Source of the DNA: Rhodospirillaceae bacterium
GTDB taxonomy: Bacteria; Pseudomonadota; Alphaproteobacteria; UBA6615
Direction of reading: 5' to 3'
DNA: 32,000 nucleotides
Assembly (NCBI GenBank): GCA_002724635.1
Contig: PBPM01000086.1
Coordinates: 13,772 to 45,771, forward strand
In this document: in pieces, positions 1-32,000 of the stretch
How the letters are laid out: each line of letters begins with the position of its first letter
Position numbering within the stretch: the stretch's first letter is position 1
The notes under the pieces: model-generated
Databases searched by the model: none
Told to the model about the DNA's origin: nothing
What the model saw: only the letters and a program-made list of their open reading frames with translations
Made by a program: the position numbers and the translations under genes

Positions 1-584
1 TCGCGGCGGAGGTGGCGCGCGGTCTACCTACCGCGGTCACCCTCGCAAGCGCCAGTGCCGATACGACAGCAGTGCTGGCAGGCGCACTGGGTACGCCATC
101 GTTCCGCCCCTATACCGCAAGTGACCTGGTCGGCGCCGAGGTCGGGGGCGCGCTCAAGAACGTGATCGAGATCGCCTGCGGCATCGTCGAGGGGCGCACG
201 CTCGGACAGAATGCACGCGCCGCCATCATTGCGCGCGGCCTGGCGGAAATCGCCCGCTTTGCCAGTGCCCTCGGCGCCGATCCACGCACCCTGATGGGCT
301 TGTCGGGGTTAGGCGACCTCACCCTGACCTGCACGTCGACGGCATCGCGCAACTATTCTCTCGGCGCCGCACTCGGCAACGGCGCGAGTTACGCCGAGGC
401 AATAGCGGGAAAGGACTCAGTCGCCGAGGGCGCAACGACGGCGCCTGCCGTCCTCACCCGGGCCGCGGCACTTGGGGTGGAGATGCCGATCTGCGCGGCG
501 GTCACAGCCATCCTCTACGATGGCGCCAGCGTTGAGGAAACCATCACCGAAATCCTGGCGCGTCCGCTGCGCGCCGAGGATTAA
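1..584 (+). CDS. gpsA: NAD(P)H-dependent glycerol-3-phosphate dehydrogenase, C-terminal part (5' end outside the window)
   Basis: The frame is open from the window edge. GAEVGGALKNVIEIACGIVEG and LGDLTLTCTSTASRNYSLGAALG match conserved GpsA C-terminal blocks. GC3 is high. Confidence 0.9.
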   Translation, partial: AAEVARGLPTAVTLASASADTTAVLAGALGTPSFRPYTASDLVGAEVGGALKNVIEIACGIVEGRTLGQNARAAIIARGLAEIARFASALGADPRTLMGLSGLGDLTLTCTSTASRNYSLGAALGNGASYAEAIAGKDSVAEGATTAPAVLTRAAALGVEMPICAAVTAILYDGASVEETITEILARPLRAED

Positions 585-734
585 ACGTCGCCTCCCGATC
601 TGACCTAAACCCGGCCGGACGAGAGTAACTTTTCGCTAAACCTCGGTCTGAGATAACTCAGCGCCCAGATATAACAAAAACTGACGCCTCGGCGCAGTTT
701 GCGCGGGCCGAGCGATCTGGTAAAGGCTGGCCAG

Positions 735-1127
735 ATGAACGACTTCACCTTCGATCCAGACACGCCTGTGATGCGAGGTGCTCGCAGGGTCCTGTGTCAC
801 GCCAACGACATCGGCGAGGGCGGGAAGGGCTTCGTCCTGCGCCACGCCCATGAGGACAACCCGAACGCGACGCTGCCGATTTTCGTCATCGCCAGCGACG
901 GCGAGCTCTATTGCTATATGAACATGTGCCCACATCAGGGCACGCCACTTGAGCTCAAGCCCGACACCTTCCTCAGCGTTGATCGCAAGCTGATCCAGTG
1001 CTCGACTCACTGGGCAATGTTCCGCAAGGAGGATGGCTACTGCGTAAAGGGCCCCTGCGTAGGCAAGACCCTTAGAGCCTTTCCGGTCATGATAGACGAC
1101 GATGGGATGGTCCTGTTCGGCGACTAG
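735..1127 (+). CDS. Rieske (2Fe-2S) domain protein
   Basis: CPHQG followed 21 residues later by CSTH gives the Rieske CxH...CxxH ligand pattern. I prefer the ATG at 735 over the TTG at 699 listed in the ORF track. Confidence 0.8.
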   Translation: MNDFTFDPDTPVMRGARRVLCHANDIGEGGKGFVLRHAHEDNPNATLPIFVIASDGELYCYMNMCPHQGTPLELKPDTFLSVDRKLIQCSTHWAMFRKEDGYCVKGPCVGKTLRAFPVMIDDDGMVLFGD

Positions 1128-1298
1128 TGTAGCAAGAAGAACGATGCATCCCGGCGGTTGCTGCGGTTGTCTGACCCCGCCGATTTTCCGATAATGCGGT
1201 ACAGCGAAGCGGGCGGCGCCCAACCCGTCCATGGGGGGACGGATCGAGGGCGCGGAAAACGCCGGATAAGATGATCAGACGAGGGGAGAGCACACGCC

Positions 1299-3242
1299 AT
1301 GTTCCGCGAAAAGTTTCCCGTCCCGGATGCGTGGGCAAGCCGCGCCTGGGCCGACAACACCAAGTATCAGGAAATGTACCAGCGCTCGATCAAAGACCCG
1401 GACGGATTCTGGGGTGAGCAGGGCCAACGCCTTCAGTGGATCAAGCCCTTCACCAAGGTCAGCGACGTCTCCTATGACGCTGACGATCTGCATGTGAAGT
1501 GGTATTATGACGGTATCCTCAACGCGTCGGCCAACTGCATCGACCGGCACTTGGCCACTCGCGGCGACCAGACGGCGATCATCTGGGAGGGTGACGACCC
1601 CAAGGACGATGCTAAGCTCACCTACAAAGATTTGCACGAACGGGTCTGCCGCTTCGCCAATGGGCTGAAGTCTCTGGGCGTCCAGAAGGGCGACCGAGTT
1701 ACCATCTACATGCCAATGACTCCCGAAATCGCGATCGCCATGCTGGCCTGCGCGCGCATCGGCGCGGTGCATTCGGTCGTCTTCGGCGGCTTCTCGCCAG
1801 ACTCCATCGCGGGTCGCATCCAAGACTGCGATTCGACCCTGGTCATCACCTCCGACGAGGGCCTGCGCGGCGGGCGCACCATCCCCCTCAAGAACAATGT
1901 CGACCAAGCGATCGCGAAGCTGCCCGGCGGACAAGTCTCGACCGTGGTGGTCGTGAACCGCACCGGCGCCGACATCAACTGGGTCGAGGGGCGCGATATC
2001 TGGTACCACGAGTTGTGCGAGGCCCAGTCCGCCGACTGCGCGCCGGAGCCGATGAACGCGGAGGACCCGCTATTCATTCTCTATACCTCGGGCTCGACCG
2101 GGAAACCCAAGGGCGTGCTGCACACGACTGGCGGCTACATGGTCTACGCCTCGATGACCCACCAGTATGTATTCGACTATCACGACGGTGACATCTATTG
2201 GTGCACGGCCGACTGTGGCTGGATCACCGGCCACAGCTACATCGTCTACGGGCCGCTTGCGAACGGAGCGACGACGCTGATCTTCGAGGGCCTGCCTAAC
2301 TACCCGGACGCATCGCGCCACTGGGAGGTCTGCGACAAGCACAAAGTCAATATCTACTACACCGCCCCGACCGCGATCCGGGCGCTGATGCGCGAGGGCG
2401 ACGACCCAGTGAAGAAAACATCGCGCGAGTCCATCCGCCTGCTCGGGACGGTGGGCGAGCCGATCAACCCGGAGGCCTGGCACTGGTATCACGAGGTGGT
2501 CGGCGACGACCGATGCCCTATCGTCGACACTTGGTGGCAGACCGAGACCGGTGGGATTCTAATCACGCCGCTGCCCGGCGCTACCATGCTCAAGCCAGGC
2601 TCGGCGACCCGCCCCTTCTTTGGCATTCTCCCGGTGATTGTCGACGCCGAAGGCAAAGAGCTCGACGGCGCGTGCGAGGGCAACCTATGCATGGCCGGCA
2701 GTTGGCCGGGCCAGATGCGCACGGTCTATGGCGACCATCAGCGGTTCATAGATACCTACTTCAAGACCTATCCTGGCATGTATTTCACCGGAGATGGCTG
2801 CCGACGCGACGAGGACGGCTACTACTGGATCACTGGCCGGGTCGACGACGTCATCAATGTCTCGGGCCACCGGATGGGCACAGCCGAGATAGAGAGCGCG
2901 CTGGTCGAGCATGACGACGTTGCCGAGGCAGCAGTCGTCGGCTACCCGCACGACATCAAGGGCCAAGGCATCTACGCCTATGTCACCCTAAAGCTGGGGG
3001 TCGACGGAACCGACGATCTGCGCGCCGAGCTGGTGCAGTTCGTGCGCAAGGAGATCGGCCCCATCGCCACGCCCGACCTTCTGCAGTGGGCACCGGCACT
3101 TCCGAAGACCCGCTCGGGCAAGATCATGCGACGAATCCTACGCAAAATCGCCGAGAACGCGCCCGACCAGCTCGGCGATACCTCTACACTTGCCGACCCG
3201 GCCGTCGTCGAAGACCTCGTCGAGAACCGCCAGAACCGCTAG
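1299..3242 (+). CDS. acs: acetyl-CoA synthetase
   Basis: 647 aa. It has the AMP-binding motif [19 protein letters not shown] and the C-terminal [11 protein letters not shown], and is collinear with Acs over its full length. Confidence 0.97.
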
Positions 3243-3660
3243 GAACCAAGTTTCTTACAGATTTTCATGGCGGAGTTCGCCGTCGATGCCGAGCTCGGCA
3301 TCCGTTCCCCGATGATCGCCCGGATCGGGTCGGCACCTACAAAACCGGTGAAAGCATCGAGCACAGCGCTCAGTGTCGCGCCCGCGCGCACCACATCCTC
3401 GTTGCCGATGCCGGTCAACGCGACAAAATAGTCCGACAGCTACGGATTGATCGTCGGGCGGACGAGGATCGAGAAGGCGTCAACTTCGACGAAGCCGTTG
3501 CCGGCATCGAGACTCGCCGCATGGATCTGGACGTTCTCGTATAACTGTCCCGGTTCCGACCAGCCGCTTTCGAATGCGCCCTCCCAAGACGTGTATCAAG
3601 GTCCGCGACGACTAAGATGCCTGCCGCAGGTACGGCGGCGTTCCGGCTATCGGCGATATT
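3242..3660 (-). pseudogene. decayed DEDD-type 3'-5' exonuclease (KapD/ERI-1-like) remnant
   Basis: Minus-strand translation reads GILVVADL[E], then a frameshift, then YTSWEGAFESGWSEPG...FSILVRPTINP*LSDYFVALTGIGNEDV...LDAFTGFVG. One nucleotide is missing in the expected DLE codon run (gaccttga-tac, about 3596-3603). There is an in-frame TAG at 3440-3442, no start codon, and the C-terminal half is missing. Confidence 0.6.
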
Positions 3661-3681
3661 CGAGTGCAGGTGGAGCGCAGG

Positions 3682-3930
3682 TCAAAAGTCGACGCAGCGG
3701 CCGCCGCGTTCCCAGTCACCAAAACGAGTCGGCTCCGGTCCCTTGGGGCCGCCAAACTCTTTTGGCGCATCCTGCGGGGACGCATCATCGCTGGCCGCCT
3801 CGGATGCGGCCGTTTCTGCCCCATTTTCGCCGGATTTCAGTGTTGGTTTCTGCCCGCCCGGCACGTGGACACGGTACTGGGATGCCGCGGGCTCCCGCAG
3901 CTCGGGGGCGATATCATGTTCGTCGGACAT
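3682..3930 (-). CDS. DUF1674 protein (SDHAF4-like succinate dehydrogenase assembly factor family)
   Basis: The C-terminus FGGPKGPEPTRFGDWERGGRCVDF is the DUF1674 signature. The likely start is the ATG at 3930 (MSDEHD...), with an alternative at 3948. Confidence 0.82.
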   Translation of the reverse strand: MSDEHDIAPELREPAASQYRVHVPGGQKPTLKSGENGAETAASEAASDDASPQDAPKEFGGPKGPEPTRFGDWERGGRCVDF

Positions 3931-4046
3931 GGGAGTGATATGGAACATCGCGCGCGATTTGCCAAGTGAACGCGCGGGATTGCAAGCGGGCCGCGCGGAC
4001 CCACATCGGTTATTTAACCCACACATTTCAAGGAACAAGCACCCGC

Positions 4047-4994
4047 ATGTCGAACTACTTCCGAACCGCGCTGCTGCTCGCCGCACTGACCGCGATCTTC
4101 ATGGTCGGCGGTTTCCTCTTGGCCGGCCCCCGGGGCATCACCATCGCCTTCGTCGTGGCGGCGGCGATGAACCTGTTCGCCTGGTGGAACTCGGGCAGTG
4201 CCGTCTTGCGATACTACCGGGCCAAAAAACTCAAAGACTCATCTCATCCGCTACACCGCATCGTCGAGCAACTCGCGGTGCGCGACAGGCTGCCCATGCC
4301 GCGAGTCTACGTCGTCGACAACCCCCAACCCAACGCCTTCGCGACCGGCCGCAGCCCGAACAATGCCGCCGTCGCGGCGACCACTGGGCTACTGCAGATG
4401 CTGAACGAGCGCGAGATCGCCGGCGTGATGGCCCACGAGCTTGCTCACGTGAAGAACCGTGACACGCTGATCATGACCATCACCGCCACCTTCGCGGGCG
4501 CGATATCCATGCTGGCGAACGCCGCGCTGTTTCTAGGCGGCAACCGCAACAGCCCGTTCGGGCTCCTCGGTACAATCGCGATGATGATTATAGCCCCGCT
4601 CGCTGCCACGCTGGTGCAGATGTCCATCAGCCGGAACCGCGAGTATCGCGCCGACCGCGAGGGCGCGCTGATCTGCGGCAATCCAGAGTGGCTGGCGAGC
4701 GCGCTGGAAAAGCTAGAGGCCGGGACGAAACACATCGACAATCAGGCTGCGGAGCACAACCCGGCGACGGCGCACATGTTCATCGTCAACCCGCTGCACG
4801 CCCACAAGCACGATAGGCTGTTCTCAACACACCCTAGTACCGCCAACCGCGTGACGCAGTTGCGGGAAATGTTGGAAAAACAGTTGGTTGCGACACCCGA
4901 ACCGGCCGCGCCGCCCTGTCCCTGGTCCGCGACTACGCCCCGCGGGCACAAGGGATCGGTTCCCCGTTCGGGACACCACCGGATACGAAAATGA
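4047..4994 (+). CDS. htpX: M48 family zinc protease HtpX
   Basis: Starts [15 protein letters not shown] at the ATG at 4047. It has the [10 protein letters not shown] (HExxH) zinc motif, multiple TM segments, and NPLHAH...STHPS near the C-terminus. Confidence 0.92.
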
Positions 4995-5043
4995 CGCCAC
5001 GTGCAGGTGAAAACCCCCAAAATCTAGATGAATCGTCAACAGA

Positions 5044-5052
5044 ATATCCACA
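5044..5052 (+). promoter_or_regulatory. DnaA-box-like 9-mer ATATCCACA upstream of gcrA
   Basis: It matches the TTATCCACA consensus at 8 of 9 positions and lies about 125 nt upstream of the gcrA ATG. A GANTC site (GAATC, 5030-5034) is adjacent. Confidence 0.3.
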
Positions 5053-5177
5053 TATTGGGGGGGCCACAGCATTTTGTGAGCTTGCCACTATATTCCCACA
5101 TGATCTAGGCTCCACCACGGGATCAGGGTTGCTGCTATCGACCCGTGTGGCAATAAGAGAAGAACAGGAAACCAGAG

Positions 5178-5651
5178 ATGTCATGGACTGACGAACGGGT
5201 AACGATGTTACGTGATTTGTGGGCCAAGGGGCTGAGCGCCAGCCAGATCGCGGTGCAGCTGGGCGGGGTGACTCGCAACGCCGTGATTGGCAAGGCGCAT
5301 CGTCTCGGCCTCGAGAGCCGGCCATCACCCATCCGCGGAAACGGCACCGGATCGCGCCGGCGCAACCGGGCCATCGACCGGGCGCTCGAGGCCAAGGCCT
5401 TGCGCGGCACAATGGCAGACGAGGAAATCGGCGGCGAGAAGGTGGTCCCCGACGGCGGCACACGCGTCGACGAGATGCCGATCCCACCACTAGCACGGCG
5501 CGGCGGCGAGGTGTCGGAATGCCTGTGGCCGATCGGCGACCCCGGCAACGAGGACTTTGGCTTCTGCCAAGCCGACACCGTGCCGGGACGGCCCTACTGC
5601 GCCAAACATTGCGCGGTGGCCTATATCCGCAAGGATAAGTCGGCCGCCTGA
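5178..5651 (+). CDS. gcrA: cell-cycle transcriptional regulator GcrA
   Basis: The N-terminus MSWTDERVTMLRDLWAKGLSASQIAVQLGGVTRNAVIGKAHRLGL and the C-terminus CLWPIGDP...FCQADTVPGRPYCAKHCAVAY are the conserved GcrA blocks. Confidence 0.93.
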   Translation: MSWTDERVTMLRDLWAKGLSASQIAVQLGGVTRNAVIGKAHRLGLESRPSPIRGNGTGSRRRNRAIDRALEAKALRGTMADEEIGGEKVVPDGGTRVDEMPIPPLARRGGEVSECLWPIGDPGNEDFGFCQADTVPGRPYCAKHCAVAYIRKDKSAA

Positions 5652-5676
5652 TCATTACATATGTTTCAGGTTCCGG

Positions 5677-5704
5677 CCGCAGCGGGTCTGATGACCGGCT
5701 GCGG
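5677..5704 (+). terminator. candidate intrinsic terminator after gcrA
   Basis: Hairpin CCGCAGCGGGTC-tgat-GACCGGCTGCGG with a 12-bp stem and one mismatch, followed by tcgaactttgtttggg. The T-tract is weak. Confidence 0.45.
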
Positions 5705-5732
5705 TCGAACTTTGTTTGGGACATAAAGCGCC

Positions 5733-7031
5733 ATGTCTGATTCCCGCACCGCCGCCTGCCAGATCCTCGACGCCGTCCTAGACAACGGCAAACCGCTCGA
5801 CACGATCCTCGCCGGCGACCGAACCCTCGCAAAGCTGGACGCGCGCGACCGGGCACAGGCGCGGCGGATCATTGCCATGGTATTGCGCCGGTTGGGCGAG
5901 ATCGATGCCCAAATCGCCGATTGCCTTGACCGCCCGCTCGCCGGGCGCCACGCCCGGGTGCGCAACATTCTGCGGGTGGGCACGGCCGAGCTGCTGTTCC
6001 TCAAGACCCCGGCCCATGCCGCCGTCGATGCCGCGGTGCATCAGGCGGCGCGATACCGGCGCGGCGCCTTCAAGGGCCTGGTGAATGCGGTGCTGCGGCG
6101 CATCGGTCGCAAACCTGAGAGCCGTGAGAGCACACACGCCCCCGGCGAGATCAACACGCCGGACTGGATGCTGACGCGCTGGCGCGAGATCTACGGCGCC
6201 GACACCGCGCGCGAAATCACCGATGCACATTTGGTCGAGCCACCCCTCGACCTGACCCTGTCGAAGCGCGCCGACCCGGCGGAATGGGCAGCTAAGCTCG
6301 ATGCCGAGATTCTACCCGGCGGCACCCTGCGCCGGAAAACGGGTGGGCGGGTCGCCGAGCTGCCGGGCTTCGAAGACGGTATCTGGTGGGTCCAGGACGT
6401 CGCCGCTTCCCTGCCAGCCAAATTGCTGCGCAACGACGCCGAGGCCCGGGTGATCGACCTGTGCGCCGCGCCGGGCGGCAAGACCTTGCAGTTAACCGAC
6501 CGGGGGGCCGCGGTCACGGCGGTCGACATCTCAACCGGCCGGGGCGCGGCGTTGCAGGAGAACCTCGCCCGCACGGGTCTCAAGGCCAAGATTGTCTGCG
6601 CCGACGCCAGCCAATGGCACCCCGACCAGCTCGTCGACGCAGTGCTGCTCGACGCGCCCTGTACCGCGACCGGAACCATCCGCCGCCACCCCGACATTCT
6701 GTGGCGCAGGCACGCGGGCGATATCACCAGTGCGACCAGGCTCCAAGACCGCCTACTGAACGCAGCGATCAGCATGGTCGCGCCCGGCGGCACGATCGTC
6801 TACACGGTCTGCTCACTCGAACCGGAAGAGGGCACCGCCCGCATCGAGGCACTGCTTGCCTCGGGGGCGCCGGTCACGCTGGACCCGATTTCGCCCGACG
6901 AATGGCCCGAACTCGACGGCCTCGACCCGGCGGCGATCACCCCAGCCGGTACCCTGCGGACCCTGCCCTGCCACTGGTCCGAGCGCGGCGGCATGGACGG
7001 GTTTTTTGCCACCCGGCTGATAAGGAACTAG
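5733..7031 (+). CDS. rsmB: 16S rRNA (cytosine-C5)-methyltransferase, RsmB/Sun family
   Basis: It has an N-terminal NusB-like region, the SAM motif DLCAAPGGKT, and the catalytic blocks LDAPCTATGTIRRHPD and YTVCSLEPEE. Confidence 0.88.
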   Translation: MSDSRTAACQILDAVLDNGKPLDTILAGDRTLAKLDARDRAQARRIIAMVLRRLGEIDAQIADCLDRPLAGRHARVRNILRVGTAELLFLKTPAHAAVDAAVHQAARYRRGAFKGLVNAVLRRIGRKPESRESTHAPGEINTPDWMLTRWREIYGADTAREITDAHLVEPPLDLTLSKRADPAEWAAKLDAEILPGGTLRRKTGGRVAELPGFEDGIWWVQDVAASLPAKLLRNDAEARVIDLCAAPGGKTLQLTDRGAAVTAVDISTGRGAALQENLARTGLKAKIVCADASQWHPDQLVDAVLLDAPCTATGTIRRHPDILWRRHAGDITSATRLQDRLLNAAISMVAPGGTIVYTVCSLEPEEGTARIEALLASGAPVTLDPISPDEWPELDGLDPAAITPAGTLRTLPCHWSERGGMDGFFATRLIRN

Positions 7032-7079
7032 CCGGCCTCGCAGCTTGCGGCGCAGTCTGCAAATCGGTTACCAGACCTC

Positions 7080-7772
7080 ATGGCTTCCTTGTCAAAGGCG
7101 GCGCAAGTCCGCATCGCACCTTCGATCCTAGCGGCCGATTTCGCGAAGCTGGGCGAAGAGGTTCGCGCCGTCGCCGCTGCGGGCGCCGACTTTATCCACA
7201 TCGATATCATGGACGGGCATTTCGTCCCCAACCTGACCATCGGGCCCAGCGTGGTGAAGGCGCTACGACCGCATTGCGACCTACCCTTCGACGTGCATCT
7301 GATGATTAGTCCGGTCGATTATATGCTCGAACCGTTCGCCGAAGCGGGTGCGGATGTAATCTCGCTGCACCCCGAGGCCGGCCCTCACCTGCATCGCTCC
7401 CTGCAGACCATTCGCAGCCTCGGCAAGAAGGCTGGAGTCGCGCTCAACCCCGCGACGCCAGTCGCGGTGGTCGACGAGGTGATGGACATGGTCGACCTGA
7501 TCCTAGTGATGAGCGTCAACCCGGGATTCGGCGGCCAAATCTTCATTGAGAGCCAGCTCGACAAGATCTCGGCTCTGCGTGCGCGCATTAACGCCCATAC
7601 GGCGGCGGGCGGCCAGCCCATCGATCTGGAGGTCGACGGCGGCATCGACCGCGAGACGGCGCCGCGCGCGATCGCGGCGGGCGCGGACGTCCTAGTTGCG
7701 GGTACCGCAACCTTCCGCGGCGGCCCCGATGCCTATGCCGACAATATCGCCGCTATACGAGGCAACGGTTGA
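7080..7772 (+). CDS. rpe: ribulose-phosphate 3-epimerase
   Basis: [45 protein letters not shown] and EVDGGI are present. Confidence 0.95.
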
Positions 7773-9427
7773 CCGGCAACGTCTTTCAGGACCTGCGCTA
7801 CGGCGTCGGCAAGCTTCTCTACGCCTCGCCTGTCTATCGCTATACCCTCATCGGACGCGCGCCCAGCGAACTCGCGGTCGTGCCCCCGGATTCATGGCCC
7901 GGCAACGCCGAACGCGGTACCGCCGTCTCGGCGGGCGAATGGTCCTTCCTCGGCGAGACAGTGCGCAGCAGCAAGCATGACTGGCGTCCGGTCGGTATGA
8001 GTGACGCCTGGCTCGCGGAACTGCACGGCTTCGACTGGCTGCGCGACCTGCGCGCAGTCGGCGGTGATGCCGCCCGGCGGCGCGCACGCGATCTGGTCAG
8101 GGACTGGATCGAGAACCAGGCCAGCTGGCAGGAGATCGTCTGGCGTCCGGACGTCTTGGCCACGCGCCTCTTCGCCTGGCTCGGCCAGCACGATTTCTTC
8201 TGCGCATCAGCTGACGACGACTACCGGCAGCGCTACCTGGCAACCATCGCGCGCCAGGCGCGTCATCTGGGGCGCGTCCTGCCGGGCGGGGTCGAGGGCG
8301 ACGGGCTGATCCGCGCGGCCAAGGGGCTGACGATGGCCGGCCTCGCGCTGCCTGGCAACGAAGCCGCGATCCGCCAAGGCCTGAAGACACTCGAGCGTGC
8401 CTGCGATCGCCAGATTCTGCCCGATGGCGGCCATGTCTCGAGGAACCCGCAGACTCAGGCGCGCGTACTGCGCGATCTCGTCGATGTGCGCAGCGCCCTT
8501 CTAGCCGCCGAACACGACATCCCAGCCTTCCTGCTCGGCGCCATCGATCGGGCTGCACCCTTCCTGCGTATGCTGCGGCACAATGATGGCCGCCTCGCCC
8601 TGTTCAACGGCAGCGCGGAGAGCGAGGACTGGCTCATCGACATGCTGCTCGCTCAGGCCGATGCGCGAGGGCGGGCGCCGGCAAGCGCGCCGCATACCGG
8701 CTTCGAACGCATTGTTGTTAACCGGACCGTCGTGCTGCTCGACACCGGCGCGCCGCCGCAGGCGGGTCTCGACATCGGGGCGCATGCCGGCACCCTCAGC
8801 GTAGAGGTGTCGATCGGCAAGGAACGCATGATCACTAATTGTGGCGCGCGGCCCGGCAACCGGGATCCGTGGGCGACCGTGCAGCGCTCGTCGGCGGCGC
8901 ACTCAACGATGATCGTCGACGATACCAACTCGTCGGAGCTCCTGGCCGACGGAACCTTCGGGCGCCGGCCCGGATATGTCCGGGTGGACCGCAGCGAGGA
9001 CGAAGGCAATGTTTGGCTGTCGGCGCGCCATGACGGGTATCTGATGGCCTTCGGGCTTGAGCATGAGCGGCGCATCTTCATGGCCGGCGACGGCGACGAC
9101 ATCCGCGGTGAGGACCTGCTCAGCCGGGCCGAAGTTGCCGACAAGACGCGGTCGGCAAAGGGGTTTGCCTTGCGCTTCCACCTGCATCCCGCCGTCCAAG
9201 CCTCGCTCGTCCAAAACGGCTCGTCGGTTCTGCTGCGTCTGCCGAGCGGCGCGGGATGGCGGTTGATCGCCGAGGGCGGAACGGTCTCCCTGGCCGAGAG
9301 CGTCTACCTCGGCGAGATTGAGGAGGTCCGACGGAGCGAGCAAATCGTGGTCTCCGGCGCACTCGAGGCTGGCGTAGATGCCGCGCGGGTTAAATGGGCA
9401 CTTAAGCGGGTGCCAAAAAAGAGCTGA
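7769..9427 (+). CDS. heparinase II/III-like family protein
   Basis: 552 aa. A TTG start overlaps the rpe stop. The block [14 protein letters not shown] and the position downstream of rpe match my recollection of the alphaproteobacterial heparinase II/III-like family. This has not been checked with an HMM. Confidence 0.55.
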
Positions 9428-9523
9428 CCTTGCGTCGCGGCACCTAAAACCGCGCCGATCCTTACCGCTCCTTAACCATCCTCGCGTATCATGGCGGCAT
9501 CTGGATCGGTTTTGCAGCCATGA

Positions 9524-9712
9524 GAGTGCAAGGGTGCATTGTCTATAGCCCTGTCGATCAGCGCCGGCTGTTTTATCGGCTTCCATCTCGTCAAACGGCT
9601 CGTCGCGGAGGACGAGCATGTCTGCGCCTTCGTTGAATATGTTTCTTGCGGCTTGTTAGGCCAGCTCGACGGCTACCGCCCGGCCAACTATGAGTTTGCA
9701 AGCATCTTCTAG
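9524..9712 (+). pseudogene. N-terminal remnant of an SDR-type NAD-dependent sugar epimerase/dehydratase
   Basis: The frame after the TGA at 9521 reads ALSIALSISAGCFIGFHLVKRLVAEDEHVCAFVEYVSCGLLGQLDGYRPANYEFASIF*. This resembles xLVTGAGGFIGSHLVxxL...V.AFV.YNS...G.L, but the Gly-rich motif is mutated (ISAGCFIG), there is no Met start, and it stops after about 60 codons. Confidence 0.5.
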
Positions 9713-9736
9713 CCCGGATGCGGCCCCACTCTCCGC

Positions 9737-11014
9737 TTAGAGCTGCCAGCGACGATAAGCCTCGGGCAGCACGATCTTACGCCACATCCCTTTGATATCG
9801 GCCAGAAGGCCGCCCGAAGTCATTAGGCCCAACAACGCCTCCGCCGTCATCCCGGCGAACTCATGATGCCGGACAGCGCCGATCACGGCATCATAACCCG
9901 CCGCATCATCGAGTGACCTAAGCAAATCTATATCGAAAAATTGCTCAGCCTCCGAAGGGTCGGCGTGCGGGTCGTACACGTCCACATCATGTCCCATCGC
10001 CCGCAGGCTGGTGAAAATATCAACTACACGCGAGTTCCGCAGGTCGGGCACGTTTTCCTTGAATGTCAGCCCCAGCACTAAGACTCTCGCGGGCCCAGAC
10101 CCGAGAAGACCGGACACCTCGTCGGCGATATACCCGCCCATGCCGTCGTTGATGCGCCGCCCGGCGAGCACAACCTCGGGGTTGTGTCCGATCGATTGTG
10201 CGGCATGGGCCAGATAGAAGGGGTCGACCCCGATGCAGTGCCCACCGACTAGGCCCGGGTGGAACGGGAGGAAGTTCCACTTGGTGTTAGCCGCCTCCAA
10301 CACATCGAGGACATTCAGCCCGAGCCCGTTTAGGATCACGGCGACCTCGTTTACGAAGGCGATATTGATGTCGCGCTGTGCGTTCTCGATCACCTTTGCG
10401 GCCTCGGCCGTGCGGATGTTACGGGCGACGAAAACGTCGCCGCCGTTGACCGCCCCATACATGTCGGTGAGCTGCGTGGTGACCTCGGGTGTCTGTCCTG
10501 CAACGACCTTCGTTATACGGTCGACCGTGTGTTCGCGGTCACCCGGGTTGATTCGCTCGGGCGAGTAACCTAGGAAGAAGTCCTCACCGCAGGTCAGTCC
10601 CGATTCCGCCTCGAGGATCGGCGCGCAGATATCCTCGGTAACCCCGGGATATACCGTGGATTCATATACGATGATCGCCCCGACCGCGAGGTTCCGACCA
10701 ACCGTCTCGCTTGCGCTGCGCACAGGGCGCAGATCCGGCTGATTGTCGGCGTCAACAGGGGTCGGCACCGTCACCACGAAGATATTCGTCCCGACGAGTG
10801 CCGCCTCATCACTGGAAAAACGCATCTTGGTGTCATTAAGGGTGCCGGCATCGACTTCGTCGGTGCGATCCTCGCCGGCATTCAGTTCAGCGATCCGCGC
10901 TGCGTCGATATCGAACCCCGTCACGTCGAAATGCCGTGCCAGATGAATCGCTAGAGGGAGGCCAACATAGCCGAGGCCGACAACGGCAATTCGTAGTTTC
11001 TCAGACATCTTCAT
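9737..11014 (-). CDS. nucleotide-sugar 6-dehydrogenase, TviB/WbpO (UDP-HexNAc dehydrogenase)-like
   Basis: 425 aa. The N-terminus is RIAVVGLGYVGLPLAIHLARHFDVTGFDIDAARIAELNAGEDRTDEV, and the catalytic Cys lies in the block VGGHCIGVDPFYL. Confidence 0.9.
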   Translation of the reverse strand: MKMSEKLRIAVVGLGYVGLPLAIHLARHFDVTGFDIDAARIAELNAGEDRTDEVDAGTLNDTKMRFSSDEAALVGTNIFVVTVPTPVDADNQPDLRPVRSASETVGRNLAVGAIIVYESTVYPGVTEDICAPILEAESGLTCGEDFFLGYSPERINPGDREHTVDRITKVVAGQTPEVTTQLTDMYGAVNGGDVFVARNIRTAEAAKVIENAQRDINIAFVNEVAVILNGLGLNVLDVLEAANTKWNFLPFHPGLVGGHCIGVDPFYLAHAAQSIGHNPEVVLAGRRINDGMGGYIADEVSGLLGSGPARVLVLGLTFKENVPDLRNSRVVDIFTSLRAMGHDVDVYDPHADPSEAEQFFDIDLLRSLDDAAGYDAVIGAVRHHEFAGMTAEALLGLMTSGGLLADIKGMWRKIVLPEAYRRWQL

Positions 11015-11294
11015 GTACTCCGGTCACCGCCGCAGATATGCAGTATTCGTGAGCCGCTCATAACGCGGACGGGAGCATGATGCAAAACCCGATACAACAT
11101 GCGAACGACCTGGTTTTGCGACAATTCTGCTTGCATCGTCTTATGATTTGACGCAACAGGTGCCAAACTCCCAGGGGTAGTATTGTGGGGGCCGGAACAT
11201 TCGGGCCGCCCCTTGCACCGCCAAGCCATCTGACTTACGTGAATTAACTTCTCTTAGATGTAGCATAAAAAATTAAACACGCTCTTTTTGTATA

Positions 11295-12089
11295 ATGGAC
11301 CGTCTCGACACTCTTGAATCTCGTAGTGTGTACATTCTCCGGGAGGCCTATGCCTGCGCCCGACCTTTGGCAATGCTCTGGTCGATCGGCAAAGATTCAA
11401 ATGTTGTGCTCTGGCTCGCCCGCAAGGCCTTCTTTGGCAAAGTGCCTTTCCCCGTCATACAGCTGGACACAGGCATGGAGCTTGATGAGGTCTATGCCTA
11501 TCGTGATCAATATACGAAGGAGTGGAACCTCGATCTGGTGGTTATCGACTGTCCTCCAGAGAGCGAAATGGACCCCAGCCTTCCCCCGATGACCCGGTCG
11601 GCCGCGCGGAAGAGTGCCGGGCTCGCAAATCTGCTGCGTGACGAAGACTACAAGGGAATTCTTGTAGGCATACGCCGCGACGAAGAAGCCACCCGCGCCA
11701 AGGAGCGTGTCTTCAGTCCGCGCGCCTCCGACGGGGCATGGGAGTTCCGCGACCAGCCGGCCGAATTCTGGGATCAGTTCACGACGGACACGCCCGAGAA
11801 TGCACACCTGCGCATTCACCCGCTACTGCACTGGACCGAGATCGACATCTGGCGCTACACCAAGCGCGAGAATATTCCAGTTAATTCACTCTATTTCTCT
11901 AAAGACGGTAAGCGGTACCGCTCACTCGGCGAGAAGAACATCACAGCCCCAATCGACAGCGACGCCGCCACCATCGACGAGATCATCGAGGAGCTCGAGA
12001 CCACCAATATGCCGGAACGTGCGGGGCGGCTCATGGACAACGAGGCTGAGGATTCTTTCGAACGCCTGCGTACATCTGGGTACATGTAA
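11295..12089 (+). CDS. cysD: sulfate adenylyltransferase subunit 2 (CysD/NodP-like)
   Basis: LESRSVYILREAY, LWSIGKDSNVVLWLARKAF (PP-loop), GIRRDEEATRAKERVFS and C-terminal ERAGRLMD...GYM are collinear with CysD. I see no obvious SD sequence before the ATG. Confidence 0.88.
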   Translation: MDRLDTLESRSVYILREAYACARPLAMLWSIGKDSNVVLWLARKAFFGKVPFPVIQLDTGMELDEVYAYRDQYTKEWNLDLVVIDCPPESEMDPSLPPMTRSAARKSAGLANLLRDEDYKGILVGIRRDEEATRAKERVFSPRASDGAWEFRDQPAEFWDQFTTDTPENAHLRIHPLLHWTEIDIWRYTKRENIPVNSLYFSKDGKRYRSLGEKNITAPIDSDAATIDEIIEELETTNMPERAGRLMDNEAEDSFERLRTSGYM

Positions 12090-12114
12090 TGTCTAACCCA
12101 TCAACGTTCGGCCG

Positions 12115-14013
12115 ATGACAGACGGCGCGACACGGACGCGGCCGGCATCGGAGCGTCGGATGCGCGTGGTGATCGTCGGCCATGTCGATCATGGCAAGTC
12201 GACCCTTGTCGGCCGTTTGTTCCACGATACGGGCCAACTCCCCGACGGCAGGCTAGAAGCAATCGAGGGAATGTGCCGCCGGCGCGGCATGCCGTTCGAA
12301 TGGGCCTTCCTGATGGACAGCCTGAAGGCCGAACGCGACCAAGGCATCACGATCGACACGTCTCAGATCTGGTTTCGCCACGATGCGCGTGAGTATGTCC
12401 TGATCGATGCGCCAGGCCATCGGGAGTTCATCCGAAACATGGTGACCGGCGCCTCAAACGCCGATGCCGCGCTGTTGCTGATCGATGCGGACCAGGGCGT
12501 ACGCCGCCAGTCGCGCCACCACATGTATCTACTAAAACTTCTGGGCGTACGCGAGGTCACCGTCGCCGTCAACAAGATGGACCTCGTCGACTATGATGAG
12601 GGTCGCTTCCAGGAAATTGAGGCCGAATATCGACGGTATCTCGAGGGCATCGGGATCACGCCGCGCGAGATCATTCCGGTCTCTGCACGCGAGGGCGACA
12701 ACGTAGCCTCGCGATCCAAAAATATGGGCTGGTATTCCGGTCCGTGCATTTTGGAGTCACTGCCTAGGTTTGAGCACCCAGCCTCCGCGGAGGCACAAGC
12801 CCTGCGCCTGCCACTACAGGACGTCTACAAGTTCGATGAACGCCGCATCCTCGCCGGACGTATCGAGTCCGGCACCTTGAGGGTTGGTGACGACCTAGTA
12901 TTTTCTCCCAGCAACCGGACAGCAAAAATTAAGACTATCGAGAGCTGGAATGCCGGAGGCCCCGTCACATCGGCGTCGGCCGGACAGTCCGTAGGAATCA
13001 CGCTGGATGAGCAGATCTTCGTGGAGCGCGGAGAAATCGTCAGTCATGAGGTAAACGCGCCGGTCGAGTCCGATGTGTTCCATGTACGTCTGTTCTGGCT
13101 AGCCGATACGCCGCTCGAGATCGGTGCCGCCTGCGAGCTGAAAATTGGCCCGAGCCGAGTAGATGCGGTAGTCGAACAGATCGAGCGCGTCATCGACATC
13201 GACGCCCTGTCAGATCATGCCGCCACACGCGTGGCCCGTGACGAGATCGCCGATGTTTTAATCCGCACCAGCCGGCTAATGGCCTTTGACGCGCATGAAG
13301 ATCTCTCGCAAACGGGCCGGGTTGTCTTCGTCGATCGCCACCTGACTCTTGGCGGCGGCGTCCTGTCGCTCGGCAACTATCCCGACCAGCGTCAGCTCGT
13401 GACGGTGCGCGGCACCAACCTGACCGAGGTCGATCACAGGGTGGACCCTGAGCGCAGGGTTGCGCGCAACCGTCACAAGCCTGGGGTCCTCTGGTTCACT
13501 GGCCTATCCGGCGCGGGCAAGTCGACCCTCGCCATGGCGCTTGAACAGCGCCTGTTTTTCAAGGGCTATCAGGTCTATGTCCTTGACGGCGACAATGTGC
13601 GTTCGGGCCTGAATGCGAATCTCGGATTTTCACCCGAGGACCGCGCCGAGAACATTCGGCGCGTTGGCGAAGTTGCGGCTCTGCTCGCGGATGCCGGACT
13701 GATCGTTATCACCGCCTTCATCTCGCCCTATCGCGCGGACCGAGCGCGCGCGCGAGCCGCAGCCGGCGAGGCTTTTCACGAGGTCTTTATCGACGCCGAC
13801 GTCGCGACCTGCGAATCCCGCGATCCAAAGGGCCTTTACAAGCGGGCCCGCGCTGGCGAAATCAAGGAATTCACCGGCATCTCCGCACCTTACGAGGAGC
13901 CAAAAGCACCGGATATCATTATTGACACGAGCGGCCGTAGTGTCGACGAGTGCATAGACGATCTATTCACCTATGTGGCCGATCATTTCAGCACATCGGG
14001 CCAGCTCGGCTAA
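12115..14013 (+). CDS. cysNC: bifunctional sulfate adenylyltransferase subunit 1 / adenylylsulfate kinase (CysN-CysC fusion, NodQ-like)
   Basis: It has the GTPase motifs [14 protein letters not shown] and NKMD. The C-terminal APS-kinase domain has the P-loop [13 protein letters not shown] and FISPY. Confidence 0.93.
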
Positions 14014-14030
14014 GCGCATGAAAATGTTGA

Positions 14031-14069
14031 CGTTCAACCCGTGAACGATTATTGTTCACGGCGTGAACG
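14031..14069. promoter_or_regulatory. two tandem 15-bp palindromes GTTCA-N5-TGAAC (candidate operator)
   Basis: Site 1 is cGTTCAacccgTGAACg (14031-14047). Site 2 is tGTTCAcggcgTGAACg (14053-14069). The centres are 22 bp apart, and the sites lie between the cysNC stop (14013) and the regulator ATG (14076). Confidence 0.45.
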
Positions 14070-14075
14070 GGTTTG

Positions 14076-14723
14076 ATGACTGACAGTGAGCGCATACCGG
14101 TCGGCAAAGCCGATGATGCCGAGATCACACTAGGCATTCTGAACGCTATTCATGAGAATGAGCGGATAACCCAGCGAACAGTCGCTCAGGATTTGGGAAT
14201 CGCGCTCGGACTAGCGAATTCTTATCTGAAACGTTGCGTCAAAAAGGGCCTAGTTAAGGTCAGCCAAGCGCCGGCAAACCGATATGCCTACTACCTGACA
14301 CCACAAGGGTTTTCAGAAAAGAGCCGCCTGACCGCGGAGTATCTTTCTGATTCTTTCCGCTTCTTTCGTGATGCCCGCAGCCAATGCACCGAGGCTCTGC
14401 AAGAGGCCCAACGCCGCGGTTGGGGACGGATCGCCCTATTCGGTGCCAGCGAGCTCGCTGAGGTCGCCTCGCTTTGTGAAGCGCCGGATGTCGAAATCAT
14501 CGCTGTTGTCGACCCTGATAGCGCTCAGGCTTCGTTCGCGCATCTGCGCGTAGTGCGCAACCTCGCTGAGGCGGGAGACATCGATGCGCTTATCCTAACC
14601 GCGCTGGCAGGGCCTCAGGAAGCCTATGAAATGCTGGCTCGTGACCATCCGGACACGCATGTCATCGTGCCCAAACTCCTTCGCGTGAGCGAGATTCCAA
14701 CGCCGGAGAACGCACATGCATGA
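14076..14723 (+). CDS. winged-helix (EPS-associated MarR-like) transcriptional regulator with a C-terminal Rossmann-like extension
   Basis: ITQRTVAQDLGIALGLANSYLKRCVKKGLVKVSQAPANRYAYYLTPQGFSEKSRLTAEYL fits the EPS-locus MarR-like wHTH pattern. The C-terminal roughly 100 aa (RIALFGASELAEV...IIAVVDPD) looks like a nucleotide/CoA-binding fold. Confidence 0.72.
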   Translation: MTDSERIPVGKADDAEITLGILNAIHENERITQRTVAQDLGIALGLANSYLKRCVKKGLVKVSQAPANRYAYYLTPQGFSEKSRLTAEYLSDSFRFFRDARSQCTEALQEAQRRGWGRIALFGASELAEVASLCEAPDVEIIAVVDPDSAQASFAHLRVVRNLAEAGDIDALILTALAGPQEAYEMLARDHPDTHVIVPKLLRVSEIPTPENAHA

Positions 14724-15228
14724 CGCCAAGCGATGGTTCGTTGTCCGCACGCACCCTAACGGCGAGTTCAAGGCTCTTGCCCATATTCTTCGCCAGGGTT
14801 TCGATGGTTATCTGCCCCGTTACGTCAAGCGCCGTCGCCATGCACGTAAGACCGAGAATGTGCAGAAGCCGCTTTTCCCGGGATACCTGTTCGTCGGCAT
14901 GGATCCCGAGCGAGCAAGATGGCGTGCGCTCAACTCAACTGTCGGCGTCAGCGAGCTCATCTGCTACAGCGGGCAGCCAGCAGCTGTTCCCGACGAAGTG
15001 ATCGATGATATTCGTCGCCACGAAGACGAAAGCGGCTACGTGATTTTGGGCGAGCATGCCGGGCTCAAGAAGGGCGACCGGGTTCGGATCACCGAGGGCT
15101 CATTGTCCGATCAGATTGGGATCTTCGATGCACCCACGGACCAACAGCGCGTGTTCCTGCTGCTGGAACTTCTGGGTCGCCAAGTGCGCGTAAAAATGCC
15201 GATGACGGCGTTGGCGCCCGTCGGATAA
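14716..15228 (+). CDS. NusG-family specialised paralog (RfaH/UpxY-like antiterminator)
   Basis: The NGN domain reads RWFVVRTHPNGEFKALAHILRQGFDGYLP...PLFPGYLFV. The KOW-like segment reads KKGDRVRITEGSLSDQIGIF. It overlaps the regulator gene by 8 nt. Confidence 0.8.
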   Translation: MHDAKRWFVVRTHPNGEFKALAHILRQGFDGYLPRYVKRRRHARKTENVQKPLFPGYLFVGMDPERARWRALNSTVGVSELICYSGQPAAVPDEVIDDIRRHEDESGYVILGEHAGLKKGDRVRITEGSLSDQIGIFDAPTDQQRVFLLLELLGRQVRVKMPMTALAPVG

Positions 15229-15762
15229 CCCATCGCTCGGGCCGGGTTCGGCCGACCGGCCTCGGTCAGGGGCACCTTGCAGACCGCAACGCCCTTTCGT
15301 GTCAGTAGCCATTCCGCCAGTTCCAGCTCGAACGGCTCGTCGATATTCGCCACCAGCCAAATCAACCACCGCCGCAGCGGAGTTGTCGCCCAAAATAGGC
15401 GCACCATCCAGAAACGGGTTATGCCAAAACGCATAGCAAACCCTGTTGCGTCGGAAAAATGGCGGCACATCCTGTCGGCGGGCGGCGCGCGAACCATACT
15501 CAAGCAGCAATCTGATCCAATAGTCCTCGGCCGTCAGTGTTTTCTGCGCCGCGTAATGCTCTCGCGTCGGACTGACTGTTGCGGCGGCGTGCAGGCCCTC
15601 ATCGGTGAACGGGGCCTCCATATTGGCAACGAGATCCCGGGACCAACAAAGGGGAATGGTCAACGCTAACAGGAGCGATACATCGAAATACCGCCTCGCC
15701 TCCGTAGCGCACCGCTTCGGGGGTGTCACGGGATCGTCCGTCCACACGACGACCCGGTCAAT
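15229..15762 (-). pseudogene. possible frameshifted or degraded ORF of unknown family
   Basis: Two minus-strand frames both look coding and would need a frameshift near 15360-15500 to join. Frame A has a GTG at 15747 and GC3-rich codons to about 15370. Frame B runs from about 15500 to 15229. Neither frame has a stop before it runs antisense into the NusG-like gene. I could not assign a family. Confidence 0.25.
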
Positions 15763-16117
15763 CTAGCATTTTGGAAGAGCAATAAGGGTTGCTCGGCCGA
15801 GGAGGATCGGCCTGCCGACCGGGCTGCCGGAAATCTCTAATAACTATGCGTCGTTATTCACTTTCATGCGCAACGTTCCCCGCAGGATAGGATTGGATCG
15901 ATTGAACGCCGGCTTGGTTGAAAAAAGCTTTATGATCGCCGATACAAGTTCGGTCAAAAGCAACGGCAATCCGCGCCGAACCGAAAAAGCAACAGGTTGC
16001 AACAGAACGTGAATGGGTCTTTGGCCCGACTTGCTGTAGGTAGCACTCGGACGCTCGATCTAACCTTTCCGAATGTCCAACCCAGCGCAGCCCAACCGAT
16101 CTTGTGTATCCCGACCC

Positions 16118-17071
16118 ATGCGAAAACATCTTCTAACGCTCGCCAAACTCGCAGTGTCCGCCGCGCTGATTGCCTGGGTTATGAATGGCATCAATTTTCG
16201 CGATGTTATTGCCAAGATCACGGGGGTCAGCACTTCATGGTTTGCAACCGCCGCCCTTTTTCTGGTGGGCGCACTTATTCTAGGCGCCGTGCGGTGGCAG
16301 CTCGTTCTCGGGGCGCTGGGCGTCCGACCGCGGTTTGGTGTTACGGCACGCCTATTTCTAGTGGGAATCTTCTTCAATCAGACGCTCCCTTCCAGCATCG
16401 GTGGAGACGCAACCCGAGTGTTTTACCTCTGGCGTACAGGGACGAGCGCCCAGACGGCCCTGAACAGCGTCTTGCTAGATCGTATCATCGGGCTAACCGT
16501 CCTGATGGTGGCGACCACCATCATTGCTCCTTCTCTCACCGGACACCTTGACAATCCGATCGCGATTAACGGCTTGGTTCTTGTATTGATCGCTAGCTGG
16601 GTTGCGATCGCGGCATTATTCATGTTCGACAATTCATTGACTCGCCGGTTCCGGAATCTGCGCCTCATCGATGTCGCGCTCAAGCTGTCGCGTGACGCCG
16701 TCGACCTCTGCCGGCAGCCGTCCTTAGCTGCGGCCACCTTGGCTATCTCCCTGGCGATCCACGGAGCAACCGTCGCCACCGCATGGAGCCTCGACCATGC
16801 GCTCGGTGGAGACGCTAGTCTCCTGATCTATATCATCGCGATGACGCCGACAATTCTTCTGATCAGCATTCCCATTTCGATCGCTGGGTGGGGGGTACGC
16901 GAACAGATTCTCGTGGTCCTTCTCGGCGCCCTCGGAACCAGCGCAACGCAGGCTCTCAGTGTCTCAATCCTGTTCGGCACCCTCCTTCTCATTGCAGGCA
17001 TTCCCGGCGGTATACTCTGGCTCAGCATGCGTCAGTCGCCAAAAAATGAAGGGACACCGGAAATTGACTGA
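16118..17071 (+). CDS. flippase-like / lysylphosphatidylglycerol-synthase TM-domain (UPF0104) membrane protein
   Basis: It is multi-TM. LVLGALGVRPRFGVTARLFLVGIFFNQTLPSSIGGDATRVFYLWRTG is the characteristic block. I prefer the ATG at 16118 (MRKHLL); the ATG at 16073 is an alternative. Confidence 0.78.
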   Translation: MRKHLLTLAKLAVSAALIAWVMNGINFRDVIAKITGVSTSWFATAALFLVGALILGAVRWQLVLGALGVRPRFGVTARLFLVGIFFNQTLPSSIGGDATRVFYLWRTGTSAQTALNSVLLDRIIGLTVLMVATTIIAPSLTGHLDNPIAINGLVLVLIASWVAIAALFMFDNSLTRRFRNLRLIDVALKLSRDAVDLCRQPSLAAATLAISLAIHGATVATAWSLDHALGGDASLLIYIIAMTPTILLISIPISIAGWGVREQILVVLLGALGTSATQALSVSILFGTLLLIAGIPGGILWLSMRQSPKNEGTPEID

Positions 17072-17088
17072 CGCCTCTCGCTGGCCTA

Positions 17089-17107
17089 GCGTTCATTTCA
17101 TGAACGC
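17089..17107. promoter_or_regulatory. third GTTCA-N5-TGAAC palindrome (perfect 8-bp arms GCGTTCAT-ttc-ATGAACGC)
   Basis: It lies 18 nt after the flippase-like stop and about 145 nt upstream of tonB. It has the same half-sites as 14031-14069. It could also act as a hairpin terminator, but no T-tract follows. Confidence 0.4.
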
Positions 17108-17250
17108 CTTTCGAGGCGGACGGTTTGATCGCGTTGCTCGCTTCGTGGCGGTCGCTTCACCCCGAACAGCGGTAGCATGTCCGCACACCGACGCTAGAGC
17201 CGGTTGCTTGACCACCTCTGATTGGGCCCGAATGACCCATTTGTTGTGCG

Positions 17251-17964
17251 ATGATGAACCCCGCATTTAATCGACCGTTCTTAGCCGCCGCCACCCTATC
17301 GCTCGGTGCCCACGCGGCATTGGTGGGTGTAATATTACTGCAGCCGTTCGAGCCACGAACCGACACGGCCCATCTAGTGCCGGTTGTCACGGTGCCGGTC
17401 CCGGCATCATCGACGCCACCTTCAACCGCGGCCGACCCGTCCGAGACATCAGCGCACCCTAACAAGACACAGCCCCAACTCGTAACATCACCAATGACAG
17501 CGCCCGCGCCATCGTCATCAATAAAGATAGCTGCATACCCGCCTATCCATGCAAAAACTCCCGGCAAACCGGCTATGCCAACAACGACAGTACGACTCGC
17601 CGCCAAACCCGATGTCGCGGAAATGGATGTCGTTGAACCCACCCAGACGACCACAATCAATCCCGCACCGATAGTAGTTGGCCCGCAAATCAAAACCCGG
17701 ATCGCGATTACCCCGGGCAACGCCCAGCCGCGCTACCCTTTGCATGCTCGCAAACGCGGCTATGAAGGGCGAACGGTTGTTAGGGTTGCCGTGTCAGAGG
17801 ACGGGAAGGTCGCTGCGACCAAGATCGCGCAAAGCAGCGGTTATAAGGTCCTTGACGTAGCAGCGCGTGAGGCCGTCGCCGCGTGGCAATTCAAGCCCGC
17901 CACACGCGGCGGCTATCCCGTCACGGGCCGTATTGACGTACCGGTCGAGTTCCGGCTGCGTTAA
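17251..17964 (+). CDS. tonB: energy transducer TonB
   Basis: It has an N-terminal anchor (FLAAATLSLGAHAALVGVILL), a Pro/Thr/Ala-rich spacer, and the C-terminal domain PRYPLHARKRGYEGRTVVRVAVSEDGKV...SSGYKVLDVAAREAVAAWQFKPA. Confidence 0.88.
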   Translation: MMNPAFNRPFLAAATLSLGAHAALVGVILLQPFEPRTDTAHLVPVVTVPVPASSTPPSTAADPSETSAHPNKTQPQLVTSPMTAPAPSSSIKIAAYPPIHAKTPGKPAMPTTTVRLAAKPDVAEMDVVEPTQTTTINPAPIVVGPQIKTRIAITPGNAQPRYPLHARKRGYEGRTVVRVAVSEDGKVAATKIAQSSGYKVLDVAAREAVAAWQFKPATRGGYPVTGRIDVPVEFRLR

Positions 17965-17970
17965 CGCCAC

Positions 17971-19881
17971 CTAGAAGGCAACCCGCAGCGTCATCCGCGG
18001 CAGAATTCCCGGCGCCCGGAAGCCGACAGCCTCTTCGTATTTGTTATCAAAGATATTATCCACTGCGACCGCCGCGTCCCACCCCTCCGCAATGCGCCAG
18101 CTCGCGGCAACGTCGAAGCGCGTGTAGTCATTGAGCGACCTGTCTCCCGTCGGAATCGATGAATCGAGGACTCGCCCGACATAGAGTGTGCGACCACTTA
18201 ATTTAACATCCCGGAGCGCCTGCCAGCTGAAGTCGCCGCCCGCGCGCCACTTGGGACGGTTTCGCAACTCTTCATTATCGTCACGGATGTCGGTATCCAC
18301 GAATGTAATATGCGCGGCGATCGTGACCGAACTCCCTAATACCCAAGACGTCGTCACCTCGCTGCCCCACGTAACGACCTCGCCTCGGTTAACGAGACGA
18401 TTGAGCGTGTCGTCAAAATCGATACTGTCATAGAAATATGTCCGAAAAACGGAAGCCCCAACCTCGCCACGGCCATTCAGAAGAGGCAGGCGGACCGATG
18501 TCTCGACACTGGAGCTCGATTCCAGCCGGAGCGTCGGGTCGCCAACGATCGCGTTACCCAGCGCAAAGAAACTTGGGAGCTTAAAACCCTCACCCCAGCT
18601 CAACTTCCACTCCGTGCCCCGGGGGCTGAATGTATATACCGACCCGGCCGAAAGGCTCGCCTGAGAGGAGAAGCCGTCGGGGTTATCGATCCGTGCGCCT
18701 GCCTGAAGCGACCAGCCCGGCAGCACCCGCCAGCGTGCTTCGGTGAAGCCGCTCTGGGTGGTACGCCGCAGAGAGAAGCGCGAATCCGAAGGCGAACCGC
18801 CTGTGATTAGGCGGCTGTCGCTGATACCTGACTCCTCTAGGATTGCAGCCCCCGCGACAACCTCGAAATAGTCGTTCACGGACACATTCGCGCTGGCCTG
18901 CAGGTCAAAACGATCATAGACGCTCTCGCTACTGTTGACTGGCGTTCCGAAGGCGTTGCGCACACCACCCGCCACCCCCGGCGATACGAACAATTCGCGA
19001 TGCCGGTATGCACTCGCATCAACGTTGTAGCTCCACTGGGACGAAACTTCCTGCTCGAAGGCAAGCCCCGCCGAGATCTCGGTCGAATCACGCGTATCAC
19101 TGTCGCGCCGCACCGCGAAGGCAGGGCCGCCGCTGTCATCCGGGAAGTTCGAACTGTCGCTATCCGACATGCGGGCGACGAGCCGGAACGACATATCATC
19201 TGAGGGGTAAAGCTCAGACTTCGCGCTGACCAGGCGGTTGTGGAACCGGTTTCCCTCGGTCGCGTCACCATCATCGATATAGGCGGCACGCAGCGCCAGA
19301 TCCGCTCTCGGCGACAGCGATCCACGCTCCTCAACGCTGCCCCGCCGACCTCCGTGAGCGCCACCCGACACGAAAACGGAATACTGCTGTGCTCCGCCCG
19401 CGCCGCGCGTGATGAAGTTGATCGTACCTGAAATCGCGTCGGCGCCGCGAACTGCGGATTGGGATCCCCGGACGATCTCGACCCGCTCGATCGAACGAAT
19501 GTCGATCGACGAGATGTCGAAGGACCCGCCGCGGCTATTAGTCGGATCATTCACCTGGACTCCGTCGATCAGGATCTGAGTGTAGTTCGGATCCGCACCG
19601 CGTAAGTAGATGGAGCTCACGCCACCCAAGCCGCCCGGCAAGTCAATATGGATTCCAGGAACAAGCCGCATCAGGTGAACAGCGTTCGCCGGCTGCAATC
19701 TGTCGATTTCGTCCCTCGTTACAACGGTCACGCTAACCGGGGTGGTTGCGCTGGTGGAGGGCAGTCGTGACCCCGTCACAAGAACCGGATTGGAAAGGGG
19801 CACAGTTTCATCTTGGGCCAGCGCTGTACCTGTCGCTGCCAAGCCAAGCAATCCCATAGAAAACAGAAAACCTCGAAACAT
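17971..19881 (-). CDS. TonB-dependent outer-membrane receptor (small, BtuB-sized)
   Basis: It has a signal peptide (MFRGFLFSMGLLGLAATGTALA-QDE, ATG at 19881) and a TonB-box/plug region (PVLVTGSR...IYLRGADPNYTQILIDGVQVNDP...IERVEIVRGSQSAVRGADAISGTINFITR). The terminal residue is Phe (LRVAF). Confidence 0.92.
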   Translation of the reverse strand: MFRGFLFSMGLLGLAATGTALAQDETVPLSNPVLVTGSRLPSTSATTPVSVTVVTRDEIDRLQPANAVHLMRLVPGIHIDLPGGLGGVSSIYLRGADPNYTQILIDGVQVNDPTNSRGGSFDISSIDIRSIERVEIVRGSQSAVRGADAISGTINFITRGAGGAQQYSVFVSGGAHGGRRGSVEERGSLSPRADLALRAAYIDDGDATEGNRFHNRLVSAKSELYPSDDMSFRLVARMSDSDSSNFPDDSGGPAFAVRRDSDTRDSTEISAGLAFEQEVSSQWSYNVDASAYRHRELFVSPGVAGGVRNAFGTPVNSSESVYDRFDLQASANVSVNDYFEVVAGAAILEESGISDSRLITGGSPSDSRFSLRRTTQSGFTEARWRVLPGWSLQAGARIDNPDGFSSQASLSAGSVYTFSPRGTEWKLSWGEGFKLPSFFALGNAIVGDPTLRLESSSSVETSVRLPLLNGRGEVGASVFRTYFYDSIDFDDTLNRLVNRGEVVTWGSEVTTSWVLGSSVTIAAHITFVDTDIRDDNEELRNRPKWRAGGDFSWQALRDVKLSGRTLYVGRVLDSSIPTGDRSLNDYTRFDVAASWRIAEGWDAAVAVDNIFDNKYEEAVGFRAPGILPRMTLRVAF

Positions 19882-19995
19882 CCTAAGCTCACCACACGAC
19901 TTGAAAAGCAACCCATTTGTTAGCTGGGGTGGCACTGATATGATCATCCTCCACTCATATAGGCGCGTTAGGATGCAACGGACACCCCCACTTCA

Positions 19996-20829
19996 ATGAG
20001 CGTTGTCGCGACCCTCCGCCGCCTGCGTCACGGACCCTTGCGCTTTCTATCGCCGGTCTGGACACCGCTGGGAAATTTCTATCGCAGTTGCCTTTCCCGG
20101 GGCGGCTCGTCCTTCACGTCACTCCATCGCATCGGCCGATATGGACCGTTTCGGATGTCGGGAGAGTTCGCGTTCAGCAATTTCGAGAATTGGGGTAATG
20201 CGCATAATAGTGGCTTCGAATTCTGCATCGAAGCCAGCCGCGGCAAAACCTGCGTGCTCGATATCGGCGCCCATATTGGACTGGTCTCGTTGCCGTTGAG
20301 CCAGATGGTCGCGCCCGACGGCCGGGTGTTCGCTTTCGAACCTGCAACCGCGAACCGTGCCGCCCTGAAGCGGCACCTCGAACTCAACGCGATCACCAAT
20401 GTCGAGGTGGTCACGCAACTGGTCGGGGATACGGATAACGCAGACATCGTTCTGTTCGAGCATGCCAATGTCAGCGGCATGAACACCCGCGCTCCGTTGA
20501 AATCTGGCGCTGAGTATATTGAGACCCGCCATCGGCAGCTTACCATTGATAGCTTCTGCCGCGAACGAGGGCTTGAACCCGACGTCATCAAGATCGACGT
20601 CGAGGGTGCGGAGTTCGCGGTTCTCGAGGGCGCGCGCGAAATACTCGCTACGTCGCGACCAGTCCTCGTGGTCAGTATCCATCCTCAGCATCTAAAGGCA
20701 CTGGGGCGGAACGCGGACGAACTGCGCGCACTTGCGGCGGCTTCCGACTACGCGGTATCCGACACTGACGGAAACACCGTCAAAACCTTCCAACTGGACG
20801 AGTACGTTCTCCAACCGATTGGTAAGTGA
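19996..20829 (+). CDS. FkbM-family SAM-dependent methyltransferase (copy 1)
   Basis: VLDIGAHIGLVSL, VFAFEPATANRAALKRHLELN and DVIKIDVEGAEFAVLEGAREIL are present. Confidence 0.87.
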   Translation: MSVVATLRRLRHGPLRFLSPVWTPLGNFYRSCLSRGGSSFTSLHRIGRYGPFRMSGEFAFSNFENWGNAHNSGFEFCIEASRGKTCVLDIGAHIGLVSLPLSQMVAPDGRVFAFEPATANRAALKRHLELNAITNVEVVTQLVGDTDNADIVLFEHANVSGMNTRAPLKSGAEYIETRHRQLTIDSFCRERGLEPDVIKIDVEGAEFAVLEGAREILATSRPVLVVSIHPQHLKALGRNADELRALAAASDYAVSDTDGNTVKTFQLDEYVLQPIGK

Positions 20830-21785
20830 CCCGAATGTTGTCGAGCATATATACGACCTTGCGCGACCGCGGCGCGTCGACGCTGATCCGCGCCATCGGC
20901 AACCAGGCTGTGGCCATGGTGCATAGCAAACTTCTCGGGCGACGGTTTCTAGAGAAAAGCATTCACAACTACCGGATGCTGATTGACCTCGAGGACCCTG
21001 GTATCAGCCGCTCGCTTCTTCTGTTTGGCACCCGCGAGGTAGACCACAAGATTATGCTAGAGCAGGTTACGAAACCCGGTATGACCGTATTCGATATTGG
21101 CGCCAATATTGGATACTACGCTCTTATGGAACTGGGCCTGATCGGGCCCGAAGGCCGCATGCTGGCAATCGAGCCCTCACCGTCGAACATTGCGCTGTTA
21201 CAGCGCAATCTAAACCTAAATAACGAGGGGGACCGGGTCACAGTTCTCGGGGGTGCAGTCTCCGACAAGCCCGGTACCGCATCCTTCCACCTTTCGGCAC
21301 ACTCCAATCTAGGCACCTTTCATGCCGATGGCAGCGCGGCGCACATGCTGAGTGGTGAACAGATACCTGTCCGCACTTACACGGTTCCCGAACTGGCACA
21401 GGAACATGGCGCGCCGGATCTAATCCGGATGGACGTCGAGGGCCATGAGGTCGAGGTCATTCGCGGCATGCTCGATGCGATCCGGTCCGGCACGATGCGC
21501 CCGACGATCATTTTCGAGACCCACCTCTCGCGCTACTCCGCCGAACATGACATGACGGGGGTACTCGAGGACCTGTTCGCCTGCGGCTACGGCATACCGC
21601 GCGCAGCCTCGTCTTGGCAGGAGGGTACCGCGCGCGTTGCGGAACGCGGATATAAAGGTTCGGCGCCAATTCACACGGACGGCGTCAAACGCGTGATCTT
21701 TGAGAACATCGGGAACGAAGACGCGATCGACTTCATCTGCCGGACCGGCGGCCTGCGCACCGTGGTGCTGGCGCCTGTCAGCTGA
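20826..21785 (+). CDS. FkbM-family SAM-dependent methyltransferase (copy 2)
   Basis: VFDIGANIGYYAL, MLAIEPSPSNIALLQRNLNLN and DLIRMDVEGHEVEVIRGM are present. A GTG start overlaps the upstream TGA (GTGA); an ATG at 20835 is an alternative. Confidence 0.87.
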   Translation: MTRMLSSIYTTLRDRGASTLIRAIGNQAVAMVHSKLLGRRFLEKSIHNYRMLIDLEDPGISRSLLLFGTREVDHKIMLEQVTKPGMTVFDIGANIGYYALMELGLIGPEGRMLAIEPSPSNIALLQRNLNLNNEGDRVTVLGGAVSDKPGTASFHLSAHSNLGTFHADGSAAHMLSGEQIPVRTYTVPELAQEHGAPDLIRMDVEGHEVEVIRGMLDAIRSGTMRPTIIFETHLSRYSAEHDMTGVLEDLFACGYGIPRAASSWQEGTARVAERGYKGSAPIHTDGVKRVIFENIGNEDAIDFICRTGGLRTVVLAPVS

Positions 21786-21796
21786 ACTAGCAACCC

Positions 21797-23389
21797 ATGC
21801 CAGCAAAGATTATCGGCGCGGAACGGTTCAGCTGGCGGCGCACGGCTGACGCGGGCGTCGAAACGCTAGCGACCGGCGACCCTGGGGCCGAGGCTGCGGT
21901 GCGGCATACACTCGGGCAGGGCTGCGCGGCACCGGCGGATCTCAGCGAGTCGGTCCGCGACGTCGAGGGCCATTTCGCCGTAATTGCGAAAGGTGGCACA
22001 ACGAGCTGTGCCATCGTCGATCATTGTCGCTCGTCGCCGATTTTCTTCACTAACGACGCAATCTCGAACGATGCACATCTGCTTCGCGCGGCGCAAAACC
22101 TGAACACGCCGGATCCGCAAGCCATTATGGACGCAGCGATGGCCGGCTTCGTAACTGGCGACCGAACGCTGTTCGCAAACCTGCGCCAGCTAACGGCCGG
22201 AAGCTTGGTAGTATGGCAGGACAACGATCCGCCGGAGGTAGTGCGATACCGCGATTACATGCCGACCGCGGTGGATTCGCGCCCCGAGGACGACCTTGTG
22301 GACGCTTTTCTCGCCGTGCTCGACGCGGCGACGGCACGAACCATCAGGGCGGCGAATGGGCGGCCGATCTGGGTCCCGTTGAGCGGAGGGCGCGATTCGC
22401 GGGTCCTACTCGCCAAGTTTGTGGAACATGGGTACGACAATCTCCATGCCTTCACCTACGGACCAAGGGGCAATGATGAGAAACGCGCCGCAAGGATCAT
22501 CGCCGAGCGCCTAGACGTTCGCTGGTCGTTCATGGCCAGCCACCCGGCCAGATTACGGCGTTTCTTCGCAAGTCCCGCACGAAACGATTACTGGGAGTAC
22601 TGCGACGGCCTCTCCGCCGTGCCGAACTTTCAGGACCTTCTCACCCTCCGGGCCTATCGTGAGCGCGGTATGCTACCCGACGACGCGATCTTGGTGAACG
22701 GCCAAACCGGCGACTTCATTTCCGGCGGGCATATCCCGGCAACGCTCATAGATGGCGACCCGAGTCCCGATAGACTGTTCGCGGCGATCGTCGGTAAGCA
22801 TTTCTCTCTATGGAACTCACTCAAGACCCCGGTAAAGCTTGATGCCCTGCGTGTAAGGGTCTTCGCCCAGCTGGGACTGCACGCCGATACTGAGCTCGAG
22901 CGCGACCATGCCGTTGCGCTGTATGAACAGTTCGAATTCGACGAACGCCAAGCAAAGTATGTGATCAACGGTCAACGCAACTACGAATTCCTCGGCCTGA
23001 ACTGGTCGCTGCCGCTTTGGGACAGGGCACTAGTCGAATTCTGGCGAAACGTGCCGGTTGAACAAAAGTTCCGTCAGAAGCTGTTCGCCACCGCACTTTC
23101 GCGCTGGAACTATCGCGGATTGTTCCGCGACTTCGACCCTATGGTCGGTCAGTGGTCGGGCCCGGCAAAGGCCCTGCTCATTCCGTCGCGGCTAATTCGA
23201 CTGACCCTGGGTCCTGCACGGCGCGACGCGTTCCTTCGTCGTATGCTCTATTTCGGCATGTATCGCGACCAGTACGCACCCTTCGGATATCCCGAGTTCC
23301 TGCGCCACGCAGGCGACCTGCGTAACCCGGTATCATTCCTGTCGCGCGAATGGCTTCGTGAACGTGGCCTCGATCGGGCGGCCTCGTGA
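21797..23389 (+). CDS. asparagine-synthase-like PP-loop amidoligase/amidotransferase lacking the N-terminal nucleophile Cys
   Basis: The PP-loop PLSGGRDSRVLL lies at 22382-22399. There is an AsnB-like N-domain relic (GHFAVIAKGG...DHCRSSPIFF), but the protein starts MPAKII rather than MCG. Confidence 0.78.
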   Translation: MPAKIIGAERFSWRRTADAGVETLATGDPGAEAAVRHTLGQGCAAPADLSESVRDVEGHFAVIAKGGTTSCAIVDHCRSSPIFFTNDAISNDAHLLRAAQNLNTPDPQAIMDAAMAGFVTGDRTLFANLRQLTAGSLVVWQDNDPPEVVRYRDYMPTAVDSRPEDDLVDAFLAVLDAATARTIRAANGRPIWVPLSGGRDSRVLLAKFVEHGYDNLHAFTYGPRGNDEKRAARIIAERLDVRWSFMASHPARLRRFFASPARNDYWEYCDGLSAVPNFQDLLTLRAYRERGMLPDDAILVNGQTGDFISGGHIPATLIDGDPSPDRLFAAIVGKHFSLWNSLKTPVKLDALRVRVFAQLGLHADTELERDHAVALYEQFEFDERQAKYVINGQRNYEFLGLNWSLPLWDRALVEFWRNVPVEQKFRQKLFATALSRWNYRGLFRDFDPMVGQWSGPAKALLIPSRLIRLTLGPARRDAFLRRMLYFGMYRDQYAPFGYPEFLRHAGDLRNPVSFLSREWLRERGLDRAAS

Positions 23390-24630
23390 TGCGCATTCTT
23401 TATGTATCACGACTGTTCAGCGGCCTCGCGGAAGGACTCCGCGACCGGCGCTGGGATCCGCGCGGCGTGCCGACCGTTTACCGGCTCCTCGAGGCGCTCG
23501 ACAAAACCGAACACGACCTGCGGGTCGTCTTCACCGTCAAGGACGATGCCGTCGACTGGCCCAGCAGGAAGACCTGCACCTTCCCGATCGAGGGCTTTGG
23601 GCGTGAGATCACGGTGGTACCCATGCGCCCACCGCTTCCCACCGCGTTCGGACGCGCACGGGGCTATCTCCGCGAGATCGGCCAGTATCGAGAGATCAGA
23701 CGTTTGTGCGACGACATCATGCCGGACATCGCCTATTTCGACCGCGTGAACATATACGCGGCATCGCTTCCCGCCCGCCGTAAGGCGGTGCCCGTCGTAT
23801 GGCGCATCATGGGGGTGCCGCCAGCCATGCACGACATGCTCGATCTTGCAGGACCGGTCGCGCGTATCACCCGCTGGGCCTATCGTGCACCATTCTCGAT
23901 GGCCCTGTGTTCGCGCGATGGTAGCGGCGGCGAGCAGTGGATGGAACGTGCGCTTGCGCCCGATACCCCGCGGCGCATGATGCTAAACGGTGTCGATCCT
24001 ATCGAGAATCCCTCCCTCGATGACCATATCCGCGACGCGGTATCAGGCCCGGAAACCAAGATCCTGTTCGTCGCACGGCTTGTGGAGGACAAGGGATGCC
24101 TAGAGTTTGTTGAGGCCGTGTCCGGTGCGCTCGATCGTGCACCGGGCCGGTTCCGCGCGATCGTTGCAGGCGACGGCCCTTTCGCCACTCAGATGCGTGC
24201 GCGTGCAGATGACGCCGGGCACGGGAAGCAGTTCCATTTCCTCGGGCAGGTGGCACATAATCAAATGCTGGGCCTTCAGCAGGCTTGCGATGTCTATGTG
24301 TCCCTAAACCGGATGTGCAACTTGACAAACGCCAACTTGGAAGCGATGAGAGCCGGTGTGTGCATGATCATCCCCACATCGCCCGGCACGCGCGGGATCG
24401 ACGTAGATACCGACGAACTCATGCCGGAGGACACCATCTTTCGCATCGCAAGCCCAGACGATGTCGCGGGCCTGCGCGAAGCGCTGGTTCATCTGGAATC
24501 CAACGCACAGGATCGGACGCGGCGCGCCCGAGCAATTGCCCTGCGGGCCGAGCAACTCATTCCGACTTGGGACGCGCGGATCACCTCGGAAATAGAGTTG
24601 CTCGAGCAGCTGACCGAGGCAGGGAATTGA
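23386..24630 (+). CDS. GT-B fold glycosyltransferase (GT4-like)
   Basis: KILFVARLVEDKGCLEFVEAV...VAGDGPF...FHFLGQV...ACDVYVSL...NANLEAMRAGVCMI. The start overlaps the upstream stop (GTG 23386 or ATG 23389). Confidence 0.83.
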   Translation: MMRILYVSRLFSGLAEGLRDRRWDPRGVPTVYRLLEALDKTEHDLRVVFTVKDDAVDWPSRKTCTFPIEGFGREITVVPMRPPLPTAFGRARGYLREIGQYREIRRLCDDIMPDIAYFDRVNIYAASLPARRKAVPVVWRIMGVPPAMHDMLDLAGPVARITRWAYRAPFSMALCSRDGSGGEQWMERALAPDTPRRMMLNGVDPIENPSLDDHIRDAVSGPETKILFVARLVEDKGCLEFVEAVSGALDRAPGRFRAIVAGDGPFATQMRARADDAGHGKQFHFLGQVAHNQMLGLQQACDVYVSLNRMCNLTNANLEAMRAGVCMIIPTSPGTRGIDVDTDELMPEDTIFRIASPDDVAGLREALVHLESNAQDRTRRARAIALRAEQLIPTWDARITSEIELLEQLTEAGN

Positions 24631-25760
24631 TGGGTATTCTGACTGCTCTTCGACGACGCATGCTCGCGGATCTTGATTCACGCCTCGCGCCACGTTTCCA
24701 CGAAACCTTCAATGCCGACCCGGTAACGATCTATGACGTTGGCGCGGCCGGCGGTGCGATCACGCCTTACCCGGACGGGCCCGCCGCATGGGCGCCCGTG
24801 GAGGGCTTCGAGCCACACCCGGTGAGTTTCCAGAATCTCGTGGATGCTGGTACGCTGGAACACGTCACGTTACACAATCTCGCGCTTACCAATAAGGACG
24901 GGCCGATTACCTTTTACGCCGGCCGATCGAAGCAACGAACGAAATCCTCGCTACGGTCGATCGAATACTTAGGTAGCGAGAGCGATGAGATCACAATCAA
25001 TGCGCTCAAGCTAGATTCTGCACCCCGGCAACTCGGAATCCGTCCGGCTAACTTCATCAAACTGGACACCGAAGGAACAGAGGATCTAGTCATACAGGGC
25101 GGCGAACGGATGTTTGCCGATGACATCCTCGGTGTACATACGGAGGTCGGTTTTTGGACCGAACAGTCCCGAGGCGTCCCGTTCTCCCAGATCGACAGCC
25201 ACCTCACCTCTCGTGGTTTTGTTCTGTTCGACCTGCAAATTAACCGTTCCGACATCCGCGTCCTGGGCGGACGCAAGGACAAGGTACGAAGCGGAGACGC
25301 GCTCTACTTCCGGAGCTTTGATCATCTCTGGTCACCCAACGGGGACCAGGCCGCCTTGCGGTCCAAATTGCTTAAGCTGATGAGTTTACTGGTCGGCTGG
25401 CGCTATCTGAACTACGCCTTCGAGCTCGCCGACTTCGGACGAACACACGACCTGCTGCAGGCCGAGGAGTTCGACGATATTGTCACGCCTTGGATACAAA
25501 CCAGTGATCTGTCGGATTGCATTCCGAACTTTCCGGGTCGCACCAGGCTCGCGCTTCTGTTTGATTCGCTGTCCTATGCGTTCTACCCGAGCATTAAGAA
25601 GGGCGTGCCCTATTCTTTCAACAGCCTTGGCAACCACTGGGTCGTGCGCACGGCGAAGAACGACCCGACGAGCGTATTCTTGCATTGCCCGGTGCTGGAA
25701 GCCGGCACCGTCAACCAATCCAAGACCATCCGTCTGGCACATGGCCATGACAACACTTGA
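24630..25760 (+). CDS. FkbM-family methyltransferase (copy 3) with a roughly 130-aa C-terminal extension
   Basis: The start MGILTAL (ATG at 24630) shares its A with the upstream TGA. IYDVGAAGG, GFEPHPVSFQNL and NFIKLDTEGTEDLVIQGGERMF are present. The longer ORF in the track starting at 24285 is read-through of the GT4 3' end. Confidence 0.8.
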   Translation: MGILTALRRRMLADLDSRLAPRFHETFNADPVTIYDVGAAGGAITPYPDGPAAWAPVEGFEPHPVSFQNLVDAGTLEHVTLHNLALTNKDGPITFYAGRSKQRTKSSLRSIEYLGSESDEITINALKLDSAPRQLGIRPANFIKLDTEGTEDLVIQGGERMFADDILGVHTEVGFWTEQSRGVPFSQIDSHLTSRGFVLFDLQINRSDIRVLGGRKDKVRSGDALYFRSFDHLWSPNGDQAALRSKLLKLMSLLVGWRYLNYAFELADFGRTHDLLQAEEFDDIVTPWIQTSDLSDCIPNFPGRTRLALLFDSLSYAFYPSIKKGVPYSFNSLGNHWVVRTAKNDPTSVFLHCPVLEAGTVNQSKTIRLAHGHDNT

Positions 25761-25792
25761 GTCGATCCGTCATGGTTAGGCTTTATTGATCC

Positions 25793-26530
25793 ATGCGAGC
25801 TTCCGACACCGCGAAATCACAGAATGCCCGCAGGGCCTGGGAGCGAAAAGCGTCGCTACGCGCGGTCTACAAGGATGTTTACAGACGTCTCGCCGAAAAA
25901 CAGAGGCCCGGCCCAACGATCGAGATTGGCGGCGGGTCGGGAAACTTCAAGAACTTTGCACCGGAAACAATTTCTACAGACATCATCGTGGCGCCATGGC
26001 TGGACGCGGTTACGGACGCGGTACAGCTCCCCTTCGCAGATGCATCAGTCGCAAACATCGTCCTGTTCGATGTTTTACACCACATCGAGTTCCCGGTCCG
26101 CTTTCTCGACGAAGCGGCCCGGGTGCTCGCACCCGGAGGCCGGGTCCTGCTTTCCGAGCCGGCCATTACGCCACTCAGCAACCTGTTTTATACCCACCTG
26201 CATCCCGAGCCAGTTGACGCCGAGGCAGATGTATTCGTGGCCGGAACACCGAACCCAAACCGCGACCCGTTCGATGCGAATCAGGCGATTCCCACACTGA
26301 TGTTCTTAAAACAGCGCGAGCGGTTCCGGGATCGCTTCCCGATATTCGATATAGTCGATGTTCGCTACCATAGCCTGCTCGCATATCCACTTACCGGCGG
26401 CTTCAGGAAATGGACGGTAATCCCGGCCACCATCGTGCCTGCGATGTTGTCGCTCGAATCGGTATTTATGCCACTACTCGGAAGGCTCATGGCCTTTCGT
26501 CTGATCGTCACGATCGAGCGGCGAAACTGA
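25793..26530 (+). CDS. class I SAM-dependent methyltransferase (Methyltransf_11-like)
   Basis: IEIGGGSGNF, LPFADASVANIVLFDVLHHI and LAPGGRVLLSEP are present. Confidence 0.85.
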   Translation: MRASDTAKSQNARRAWERKASLRAVYKDVYRRLAEKQRPGPTIEIGGGSGNFKNFAPETISTDIIVAPWLDAVTDAVQLPFADASVANIVLFDVLHHIEFPVRFLDEAARVLAPGGRVLLSEPAITPLSNLFYTHLHPEPVDAEADVFVAGTPNPNRDPFDANQAIPTLMFLKQRERFRDRFPIFDIVDVRYHSLLAYPLTGGFRKWTVIPATIVPAMLSLESVFMPLLGRLMAFRLIVTIERRN

Positions 26531-26676
26531 GACGCAAAGCTGTTATCAGCTAATCCCGTCCCAGCGGAAAAAAACGATGACAGCCGTGATCGCTTTGCGT
26601 ATTCGGAACAGCATTGGGCGCAAAGGTGTTCCCACCGGCAACGACACGGCTCCAAAAGGATGCATTGAAGGAAAAC

Positions 26677-27693
26677 ATGCCAGACAAGACCAACGACTCG
26701 ATTGACTGGAGCGGAAAGACCGTTCTGGTTACCGGTGGCACAGGTTCCTTTGGGCGCCGGTTCGCCGAAAAGCTGCTGTGCCGTTACAAGCTTAGAAAGC
26801 TCATCATCCTATCACGCGATGAACACAAGCAATACGATATGCAACAGTCCGAAGTTTTCAAGAACCGCGACGAACTTCGTTACTTCATCGGTGATGTGCG
26901 CGATCAGAGCCGCTTGCGCATGGCAATGCGCGGAGTGGATTGCGTCGTACATGCCGCCGCGCTCAAGCATGTGCCAGCGGCCGAGTACAATCCGTTCGAA
27001 TGCATACGTACCAACGTCAATGGTGCGGAGAATATTGTCTCTGCGGCGATTGAAACCGGAGTACCCAAGGTGGTCGCTCTTTCGACCGATAAGGCAGTGA
27101 ATCCGATAAACATCTACGGCGCAAGTAAGCTTGCGTCGGACAAGATCTTTGTAGCCGGGAATATGCTGGCCGCTGATGCGCCAACCCGGTTTGCAGTGGT
27201 GCGATACGGCAACGTGCTCGGCTCACGTGGTAGCATCATCCCCCTTCTGCGCCAGTTCGTCGCCGAGGGTCGCAAGAGCCTGCCCCTGACCGACGAACGC
27301 ATGACGCGTTTCTGGATTACTCTCGACCAAGGCGTCGATTTTGTTCTGTCGAGCGCTGGGCTCATGCGCGGTGGTGAAATCTTCGTTCCAAAGGTCCCCA
27401 GTATGAAGATCGTCGACATGATGGAAGCGATCGCCCCCGGTATTCCGAACGAGGTGATAGGCATCCGGCCAGGAGAGAAACTGCACGAGGTCCTCATCAG
27501 CGAGGACGATACAGCGATCGTACTGGACCTCGGCGATCGTTATGTCATTTGCCCAAACCACGACACGCGCATTCAGGCCTTTCACGAAAAGAACGGTGCA
27601 ACAGCCGTGGGGCAGGGCTTCCGATACGCGAGTGATGCAAACGACGACTGGCTCAACGCAGACAGACTCAAGGCACTAATCGGCGAGGAATAG
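26677..27693 (+). CDS. pseB: UDP-N-acetylglucosamine 4,6-dehydratase, PseB/FlaA1 type
   Basis: VLVTGGTGSFG, RYFIGDVRD, VHAAALKHVPAAEYNPFECIRTNVNGAENI, ALSTDKAVNPINIYGASKLASDK, VRYGNVLGSRGSIIP, MTRFWITLDQGV, GGEIFVPKVPSMKIVD and IGIRPGEKLHEV are collinear with Helicobacter FlaA1 as I recall it. The SD gaagga precedes the ATG at 26677. Confidence 0.9.
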   Translation: MPDKTNDSIDWSGKTVLVTGGTGSFGRRFAEKLLCRYKLRKLIILSRDEHKQYDMQQSEVFKNRDELRYFIGDVRDQSRLRMAMRGVDCVVHAAALKHVPAAEYNPFECIRTNVNGAENIVSAAIETGVPKVVALSTDKAVNPINIYGASKLASDKIFVAGNMLAADAPTRFAVVRYGNVLGSRGSIIPLLRQFVAEGRKSLPLTDERMTRFWITLDQGVDFVLSSAGLMRGGEIFVPKVPSMKIVDMMEAIAPGIPNEVIGIRPGEKLHEVLISEDDTAIVLDLGDRYVICPNHDTRIQAFHEKNGATAVGQGFRYASDANDDWLNADRLKALIGEE

Positions 27694-27872
27694 GCACCGC
27701 GACCCTATTCCCTCGGCGGACAGCGGATCCACCAGCTCCGGATTGCCAATCCGGAATCCAATTGCGATAAAGGCGGGACTCCAGTCGGTATCCGGCCGCA
27801 GAACTCCGTCGCCGGCATCGATTCTTTCGGGTGGGCTCGAGTCGGCAACCGGTCTGAGATCAAGGGGGTTTC

Positions 27873-29192
27873 ATGGCAGACAAAAGCAAGGCCCCGACCG
27901 TTTACATCGGGATGACCGCTGACATCATGCATCACGGTCTGATCAATGTTATCGAGGTCGGCCGCCAGCACGGCAGGGTGGTGATCGGGCTTATGACCGA
28001 TGGGGCCGTGTCCCGCTACAAGCCTCTCCCGTATCTTGAGTACGAACATCGTCGGCGAATCTTGGAAAACATCGTCGGTGTCGATGAGGTTGTTCCGCAA
28101 GAGGAATGGGATTTCGTCCCCAACCTGCGAAAGTTCAAACCAGAGATTGTGATCCATGGCGATGACTGGTGCGAGGGCCACCAGAAGATCTACCGAGATC
28201 GCGTCGTAGACGCCTTACGCGAATGGGGTGGCAAGTTGATCGAAGTCCCCTATACGCAAGGAGTCTCGACGCCGCGCTTCAATACCCAGCTGAGAGGCCT
28301 CGGCACGACATCCGAAATTCGCCGACAAAGCCTGCGGCGACACCTTGACTCTGGTGAGCTGATCCGGGTCATCGAGGTTCACAGTCCCCTCTGCGGCTTG
28401 CTTGCAGAGAATCTCGCCGTCAATCGGGAAGACAGCGTCGCGCGCTTCGAAGCAATGTGGGTTTCGAGCCTGACAGACTCGACAGTGCGCGGGAAACCCG
28501 ACATCGAACTAGTCGATACCAGCAGCCGAATTGCCGCCATCGACGCACTCTTTGAAGTGACCACCAAGCCCCTTATCTTCGATGGCGACACCGGCGGCTT
28601 GCCCGAGCACTTCGCTTTCACGATACGTACTCTGGAACGCCTAGGGGCATCCGCAATCATCATCGAGGACAAGACCGGCCCGAAACGAAACTCGCTCTTG
28701 GACGGCGATGGACACCACGTTCAGGAAGACATCGATATGTTCGCAGAGAAGATCGCGGTGGGCCGGAAGGCTGCTCTCACAGACGAGTTCATGATCATCG
28801 GCCGAATCGAGAGCCTTATACTTGGTGTCGGCATGGAAGACGCGCTGGTGCGCGCGCGCGCCTATGTGGCTGCCGGCGCAAACGGAATCATGATTCACAG
28901 CCGCCGTAAAACACCTGACGAGATCTTCGAGTTCTGCGACAAGTTCCGCGAGGCCGATCCGGACACGACGATCGTCGTTGTGCCTACCCAGTACAGCGTC
29001 GTCCGAGAATCCGAGCTGATCGAGCACGGGGTGAACATCGTGATCTATGCCAACCACCTCCTCCGAGCTTCATTCCCGGCGATGCGTGCAGTGGGCGAGT
29101 CCATTTTGCGCAACGGCCGCGCCATGGAGGCCGATGACATATGCCTGCCCGTGGACGAACTGCTCGGCATGATCCCTAATACCGTCTCATGA
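27873..29192 (+). CDS. pepM: fusion of a TagD-like cytidylyltransferase-fold domain and phosphoenolpyruvate mutase
   Basis: The N-terminal roughly 130 aa align to glycerol-3-phosphate cytidylyltransferase (EYEHRRRILENIVGVDEVVPQEEW, IHGDDW). The C-terminal domain carries the PepM-specific EDKTGPKRNS (EDKxxxxxNS) motif at 28665-28694. A strong SD (aaggggg) is present. Confidence 0.92.
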   Translation: MADKSKAPTVYIGMTADIMHHGLINVIEVGRQHGRVVIGLMTDGAVSRYKPLPYLEYEHRRRILENIVGVDEVVPQEEWDFVPNLRKFKPEIVIHGDDWCEGHQKIYRDRVVDALREWGGKLIEVPYTQGVSTPRFNTQLRGLGTTSEIRRQSLRRHLDSGELIRVIEVHSPLCGLLAENLAVNREDSVARFEAMWVSSLTDSTVRGKPDIELVDTSSRIAAIDALFEVTTKPLIFDGDTGGLPEHFAFTIRTLERLGASAIIIEDKTGPKRNSLLDGDGHHVQEDIDMFAEKIAVGRKAALTDEFMIIGRIESLILGVGMEDALVRARAYVAAGANGIMIHSRRKTPDEIFEFCDKFREADPDTTIVVVPTQYSVVRESELIEHGVNIVIYANHLLRASFPAMRAVGESILRNGRAMEADDICLPVDELLGMIPNTVS

Positions 29193-30349
29193 TCGAGCCT
29201 AACGCACTTCTCGATCAACTTTGCGCGGGCGGCATCGGATTTTTCACCGGTGTCCCCGACTCACTTCTGTCACCGCTCACATCGGCAATAGTCGCGCGGT
29301 TCCAAGACGGCGAGCATGTGGTCGCCGCGAACGAGGGAAGCGCTATCGCACTGGCAGCTGGACACCACCTCGCGACCGGTCAGACCGCATGCGTCTACCT
29401 GCAGAACTCCGGTCTCGGGAACGCCATCAACCCCCTGACCTCCCTGATGGATGAGGAGGTTTACGGAATCCCTGTTCTTCTGGTTGTCGGCTGGCGTGCC
29501 GAACTGAACGGCAATGAACAGCTCGCGGATGAGCCGCAACACCGCAAGCAGGGCAAGATCACGACGGGACTGCTCGATGTTCTCGGGATTCCCTACCTGA
29601 TCCTCGGACCTGACGGAATCGAGAACGGGTTGTCGGACGGCGTCGCCACCCTCATTTCTTTGGCGCAATCGGAGAACCGACCTGTCGCGCTCGTCGTGCG
29701 AAAGGGTGCCCTTGCCACCCTCACGACACCGTCAGGCGACTCCGTCGGCGTCATGACGCGAGAGGACGCGATCCGCGTTATTACAGAGACCGTCGGGCCG
29801 GAGATACCAATCGTTTCGACGACCGGGAAGGCATCGCGGGAGTTGTGGGAAATTCGCCGGCAAACCGATTTAGGAGAAGGTCGCCACGATGGGCAGGATT
29901 TTCTGACAGTCGGCTCGATGGGGCACGCCTCACAGATCGCTGCGGGCGTCGCGCTTGCAGATCGCGCGCGCGCCGTCCTATGTCTCGATGGAGACGGGGC
30001 CATGCTCATGCATCTCGGGGGCTTAGTCACCTCGGCGGCAATCCCTAACTACCGACATGTAGTTCTCAACAATGAGGTCCATGATTCGGTGGGCGGCCAG
30101 CCGACCAGCGGGGTTGGTCTCTCTCTAGCGCCGATAGCCGAGACATGCGGCTATGACTGGGTTCGTAGCGTTACCAGCCCGCGTGACCTGCCGGCTGCAC
30201 TCAAAGACATGCTGGCAGCGAATGGATCGGCGTTTCTCGAGATCATGGTACTGCCCGGCGCGCGAGCCGATCTCGGTCGGCCAAAGACCGCGCCGAAGGA
30301 CAGCAAGGCGGCGTTCATGACTCGCCTGAAGGACGGCTCTTCCGCCTAG
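29189..30349 (+). CDS. ppd: phosphonopyruvate decarboxylase (ThDP-dependent)
   Basis: GFFTGVPDSLLSPL at the N-terminus and the ThDP motif LDGDGAMLMHLGG...VVLNNEVHDSVGGQPT. An ATGA overlap joins it to pepM. Confidence 0.9.
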   Translation: MIEPNALLDQLCAGGIGFFTGVPDSLLSPLTSAIVARFQDGEHVVAANEGSAIALAAGHHLATGQTACVYLQNSGLGNAINPLTSLMDEEVYGIPVLLVVGWRAELNGNEQLADEPQHRKQGKITTGLLDVLGIPYLILGPDGIENGLSDGVATLISLAQSENRPVALVVRKGALATLTTPSGDSVGVMTREDAIRVITETVGPEIPIVSTTGKASRELWEIRRQTDLGEGRHDGQDFLTVGSMGHASQIAAGVALADRARAVLCLDGDGAMLMHLGGLVTSAAIPNYRHVVLNNEVHDSVGGQPTSGVGLSLAPIAETCGYDWVRSVTSPRDLPAALKDMLAANGSAFLEIMVLPGARADLGRPKTAPKDSKAAFMTRLKDGSSA

Positions 30350-31479
30350 CCGGCAGTTAGTCGTTCGAAAGCGCGCCGCGCGATCTGCCGTGCGATAAGG
30401 CCATCCGCATGACGAAGATTGTTGGCCGCGCGTGCTGGCGTAATCAGCGAATCTCCAAATGTATCGATGTCGTCAGCGGAGAGATGTCGAGCCATGACGT
30501 CACCGACACCGAGCGCGACCAGCCACCGTTCGAGTGTGTCGGGAACTGCATCGACGGCACACTCCAGCGCTTCGGCAACCGGCGCCAATCGTGCGGCGTC
30601 CTCCTCCTGATTAAAACGTGCAATTTCTGCCAAGGTGAAGCTGCATGCAAAACCGTGCGCGACACCGAAACGCGCGGTAAACGGATAGCTGATGGAATGT
30701 GCCAGCGCCGTCTGTGTCGTTCCCATGGCGAGTCCCGCCAGCAAGGCGGCCGTCTGCAGTGCGCCGCGTGCCTCGATATCCTTGGGCCGCGCTTCCGCGA
30801 CCGGCAGATACTTGTGGACCTGCGCGATCGCCTGAGCGGCAAGATAGTCGGTGAATATCGTATGCCGCCGGTTCCAGACAGCCTCGAGCGCATGAGACAC
30901 CGCATCGAGTGCTGTCGATCGGGTCAACTCGCTTGGCATGGTTATCGTCAGCGTAGGGTCCAAGATGGCATGACTCGGATAGAGACGCGGATCATTGATC
31001 GAATACTTTGTTCCGTCGTCACCCCATAGCGTCCCCCAGGGAGTCACCTCGGACCCTGTGCCCGCCGTGGTCGGCACCGCGATGATCGGAATTGGGAGTA
31101 TTTTCGCCGGCAGTGCGGCACCTTCGGAAAGATGATCGAGCAGGGGCGACATGTCGCCCCTGAGCGCCTTGAGTGCCACCATGCCCTTCGTCGCATCCAG
31201 CACGCTGCCCCCGCCCAGAGCGACGACCACCGACACATCGGGTATCTCCTCACTGAGTAAGGGCATCCGCGAGATCAACGGGTTCGGGTCAATATTGGAG
31301 ATAACCGCTGCGGGCGAACCAGCAATTGCCGCAATGCGAGCGTCGAAGTTTCTGTCTGCCCAGGAGCGGCTTGTAACCAGCGCCCAGTCCCGCCCGGCGA
31401 TGGCCGGACCAATGACCTCATCAAGCGCAGCCCCGTCGTGAACAGCGACTGGGCACCGGAACGGTGGCCTCAGAACCAA
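30346..31479 (-). CDS. group III iron-containing alcohol dehydrogenase, phosphonoacetaldehyde reductase (PhpC/FomC/Pdh)-like
   Basis: VVALGGGSVLDATKG, VPTTAGTGSEVTPW and the His-rich metal site LAHSISYPFTARFGVAHG are present. The apparent TTG start at 31479 overlaps the upstream cupin gene's stop. The function is inferred from the family and the pepM/ppd neighbourhood. Confidence 0.72.
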   Translation of the reverse strand: MVLRPPFRCPVAVHDGAALDEVIGPAIAGRDWALVTSRSWADRNFDARIAAIAGSPAAVISNIDPNPLISRMPLLSEEIPDVSVVVALGGGSVLDATKGMVALKALRGDMSPLLDHLSEGAALPAKILPIPIIAVPTTAGTGSEVTPWGTLWGDDGTKYSINDPRLYPSHAILDPTLTITMPSELTRSTALDAVSHALEAVWNRRHTIFTDYLAAQAIAQVHKYLPVAEARPKDIEARGALQTAALLAGLAMGTTQTALAHSISYPFTARFGVAHGFACSFTLAEIARFNQEEDAARLAPVAEALECAVDAVPDTLERWLVALGVGDVMARHLSADDIDTFGDSLITPARAANNLRHADGLIARQIARRAFERLTAG

Positions 31480-32000
31480 CGCTTGGTTTCCGCCAGCGCG
31501 CGGCTCCGACCGTCCGTTGCGAAGGTCGCGAATTCATCGAAGACTTCATCGACCAACTCGCCAGCAATCCGCGACATAGCAAGGCAGGCGCCCGCGGGGC
31601 CCTGCAGCCAATGCTCAACCATCGGGCGGATATAGGCGGAATCGCCCGGACCTATCGACGCGCTTCGACCATCACCCCAGAACAACTCGATATCCTGATC
31701 GCCATAGTTATAGAGATACTCATGGAGCTGATGCTGAAATCCCGGCCCGTCCGTATTTGCAGCACCGCCGAGCATCACAACGTTGAAGCCTCGCTGGCCG
31801 GGCTGATGTGGGGTCCGTGCGAGCTCCGACAATTCGCAAAAGGGTGCATTCGTGTCCGGAAACGGTCGTCGCTCGCTGCCGGCGAGATGGGTGATCGCAA
31901 CCTCGTTATCCTCGGCCATCGGAACAAACCAGAGGTCGCCGGGCTTGACCGCCAACGCAGCGCCCAGCACCGACAGCTCCTCGGCATTCGGCAGCAGGCC
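31470..32000 (-). CDS. C-terminal part of a cupin-fold protein, candidate 2-hydroxyethylphosphonate-utilising oxygenase (HEPD/MPnS/HppE superfamily); 5' end outside the window
   Basis: The frame is open to position 32000 (GLLPNAEELSVLGAALAVKPGDLWFVPM...). It has the cupin-like blocks HQLHEYLYNYGDQDIELFW and GPGDSAYIRPMVEH. It is translationally coupled to the Fe-ADH. The family assignment rests mostly on gene context. Confidence 0.5.
   Translation of the reverse strand, partial: GLLPNAEELSVLGAALAVKPGDLWFVPMAEDNEVAITHLAGSERRPFPDTNAPFCELSELARTPHQPGQRGFNVVMLGGAANTDGPGFQHQLHEYLYNYGDQDIELFWGDGRSASIGPGDSAYIRPMVEHWLQGPAGACLAMSRIAGELVDEVFDEFATFATDGRSRALAETKRWF

What the first reader, a model, noticed from the sequence alone, without database searches (positions are those of the whole stretch)
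9428..32000. Composite accessory locus predicting a glycan with methyl, sulfate, amide/amidino and phosphonate decorations but lacking assembly and export genes
Right of the heparinase-like gene almost every ORF is a sugar-tailoring or regulatory function. These are a UDP-HexNAc 6-dehydrogenase, PAPS synthesis, four methyltransferases, an AsnB-like enzyme, PseB, one GT4 and a phosphonate module, along with an EPS-type regulator and a NusG paralog. I know of no characterised locus with this combination. What is missing from the window is equally striking. There is no initiating phosphoglycosyltransferase, no Wzx/Wzy or Wzm/Wzt, no Wza/Wzc, no recognisable sulfotransferase, and no LicD/EptA-type transferase to install a phosphonate. 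Either these lie beyond 32 kb or the locus modifies a glycan built elsewhere. Genes here appear to use more A/T-ending codons than the left 9.4 kb (by eye), and two gene remnants mark the left border. Both observations are consistent with horizontal acquisition.
Basis: partly seen in the sequence, partly recalled or inferred. Interest (0 to 1): 0.8.

Follow-up and report, generated by a model that had tools for sequence, protein, structure and literature searches.

The report
Marine methylphosphonate surface-glycan gene locus
This is a large cell-surface sugar-decoration locus of an uncultured marine alphaproteobacterium whose "phosphonate module" makes methylphosphonate, the compound thought to fuel methane production in oxygenated seawater. 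Genes just past the window suggest how it is attached to a sugar chain.

Summary
The gene content is real, with corrections.

The phosphonate module is a complete methylphosphonate (MPn) pathway: Fom1-type CyTase-PepM, Ppd, Fe-ADH and MPnS. MPnS carries the diagnostic H/Q/F/I/H residues. Its C-terminus is the last, cut ORF of the window.

Most of what looked missing lies just past 32 kb, on the same scaffold or in syntenic relatives:
- a LicC/PntC-like cytidylyltransferase;
- a TagF-fold transferase;
- a small membrane protein;
- a 5-TM alkaline-phosphatase-family protein (EptA/LtaS architecture);
- the rest of a pseudaminic-acid pathway (PseC, H, G, I).

The MPn module therefore sits inside a Pse operon. 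No initiating transferase, Wzx/Wzy, ABC exporter or sulfotransferase was found anywhere examined.

GC3 does drop at 9428, from 0.80 to 0.68. However, the 9.4-15.2 kb block sits at this site in dozens of relatives, and one MAG is colinear over the whole locus. Distant relatives have one or two glycan genes and then purH. So this is an old glycan hotspot between the heparinase-like gene and purH, reshuffled by deletions and recent recombination. It is not a fresh island.

It is a known kind (marine MPn-glycan cluster) in a new variant. Sulfation and the acceptor remain inferred.

The parts
9452..9710 (+). 5' remnant of an SDR epimerase/dehydratase gene plus a deletion junction. In relatives, SDR and DegT genes sit here between the heparinase-like gene and the dehydrogenase.
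   Evidence: blastn matches L013 11701-11913 (72%) and L013 15133-15184 (79%). About 3.2 kb is therefore missing from the window. There is a weak PDB hit to SDR N-termini, E 0.76. Relatives carry SDR and DegT here.
9737..11014 (-). Nucleotide-sugar 6-dehydrogenase, TviB/WbpO-like. It probably makes UDP-HexNAc uronic acid.
   Evidence: Three UDPG_MGDP_dh Pfam domains. TIGR03026 scores 388 bits, above its cut-off. TviB scores 405 bits, below its 592 cut-off.
11295..12089 (+). CysD, sulfate adenylyltransferase small subunit
   Evidence: PF01507. NF003587 scores 312 bits, above the 195 cut-off.
12115..14013 (+). CysN-CysC fusion (ATP sulfurylase GTPase subunit plus APS kinase). Makes PAPS.
   Evidence: GTP_EFTU and APS_kinase domains. 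TIGR02034 scores 370 bits and apsK 251 bits, both above their cut-offs.
14073..14723 (+). Winged-helix regulator, MarR_EPS-like
   Evidence: HTH_24 at 7.8e-12. TIGR04176 scores 63 bits, below its 88 cut-off.
14716..15228 (+). Specialised NusG paralog (RfaH/UpxY-like), a probable operon-specific antiterminator
   Evidence: PF02357 scores 72 bits. RfaH scores 121 bits (cut-off 144.5) and UpxY 85 bits (cut-off 100), both below threshold.
15261..15819 (-). Pseudogene of a CMP-nonulosonate synthetase (CTP_transf_3, NeuA/PseF type)
   Evidence: tblastn with the L006 CTP_transf_3 protein gives E 3e-33. The match shows an in-frame stop, a 32-codon gap, a frameshift and a missing N-terminus. The gene is intact in L013, L014, L017 and L006.
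16073..17071 (+). Flippase-like polytopic membrane protein (LPG_synthase_TM), about 7 TM segments
   Evidence: PF03706 scores 145 bits. TIGR00374 flippase-like domain scores 76 bits, above its cut-off. TM count.
17251..17964 (+). TonB-like energy transducer
   Evidence: TonB_C at 1.3e-23
17971..19947 (-). TonB-dependent receptor, BtuB/CirA-like. Its role in the locus is unknown.
   Evidence: Plug and beta-barrel domains. BtuB in the PDB at 1.6e-29. TonB-B12 scores 178 bits, far below its cut-off. Conserved in L002 and L003.
19996..20829 (+). FkbM-family methyltransferase 1
   Evidence: PF05050 at 1.8e-20. TIGR01444 scores 104 bits.
20826..21785 (+). FkbM-family methyltransferase 2
   Evidence: PF05050 at 2.3e-22, with a weak RfbT hit
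21797..23389 (+). AsnB-C-terminal-like PP-loop adenylating enzyme. It lacks the N-terminal catalytic Cys of a glutaminase domain. Candidate amide- or amidine-forming enzyme.
   Evidence: PF00733 at 2.6e-9 over residues 174-433. The SGGRDS motif is visible in the sequence. No PDB sequence hit.
23386..24630 (+). GT4 glycosyltransferase, the only classical GT in the window
   Evidence: Glycos_transf_1 and Glyco_trans_1_4
24630..25760 (+). FkbM-family methyltransferase 3, with a C-terminal extension of about 200 aa and unknown function
   Evidence: PF05050. TIGR01444 scores 57 bits. The C-terminal part has no Pfam hit.
25793..26530 (+). Class-I SAM methyltransferase
   Evidence: Methyltransf_23 and Methyltransf_11
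26614..27693 (+). PseB, UDP-GlcNAc inverting 4,6-dehydratase. The likely start is 26677.
   Evidence: TIGR03589 scores 482 bits, above the 407.75 cut-off. The gene is called as 338 aa on the scaffold.
27873..29192 (+). Bifunctional Fom1-type cytidylyltransferase plus PEP mutase
   Evidence: TIGR02320 scores 372 bits, above the 319.55 cut-off. EDKTGPKRNS motif present. The N-terminal domain matches PDB 5x3d at 1.1e-42.
29189..30349 (+). Phosphonopyruvate decarboxylase (Ppd)
   Evidence: TIGR03297 scores 426 bits, above the 312.5 cut-off
30346..31479 (-). Fe-dependent alcohol dehydrogenase, a probable phosphonoacetaldehyde reductase making 2-HEP. It contains a recombination breakpoint.
   Evidence: Fe-ADH domains. 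TIGR03405 Phn_Fe-ADH scores 277.5 bits, below its 423.7 cut-off.
31470..32000 (-). C-terminal 176 codons of methylphosphonate synthase (MPnS). The full gene runs 31470-32858 on the parent scaffold.
   Evidence: The full 462-aa protein from L001 matches PDB 6b9s (MPnS) at 5e-75 and 6b9r (HEPD) at 2e-61. Residues H154, Q158, F168, I189 and H195 correspond to the MPnS signature.

Best explanation
The region is the left two-thirds of a cell-surface glycan biosynthesis and tailoring locus of at least 45 kb. It belongs to an uncultured marine alphaproteobacterium sampled by Tara Oceans. The locus occupies a conserved chromosomal hotspot between a heparinase II/III-like gene and, by inference from distant relatives, purH.

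Its layout is as follows.
- A conserved left block supplies precursors and control: UDP-HexNAc uronic acid, PAPS, a wHTH regulator and an RfaH-like antiterminator.
- A variable right block encodes tailoring enzymes (three FkbM and one class-I methyltransferase, an AsnB-like amidating enzyme, one GT4) and a pseudaminic-acid-type nonulosonic acid pathway.
- A complete methylphosphonate module is inserted into that pathway, between pseB and pseC.

Proposed mechanism.
1. PEP is converted to phosphonopyruvate by PepM.
2. Ppd converts this to phosphonoacetaldehyde.
3. The Fe-ADH converts this to 2-hydroxyethylphosphonate (2-HEP).
4. MPnS converts 2-HEP to methylphosphonate.
5. The LicC/PntC-like cytidylyltransferase next to mpnS activates MPn with CTP to give CMP-MPn.
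6. The adjacent TagF-fold enzyme transfers the methylphosphonyl group to a sugar hydroxyl and releases CMP. This parallels TagF's use of CDP-glycerol and gives an MPn monoester on the glycan.

What is shown: gene identities, MPnS signature residues, the TagF fold, and the conserved adjacency of the cassette.

What is inferred: the substrates of the cytidylyltransferase and the TagF-like enzyme; the acceptor, which may be a Pse-containing glycan or glycoprotein; the role of the 5-TM alkaline-phosphatase-family protein; and sulfation.
For: MPn pathway.
- PepM and Ppd exceed their NCBIfam equivalog cut-offs. The Fe-ADH's best match is the phosphonate-associated model TIGR03405, at 277.5 bits, below its 423.7 cut-off.
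- PepM carries EDKxxxxxNS.
- MPnS is closest to the solved N. maritimus enzyme (5e-75).
- It carries H/Q/F/I/H at the positions published as diagnostic for MPnS rather than HEPD (PMC9381506 Table S2).
- 108 of its 120 best homologs share F plus I/V at those positions.

Installation cassette.
- The parent scaffold continues with an NTP_transf_3 gene and a protein 100% identical to residues 160-394 of the 394-aa protein of L008.
- That protein is 49% identical to a PF04464 protein in the same position in a distant MPnS locus.
- About half of the 120 listed homologs carry PF04464 (948 hits in all).
- Its AlphaFold model has pLDDT 91.7, and its best PDB match is TagF at E 8e-14. The next GT-B enzymes score about 5e-9.
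- The cytidylyltransferase's best PDB matches are LicC (2e-11) and PntC (2e-6).
- The same four-gene cassette lies beside a phosphoramidate-type supply module in Pseudomonas chlororaphis. That module has a Cj1418-like protein (917 bits) and a Cj1417-like hydrolase (125 bits). Phosphoramidate and MPn are near-isosteric head groups.

Pse pathway.
- PseB passes its cut-off in the window.
- PseC passes at 460 bits (cut-off 423.5), and GNAT, PseG-like and NeuB/PseI-like genes follow, in the relative L008.

One functional unit.
- The MPn module is flanked by pse genes in L008, L004 and a JGI contig.
- In L006 the MPn module sits directly beside the dehydrogenase, cysD, cysNC, wHTH and NusG block in a different order.
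- Distant MPnS loci also carry APS kinases, sulfotransferases, GT4 and FkbM genes.

Hotspot.
Against: - The window holds only the C-terminus of MPnS. The signature residues, the cytidylyltransferase and the TagF-like gene come from the parent scaffold, which is 99.94% identical over 11.6 kb, and from relatives.
- No enzyme activity was tested.
- The TagF-like protein itself misses the Pfam threshold (E 0.019) and has no sequence-level PDB hit.
- Two cytidylyltransferases are present. The Fom1-type domain could instead deliver CMP-HEP.
- No acceptor-building genes (initiating transferase, polymerase, flippase of the Wzx type, exporter) and no sulfotransferase were found in any sequence examined.
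- The only CMP-nonulosonate synthetase gene in the window is a pseudogene. An intact copy is inferred only from a more distant relative.
- The right border (purH) was never reached.
Confidence: 0.7

Rival explanations
1. This is a recently and horizontally acquired composite accessory island starting at 9428. It decorates an LPS or EPS glycan that is assembled by genes elsewhere in the genome.
For: - GC3 falls by 12 points at 9428.
- Two pseudogene remnants are present.
- There are no assembly or export genes in the window.
- The content right of about 15.2 kb differs among equally related genomes.
- A sharp recombination breakpoint lies near 31.0-31.4 kb.
- The literature reports horizontal transfer of marine pepM cassettes (PMC8931226).
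Against: - The 9.4-15.2 kb block is at the same site in relatives down to 66% heparinase identity, and a DH is there even at 46%.
- SP218 is colinear over the whole locus.
- Locus GC3 co-varies with host GC3, with a typical offset of only 1-11 points.
- There is no tRNA, integrase or transposase.
- Even distant relatives keep glycan genes at this site.
Confidence: 0.2
2. The product is a protein-linked glycan rather than a polysaccharide. Flagellin, pilin, an S-layer protein or a membrane glycoprotein would carry a modified pseudaminic acid bearing methyl, amide and MPn groups.
For: - Pse pathways are classic for flagellin glycosylation (established knowledge).
- The locus has only one GT4 and no polymerase or exporter.
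- Phosphonates in Prochlorococcus fractionate with membrane glycoproteins (PMC8931226).
Against: - No Maf/DUF115, PglL-type oligosaccharyltransferase or flagellar gene appears in the window or in the extension sequences read in relatives (up to about 20 kb past the MPn module).
- A uronic-acid dehydrogenase, PAPS synthesis and an RfaH-like antiterminator are more typical of polysaccharide loci.
Confidence: 0.25
3. These are separate pathways that happen to be neighbours. A Pse-containing glycan is one product. The other is a phosphonate that is soluble or lipid-bound (MPn or 2-HEP) and is not attached to that glycan.
For: - pepM/ppd and pdh/mpnS form their own convergent gene pairs.
- In L006 the MPn genes lie away from the pse genes.
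- The Fom1-type CyTase is known from a small-molecule pathway, fosfomycin (PMC6697681).
Against: - A LicC/PntC-like cytidylyltransferase, a TagF-fold transferase and an EptA/LtaS-type membrane protein are conserved next to mpnS. These are hallmarks of head-group installation on envelope polymers.
- The module is nested between pseB and pseC in three lineages.
- No genes for further small-molecule tailoring, such as Fom3 or HppE types, were seen.
Confidence: 0.1
4. The group installed is 2-hydroxyethylphosphonate (or both HEP and MPn). The Fom1-type domain makes CMP-HEP for the TagF-like enzyme, and MPnS diverts only part of the flux.
For: - The CyTase domain is closest to Fom1, which cytidylylates HEP.
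- Both MPn and HEP are the abundant phosphonates in marine high-molecular-weight organic matter (PMC8931226).
Against: - The TagF-like gene is linked to the stand-alone cytidylyltransferase and mpnS, not to pepM.
- In L010 the cassette is present with mpnS, while pepM is not within 10 kb.
Confidence: 0.2

Closest known systems
Methylphosphonate biosynthesis clusters of marine microbes (Nitrosopumilus maritimus, Pelagibacter, marine Rhodospirillales). Sources: Metcalf 2012 and Born 2017 from my own knowledge; Lockwood 2022, PMC9381506.
   Same: - The PepM, Ppd, Fe-ADH and MPnS pathway.
- MPnS with the H148/Q152/F162/I184/H190 signature.
- A neighbourhood with a nucleotidyltransferase, a sulfatase-family protein, glycosyl- and methyltransferases.
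- Predicted MPn esters on a surface glycan.
   Different: - The module is nested inside a pseudaminic-acid operon.
- It is paired with a TagF-fold transferase rather than the LicD-type choline phosphotransferase listed in published neighbourhoods.
- The locus also carries full PAPS synthesis, an RfaH-like antiterminator and a TonB/receptor pair.
- PepM has a Fom1-type CyTase fusion.
Phosphonyl-tailoring (Pnt) pathway: PntC/LicC cytidylyl activation of 2-AEP for cell-surface phosphonoglycans (Rice 2019, PMC6697681)
   Same: - A PF12804 cytidylyltransferase beside phosphonate genes.
- PDB matches to LicC and to T. denticola PntC.
- The logic of a CMP-phosphonate donor.
   Different: - The expected substrate is MPn (or HEP), not AEP, and there is no AEP transaminase.
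- The transferase candidate has the TagF fold, not LicD.
- The downstream Pnt steps were described as unknown in that paper.
Campylobacter jejuni O-methyl phosphoramidate (MeOPN) capsule modification: Cj1415-Cj1418 plus Cj1421/Cj1422 (PMC11800397)
   Same: - A small P(V) head group is activated on CMP by an NTP_transf_3 enzyme and then transferred to sugar hydroxyls.
- Homologs of this locus's cytidylyltransferase (34% identity) and TagF-like protein (46% identity) sit beside Cj1417- and Cj1418-like genes in Pseudomonas chlororaphis.
- Stand-alone APS-kinase-like genes next to mpnS in L009 and L010 recall the Cj1415 3'-kinase.
   Different: - The head group here is C-P (methylphosphonate), not N-P.
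- The window has no glutamine kinase or amidate hydrolase.
- The window has no stand-alone kinase, only a canonical CysN-CysC.
- Whether Cj1421/Cj1422 belong to the TagF family was not tested.
TagF/TarF CDP-glycerol glycerophosphotransferases of teichoic acid and group-2 capsule synthesis
   Same: - The predicted GT-B-like fold, with TagF as the best structural match (E 8e-14, TM 0.61).
- PF04464 hits in about half of the 120 listed homologs.
- A CMP-leaving-group chemistry that would fit CMP-MPn.
   Different: - Only 14-16% sequence identity.
- The protein itself is below the Pfam threshold.
- No CDP-glycerol synthesis gene (TagD) is nearby.
- A single capping transfer is expected rather than polymerisation.
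Pseudaminic acid pathway (PseB, C, H, G, I, F) of Campylobacter/Helicobacter flagellin glycans and of various O-antigens and capsules
   Same: PseB (window) and PseC (relative L008) pass the equivalog thresholds. GNAT, PseG-like and NeuB/PseI-like genes follow in order.
   Different: - The operon is interrupted by about 9 kb of MPn genes.
- Extra aminotransferase, AMP-ligase, ACP and KAS III genes in relatives suggest unusual N-acyl groups.
- The PseF-type gene in the window is a pseudogene.
- No Maf glycosyltransferase is present.

Membership tests
Methylphosphonate synthase (MPnS) | Full-length homology to the solved N. maritimus MPnS, stronger than to HEPD | tested here: met
   PDB 6b9s at 5.1e-75 (256 bits) against HEPD 6b9r at 2.4e-61. 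The protein was read from the parent scaffold. The window holds its last 176 codons.
Methylphosphonate synthase (MPnS) | Iron ligands H148, Q152 and H190, plus F162 and I/V184, which fix the Gln (HEPD has Y/I162 and G/E184) | tested here: met
   Query residues are H154, Q158, F168, I189 and H195. The criterion comes from PMC9381506 Table S2. These residues lie outside the window, on the same scaffold.
Methylphosphonate synthase (MPnS) | Co-located supply of 2-HEP (PepM, Ppd, phosphonoacetaldehyde reductase) | tested here: met
   TIGR02320 scores 372 bits and TIGR03297 scores 426 bits, both above their cut-offs. Phn_Fe-ADH scores 277 bits, below its 424 cut-off but the best match.
Methylphosphonate synthase (MPnS) | Conversion of 2-HEP to MPn and CO2 in vitro | not testable with these tools
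   Needs an enzyme assay.
PEP mutase | EDKxxxxxNS active-site motif | tested here: met
   EDKTGPKRNS at residues 265-274
TagF-family CDP-alcohol phosphotransferase (PF04464) | Significant match to the Pfam Glyphos_transf model | tested here: inconclusive
   The SP218 ortholog scores E 0.019, below threshold. A homolog 49% identical in L010, and about half of the 120 listed homologs (948 hits in all), carry PF04464.
TagF-family CDP-alcohol phosphotransferase (PF04464) | TagF-like GT-B fold | tested here: met
   The AF2 model has pLDDT 91.7. The Foldseek top hits are TagF 3l7k and 3l7m at E 8e-14 and 3e-13. The next hits are at about 5e-9.
TagF-family CDP-alcohol phosphotransferase (PF04464) | Transfer of a phospho(no) head group from a CMP-linked donor | not testable with these tools
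   Needs an assay with CMP-MPn or CMP-HEP.
Pseudaminic acid biosynthesis pathway | PseB and PseC equivalogs | tested here: met
   PseB scores 482 bits, above 407.75, in the window. PseC scores 460 bits, above 423.5, in relative L008.
Pseudaminic acid biosynthesis pathway | PseH, PseG and PseI equivalogs | tested here: inconclusive
   A GNAT is present. PseG scores 88 bits (cut-off 153.55). NeuB scores 281 bits and PseI 243 bits, both below their cut-offs.
Pseudaminic acid biosynthesis pathway | Functional CMP-Pse synthetase (PseF) | tested here: inconclusive
   The only copy in the window is a pseudogene. An intact CTP_transf_3 gene lies downstream in the operon of relatives L051 and L052. It is not seen on the window's own scaffold.
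Recently acquired genomic island | Atypical composition relative to flanking core genes | tested here: met
   GC3 is 0.58-0.72 in the locus and 0.76-0.84 in core genes. The offset is smaller in relatives and tracks host GC.
Recently acquired genomic island | Absent from the same site in close relatives | tested here: not met
   The left block is present at this site in more than 20 related loci. The whole locus is colinear in SP218.
Recently acquired genomic island | Mobility genes or a tRNA at the borders | tested here: not met
   No tRNA. No integrase or transposase domains.
Self-contained Wzx/Wzy-, ABC- or synthase-dependent polysaccharide locus | Initiating phosphoglycosyltransferase, flippase/polymerase or ABC transporter, and an export channel | tested here: not met
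   None in the window or in the extension sequences read in relatives (up to about 20 kb past the MPn module). Only a flippase-like PF03706 protein is present. A WbpL-type transferase occupies the site in distant relative L044.
Glycan sulfation system | PAPS synthesis plus a sulfotransferase | tested here: inconclusive
   CysD and CysN-CysC pass their cut-offs. No sulfotransferase was found by Pfam or by PAPS-loop motif in the window, L001, L004 or L008. The distant MPnS locus L009 has two.
RfaH-type specialised NusG paralog | NGN domain and an equivalog-level match, with an ops-like recruitment site | tested here: inconclusive
   PF02357 scores 72 bits. RfaH scores 121 bits (cut-off 144.5) and UpxY 85 bits (cut-off 100). 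No ops element was searched for.

The most novel reading that the evidence does not exclude
The conserved four-gene cassette is the long-sought machinery that esterifies methylphosphonate onto marine glycans through a CMP-MPn donor. The cassette consists of a LicC/PntC-like cytidylyltransferase, a TagF-fold transferase, a small AYxDPGxG membrane protein and a 5-TM alkaline-phosphatase-family protein. It is homologous to the machinery that installs the near-isosteric phosphoramidate group in other bacteria. In this lineage the acceptor is a pseudaminic-acid-containing glycan, giving a methylated, amidated, possibly sulfated, MPn-capped acidic polymer of the kind that accumulates in marine dissolved organic matter.
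Probability: 0.3. Interest if true: 0.75.

Novelty: new variant of a known kind. Interest (0 to 1): 0.55.

Why it matters
Methylphosphonate bound to marine polysaccharides is the proposed substrate for aerobic methane production in the ocean. Only the synthase step is understood. The literature consulted states that the steps that attach phosphonates to cell surfaces are unknown (PMC6697681).

This locus offers three things:
- a concrete, testable set of candidate attachment enzymes, conserved next to mpnS in unrelated lineages and shared with a phosphoramidate system in a culturable Pseudomonas;
- a candidate acceptor chemistry, a nonulosonic-acid glycan;
- evidence that the MPn segment is exchanged by recombination between diverged marine lineages.

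It also shows that the apparent lack of key genes was mostly an effect of the window edge.

Tried and rejected
- Rfam gathering scan of the window: no RNA family, so no B12 riboswitch explains the BtuB-like receptor.
- Promoter and terminator scan of 9.3-20.1 kb: not above shuffled expectation.
- Pfam on small ORFs in the three non-coding gaps: nothing. The remnants were found only by comparison with relatives.
- Profile search of the TagF-like alignment against PDB sequences: only a spurious phage hit. Fold search was needed.
- Born 2017 and Metcalf 2012 could not be read. The MPnS criteria were taken from Lockwood 2022 instead.
- I first suspected that the C. jejuni 'CGPTase' was the MeOPN transferase. 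The paper shows they are different genes, so no claim is made that Cj1421/Cj1422 are TagF-like.
- Two sulfotransferase motif scans were negative. One motif-like hit in L051 is outside the window's lineage.
- I tried to reach the right border (purH) through a methyltransferase beyond NeuB. This showed 10 kb more of glycan genes in a relative but no purH.
- The AsnB-like protein has no PDB sequence relative and was not pursued structurally.

Full report
**Source and gene map**

The window comes from a 56.9-kb Tara Oceans scaffold (ERZ2773050, TARA_SAMEA2619840 scaffold_500). Locus L001 from that scaffold is 99.94% identical to window 20346-32000. The scaffold ends only about 2.4 kb past the window.

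Left of 9428 lie ordinary core genes: gpsA, acs, htpX, rsmB, rpe and a heparinase II/III-like gene.

Three genes it did not list are also present:
- a flippase-like LPG_synthase_TM protein (16073-17071);
- TonB (17251-17964);
- a BtuB-like TonB-dependent receptor (17971-19947, minus strand).

No tRNA, Rfam family, integrase or transposase is present.

**The phosphonate module makes methylphosphonate**

- PepM scores 372 bits on TIGR02320 and carries the EDKTGPKRNS motif.
- Ppd scores 426 bits on TIGR03297.
- A phosphonate-type Fe-ADH follows.
- The cut ORF at the window's end is the C-terminus of a 462-aa protein. That protein matches the solved N. maritimus methylphosphonate synthase better than HEPD (5e-75 against 2e-61).

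The published criteria separating MPnS from HEPD are H148, Q152, F162, I/V184 and H190 (Lockwood 2022, Table S2). The corresponding residues here are H154, Q158, F168, I189 and H195. Of the 120 best homologs, 108 share the F plus I/V pair, and many are named methylphosphonate synthase by JGI. These residues lie just outside the window, on the same scaffold.

The PepM also has an N-terminal domain matching the Fom1 cytidylyltransferase domain (PDB 5x3d, 1e-42). Fom1 is known to cytidylylate 2-HEP (PMC6697681).

**What lies beyond 32 kb**

The same scaffold continues with an NTP_transf_3 gene and a truncated ORF. That ORF is 100% identical to residues 160-394 of a 394-aa protein in locus L008.

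L008, the SP218 MAG contig (L004) and a JGI contig all show the same order after mpnS:
1. cytidylyltransferase;
2. the 394-aa protein;
3. a 78-110-aa protein;
4. a sulfatase-family protein of about 505 aa;
5. on the other strand, PseC (460 bits, above its cut-off), a GNAT, a PseG-like gene and a NeuB/PseI-like gene.

PseB in the window is therefore the first gene of a pseudaminic-acid-type pathway. About 9 kb of MPn genes interrupt that pathway.

**The candidate installation enzymes**

- The 394-aa protein is 49% identical to a PF04464 (TagF-family) protein. That protein occupies the same position next to the cytidylyltransferase and mpnS in a distant locus whose MPnS is 51% identical.
- It has 948 homologs, about half of the 120 listed carrying PF04464.
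- Its AlphaFold model is confident (pLDDT 91.7). Its best PDB matches are TagF at E 8e-14. Generic GT-B enzymes follow at about 5e-9.
- The cytidylyltransferase's best solved relatives are LicC and the phosphonate-specific PntC.
- The sulfatase-family protein has four or five N-terminal TM helices followed by the catalytic domain. This is the EptA/LtaS architecture.
- The small protein has a conserved AY(I/V/L)DPGxG motif followed by a TM helix.

**A parallel that supports the mechanism**

The same four-gene cassette occurs in Pseudomonas chlororaphis. There it sits beside a PRK05849 protein (917 bits) and a gamma-glutamyl-CDP-amidate hydrolase-like protein (125 bits). These are homologs of Cj1418 and Cj1417 of the C. 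jejuni methyl-phosphoramidate pathway. The TagF-like proteins are 46% identical between the two contexts, and the cytidylyltransferases 34%.

That pathway makes a CDP-activated phosphoramidate, which is then transferred to capsule sugars (PMC11800397). A phosphoramidate head group and methylphosphonate differ only by NH2 versus CH3.

I therefore infer that CMP-MPn is the donor and the TagF-like enzyme the transferase. This is inference, not demonstration.

Stand-alone APS-kinase-like genes sit next to pdh/mpnS in two distant loci. They recall the Cj1415 3'-kinase, but the window has only a canonical CysN-CysC.

**Is it one unit?**

- The MPn module is nested between pse genes in three lineages.
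- In L006 the MPn module sits directly beside the dehydrogenase, cysD, cysNC, wHTH and NusG block, in a different order.
- Distant MPnS loci also carry APS kinases, sulfotransferases, GT4, FkbM and sulfatase-family genes.

This recurrent association in rearranged orders argues against a chance neighbourhood.

**Is it a horizontally acquired island?**

GC3 is 0.80 in core genes and 0.68 in the locus, with no overlap. Several observations argue against recent acquisition.

- A metagenome scan with the heparinase-like protein found 39 related loci. The block of dehydrogenase, cysD, cysNC, wHTH and NusG paralog follows the heparinase-like gene in relatives down to 66% identity. SDR and DegT genes usually lie in between.
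- SP218 is colinear with the window from gpsA to beyond mpnS.
- In distant relatives the site holds one or two glycan genes and then purH. L044 has a WbpL-type transferase, a WbpM-type dehydratase and then purH. L043 has a dehydrogenase and then purH.
- Locus GC3 tracks host GC3 across relatives, with a 1-11 point offset.

The locus is therefore an old, site-specific glycan hotspot. The variable part begins after the NusG paralog.

Reshuffling is nevertheless evident.
- The SDR stub and deletion junction at 9452-9710 mark a loss of about 3.2 kb.
- The NeuA/PseF-type pseudogene at 15261-15819 marks replacement of a neuA-neuB cluster that relatives still carry.
- DNA identity to L008 jumps from 81-88% to 98-99.8% at about 31.0-31.4 kb, inside pdh. 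The segment carrying mpnS, the cytidylyltransferase and the TagF-like gene was therefore exchanged recently.

**What remains unresolved**

- No initiating transferase, Wzx/Wzy, ABC exporter, Wza/Wzc, Maf or oligosaccharyltransferase was found in the window or in the extension sequences read in relatives, up to about 20 kb past the MPn module.
- No sulfotransferase was found either. Sulfation is only implied by the conserved PAPS genes.
- An intact CMP-nonulosonate synthetase is seen only in a more distant relative, whose operon continues more than 10 kb past NeuB. That stretch includes acyl-carrier and KAS III genes, WbqC, a second DegT and a second sulfatase-family gene.
- purH was not reached.
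- The acceptor, whether polysaccharide, LPS or glycoprotein, is unknown.

**Comparison with what is known, and verdict**

Marine MPnS clusters in glycan neighbourhoods are documented, including in Rhodospirillales (PMC9381506). Marine pepM cassettes are known to sit in variable regions and to be transferred horizontally (PMC8931226).

Four features looked new in the literature I could search:
- the nesting of the MPn module in a Pse operon;
- the TagF-fold transferase;
- the cassette's kinship with a phosphoramidate system;
- the recombination breakpoint.

I rate this a new variant of a known kind. Interest is moderate, mainly because it makes the unknown MPn attachment step directly testable.

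Noticed in passing
window 17251-19947: A TonB gene and a BtuB/CirA-like TonB-dependent receptor sit in the middle of the glycan locus. They are conserved there in L002 and L003. No riboswitch lies upstream, and there is no obvious link to glycan synthesis.
   Followed up: partly
window 30900-31400, compared with L008: DNA identity to relative L008 steps sharply from 81-88% (left) to 98-99.8% (right, to the scaffold end at about 34373). This is a recent recombination breakpoint inside pdh. The exchanged segment covers mpnS, the cytidylyltransferase and the TagF-like gene.
   Followed up: yes
L050 (Pseudomonas chlororaphis, CATKQZ010000001.1) 3364-14461: A culturable Pseudomonas carries the homologous cassette: a sulfatase-like gene, NTP_transf_3, a TagF-like gene and a small AYxDPGxG protein. 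It lies beside Cj1418-like and Cj1417-like genes, a YidC-like insertase paralog and a Formyl_trans_N protein. This is probably an undescribed phosphoramidate-type surface modification, and a tractable model for the cassette.
   Followed up: partly
L008 7133-7435; L004 7706-7942; L010 7550-7789; L050 11146-11388: A small protein of 78-100 aa has a signal-like start, a conserved AY(I/V/L)DPGxG motif and one TM helix. It always sits between the TagF-like and sulfatase-like genes. It matches no Pfam family.
   Followed up: partly
L010 12467-13069; L009 14156-14707: Stand-alone APS-kinase-family genes lie directly next to pdh/mpnS in distant MPnS loci. Their best match is the PRK05541 subfamily. 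They could be 3'-kinases for a CMP-linked donor, as Cj1415 is, rather than sulfate-pathway enzymes.
   Followed up: no
window 585-1298, 3243-3965, 4995-5732: Three unusually long stretches (714-738 nt) in the core left region have no convincing gene. ORFs there gave no Pfam hit or look like GC-rich frame artefacts.
   Followed up: no
window 15820-16072 and 11015-11294: Two non-coding leaders, one of them AT-richer (GC 0.50 at 11015-11294), lie next to the RfaH-like antiterminator gene and the divergent dehydrogenase/cysD promoters. Part of 11015-11294 is conserved in L046, L014 and L013. This is a possible place for an ops-like recruitment element.
   Followed up: no
L044 (MDTE01112327.1): One relative has 61% heparinase identity and the same rpe, heparinase, purH synteny, yet a core GC3 of only 0.32. 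The window's core GC3 is 0.80. This is a very large compositional divergence within one syntenic clade.
   Followed up: no
L051/L052 10730-14282: Downstream of the Pse genes in a relative lie a 79-aa ACP-like gene, KAS III, a hexapeptide acyltransferase, WbqC and an AMP-ligase. These suggest an unusual N-acyl substituent on the nonulosonic acid.
   Followed up: no

What the first reader, a model, noticed from the sequence alone, without database searches (positions are those of the whole stretch)
27873..32000. Full PEP-to-2-hydroxyethylphosphonate module plus a cupin oxygenase inside a glycan locus
The window shows PepM with the diagnostic EDKxxxxxNS motif. It is joined by a 4-nt overlap to a ThDP phosphonopyruvate decarboxylase. 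A convergent two-gene unit carries a cupin protein and then a group III Fe-ADH. In characterised pathways (phosphinothricin phpC/phpD and the Nitrosopumilus methylphosphonate cluster pepM-ppd-pdh-mpnS) this exact enzyme set makes phosphonoacetaldehyde, reduces it to 2-HEP, and cleaves or rearranges 2-HEP with a cupin Fe(II) oxygenase. I see no 2-AEP transaminase in the window, so the flux is predicted to go to 2-HEP chemistry rather than to the common 2-AEP head group. Finding this module in an alphaproteobacterial polysaccharide-type locus, rather than a small-molecule antibiotic cluster, suggests a cell-surface phosphonoglycan.
Basis: partly seen in the sequence, partly recalled or inferred. 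Interest (0 to 1): 0.85.

Follow-up and report, generated by a model that had tools for sequence, protein, structure and literature searches.

The report
Marine methylphosphonate-making gene cluster, glycan-linked
This stretch of an uncultured marine Rhodospirillaceae genome encodes the known four-enzyme route from phosphoenolpyruvate to methylphosphonate (the compound whose breakdown feeds methane production in oxygenated seawater), set inside a sugar-coat locus, so it is a good new example of a known system, not a new kind of one.

Summary
Window 27873-32000 encodes PepM (EDKTGPKRNS), Ppd joined by an ATGA overlap, a convergent Fe-alcohol dehydrogenase, and the last 176 codons of a cupin gene cut by the window edge. 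A near-identical Tara Oceans contig (L001) completes the cupin at 462 aa. It matches methylphosphonate synthase (6B9S, E 5e-75) and carries all five published MPnS-diagnostic residues, not the HEPD ones.

- PepM carries an N-terminal Fom1-type cytidylyltransferase domain, but its HxGH signature reads HHGL.
- The "two-gene unit" is the tail of a six-gene operon seen in close relatives: EptA/MCR-1-like membrane transferase, small membrane protein, TagF-like phosphotransferase, LicC/PntC-like cytidylyltransferase, MPnS, ADH.
- The module sits between pseB and pseC-pseH-pseG-pseI, so it is nested in a pseudaminic-acid gene set.

Best reading: PEP is converted through 2-HEP to methylphosphonate, which is CMP-activated and esterified onto a surface glycan.

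This matches the known Nitrosopumilus/Pelagibacter-type cluster, and MpnS with similar neighbourhoods is already reported in marine Rhodospirillales. I rate it a new member of a known kind. The link to nonulosonic-acid genes (10/44 MPnS loci against 1/79 controls) is the one possibly new lead.

The parts
27873..28310 (+). N-terminal cytidylyltransferase (PF01467, Fom1-type) domain of the fusion protein. Its HxGH signature reads HHGL at nt 27930-27941.
   Evidence: PF01467 scores 42.4 bits (cutoff 21). Best PDB match is 5X3D, the Fom1 CyTase domain, at E 6e-44 and 47% identity over 135 aa. HHGL contrasts with HxGH in 79 other fusions.
28317..29192 (+). PEP mutase (PepM) domain, with EDKTGPKRNS at nt 28665-28694
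   Evidence: TIGR02320 scores 372 bits (cutoff 319.6). PF13714 E 4e-50. Motif located.
29189..30349 (+). Phosphonopyruvate decarboxylase (Ppd), ThDP-dependent, joined to PepM by a 4-nt ATGA overlap
   Evidence: TIGR03297 scores 425.8 bits (cutoff 312.5). GDG...NN motif and the overlap are shown.
30346..31479 (-). Group III Fe-alcohol dehydrogenase, the probable phosphonoacetaldehyde reductase that forms 2-HEP
   Evidence: PF00465 and PF25137 match. TIGR03405 is the best family at 277.5 bits, below its cutoff, with the next family at 151 bits. The metal-ligand pattern D192-x3-H196 and H261-x13-H275 is present. A homologue lies within 10 kb of MPnS in 35 of 44 loci.
31470..32000 (-). C-terminal 176 codons of methylphosphonate synthase (MPnS). 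The gene runs off the window; the full length is 462 aa on L001:12282-13670(-).
   Evidence: The frame is open to the window edge. The fragment matches 6B9S at E 2.4e-17. The full-length protein matches 6B9S at E 5e-75 and has the MPnS residues H, Q, F, I, H.
26677..27693 (+). PseB (UDP-GlcNAc 4,6-dehydratase, inverting), 180 nt upstream of PepM on the same strand
   Evidence: TIGR03589 scores 482 bits (cutoff 407.8). The gene call is 338 aa.
19996..26530 (+). Same-strand glycan-tailoring genes: FkbM methyltransferases (19996-20829, 20826-21785, 24630-25760), AsnB-like amidotransferase (21797-23389), GT4 glycosyltransferase (23386-24630), SAM methyltransferase (25793-26530)
   Evidence: Pfam and NCBIfam matches

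Best explanation
This is a methylphosphonate (MPn) biosynthesis and tailoring locus of an uncultured marine Rhodospirillaceae bacterium.

Proposed steps:
1. The PepM domain isomerises PEP to phosphonopyruvate.
2. Ppd decarboxylates phosphonopyruvate to phosphonoacetaldehyde.
3. The Fe-ADH reduces phosphonoacetaldehyde to 2-hydroxyethylphosphonate (2-HEP).
4. The 462-aa cupin Fe(II) oxygenase is an MPnS. It cleaves the C1-C2 bond of 2-HEP to give MPn.
5. A LicC/PntC-like cytidylyltransferase encoded directly upstream of mpnS makes CMP-MPn. The Fom1-like domain on PepM may also act on 2-HEP, but its HxGH motif is degenerate.
6. A TagF-like phosphotransferase moves the methylphosphonyl group from CMP onto a sugar hydroxyl.
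7. An EptA/MCR-1-like membrane transferase acts at the outer face of the membrane.

The acceptor is a methylated glycan that probably contains pseudaminic acid, built by the flanking pse, GT4, FkbM and AsnB-like genes.

What is shown: family assignments, diagnostic residues, gene order, and conservation of that order across relatives. What is inferred: substrates of the ADH, the two nucleotidyltransferases and the two transferases; the identity of the acceptor; and the cell-surface location.
For: - Core enzymes. PepM and Ppd score above their equivalog cutoffs. The EDK and ThDP motifs and the ATGA overlap are present.
- ADH. Its best family is the phosphonate-associated Fe-ADH, and the metal ligands are present.
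- Oxygenase. The full-length protein matches MPnS 6B9S at E 5e-75 and SaHEPD 6B9R at E 2e-61. H, Q, F, I, H occupy the five discriminating positions. F and the Fe ligands are invariant, and I is at least 90% conserved, across 40 homologues, many of which JGI names methylphosphonate synthase. The criteria are in PMC9381506 Supplementary Table S2, and the Tyr-Gly motif as the class II HEPD marker is in PMC8976061.
- Downstream genes. L001 shows the NTase and part of the TagF-like gene directly downstream of mpnS in the same population as the window.
- Conserved order. The same six-gene operon and flanking pse genes appear in four related populations: L006, L004, L136/L137 and the contig of P0003.
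- NTase. Its best PDB match is LicC 1JYK (E 2e-11), and it also matches PntC 6PD1. A homologue lies within 10 kb of MPnS in 35 of 44 loci, directly upstream wherever gene order was mapped, Nitrosopumilus included.
- 394-aa protein. The AlphaFold model has pLDDT 90. Its top fold match is TagF 3L7K (E 2e-13), and 22 of 24 homologues match PF04464.
- 506-aa protein. The model has pLDDT 86. Its top fold matches are MCR-1, EptC and EptA. It has N-terminal transmembrane helices and Asp/Thr/Asp-His at the positions of the metal and nucleophile residues.
- Pse genes. PseB and PseC score above their equivalog cutoffs.
- Literature. Nucleotidyl activation is the rule in phosphonate tailoring (PMC6697681). 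MpnS neighbourhoods of this kind are described for marine bacteria and archaea (PMC9381506).
Against: - No enzyme here has been assayed.
- The ADH is below the TIGR03405 cutoff (277.5 against 423.7 bits).
- The catalytic half of MPnS is not in the window and is read from a near-identical contig.
- The transferase genes and pseC-pseI are seen only in relatives at 66-100% amino-acid identity. L001 ends inside the TagF-like gene.
- The fused CyTase domain lacks the second histidine of HxGH (HHGL), so one of the two activation enzymes may be inactive.
- No CMP-pseudaminic acid synthetase (PseF) was found nearby.
- PseG and PseI score below their cutoffs.
- EptA-type enzymes normally use lipid donors, which does not fit simply with a CMP-donor route.
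- No export or polymerase genes (Wzx, Wzy, ABC transporter) were identified in the window.
Confidence: 0.75

Rival explanations
1. The oxygenase is a HEPD rather than an MPnS. The locus would then make hydroxymethylphosphonate, or stop at 2-HEP, and the glycan would carry HMP or 2-HEP esters instead of MPn.
For: SaHEPD 6B9R also matches strongly (E 2e-61). Class II HEPD shares the His/Gln/His ligands. A Fom1-like HEP cytidylyltransferase domain is fused to PepM. 2-HEP esters are known in marine polysaccharides and in Stackebrandtia exopolysaccharide (PMC8942020).
Against: The two second-sphere positions that separate the enzymes read Phe and Ile (MPnS) and not Tyr and Gly (class II HEPD) or Glu (class I). 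The Fom1-like domain has a degenerate HHGL motif. 2-HEP esters alongside MPn esters are not excluded.
Confidence: 0.1
2. The phosphonate is attached to a protein-linked pseudaminic-acid glycan (flagellin or another surface glycoprotein) and not to a capsule, LPS or exopolysaccharide.
For: Pse is best known as a flagellin O-glycan (background knowledge). The module is nested between pseB and pseC-pseI. ATP-grasp and PhyH genes of the kind that tailor nonulosonic acids follow pseI in L136. Phosphonylated glycoproteins are proposed for Prochlorococcus SB (PMC8931226, bioRxiv version read).
Against: No Maf-type transferase, flagellar gene or oligosaccharyltransferase was found in the window or the extended loci. 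GT4, three FkbM methyltransferases, a UDP-sugar dehydrogenase and PAPS-synthesis genes fit a polysaccharide better.
Confidence: 0.2
3. MPn first enters a lipid (a phosphonolipid made from CMP-MPn). The EptA/MCR-1-like enzyme then transfers it from that lipid to a periplasmic acceptor such as lipid A/LPS core or a glycan, as in phosphoethanolamine transfer.
For: The 506-aa protein resembles full-length MCR-1 and EptA, including the transmembrane domain and the Thr nucleophile pattern. It recurs with MPnS in 7 of 44 loci, Nitrosopumilus included.
Against: No CDP-alcohol phosphatidyltransferase or other lipid-synthesis gene is in the operon. A TagF-like enzyme that typically uses CDP/CMP-activated donors directly is present. 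This would be a sub-mechanism and not a full alternative.
Confidence: 0.12
4. The module makes a soluble small-molecule phosphonate natural product (an antibiotic-like compound) that merely sits next to glycan genes.
For: The PepM-Ppd-ADH-cupin set is shared with phosphinothricin- and fosfomycin-type pathways, and the Fom1-like fusion is known from fosfomycin biosynthesis.
Against: No NRPS, peptide-ligase, radical-SAM methyltransferase, resistance or exporter gene is adjacent to the module. The closest ATP-grasp gene lies beyond pseI in L136. The operon partners are a LicC-like NTase and TagF-like and EptA-like transferases. The module interrupts a pse gene set, and this arrangement is conserved in five related populations.
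Confidence: 0.04

Closest known systems
Methylphosphonate biosynthetic cluster of Nitrosopumilus maritimus SCM1 / Pelagibacter ubique HTCC7211 (pepM-ppd-pdh-mpnS with a nucleotidyltransferase and a sulfatase-family gene; Metcalf 2012 and Born 2017, cited from my own knowledge and through PMC9381506)
   Same: It has the same four core enzymes and an MPnS with the same Fe ligands and the Phe/Ile second sphere. A LicC-like NTase lies next to mpnS. Sulfatase-family and TagF-like genes recur, including in Nitrosopumilus locus L047. The predicted product is a glycan-bound MPn ester.
   Different: - The host is a roughly 60% GC marine Rhodospirillaceae MAG.
- MPnS is only 33-37% identical to the archaeal enzymes.
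- PepM is fused to a PF01467 domain, which was not detected at PepM in the Nitrosopumilus loci.
- The module is inserted between pseB and pseC.
- The genes are arranged as two convergent operons.
Marine Rhodospirillales, Pelagibacterales and other bacterial MpnS neighbourhoods surveyed by Lockwood et al. 2022 (PMC9381506)
   Same: The taxon group, habitat (Tara Oceans) and neighbour types (glycosyltransferase, nucleotidyltransferase, 'arylsulfatase A') are the same, and the residue criteria are met.
   Different: That survey does not describe the pse nesting, the TagF-like or EptA-like fold assignments, or the HHGL variant, as far as the searched text shows. MPnS in this clade is only about 50% identical to the other Rhodospirillaceae MPnS sequences.
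Fom1 of Streptomyces wedmorensis (bifunctional HEP cytidylyltransferase-PepM, PDB 5X3D)
   Same: The domain order is the same (PF01467 N-terminal, PepM C-terminal). The CyTase domains are 47% identical. Both sit in pathways that pass through 2-HEP.
   Different: The signature HPGH of Fom1 reads HHGL here. There is no Fom3, FomD or Fom4 (HppE) partner. The context is glycan tailoring and not fosfomycin biosynthesis.
Phosphonyl-tailoring (Pnt) pathways with PntC/LicC cytidylyltransferases for 2-AEP surface decoration (Rice et al. 2019, PMC6697681)
   Same: The logic is the same: make the phosphonate, activate it as a CMP conjugate, and transfer it to a surface glycan. Having both a Ppm-fused and a separate nucleotidyltransferase in one cluster is a described pattern.
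   Different: The head group here is MPn (and possibly 2-HEP), not 2-AEP. There is no AEP transaminase. The candidate transferases are TagF-like and EptA-like and not LicD-like.
2-HEP/HMP phosphonoglycans of Stackebrandtia nassauensis and Glycomyces (cited through PMC8942020)
   Same: A PhpC-type reductase route leads to a hydroxyalkylphosphonate that ends up on an exopolysaccharide.
   Different: Those hosts are Actinobacteria. Their oxygenase, where present, is HEPD-type, and the product is not MPn.

Membership tests
PEP mutase (PepM/Ppm) | EDKxxxxxNS catalytic motif | tested here: met
   EDKTGPKRNS at aa 265-274, nt 28665-28694
PEP mutase (PepM/Ppm) | Score above the TIGR02320 equivalog cutoff | tested here: met
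   372.2 bits against 319.55
Phosphonopyruvate decarboxylase (Ppd/AepY) | Score above the TIGR03297 cutoff, plus the ThDP-binding GDG...NN motif | tested here: met
   425.8 bits against 312.5. GDGAMLMH...VVLNN at aa 268-295.
Phosphonoacetaldehyde reductase (PhpC/FomC/Pdh; TIGR03405) | Score above the TIGR03405 equivalog cutoff | tested here: not met
   277.5 bits against 423.7. It is still the best family by a wide margin, with the next at 151 bits.
Phosphonoacetaldehyde reductase (PhpC/FomC/Pdh; TIGR03405) | Fe-ADH metal ligands (Asp, His, His, as listed in PMC9381506 Table S2) and synteny with pepM/ppd | tested here: met
   D192-x3-H196 and H261-x13-H275 are present. The gene overlaps mpnS by 10 nt and converges on ppd. 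A homologue lies within 10 kb of MPnS in 35 of 44 loci.
Methylphosphonate synthase (MPnS) | Full-length bicupin homologous to Nitrosopumilus MPnS | tested here: met
   462 aa. Matches 6B9S at E 5e-75 over residues 10-462. The window itself holds only the last 176 residues.
Methylphosphonate synthase (MPnS) | Fe ligands His148/Gln152/His190 | tested here: met
   H154, Q158 and H195 on L001. All three are invariant in 40 homologues.
Methylphosphonate synthase (MPnS) | Second-sphere Phe162 and Ile/Val184, which fix the Gln ligand (PMC9381506 Table S2) | tested here: met
   F168 and I189. F is invariant and I is at least 90% conserved in 40 homologues. Read from L001 and not from the window.
Methylphosphonate synthase (MPnS) | Conversion of 2-HEP to MPn | not testable with these tools
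   Needs an enzyme assay
2-HEP dioxygenase (HEPD) | Class II Tyr163/Gly184, or class I Glu ligand | tested here: not met
   The aligned positions read Phe and Ile.
HppE epoxidase | A roughly 198-aa protein with an HTH plus a single cupin and close sequence similarity | tested here: not met
   Only a weak local match: 5U55 at E 1.3e-5 and 27 bits, 1ZZ6 at E 0.003. The protein is 462 aa.
Fom1-type HEP cytidylyltransferase domain (PF01467) | PF01467 domain N-terminal to PepM, closest to Fom1 CyTase | tested here: met
   PF01467 scores 42.4 bits against 21. 5X3D matches at E 6e-44 with 47% identity.
Fom1-type HEP cytidylyltransferase domain (PF01467) | HxGH nucleotide-binding and catalytic signature | tested here: not met
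   HHGL (CAT CAC GGT CTG, nt 27930-27941). Fom1 has HPGH and TagD has HWGH. 79 other fusions have HxGH, and only this clade has HxGL.
LicC/PntC phospho(no)-alcohol cytidylyltransferase (gene just outside the window) | PF12804/PF00483 fold, closest to LicC/PntC | tested here: met
   L001:13676-14440 and L006:8736-9500. PF12804 scores 36.6-38.7 bits against 27. 1JYK matches at E 2e-11 and 6PD1 at E 2e-6. Substrate not tested.
TagF/TagB-type CDP-alcohol phosphotransferase (relatives only) | PF04464 membership and a TagF-like GT-B fold | tested here: inconclusive
   The protein itself misses PF04464, but 22 of 24 homologues match it. The top fold match is TagF 3L7K at E 2e-13 and TM 0.58. The profile search against PDB gives only TarL at E 0.08.
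EptA/MCR-1-type membrane phospho-form transferase (relatives only) | N-terminal transmembrane helices plus an alkaline-phosphatase-superfamily domain with a Thr nucleophile and metal ligands | tested here: met
   PF00884 scores 30 bits against 25. Top fold matches are 9NWW, 6A82 and 5FGN. Helices span residues 4-150. The motifs FDAYAR, ASTKLS and QSDHG are present, and there is no C/S-x-P-x-R sulfatase motif. Donor and acceptor are unknown.
Pseudaminic acid pathway (PseB, C, H, G, I, F) | PseB and PseC score above their equivalog cutoffs | tested here: met
   PseB 482 bits against 408 (window). PseC 460 bits against 424 (L006).
Pseudaminic acid pathway (PseB, C, H, G, I, F) | PseG, PseI and PseH are identifiable | tested here: inconclusive
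   PseG 88 bits against 154. PseI 243 bits against 340, with NeuB scoring higher at 281. PseH is identified only as Acetyltransf_3.
Pseudaminic acid pathway (PseB, C, H, G, I, F) | CMP-Pse synthetase (PseF) is present | tested here: not met
   No CTP_transf_3-type gene was found in the window, L004, L006 or L136. It may lie elsewhere in the genome.

The most novel reading that the evidence does not exclude
Methylphosphonate, perhaps together with 2-HEP, is esterified onto pseudaminic acid or another nonulosonic acid, or onto a glycan built around one. Phosphonylated nonulosonic-acid glycans would then be a main molecular carrier of the MPn that fuels aerobic methane production in the ocean.

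The supporting observations are:
- In this clade the MPn module is inserted between pseB and pseC-pseI.
- NeuB/PseI-like genes lie within 10 kb of mpnS in 10 of 44 species-level loci. These span Alphaproteobacteria, Flavobacteriales, SAR86 and Nitrosopumilus.
- Only 1 of 79 CyTase::PepM loci without mpnS has such a gene (Fisher p = 1.3e-4).
- No paper in the searched library links the two.

Caveats: habitat and phylogeny confound the comparison, no PseF was found, and co-location does not show that the phosphonate sits on the nonulosonic acid itself.
Probability: 0.25. Interest if true: 0.65.

Novelty: new member of a known kind. Interest (0 to 1): 0.4.

Why it matters
MPn esters in marine dissolved organic matter are the accepted substrate for methane production in oxygenated surface waters, yet few producers are known and the molecule that carries MPn has never been defined. 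This locus adds a high-GC marine Rhodospirillaceae lineage, recovered repeatedly in Tara Oceans and other marine assemblies, to the candidate producers. It also offers a complete and testable parts list: synthesis enzymes, a LicC-like activating enzyme, TagF-like and EptA-like transferases, and pse genes for a candidate acceptor. The basic finding, an MPnS cluster in a glycan locus of a marine alphaproteobacterium, is already in the literature, so the value is incremental unless the link to nonulosonic acids holds.

Tried and rejected
- NCBIfam on the cupin. It gave no family for either the fragment or the full-length protein. Pfam gave only a sub-threshold Cupin_2 match. Identification therefore relied on PDB sequence search and residue inspection.
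- Born et al. 2017. The paper could not be read by DOI or by PMC id. The residue criteria were taken from Lockwood 2022 Table S2 and PMC8976061 instead.
- Sequence searches of the 394-aa and 506-aa proteins against PDB. The single-sequence searches gave nothing useful, and the profile searches were marginal. Structure prediction plus Foldseek was needed.
- Extending the window's own strain past L001. L137 comes from the same sample as L002 but is only 85.5% identical to L001 in the overlap, so it is a related strain and not the continuation.
- PseF. I looked for it in the unassigned ORFs of the window and L004 and found none.
- Promoter and terminator scan of 26400-32000. Results were at the level expected by chance.
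- HppE-type epoxidase and class I/II HEPD. Both were considered for the cupin and rejected on residues and architecture.
It is aspartate-aminotransferase-like and not PhnW-type. It is absent from L004 and lies five genes from the phosphonate genes. A PalB-like role on phosphonopyruvate is not excluded.

Full report
**Observation**

- The 439-aa product of 27873-29192 (+) scores 372 bits on the PEP mutase equivalog TIGR02320 (cutoff 319.6). It carries EDKTGPKRNS at residues 265-274.
- Its stop codon overlaps the start of the next gene in ATGA at 29189-29192.
- That next gene (29189-30349, 386 aa) scores 426 bits on the phosphonopyruvate decarboxylase equivalog TIGR03297 (cutoff 312.5). It has a GDG...NN ThDP motif.
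- On the opposite strand, 30346-31479 encodes a 377-aa iron alcohol dehydrogenase (PF00465 and PF25137). Its best NCBIfam match is the phosphonate-associated Fe-ADH model TIGR03405, at 277.5 bits. This is below the 423.7 cutoff but far above the next family at 151 bits. The expected metal-ligand pattern is present.
- The frame at 31470-32000 (-) stays open to the window edge. Only the last 176 residues of the cupin protein are in the window. Even so, they match methylphosphonate synthase 6B9S (E 2.4e-17) and HEPD 6B9R (E 2e-12).

**Completing the cupin gene**

An exact-sequence look-up of Ppd found a 56.9-kb Tara Oceans scaffold, L001. It differs from the window at 2 of 1001 overlapping bases.

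On L001 the cupin gene is 462 aa. The full protein matches Nitrosopumilus MPnS at E 5e-75 and Streptomyces albus HEPD at E 2e-61, both over essentially the whole length. HppE matches only weakly.

The published criteria for separating the enzymes are as follows. MPnS has H148, Q152, F162, I/V184 and H190. HEPD has A/Q152, I/Y162 and E/G184 (Lockwood 2022, Supplementary Table S2). Tyr-Gly is diagnostic of class II HEPD (PMC8976061).

In the HMMER alignment the query has H154, Q158, F168, I189 and H195 at those positions. In an alignment of 40 homologues the three ligands and the Phe are invariant, and the Ile is at least 90% conserved. JGI labels many of these homologues methylphosphonate synthase.

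I therefore call the enzyme an MPnS. The caveat is that the diagnostic half of the protein lies outside the window.

Residues 6-140 of the PepM protein form a PF01467 cytidylyltransferase domain (42 bits, cutoff 21). Its best solved relative is the CyTase domain of Fom1 (5X3D, E 6e-44, 47% identity). Fom1 is the fosfomycin enzyme that converts 2-HEP to CMP-HEP (PMC6697681).

Such fusions are common. About 24% of Ppm enzymes carry PF01467.

The HxGH signature, however, reads HHGL here (CAT CAC GGT CTG, nt 27930-27941). Fom1 has HPGH, TagD has HWGH and human ECT has HYGH. Among 90 CyTase::PepM fusions from the fetched loci, 79 keep HxGH. Only the four loci of this clade, representing three populations, have HxGL. 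In related cytidylyltransferases both histidines matter for catalysis (my own knowledge of the GCT and CCT literature). The domain may therefore be impaired or altered.

**Surroundings**

- Upstream, on the same strand as pepM-ppd. The genes are two FkbM methyltransferases, an AsnB-like amidotransferase, a GT4 glycosyltransferase, a third FkbM methyltransferase, a SAM methyltransferase and PseB. PseB scores 482 bits on TIGR03589 against a cutoff of 408.
- Downstream of the window, on L001. The gene before mpnS is a 254-aa nucleotidyltransferase, and before that lies a gene cut by the contig end.
- In close relatives. Four related populations were examined: L006, L004 (identical to L007), L136/L137 and the contig of P0003. 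Their proteins are 59-100% identical in amino-acid sequence to those of the window clade. All four show the same layout:
 - pseI, pseG, (an aminotransferase in some), pseH and pseC run in one direction;
 - a 506-aa sulfatase-family protein, a roughly 100-aa protein, a 394-aa protein, the 254-aa NTase, MPnS and the ADH run in the other;
 - this second operon converges on ppd, the CyTase::pepM fusion and pseB.

The "two-gene unit" is therefore the end of a six-gene operon. The whole phosphonate module is nested inside a pseudaminic-acid gene set. PseC scores above its cutoff; PseG and PseI score below theirs. No PseF was found.

**The operon partners**

- The NTase's best solved relative is LicC (1JYK, E 2e-11). 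It also matches the PntC-AEPT fusion 6PD1.
- The 394-aa protein has no Pfam match of its own. However, 22 of 24 homologues match PF04464, the CDP-glycerol glycerophosphotransferase family. NCBI gives relatives that name. An AlphaFold model (pLDDT 90) has TagF 3L7K as its clear best fold match (E 2e-13).
- The 506-aa protein matches PF00884 above its cutoff. Its model (pLDDT 86) has N-terminal helices spanning residues 4-150. It best matches full-length MCR-1, EptC and EptA. Its conserved FDAYAR, ASTKLS and QSDHG stretches fit the metal-ligand and Thr-nucleophile pattern of that family. There is no C/S-x-P-x-R sulfatase motif. The residue correspondence to MCR-1 rests on my own knowledge of that enzyme.
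- The small protein has a signal-like N-terminus followed by one hydrophobic helix.

**Comparison across lineages**

A scan of one genome per species found 44 loci with at least half of an MPnS. The number of these with each partner within 10 kb was:

| Partner | Loci (of 44) |
|---|---|
| LicC-like NTase (directly upstream where mapped) | 35 |
| Fe-ADH | 35 |
| PepM | 23 |
| Ppd | 17 |
| NeuB/PseI-like gene | 10 |
| PF01467 domain at PepM | 9 |
| TagF-like protein | 8 |
| EptA-like protein | 7 |

The TagF-like and EptA-like genes also accompany MPnS in a Nitrosopumilus locus, L047. The NeuB-like hits span Alphaproteobacteria, Flavobacteriales, SAR86 and Thaumarchaeota.

As a control I fetched 80 CyTase::PepM loci from metagenomes. 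Of the 79 without MPnS, one has a NeuB-like gene, in a similar total amount of sequence (740 kb against 783 kb). Fisher's exact test gives p = 1.3e-4. This comparison is confounded by habitat, since many controls come from gut or rumen, and by shared ancestry among the MPnS loci. I treat it as a lead and not as a result.

**Most likely mechanism**

1. PEP is converted to phosphonopyruvate by PepM.
2. Phosphonopyruvate is converted to phosphonoacetaldehyde by Ppd.
3. Phosphonoacetaldehyde is reduced to 2-HEP by the Fe-ADH.
4. 2-HEP is converted to MPn by MPnS.
5. MPn is converted to CMP-MPn by the LicC-like NTase.
6. The methylphosphonyl group is transferred onto a sugar hydroxyl by the TagF-like enzyme.
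7. The EptA-like membrane enzyme acts on the outer face of the membrane.

The acceptor is a methylated glycan, probably containing Pse, made by the flanking genes. The family assignments, diagnostic residues and conserved gene order are shown. All substrates, the acceptor and the cellular location are inferred.

The Fom1-like domain could add a second head group (CMP-HEP), which would fit the co-occurrence of MPn and 2-HEP esters in marine polysaccharides (PMC8942020). Its HHGL motif argues for caution.

**Comparison with what is known**

This is the pepM-ppd-pdh-mpnS logic of Nitrosopumilus maritimus and Pelagibacter. Lockwood et al. already list Rhodospirillales among marine bacteria with MpnS. 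They describe neighbourhoods with glycosyltransferase, nucleotidyltransferase and "arylsulfatase A" genes and interpret them as synthesis of (methyl)phosphonate esters.

The window's proteins are already in GenBank, from a Rhodospirillaceae MAG (MBO22429 to MBO22454). PepM and Ppd are correctly named there. A JGI record in the same 90% cluster is named [quoted passage not shown].

I therefore rate the finding a new member of a known kind. Four points appear not to be described in the library I could search:
- the nesting in a pse gene set;
- the fold-level reassignment of the "sulfatase" as an EptA-like transferase;
- the TagF-like partner;
- the clade-specific HHGL motif.

Absence from that library does not prove novelty.

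**Verdict**

Interest is moderate at 0.4. The locus is ecologically relevant and provides a testable parts list, but it would not surprise a specialist. The most novel reading still open is that MPn is carried on nonulosonic-acid glycans. I give that about a 25% chance.

Noticed in passing
window 27930-27941: The HxGH signature of the PepM-fused cytidylyltransferase domain reads HHGL. Of 90 CyTase::PepM fusions checked, 79 keep HxGH, and only this clade (window/L001, L006, L004=L007) has HxGL. The rest of the domain is well conserved (47% identity to Fom1 CyTase).
   Followed up: partly
L007-L055 (GTDB MPnS loci) against L056-L135 (metagenome PepM loci): NeuB/PseI-like genes lie within 10 kb of mpnS in 10 of 44 loci, including Nitrosopumilus L040/L044, SAR86 L031/L053 and Flavobacteriales L017. 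Only 1 of 79 CyTase::PepM loci without mpnS has one (Fisher p = 1.3e-4). The comparison is confounded by habitat and phylogeny.
   Followed up: partly
L008, L009, L011-L013, L016-L019, L022-L024, L026: Many Rhodospirillaceae and other alphaproteobacterial MPnS loci carry mpnS with the NTase and/or the Fe-ADH (most have all three) but no PepM or Ppd within 10 kb. Either pepM lies elsewhere or phosphonoacetaldehyde comes from another source, such as 2-AEP salvage.
   Followed up: no
L006:7133-7435, L004:7619-7942, L014:12530-12847, L012:14173-14400, L047:13328-13534: A small protein of about 70-105 aa always lies next to the EptA-like gene. It has a signal-like N-terminus, then A-Y-[IL]-D-x-G, one hydrophobic helix and YW. 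It is conserved from Alphaproteobacteria to Nitrosopumilus and matches no family.
   Followed up: partly
window 11295-14013: A PAPS_reduct-family gene (assigned as cysD) and a fused GTPase + APS kinase gene (assigned as cysNC), which together would make PAPS, sit next to the glycan genes. They hint that the glycan may also be sulfated.
   Followed up: no
window 7769-11014: A heparinase II/III-like protein (7769-9427) and a UDP-glucose/GDP-mannose dehydrogenase-family gene (9737-11014, minus strand) lie at the edge of the glycan region.
   Followed up: no
window 14073-19947: A winged-helix regulator and a NusG-like protein (14073-15228) may form an operon-specific antiterminator pair. They are followed by an LPG_synthase_TM-domain membrane protein, TonB and a TonB-dependent receptor, all ahead of the glycan operon.
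   Followed up: no
window 1-32000: GC content is 0.61-0.70 in the housekeeping part (1-10 kb: gpsA, acs, rsmB, rpe). It drops to 0.55-0.61 across most of the glycan and phosphonate region (11-29 kb; two 1-kb windows reach 0.61-0.63). This fits a variable or horizontally exchanged surface-glycan island.
   Followed up: no
L006:2068-3282, L136:6419-7633, L136:1-4309: A class I/II (aspartate-aminotransferase-like) aminotransferase sits between pseH and pseG in L006 and L136 but is absent from L004. In L136, a 115-aa protein, a PhyH-family dioxygenase, an ATP-grasp ligase and two unknown proteins follow pseI. These may tailor the nonulosonic acid.
   Followed up: no
L001, L006, L136/L137: Related strains are mosaic. 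L006 is 89.7% identical to L001 in nucleotides over 9.3 kb, yet its TagF-like protein is 100% identical over the part L001 contains. L137, from the same sample as L002, is only 85.5% identical to L001 in their 867-nt overlap. This suggests recombination within the locus among co-occurring populations.
   Followed up: partly
window, L004, L006, L136: No CMP-pseudaminic acid synthetase (PseF, CTP_transf_3 type) was found anywhere near the pse genes. A 247-aa ORF after pseI in L004 (836-1579, minus strand) matches no family.
   Followed up: partly

What the first reader, a model, noticed from the sequence alone, without database searches (positions are those of the whole stretch)
31470..32000. 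Does the truncated cupin gene encode methylphosphonate synthase, HEPD, or a new 2-HEP oxygenase?
Only the C-terminal 176 codons are visible. Published structural work distinguishes MPnS from HEPD by the iron-ligand set (a Gln instead of a Glu in the facial triad) and by neighbouring packing residues. These all lie in the N-terminal cupin, which is outside this window. If it is MPnS-type, this would be a methylphosphonate producer, which matters for aerobic methane production in phosphate-poor waters. If it is neither type, the product could be a new phosphonate head group.
Basis: inference. Interest (0 to 1): 0.7.

Follow-up and report, generated by a model that had tools for sequence, protein, structure and literature searches.

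The report
Methylphosphonate synthase gene, cut by window edge
The truncated gene is the tail of a methylphosphonate synthase from an uncultured marine alphaproteobacterium, a known kind of enzyme whose product is a precursor of methane in oxygenated seawater, so the finding is real but ordinary.

Summary
Window 31470..32000 (- strand) is an open frame of 176 codons plus a TGA stop that runs off the window edge. Its only solved-structure relatives are Nitrosopumilus MPnS (E 2e-17) and Streptomyces albus HEPD (E 2e-12).

I recovered the full 462-aa gene from a TARA Oceans scaffold that differs from the window at 7 of 12,812 bases. It aligns end to end with MPnS. It carries H154, Q158, F168, I189 and H195, which correspond to MPnS H148, Q152, F162, I184 and H190. 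It has neither the Tyr/Gly pair of S. albus-type HEPD nor the Glu ligand of PhpD-type HEPD.

The AlphaFold model (pLDDT 94.8) best matches MPnS (TM 0.88/0.92). In a 191-sequence tree the protein lies in a clade with no HEPD-type member.

The neighbouring genes supply the substrate: a cytidylyltransferase-PEP mutase fusion, phosphonopyruvate decarboxylase and an iron alcohol dehydrogenase. A LicC-like nucleotidyltransferase lies directly upstream. Its homologues occur in 53 of 67 MPnS-type loci and in 0 of 14 HEPD-type loci, and are sometimes fused to MPnS.

Verdict: a new member of a known kind. Activity has not been assayed, and the protein is only about 34% identical to the characterised enzyme.

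The parts
31470..32000 (-). C-terminal 176 codons plus TGA stop of the methylphosphonate synthase (MPnS-type) gene: residues 287-462 of 462, the second cupin domain. The catalytic N-terminal cupin lies beyond the window edge.
   Evidence: Translation. PDB phmmer hits only MPnS and SaHEPD. 175 of 176 residues are identical to the full-length gene on TARA scaffold_500, L001 12282..13670. That full-length protein carries H154/Q158/F168/I189/H195.
30346..31479 (-). Iron-containing alcohol dehydrogenase, the likely phosphonoacetaldehyde reductase (PhpC/Pdh-like) that makes 2-HEP. Its TTG start overlaps the MPnS stop by 10 nt.
   Evidence: Pfam Fe-ADH and ADH_Fe_C. Best NCBIfam hit is TIGR03405 Phn_Fe-ADH, E 1e-82, at 277 bits, below the 424-bit equivalog cutoff. 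Homologues sit next to the MPnS/HEPD gene in 70 of 81 loci.
29189..30349 (+). Phosphonopyruvate decarboxylase (Ppd).
   Evidence: TIGR03297 at 425.8 bits, above the 312.5 cutoff.
27873..29192 (+). Fusion of an N-terminal cytidylyltransferase-like domain (PF01467, Fom1 type) with PEP mutase (Ppm).
   Evidence: TIGR02320 at 372 bits, above the 319.6 cutoff; CTP_transf_like at residues 15-107. EDKTGPKRNS motif at residue 265. This fusion type makes up 23.6% of Ppm enzymes (Rice 2019, PMC6697681).
26614..27693 (+). PseB-type UDP-GlcNAc 4,6-dehydratase (inverting). Glycan context for the phosphonate.
   Evidence: TIGR03589 at 482 bits, above the 408 cutoff. The syntenic MAG locus L004 adds PseC-, PseH- and NeuB-like genes.
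19996..26530 (+). Glycan-tailoring block: three FkbM-family methyltransferases, an asparagine-synthase-like amidotransferase, a GT4 glycosyltransferase and a class I methyltransferase.
   Evidence: Pfam and NCBIfam hits. The same gene order occurs in L001 and in MAG SP218 locus L004.

Best explanation
The fragment is the C-terminal, non-catalytic cupin half of a methylphosphonate synthase. This is a non-haem Fe(II) oxygenase that converts 2-hydroxyethylphosphonate plus O2 into methylphosphonate plus CO2/bicarbonate. The neighbouring genes make the substrate: PEP is converted to phosphonopyruvate (Ppm domain), then to phosphonoacetaldehyde (Ppd), then to 2-HEP (Fe-ADH). In the full-length protein, iron is held by His154, Gln158 and His195. 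Phe168 and Ile189 occupy the two positions that, in the published structures, pin the Gln ligand and direct the reaction to methylphosphonate rather than hydroxymethylphosphonate plus formate. The remaining steps are inferred, not shown. A LicC/PntC-like nucleotidyltransferase encoded directly upstream, and possibly the cytidylyltransferase domain fused to Ppm, would activate the phosphonate as a CMP conjugate. The phosphonate would then be transferred onto a surface glycan of the pseudaminic-acid type. The host is an uncultured marine alphaproteobacterium with about 61% GC.
For: Recovery of the full gene: TARA scaffold_500 (L001) differs from window 19189..32000 at 7 of 12,812 nt, and at 1 of 176 residues in the shared part of the gene.
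Full-length homology: MPnS 6b9s scores 256 bits over residues 10-462; SaHEPD 6b9r scores 211 bits.
Markers: the signature is HQFIH, the same as NmMPnS H148/Q152/F162/I184/H190, whereas SaHEPD is HQYGH. The marker definition comes from Lockwood 2022 Suppl. Table S2.
Family-invariant residues K27, R103, Y116 and N151 are present; they align with NmMPnS K28, R102, Y110 and N145.
Structure: the AF2 model has pLDDT 94.8. Foldseek ranks MPnS first (TM 0.88/0.92), then SaHEPD (0.86/0.90), then PhpD-type HEPD (about 0.72).
Tree: with the marker columns removed, the query sits in a split of 74 tips that holds no HEPD-type sequence (bootstrap median 72). 29 of 32 HQYGH sequences form their own clade of 30 tips.
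Context: Ppm has the EDKxxxxxNS motif, Ppd scores above its equivalog cutoff, and the ADH is adjacent. Homologues of the upstream nucleotidyltransferase occur in 53 of 67 MPnS-type loci, including Nitrosopumilus, and in 0 of 14 HEPD-type loci. Natural NTase-MPnS fusion proteins exist.
Against: No enzyme of this clade has been assayed. The protein is about 34% identical to the characterised N. maritimus enzyme in the Foldseek alignment. By tree distance it is about as far from SaHEPD as from MPnS (1.32 against 1.29), so the assignment rests mainly on two packing residues.
The N-terminal half was read from a near-identical contig, not from the window's own DNA. An exact-match search for the window's allele in JGI metagenomes found nothing.
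The ADH scores below the TIGR03405 equivalog cutoff.
The roles I give to K27, R103, Y116 and N151, and the SaHEPD mutagenesis that validates the two markers, are recalled from Born et al. 2017, which could not be opened here.
Confidence: 0.88

Rival explanations
1. It is a class II (S. albus-type) HEPD. This enzyme uses the same 2-His-1-Gln iron site but converts 2-HEP to hydroxymethylphosphonate plus formate.
For: SaHEPD is nearly as similar overall: 211 against 256 bits, TM 0.86 against 0.88, and tree distance 1.32 against 1.29. It has the same H/Q/H triad.
Against: The defining Tyr163/Gly184 pair is absent; the query has Phe168/Ile189. The HQYGH sequences cluster apart, mostly in actinomycetes, and none lies in the query's clade. 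The LicC-like nucleotidyltransferase next to the gene is found in 0 of 14 HEPD-type loci, although one NTase fusion protein with the HQYGH signature exists (P0160).
Confidence: 0.05
2. It is a class I (PhpD-type) HEPD with a 2-His-1-Glu triad, as in phosphinothricin biosynthesis.
For: It has the same overall bi-cupin fold: Foldseek TM about 0.72 to 3g7d and 3gbf.
Against: Identity is only 19-20%, and there is no sequence-level hit at E<=1. The position that carries the Glu ligand (184 in Nm numbering, per Lockwood's Table S2) is Ile, and position 152 is Gln, not Ala.
Confidence: 0.01
3. It is a new 2-HEP (or CMP-2-HEP) oxygenase that gives a different phosphonate head group, despite carrying the MPnS-like markers.
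For: The clade is at most about 55% identical to its nearest other relatives and about 34% identical to any assayed enzyme. The Ppm carries a Fom1-type cytidylyltransferase domain, and Fom1's domain makes CMP-HEP in fosfomycin biosynthesis (Rice 2019). A nucleotide-bound substrate is therefore conceivable.
Against: Every marker and every family-invariant active-site residue matches the enzyme that uses free 2-HEP. No extra domain or insertion is present. The gene context matches that of Nitrosopumilus-type MPnS loci.
Confidence: 0.05

Closest known systems
Methylphosphonate synthase (MPnS) of Nitrosopumilus maritimus, PDB 6B9S/6B9T, EC 1.13.11.73
   Same: Alignment runs the full length of both proteins (256 bits). 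The bi-cupin fold matches (TM 0.88/0.92). The H/Q/H iron triad, the Phe/Ile packing pair and K28/R102/Y110/N145 all have equivalents. The locus also has Ppm, Ppd, Fe-ADH and a LicC-like nucleotidyltransferase.
   Different: Identity is only about 34%. The host is a high-GC alphaproteobacterium rather than a thaumarchaeon. Ppm is fused to a PF01467 cytidylyltransferase domain, which was not detected in the Nitrosopumilus loci scanned. The cluster sits among pseudaminic-acid-type glycan genes.
Putative MPnS of marine Rhodospirillales and other Alphaproteobacteria (Lockwood et al. 2022, PMC9381506; named 'methylphosphonate synthase' by JGI for several hits)
   Same: Same signature (HQFIH). These are the nearest relatives outside the query's own small clade, at about 50-55% identity.
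   Different: The query belongs to a tight sub-clade (80-97% identity: P0001-P0005 and MAG SP218). Its NCBI members are labelled 'hypothetical protein'. In this sub-clade ppm and ppd lie next to mpnS, whereas many Rhodospirillaceae loci have no ppm or ppd within 10 kb.
Streptomyces albus HEPD (class II HEPD), PDB 6B9R
   Same: Same fold, same 2-His-1-Gln triad, same substrate 2-HEP, and 211 bits of similarity.
   Different: It has Tyr163/Gly184 in place of Phe/Ile and yields hydroxymethylphosphonate plus formate. Its relatives form a mostly actinomycete clade, and no LicC-like nucleotidyltransferase was found in 14 such loci.
HppE (hydroxypropylphosphonate epoxidase), PDB 1ZZ6/5U55
   Same: It is a distant relative of the N-terminal HTH-plus-cupin half (E 1e-5 to 3e-3) and also acts on a phosphonate.
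   Different: It has a single cupin of about 190-200 aa, different chemistry, and covers only residues 80-216 of the query.

Membership tests
MPnS/HEPD bi-cupin family | Full-length homology and a two-cupin fold with helical N-terminal and linker domains | tested here: met
   phmmer covers residues 10-462 against 6b9s and 7-462 against 6b9r. AF2 pLDDT is 94.8, and Foldseek TM is 0.88/0.92 to MPnS. This was tested on the TARA copy and on its 97%-identical cluster representative P0001.
Methylphosphonate synthase (MPnS) | 2-His-1-Gln iron triad (H148, Q152, H190 in N. maritimus numbering) | tested here: met
   H154, Q158 and H195 in the full-length protein. These residues lie outside the window and were read from a contig that differs at 7 of 12,812 nt.
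Methylphosphonate synthase (MPnS) | Packing residues Phe162 and Ile/Val184 that distinguish MPnS from HEPD | tested here: met
   F168 and I189. The marker table is in Lockwood 2022 Suppl. Table S2. 110 of the 120 closest homologues share HQFIH, and 9 more have HQFVH.
Methylphosphonate synthase (MPnS) | Genomic supply of 2-HEP (Ppm, Ppd, phosphonoacetaldehyde reductase) | tested here: met
   Ppm TIGR02320 and Ppd TIGR03297 both score above their cutoffs. The EDKxxxxxNS motif is present. The Fe-ADH is adjacent, with TIGR03405 as its best hit, though below the cutoff.
Methylphosphonate synthase (MPnS) | Catalysis: 2-HEP + O2 gives methylphosphonate + CO2 | not testable with these tools
   This needs purified enzyme and 31P NMR or LC-MS.
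HEPD class II (S. albus type) | Tyr163 and Gly184 next to the Gln ligand | tested here: not met
   The query has Phe and Ile at these positions; SaHEPD and 35 other family members have Y/G.
HEPD class I (PhpD type) | 2-His-1-Glu triad (Glu at position 184 and Ala at 152 in Nm numbering) | tested here: not met
   Ile189 and Gln158. There is no sequence hit to 3g7d at E<=1, and structural identity is only 19-20%.

The most novel reading that the evidence does not exclude
The LicC/PntC-like nucleotidyltransferase lies directly upstream of this gene. It travels with MPnS-type genes (53 of 67 loci) but not with HEPD-type genes (0 of 14 loci), and in other organisms it is fused to MPnS. It could be a dedicated methylphosphonate cytidylyltransferase. 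With the adjacent pseudaminic-acid-type glycan genes, this locus would then encode the still-uncharacterised route from free methylphosphonate to the methylphosphonate esters of marine polysaccharides.
Probability: 0.35. Interest if true: 0.5.

Novelty: new member of a known kind. Interest (0 to 1): 0.3.

Why it matters
Methylphosphonate is the precursor of the methane released when phosphate-starved marine microbes cleave it with C-P lyase. Knowing which organisms make it therefore bears on the oceanic methane paradox. This locus adds a high-GC, uncultured alphaproteobacterial lineage, sampled repeatedly in TARA Oceans assemblies, to the predicted producers. NCBI labels its closest relatives 'hypothetical protein', and no NCBIfam model matches the protein. 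MPnS in marine Alphaproteobacteria, including Rhodospirillales, has already been reported from the same sequence markers, so nothing conceptually new follows. The result fills in the picture rather than changing it. The most useful by-product is the strong association, and occasional fusion, of a LicC-like nucleotidyltransferase with MPnS-type genes.

Tried and rejected
1. Reading Born et al. 2017, the structural paper behind the markers: not held by DOI or by PMC id. I used the marker table in Lockwood 2022 Suppl. Table S2 instead and checked the numbering against PDB sequences rebuilt from HMMER output.

2. Finding the window's own contig beyond position 32000:
- An exact 101-nt search for the window allele in JGI metagenomes gave 0 hits.
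- Look-ups with the Ppd and ADH proteins found five and two contigs. Only TARA scaffold_500 carries the full gene; the others stop in the ADH gene or in the tail of the cupin gene, about 190 codons from its stop.

3. Library annotation of the gene:
- Pfam gives only sub-threshold Cupin_2.
- NCBIfam gives nothing for the fragment or for the full protein.

4. Using overall similarity or fold to separate MPnS from class II HEPD: not decisive. Bits are 256 against 211, TM 0.88 against 0.86, and tree distances are nearly equal.

5. Alternatives rejected: sugar isomerase, transcription factor or other cupins. The next structural matches (quercetinase, oxalate decarboxylase) have TM of 0.4 or less.

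6. Pelagibacter MPnS was not among the loci retrieved, so it was not aligned directly.

Full report
**Observation.** On the - strand, window 31470..32000 reads as 176 sense codons followed by TGA (31472..31470), and the frame is still open at the window edge. The fragment is 61% GC, like the window as a whole. Pfam sees only a sub-threshold Cupin_2 match (17.8 bits against a cutoff of 27.2), and NCBIfam sees nothing. A phmmer search of all PDB chains returns exactly two proteins. They are N. maritimus methylphosphonate synthase (6b9s, E 2.4e-17, chain residues 281-450) and S. albus hydroxyethylphosphonate dioxygenase (6b9r, E 2.1e-12).

**Surroundings.** The stop codon overlaps, by 10 nt, the TTG start of an iron-containing alcohol dehydrogenase (30346..31479, - strand). 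That protein's best NCBIfam hit is the phosphonate Fe-ADH model TIGR03405, at 277 bits, below the 424-bit equivalog cutoff.

Converging on it from the + strand are two genes:
- A phosphonopyruvate decarboxylase (29189..30349), which scores 426 bits on TIGR03297, above the cutoff.
- A PEP mutase fused to an N-terminal PF01467 cytidylyltransferase-like domain (27873..29192), which scores 372 bits on TIGR02320, above the cutoff. It carries the diagnostic EDKxxxxxNS motif (EDKTGPKRNS at residue 265).

Together these are the three enzymes that turn PEP into 2-HEP. Upstream of them lie PseB, several FkbM and class I methyltransferases, a GT4 glycosyltransferase and an asparagine-synthase-like enzyme. 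The phosphonate genes thus sit inside a surface-glycan island.

**Recovering the missing half.** An exact-sequence look-up of the window's Ppd protein found the same locus on TARA_SAMEA2619840 scaffold_500 (L001). Over the 12,812 shared bases it differs from the window at 7 positions. Within the shared part of the cupin gene, 1 of 176 residues differs (E to D). On that scaffold the gene is 462 codons long (L001 12282..13670, -), so the window holds residues 287-462.

No other assembly extends further. Two contigs stop in the ADH gene, and one stops in the tail of the cupin gene, about 190 codons from its stop. An exact search for the window's allele in JGI metagenomes found nothing. The N-terminal residues discussed below are therefore read from a 99.95%-identical relative. 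At that divergence, the chance that one of the five marker codons differs is well under 1% (inference).

**MPnS, HEPD or something else?** The full protein aligns end to end with MPnS (256 bits, residues 10-462) and with SaHEPD (211 bits). PhpD-type HEPD is not detected by sequence at E<=1.

I rebuilt the two reference sequences from the HMMER output. Their numbering reproduces the published markers: NmMPnS has H148, Q152, F162, I184 and H190; SaHEPD has H149, Q153, Y163, G184 and H190. Lockwood et al. 2022 (Suppl. Table S2) give the marker sets used in the field:
- mpnS: H148, Q152, F162, I/V184, H190.
- hepD: H148, A/Q152, I/Y162, E/G184, H190.

In MAFFT alignments the query has H154, Q158, F168, I189 and H195, which is the MPnS set. 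K27, R103, Y116 and N151 are also present and are essentially invariant across the family. They align with NmMPnS K28, R102, Y110 and N145. Their role in binding the phosphonate is my recollection of the structural papers, not something tested here.

The Gln-for-Glu difference separates MPnS only from class I HEPD. Class II HEPD shares the Gln ligand, so the Phe/Ile pair is what decides.

**Independent support.**
- Structure: an AlphaFold2 model of the 97%-identical representative P0001, built on a 65-sequence alignment, has mean pLDDT 94.8. Foldseek ranks MPnS chains first (TM 0.88/0.92), SaHEPD next (0.86/0.90) and PhpD-type HEPD third (about 0.72). Unrelated bicupins score 0.4 or less. Fold confirms family membership but does not separate MPnS from class II HEPD.
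- Family size: the family is modest, with 414 clusters at 50% identity at E<=1e-3.
- Signatures: across 238 aligned family members, 179 carry HQFIH and 35 carry HQYGH.
- Tree: in a neighbour-joining tree of 191 near-full-length sequences, 29 of the 32 HQYGH sequences form a single clade of 30 tips, mostly actinomycetes. The query sits in a 49-tip clade that has Phe at position 162 in all but two members and Ile/Val/Leu/Met at position 184, with no HQYGH member. With the five marker columns removed, the query still lies in an HEPD-free split of 74 tips (bootstrap median 72, minimum 16, n=40).
- C-terminal part alone: using only the part visible in the window, the 40 nearest sequences include no HEPD-type (HQYGH) sequence: 37 are HQFIH, 2 HQVMH and 1 HQFLH.

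**Context as a discriminator.** On the TARA scaffold a 254-aa nucleotidyltransferase (NTP_transf_3) lies 5 nt upstream of the gene on the same strand. Its best solved relative is S. pneumoniae LicC, E 4e-11, and it also matches the T. denticola PntC fusion 6pd1.

I scanned the 80 genome loci retrieved with the family alignment, plus L001 (81 loci). Homologues of this nucleotidyltransferase occur in 53 of 67 MPnS-type loci, including those of Nitrosopumilus, and in 0 of 14 HEPD-type loci. In the 50%-identity representative set there are natural NTase-MPnS fusion proteins. Six carry HQFIH and one carries HQYGH. There is also one ADH-MPnS fusion. This ties the nucleotidyltransferase functionally to MPnS. 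It fits the long-standing idea that methylphosphonate is nucleotide-activated and esterified to a polymer.

The closest genome, MAG 'Alphaproteobacteria bacterium SP218', has 84% amino-acid identity in this protein and about 74% nucleotide identity across the locus. It keeps the same gene order. Further upstream it adds PseC-, PseH- and NeuB-like genes and a sulfatase-fold membrane protein. Ppm fusions to PF01467 domains are common, at 23.6% of Ppm enzymes (Rice et al. 2019), so the fusion itself is not unusual.

**Mechanism.**
- Shown by sequence: a complete PEP-to-2-HEP gene set next to an MPnS-type oxygenase with the full marker set.
- Established from the characterised homologue: 2-HEP + O2 gives methylphosphonate + CO2/HCO3- (reaction as given in PMC12619172).
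- Inferred: cytidylylation of the phosphonate by the LicC-like enzyme and/or the Ppm-fused domain, followed by transfer to a nonulosonic-acid-containing glycan.

**Novelty.** MPnS-type genes identified by these same markers have already been reported in marine Pelagibacterales, Rhodospirillales and other groups (Lockwood 2022). JGI names several of the 50%-identical relatives 'methylphosphonate synthase'. The query's own sub-clade (P0001-P0005 and MAG SP218) is unnamed, and NCBI labels P0002 a hypothetical protein. This is a new member of a known kind, and I score interest at about 0.3.

The remaining uncertainty is biochemical. No enzyme closer than about 34% identity has been assayed, and overall similarity to class II HEPD is nearly as high as to MPnS. 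The call therefore rests on two residues whose predictive value was established in other lineages.

Noticed in passing
L001 13676..14440 (-); representatives P0130, P0135, P0144, P0147, P0172, P0186, P0160: A LicC/PntC-like nucleotidyltransferase sits directly upstream of MPnS. Its homologues occur in 53 of 67 MPnS-type loci and in 0 of 14 HEPD-type loci. In other organisms it is fused N-terminally to MPnS (700-950 aa proteins). One fusion carries the HEPD-type HQYGH signature.
   Followed up: partly
L005, L006, L008-L012, L014, L015, L017, L020-L024 (genome loci): Many Rhodospirillaceae and related MPnS loci keep the ADH and the nucleotidyltransferase next to mpnS but have no detectable ppm or ppd within 10 kb on either side. 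This differs from the window's locus.
   Followed up: no
window 32000 edge; L085 2..574; L002 and L003 ends; L084 start: Independent assemblies break in or just beyond this gene: within the tail of the cupin gene, within the ADH gene, or 1.5 kb past the gene. This suggests a strain-variable region that assemblers cannot bridge.
   Followed up: partly
P0121 (813 aa): A natural Fe-ADH-MPnS-like fusion protein with an unusual marker set, HQVMH (Val and Met instead of Phe and Ile). Its product cannot be predicted from the published markers.
   Followed up: no
window 11295..14013 and 14716..15228: A CysD-like PAPS-reductase-fold protein and a CysN/APS-kinase fusion lie next to a NusG/RfaH-like gene, upstream of the glycan cluster. 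They may supply PAPS for a sulfated surface polysaccharide.
   Followed up: no
window 7769..9427 and 9737..11014: A heparinase II/III-like protein (552 aa) and a UDP-sugar dehydrogenase lie between housekeeping genes (rpe, rsmB) and the glycan island.
   Followed up: no
L004 8009..9193 and L001 14476..15183: A 394-aa protein with no Pfam or NCBIfam match lies upstream of the nucleotidyltransferase. Homologues occur in 20 of 67 MPnS-type loci and in 0 of 14 HEPD-type loci. It is a candidate phosphonate transferase.
   Followed up: partly
window 31470..31479: The TTG start of the ADH gene overlaps the last codons and the stop of the MPnS gene by 10 nt, which suggests translational coupling.
   Followed up: no
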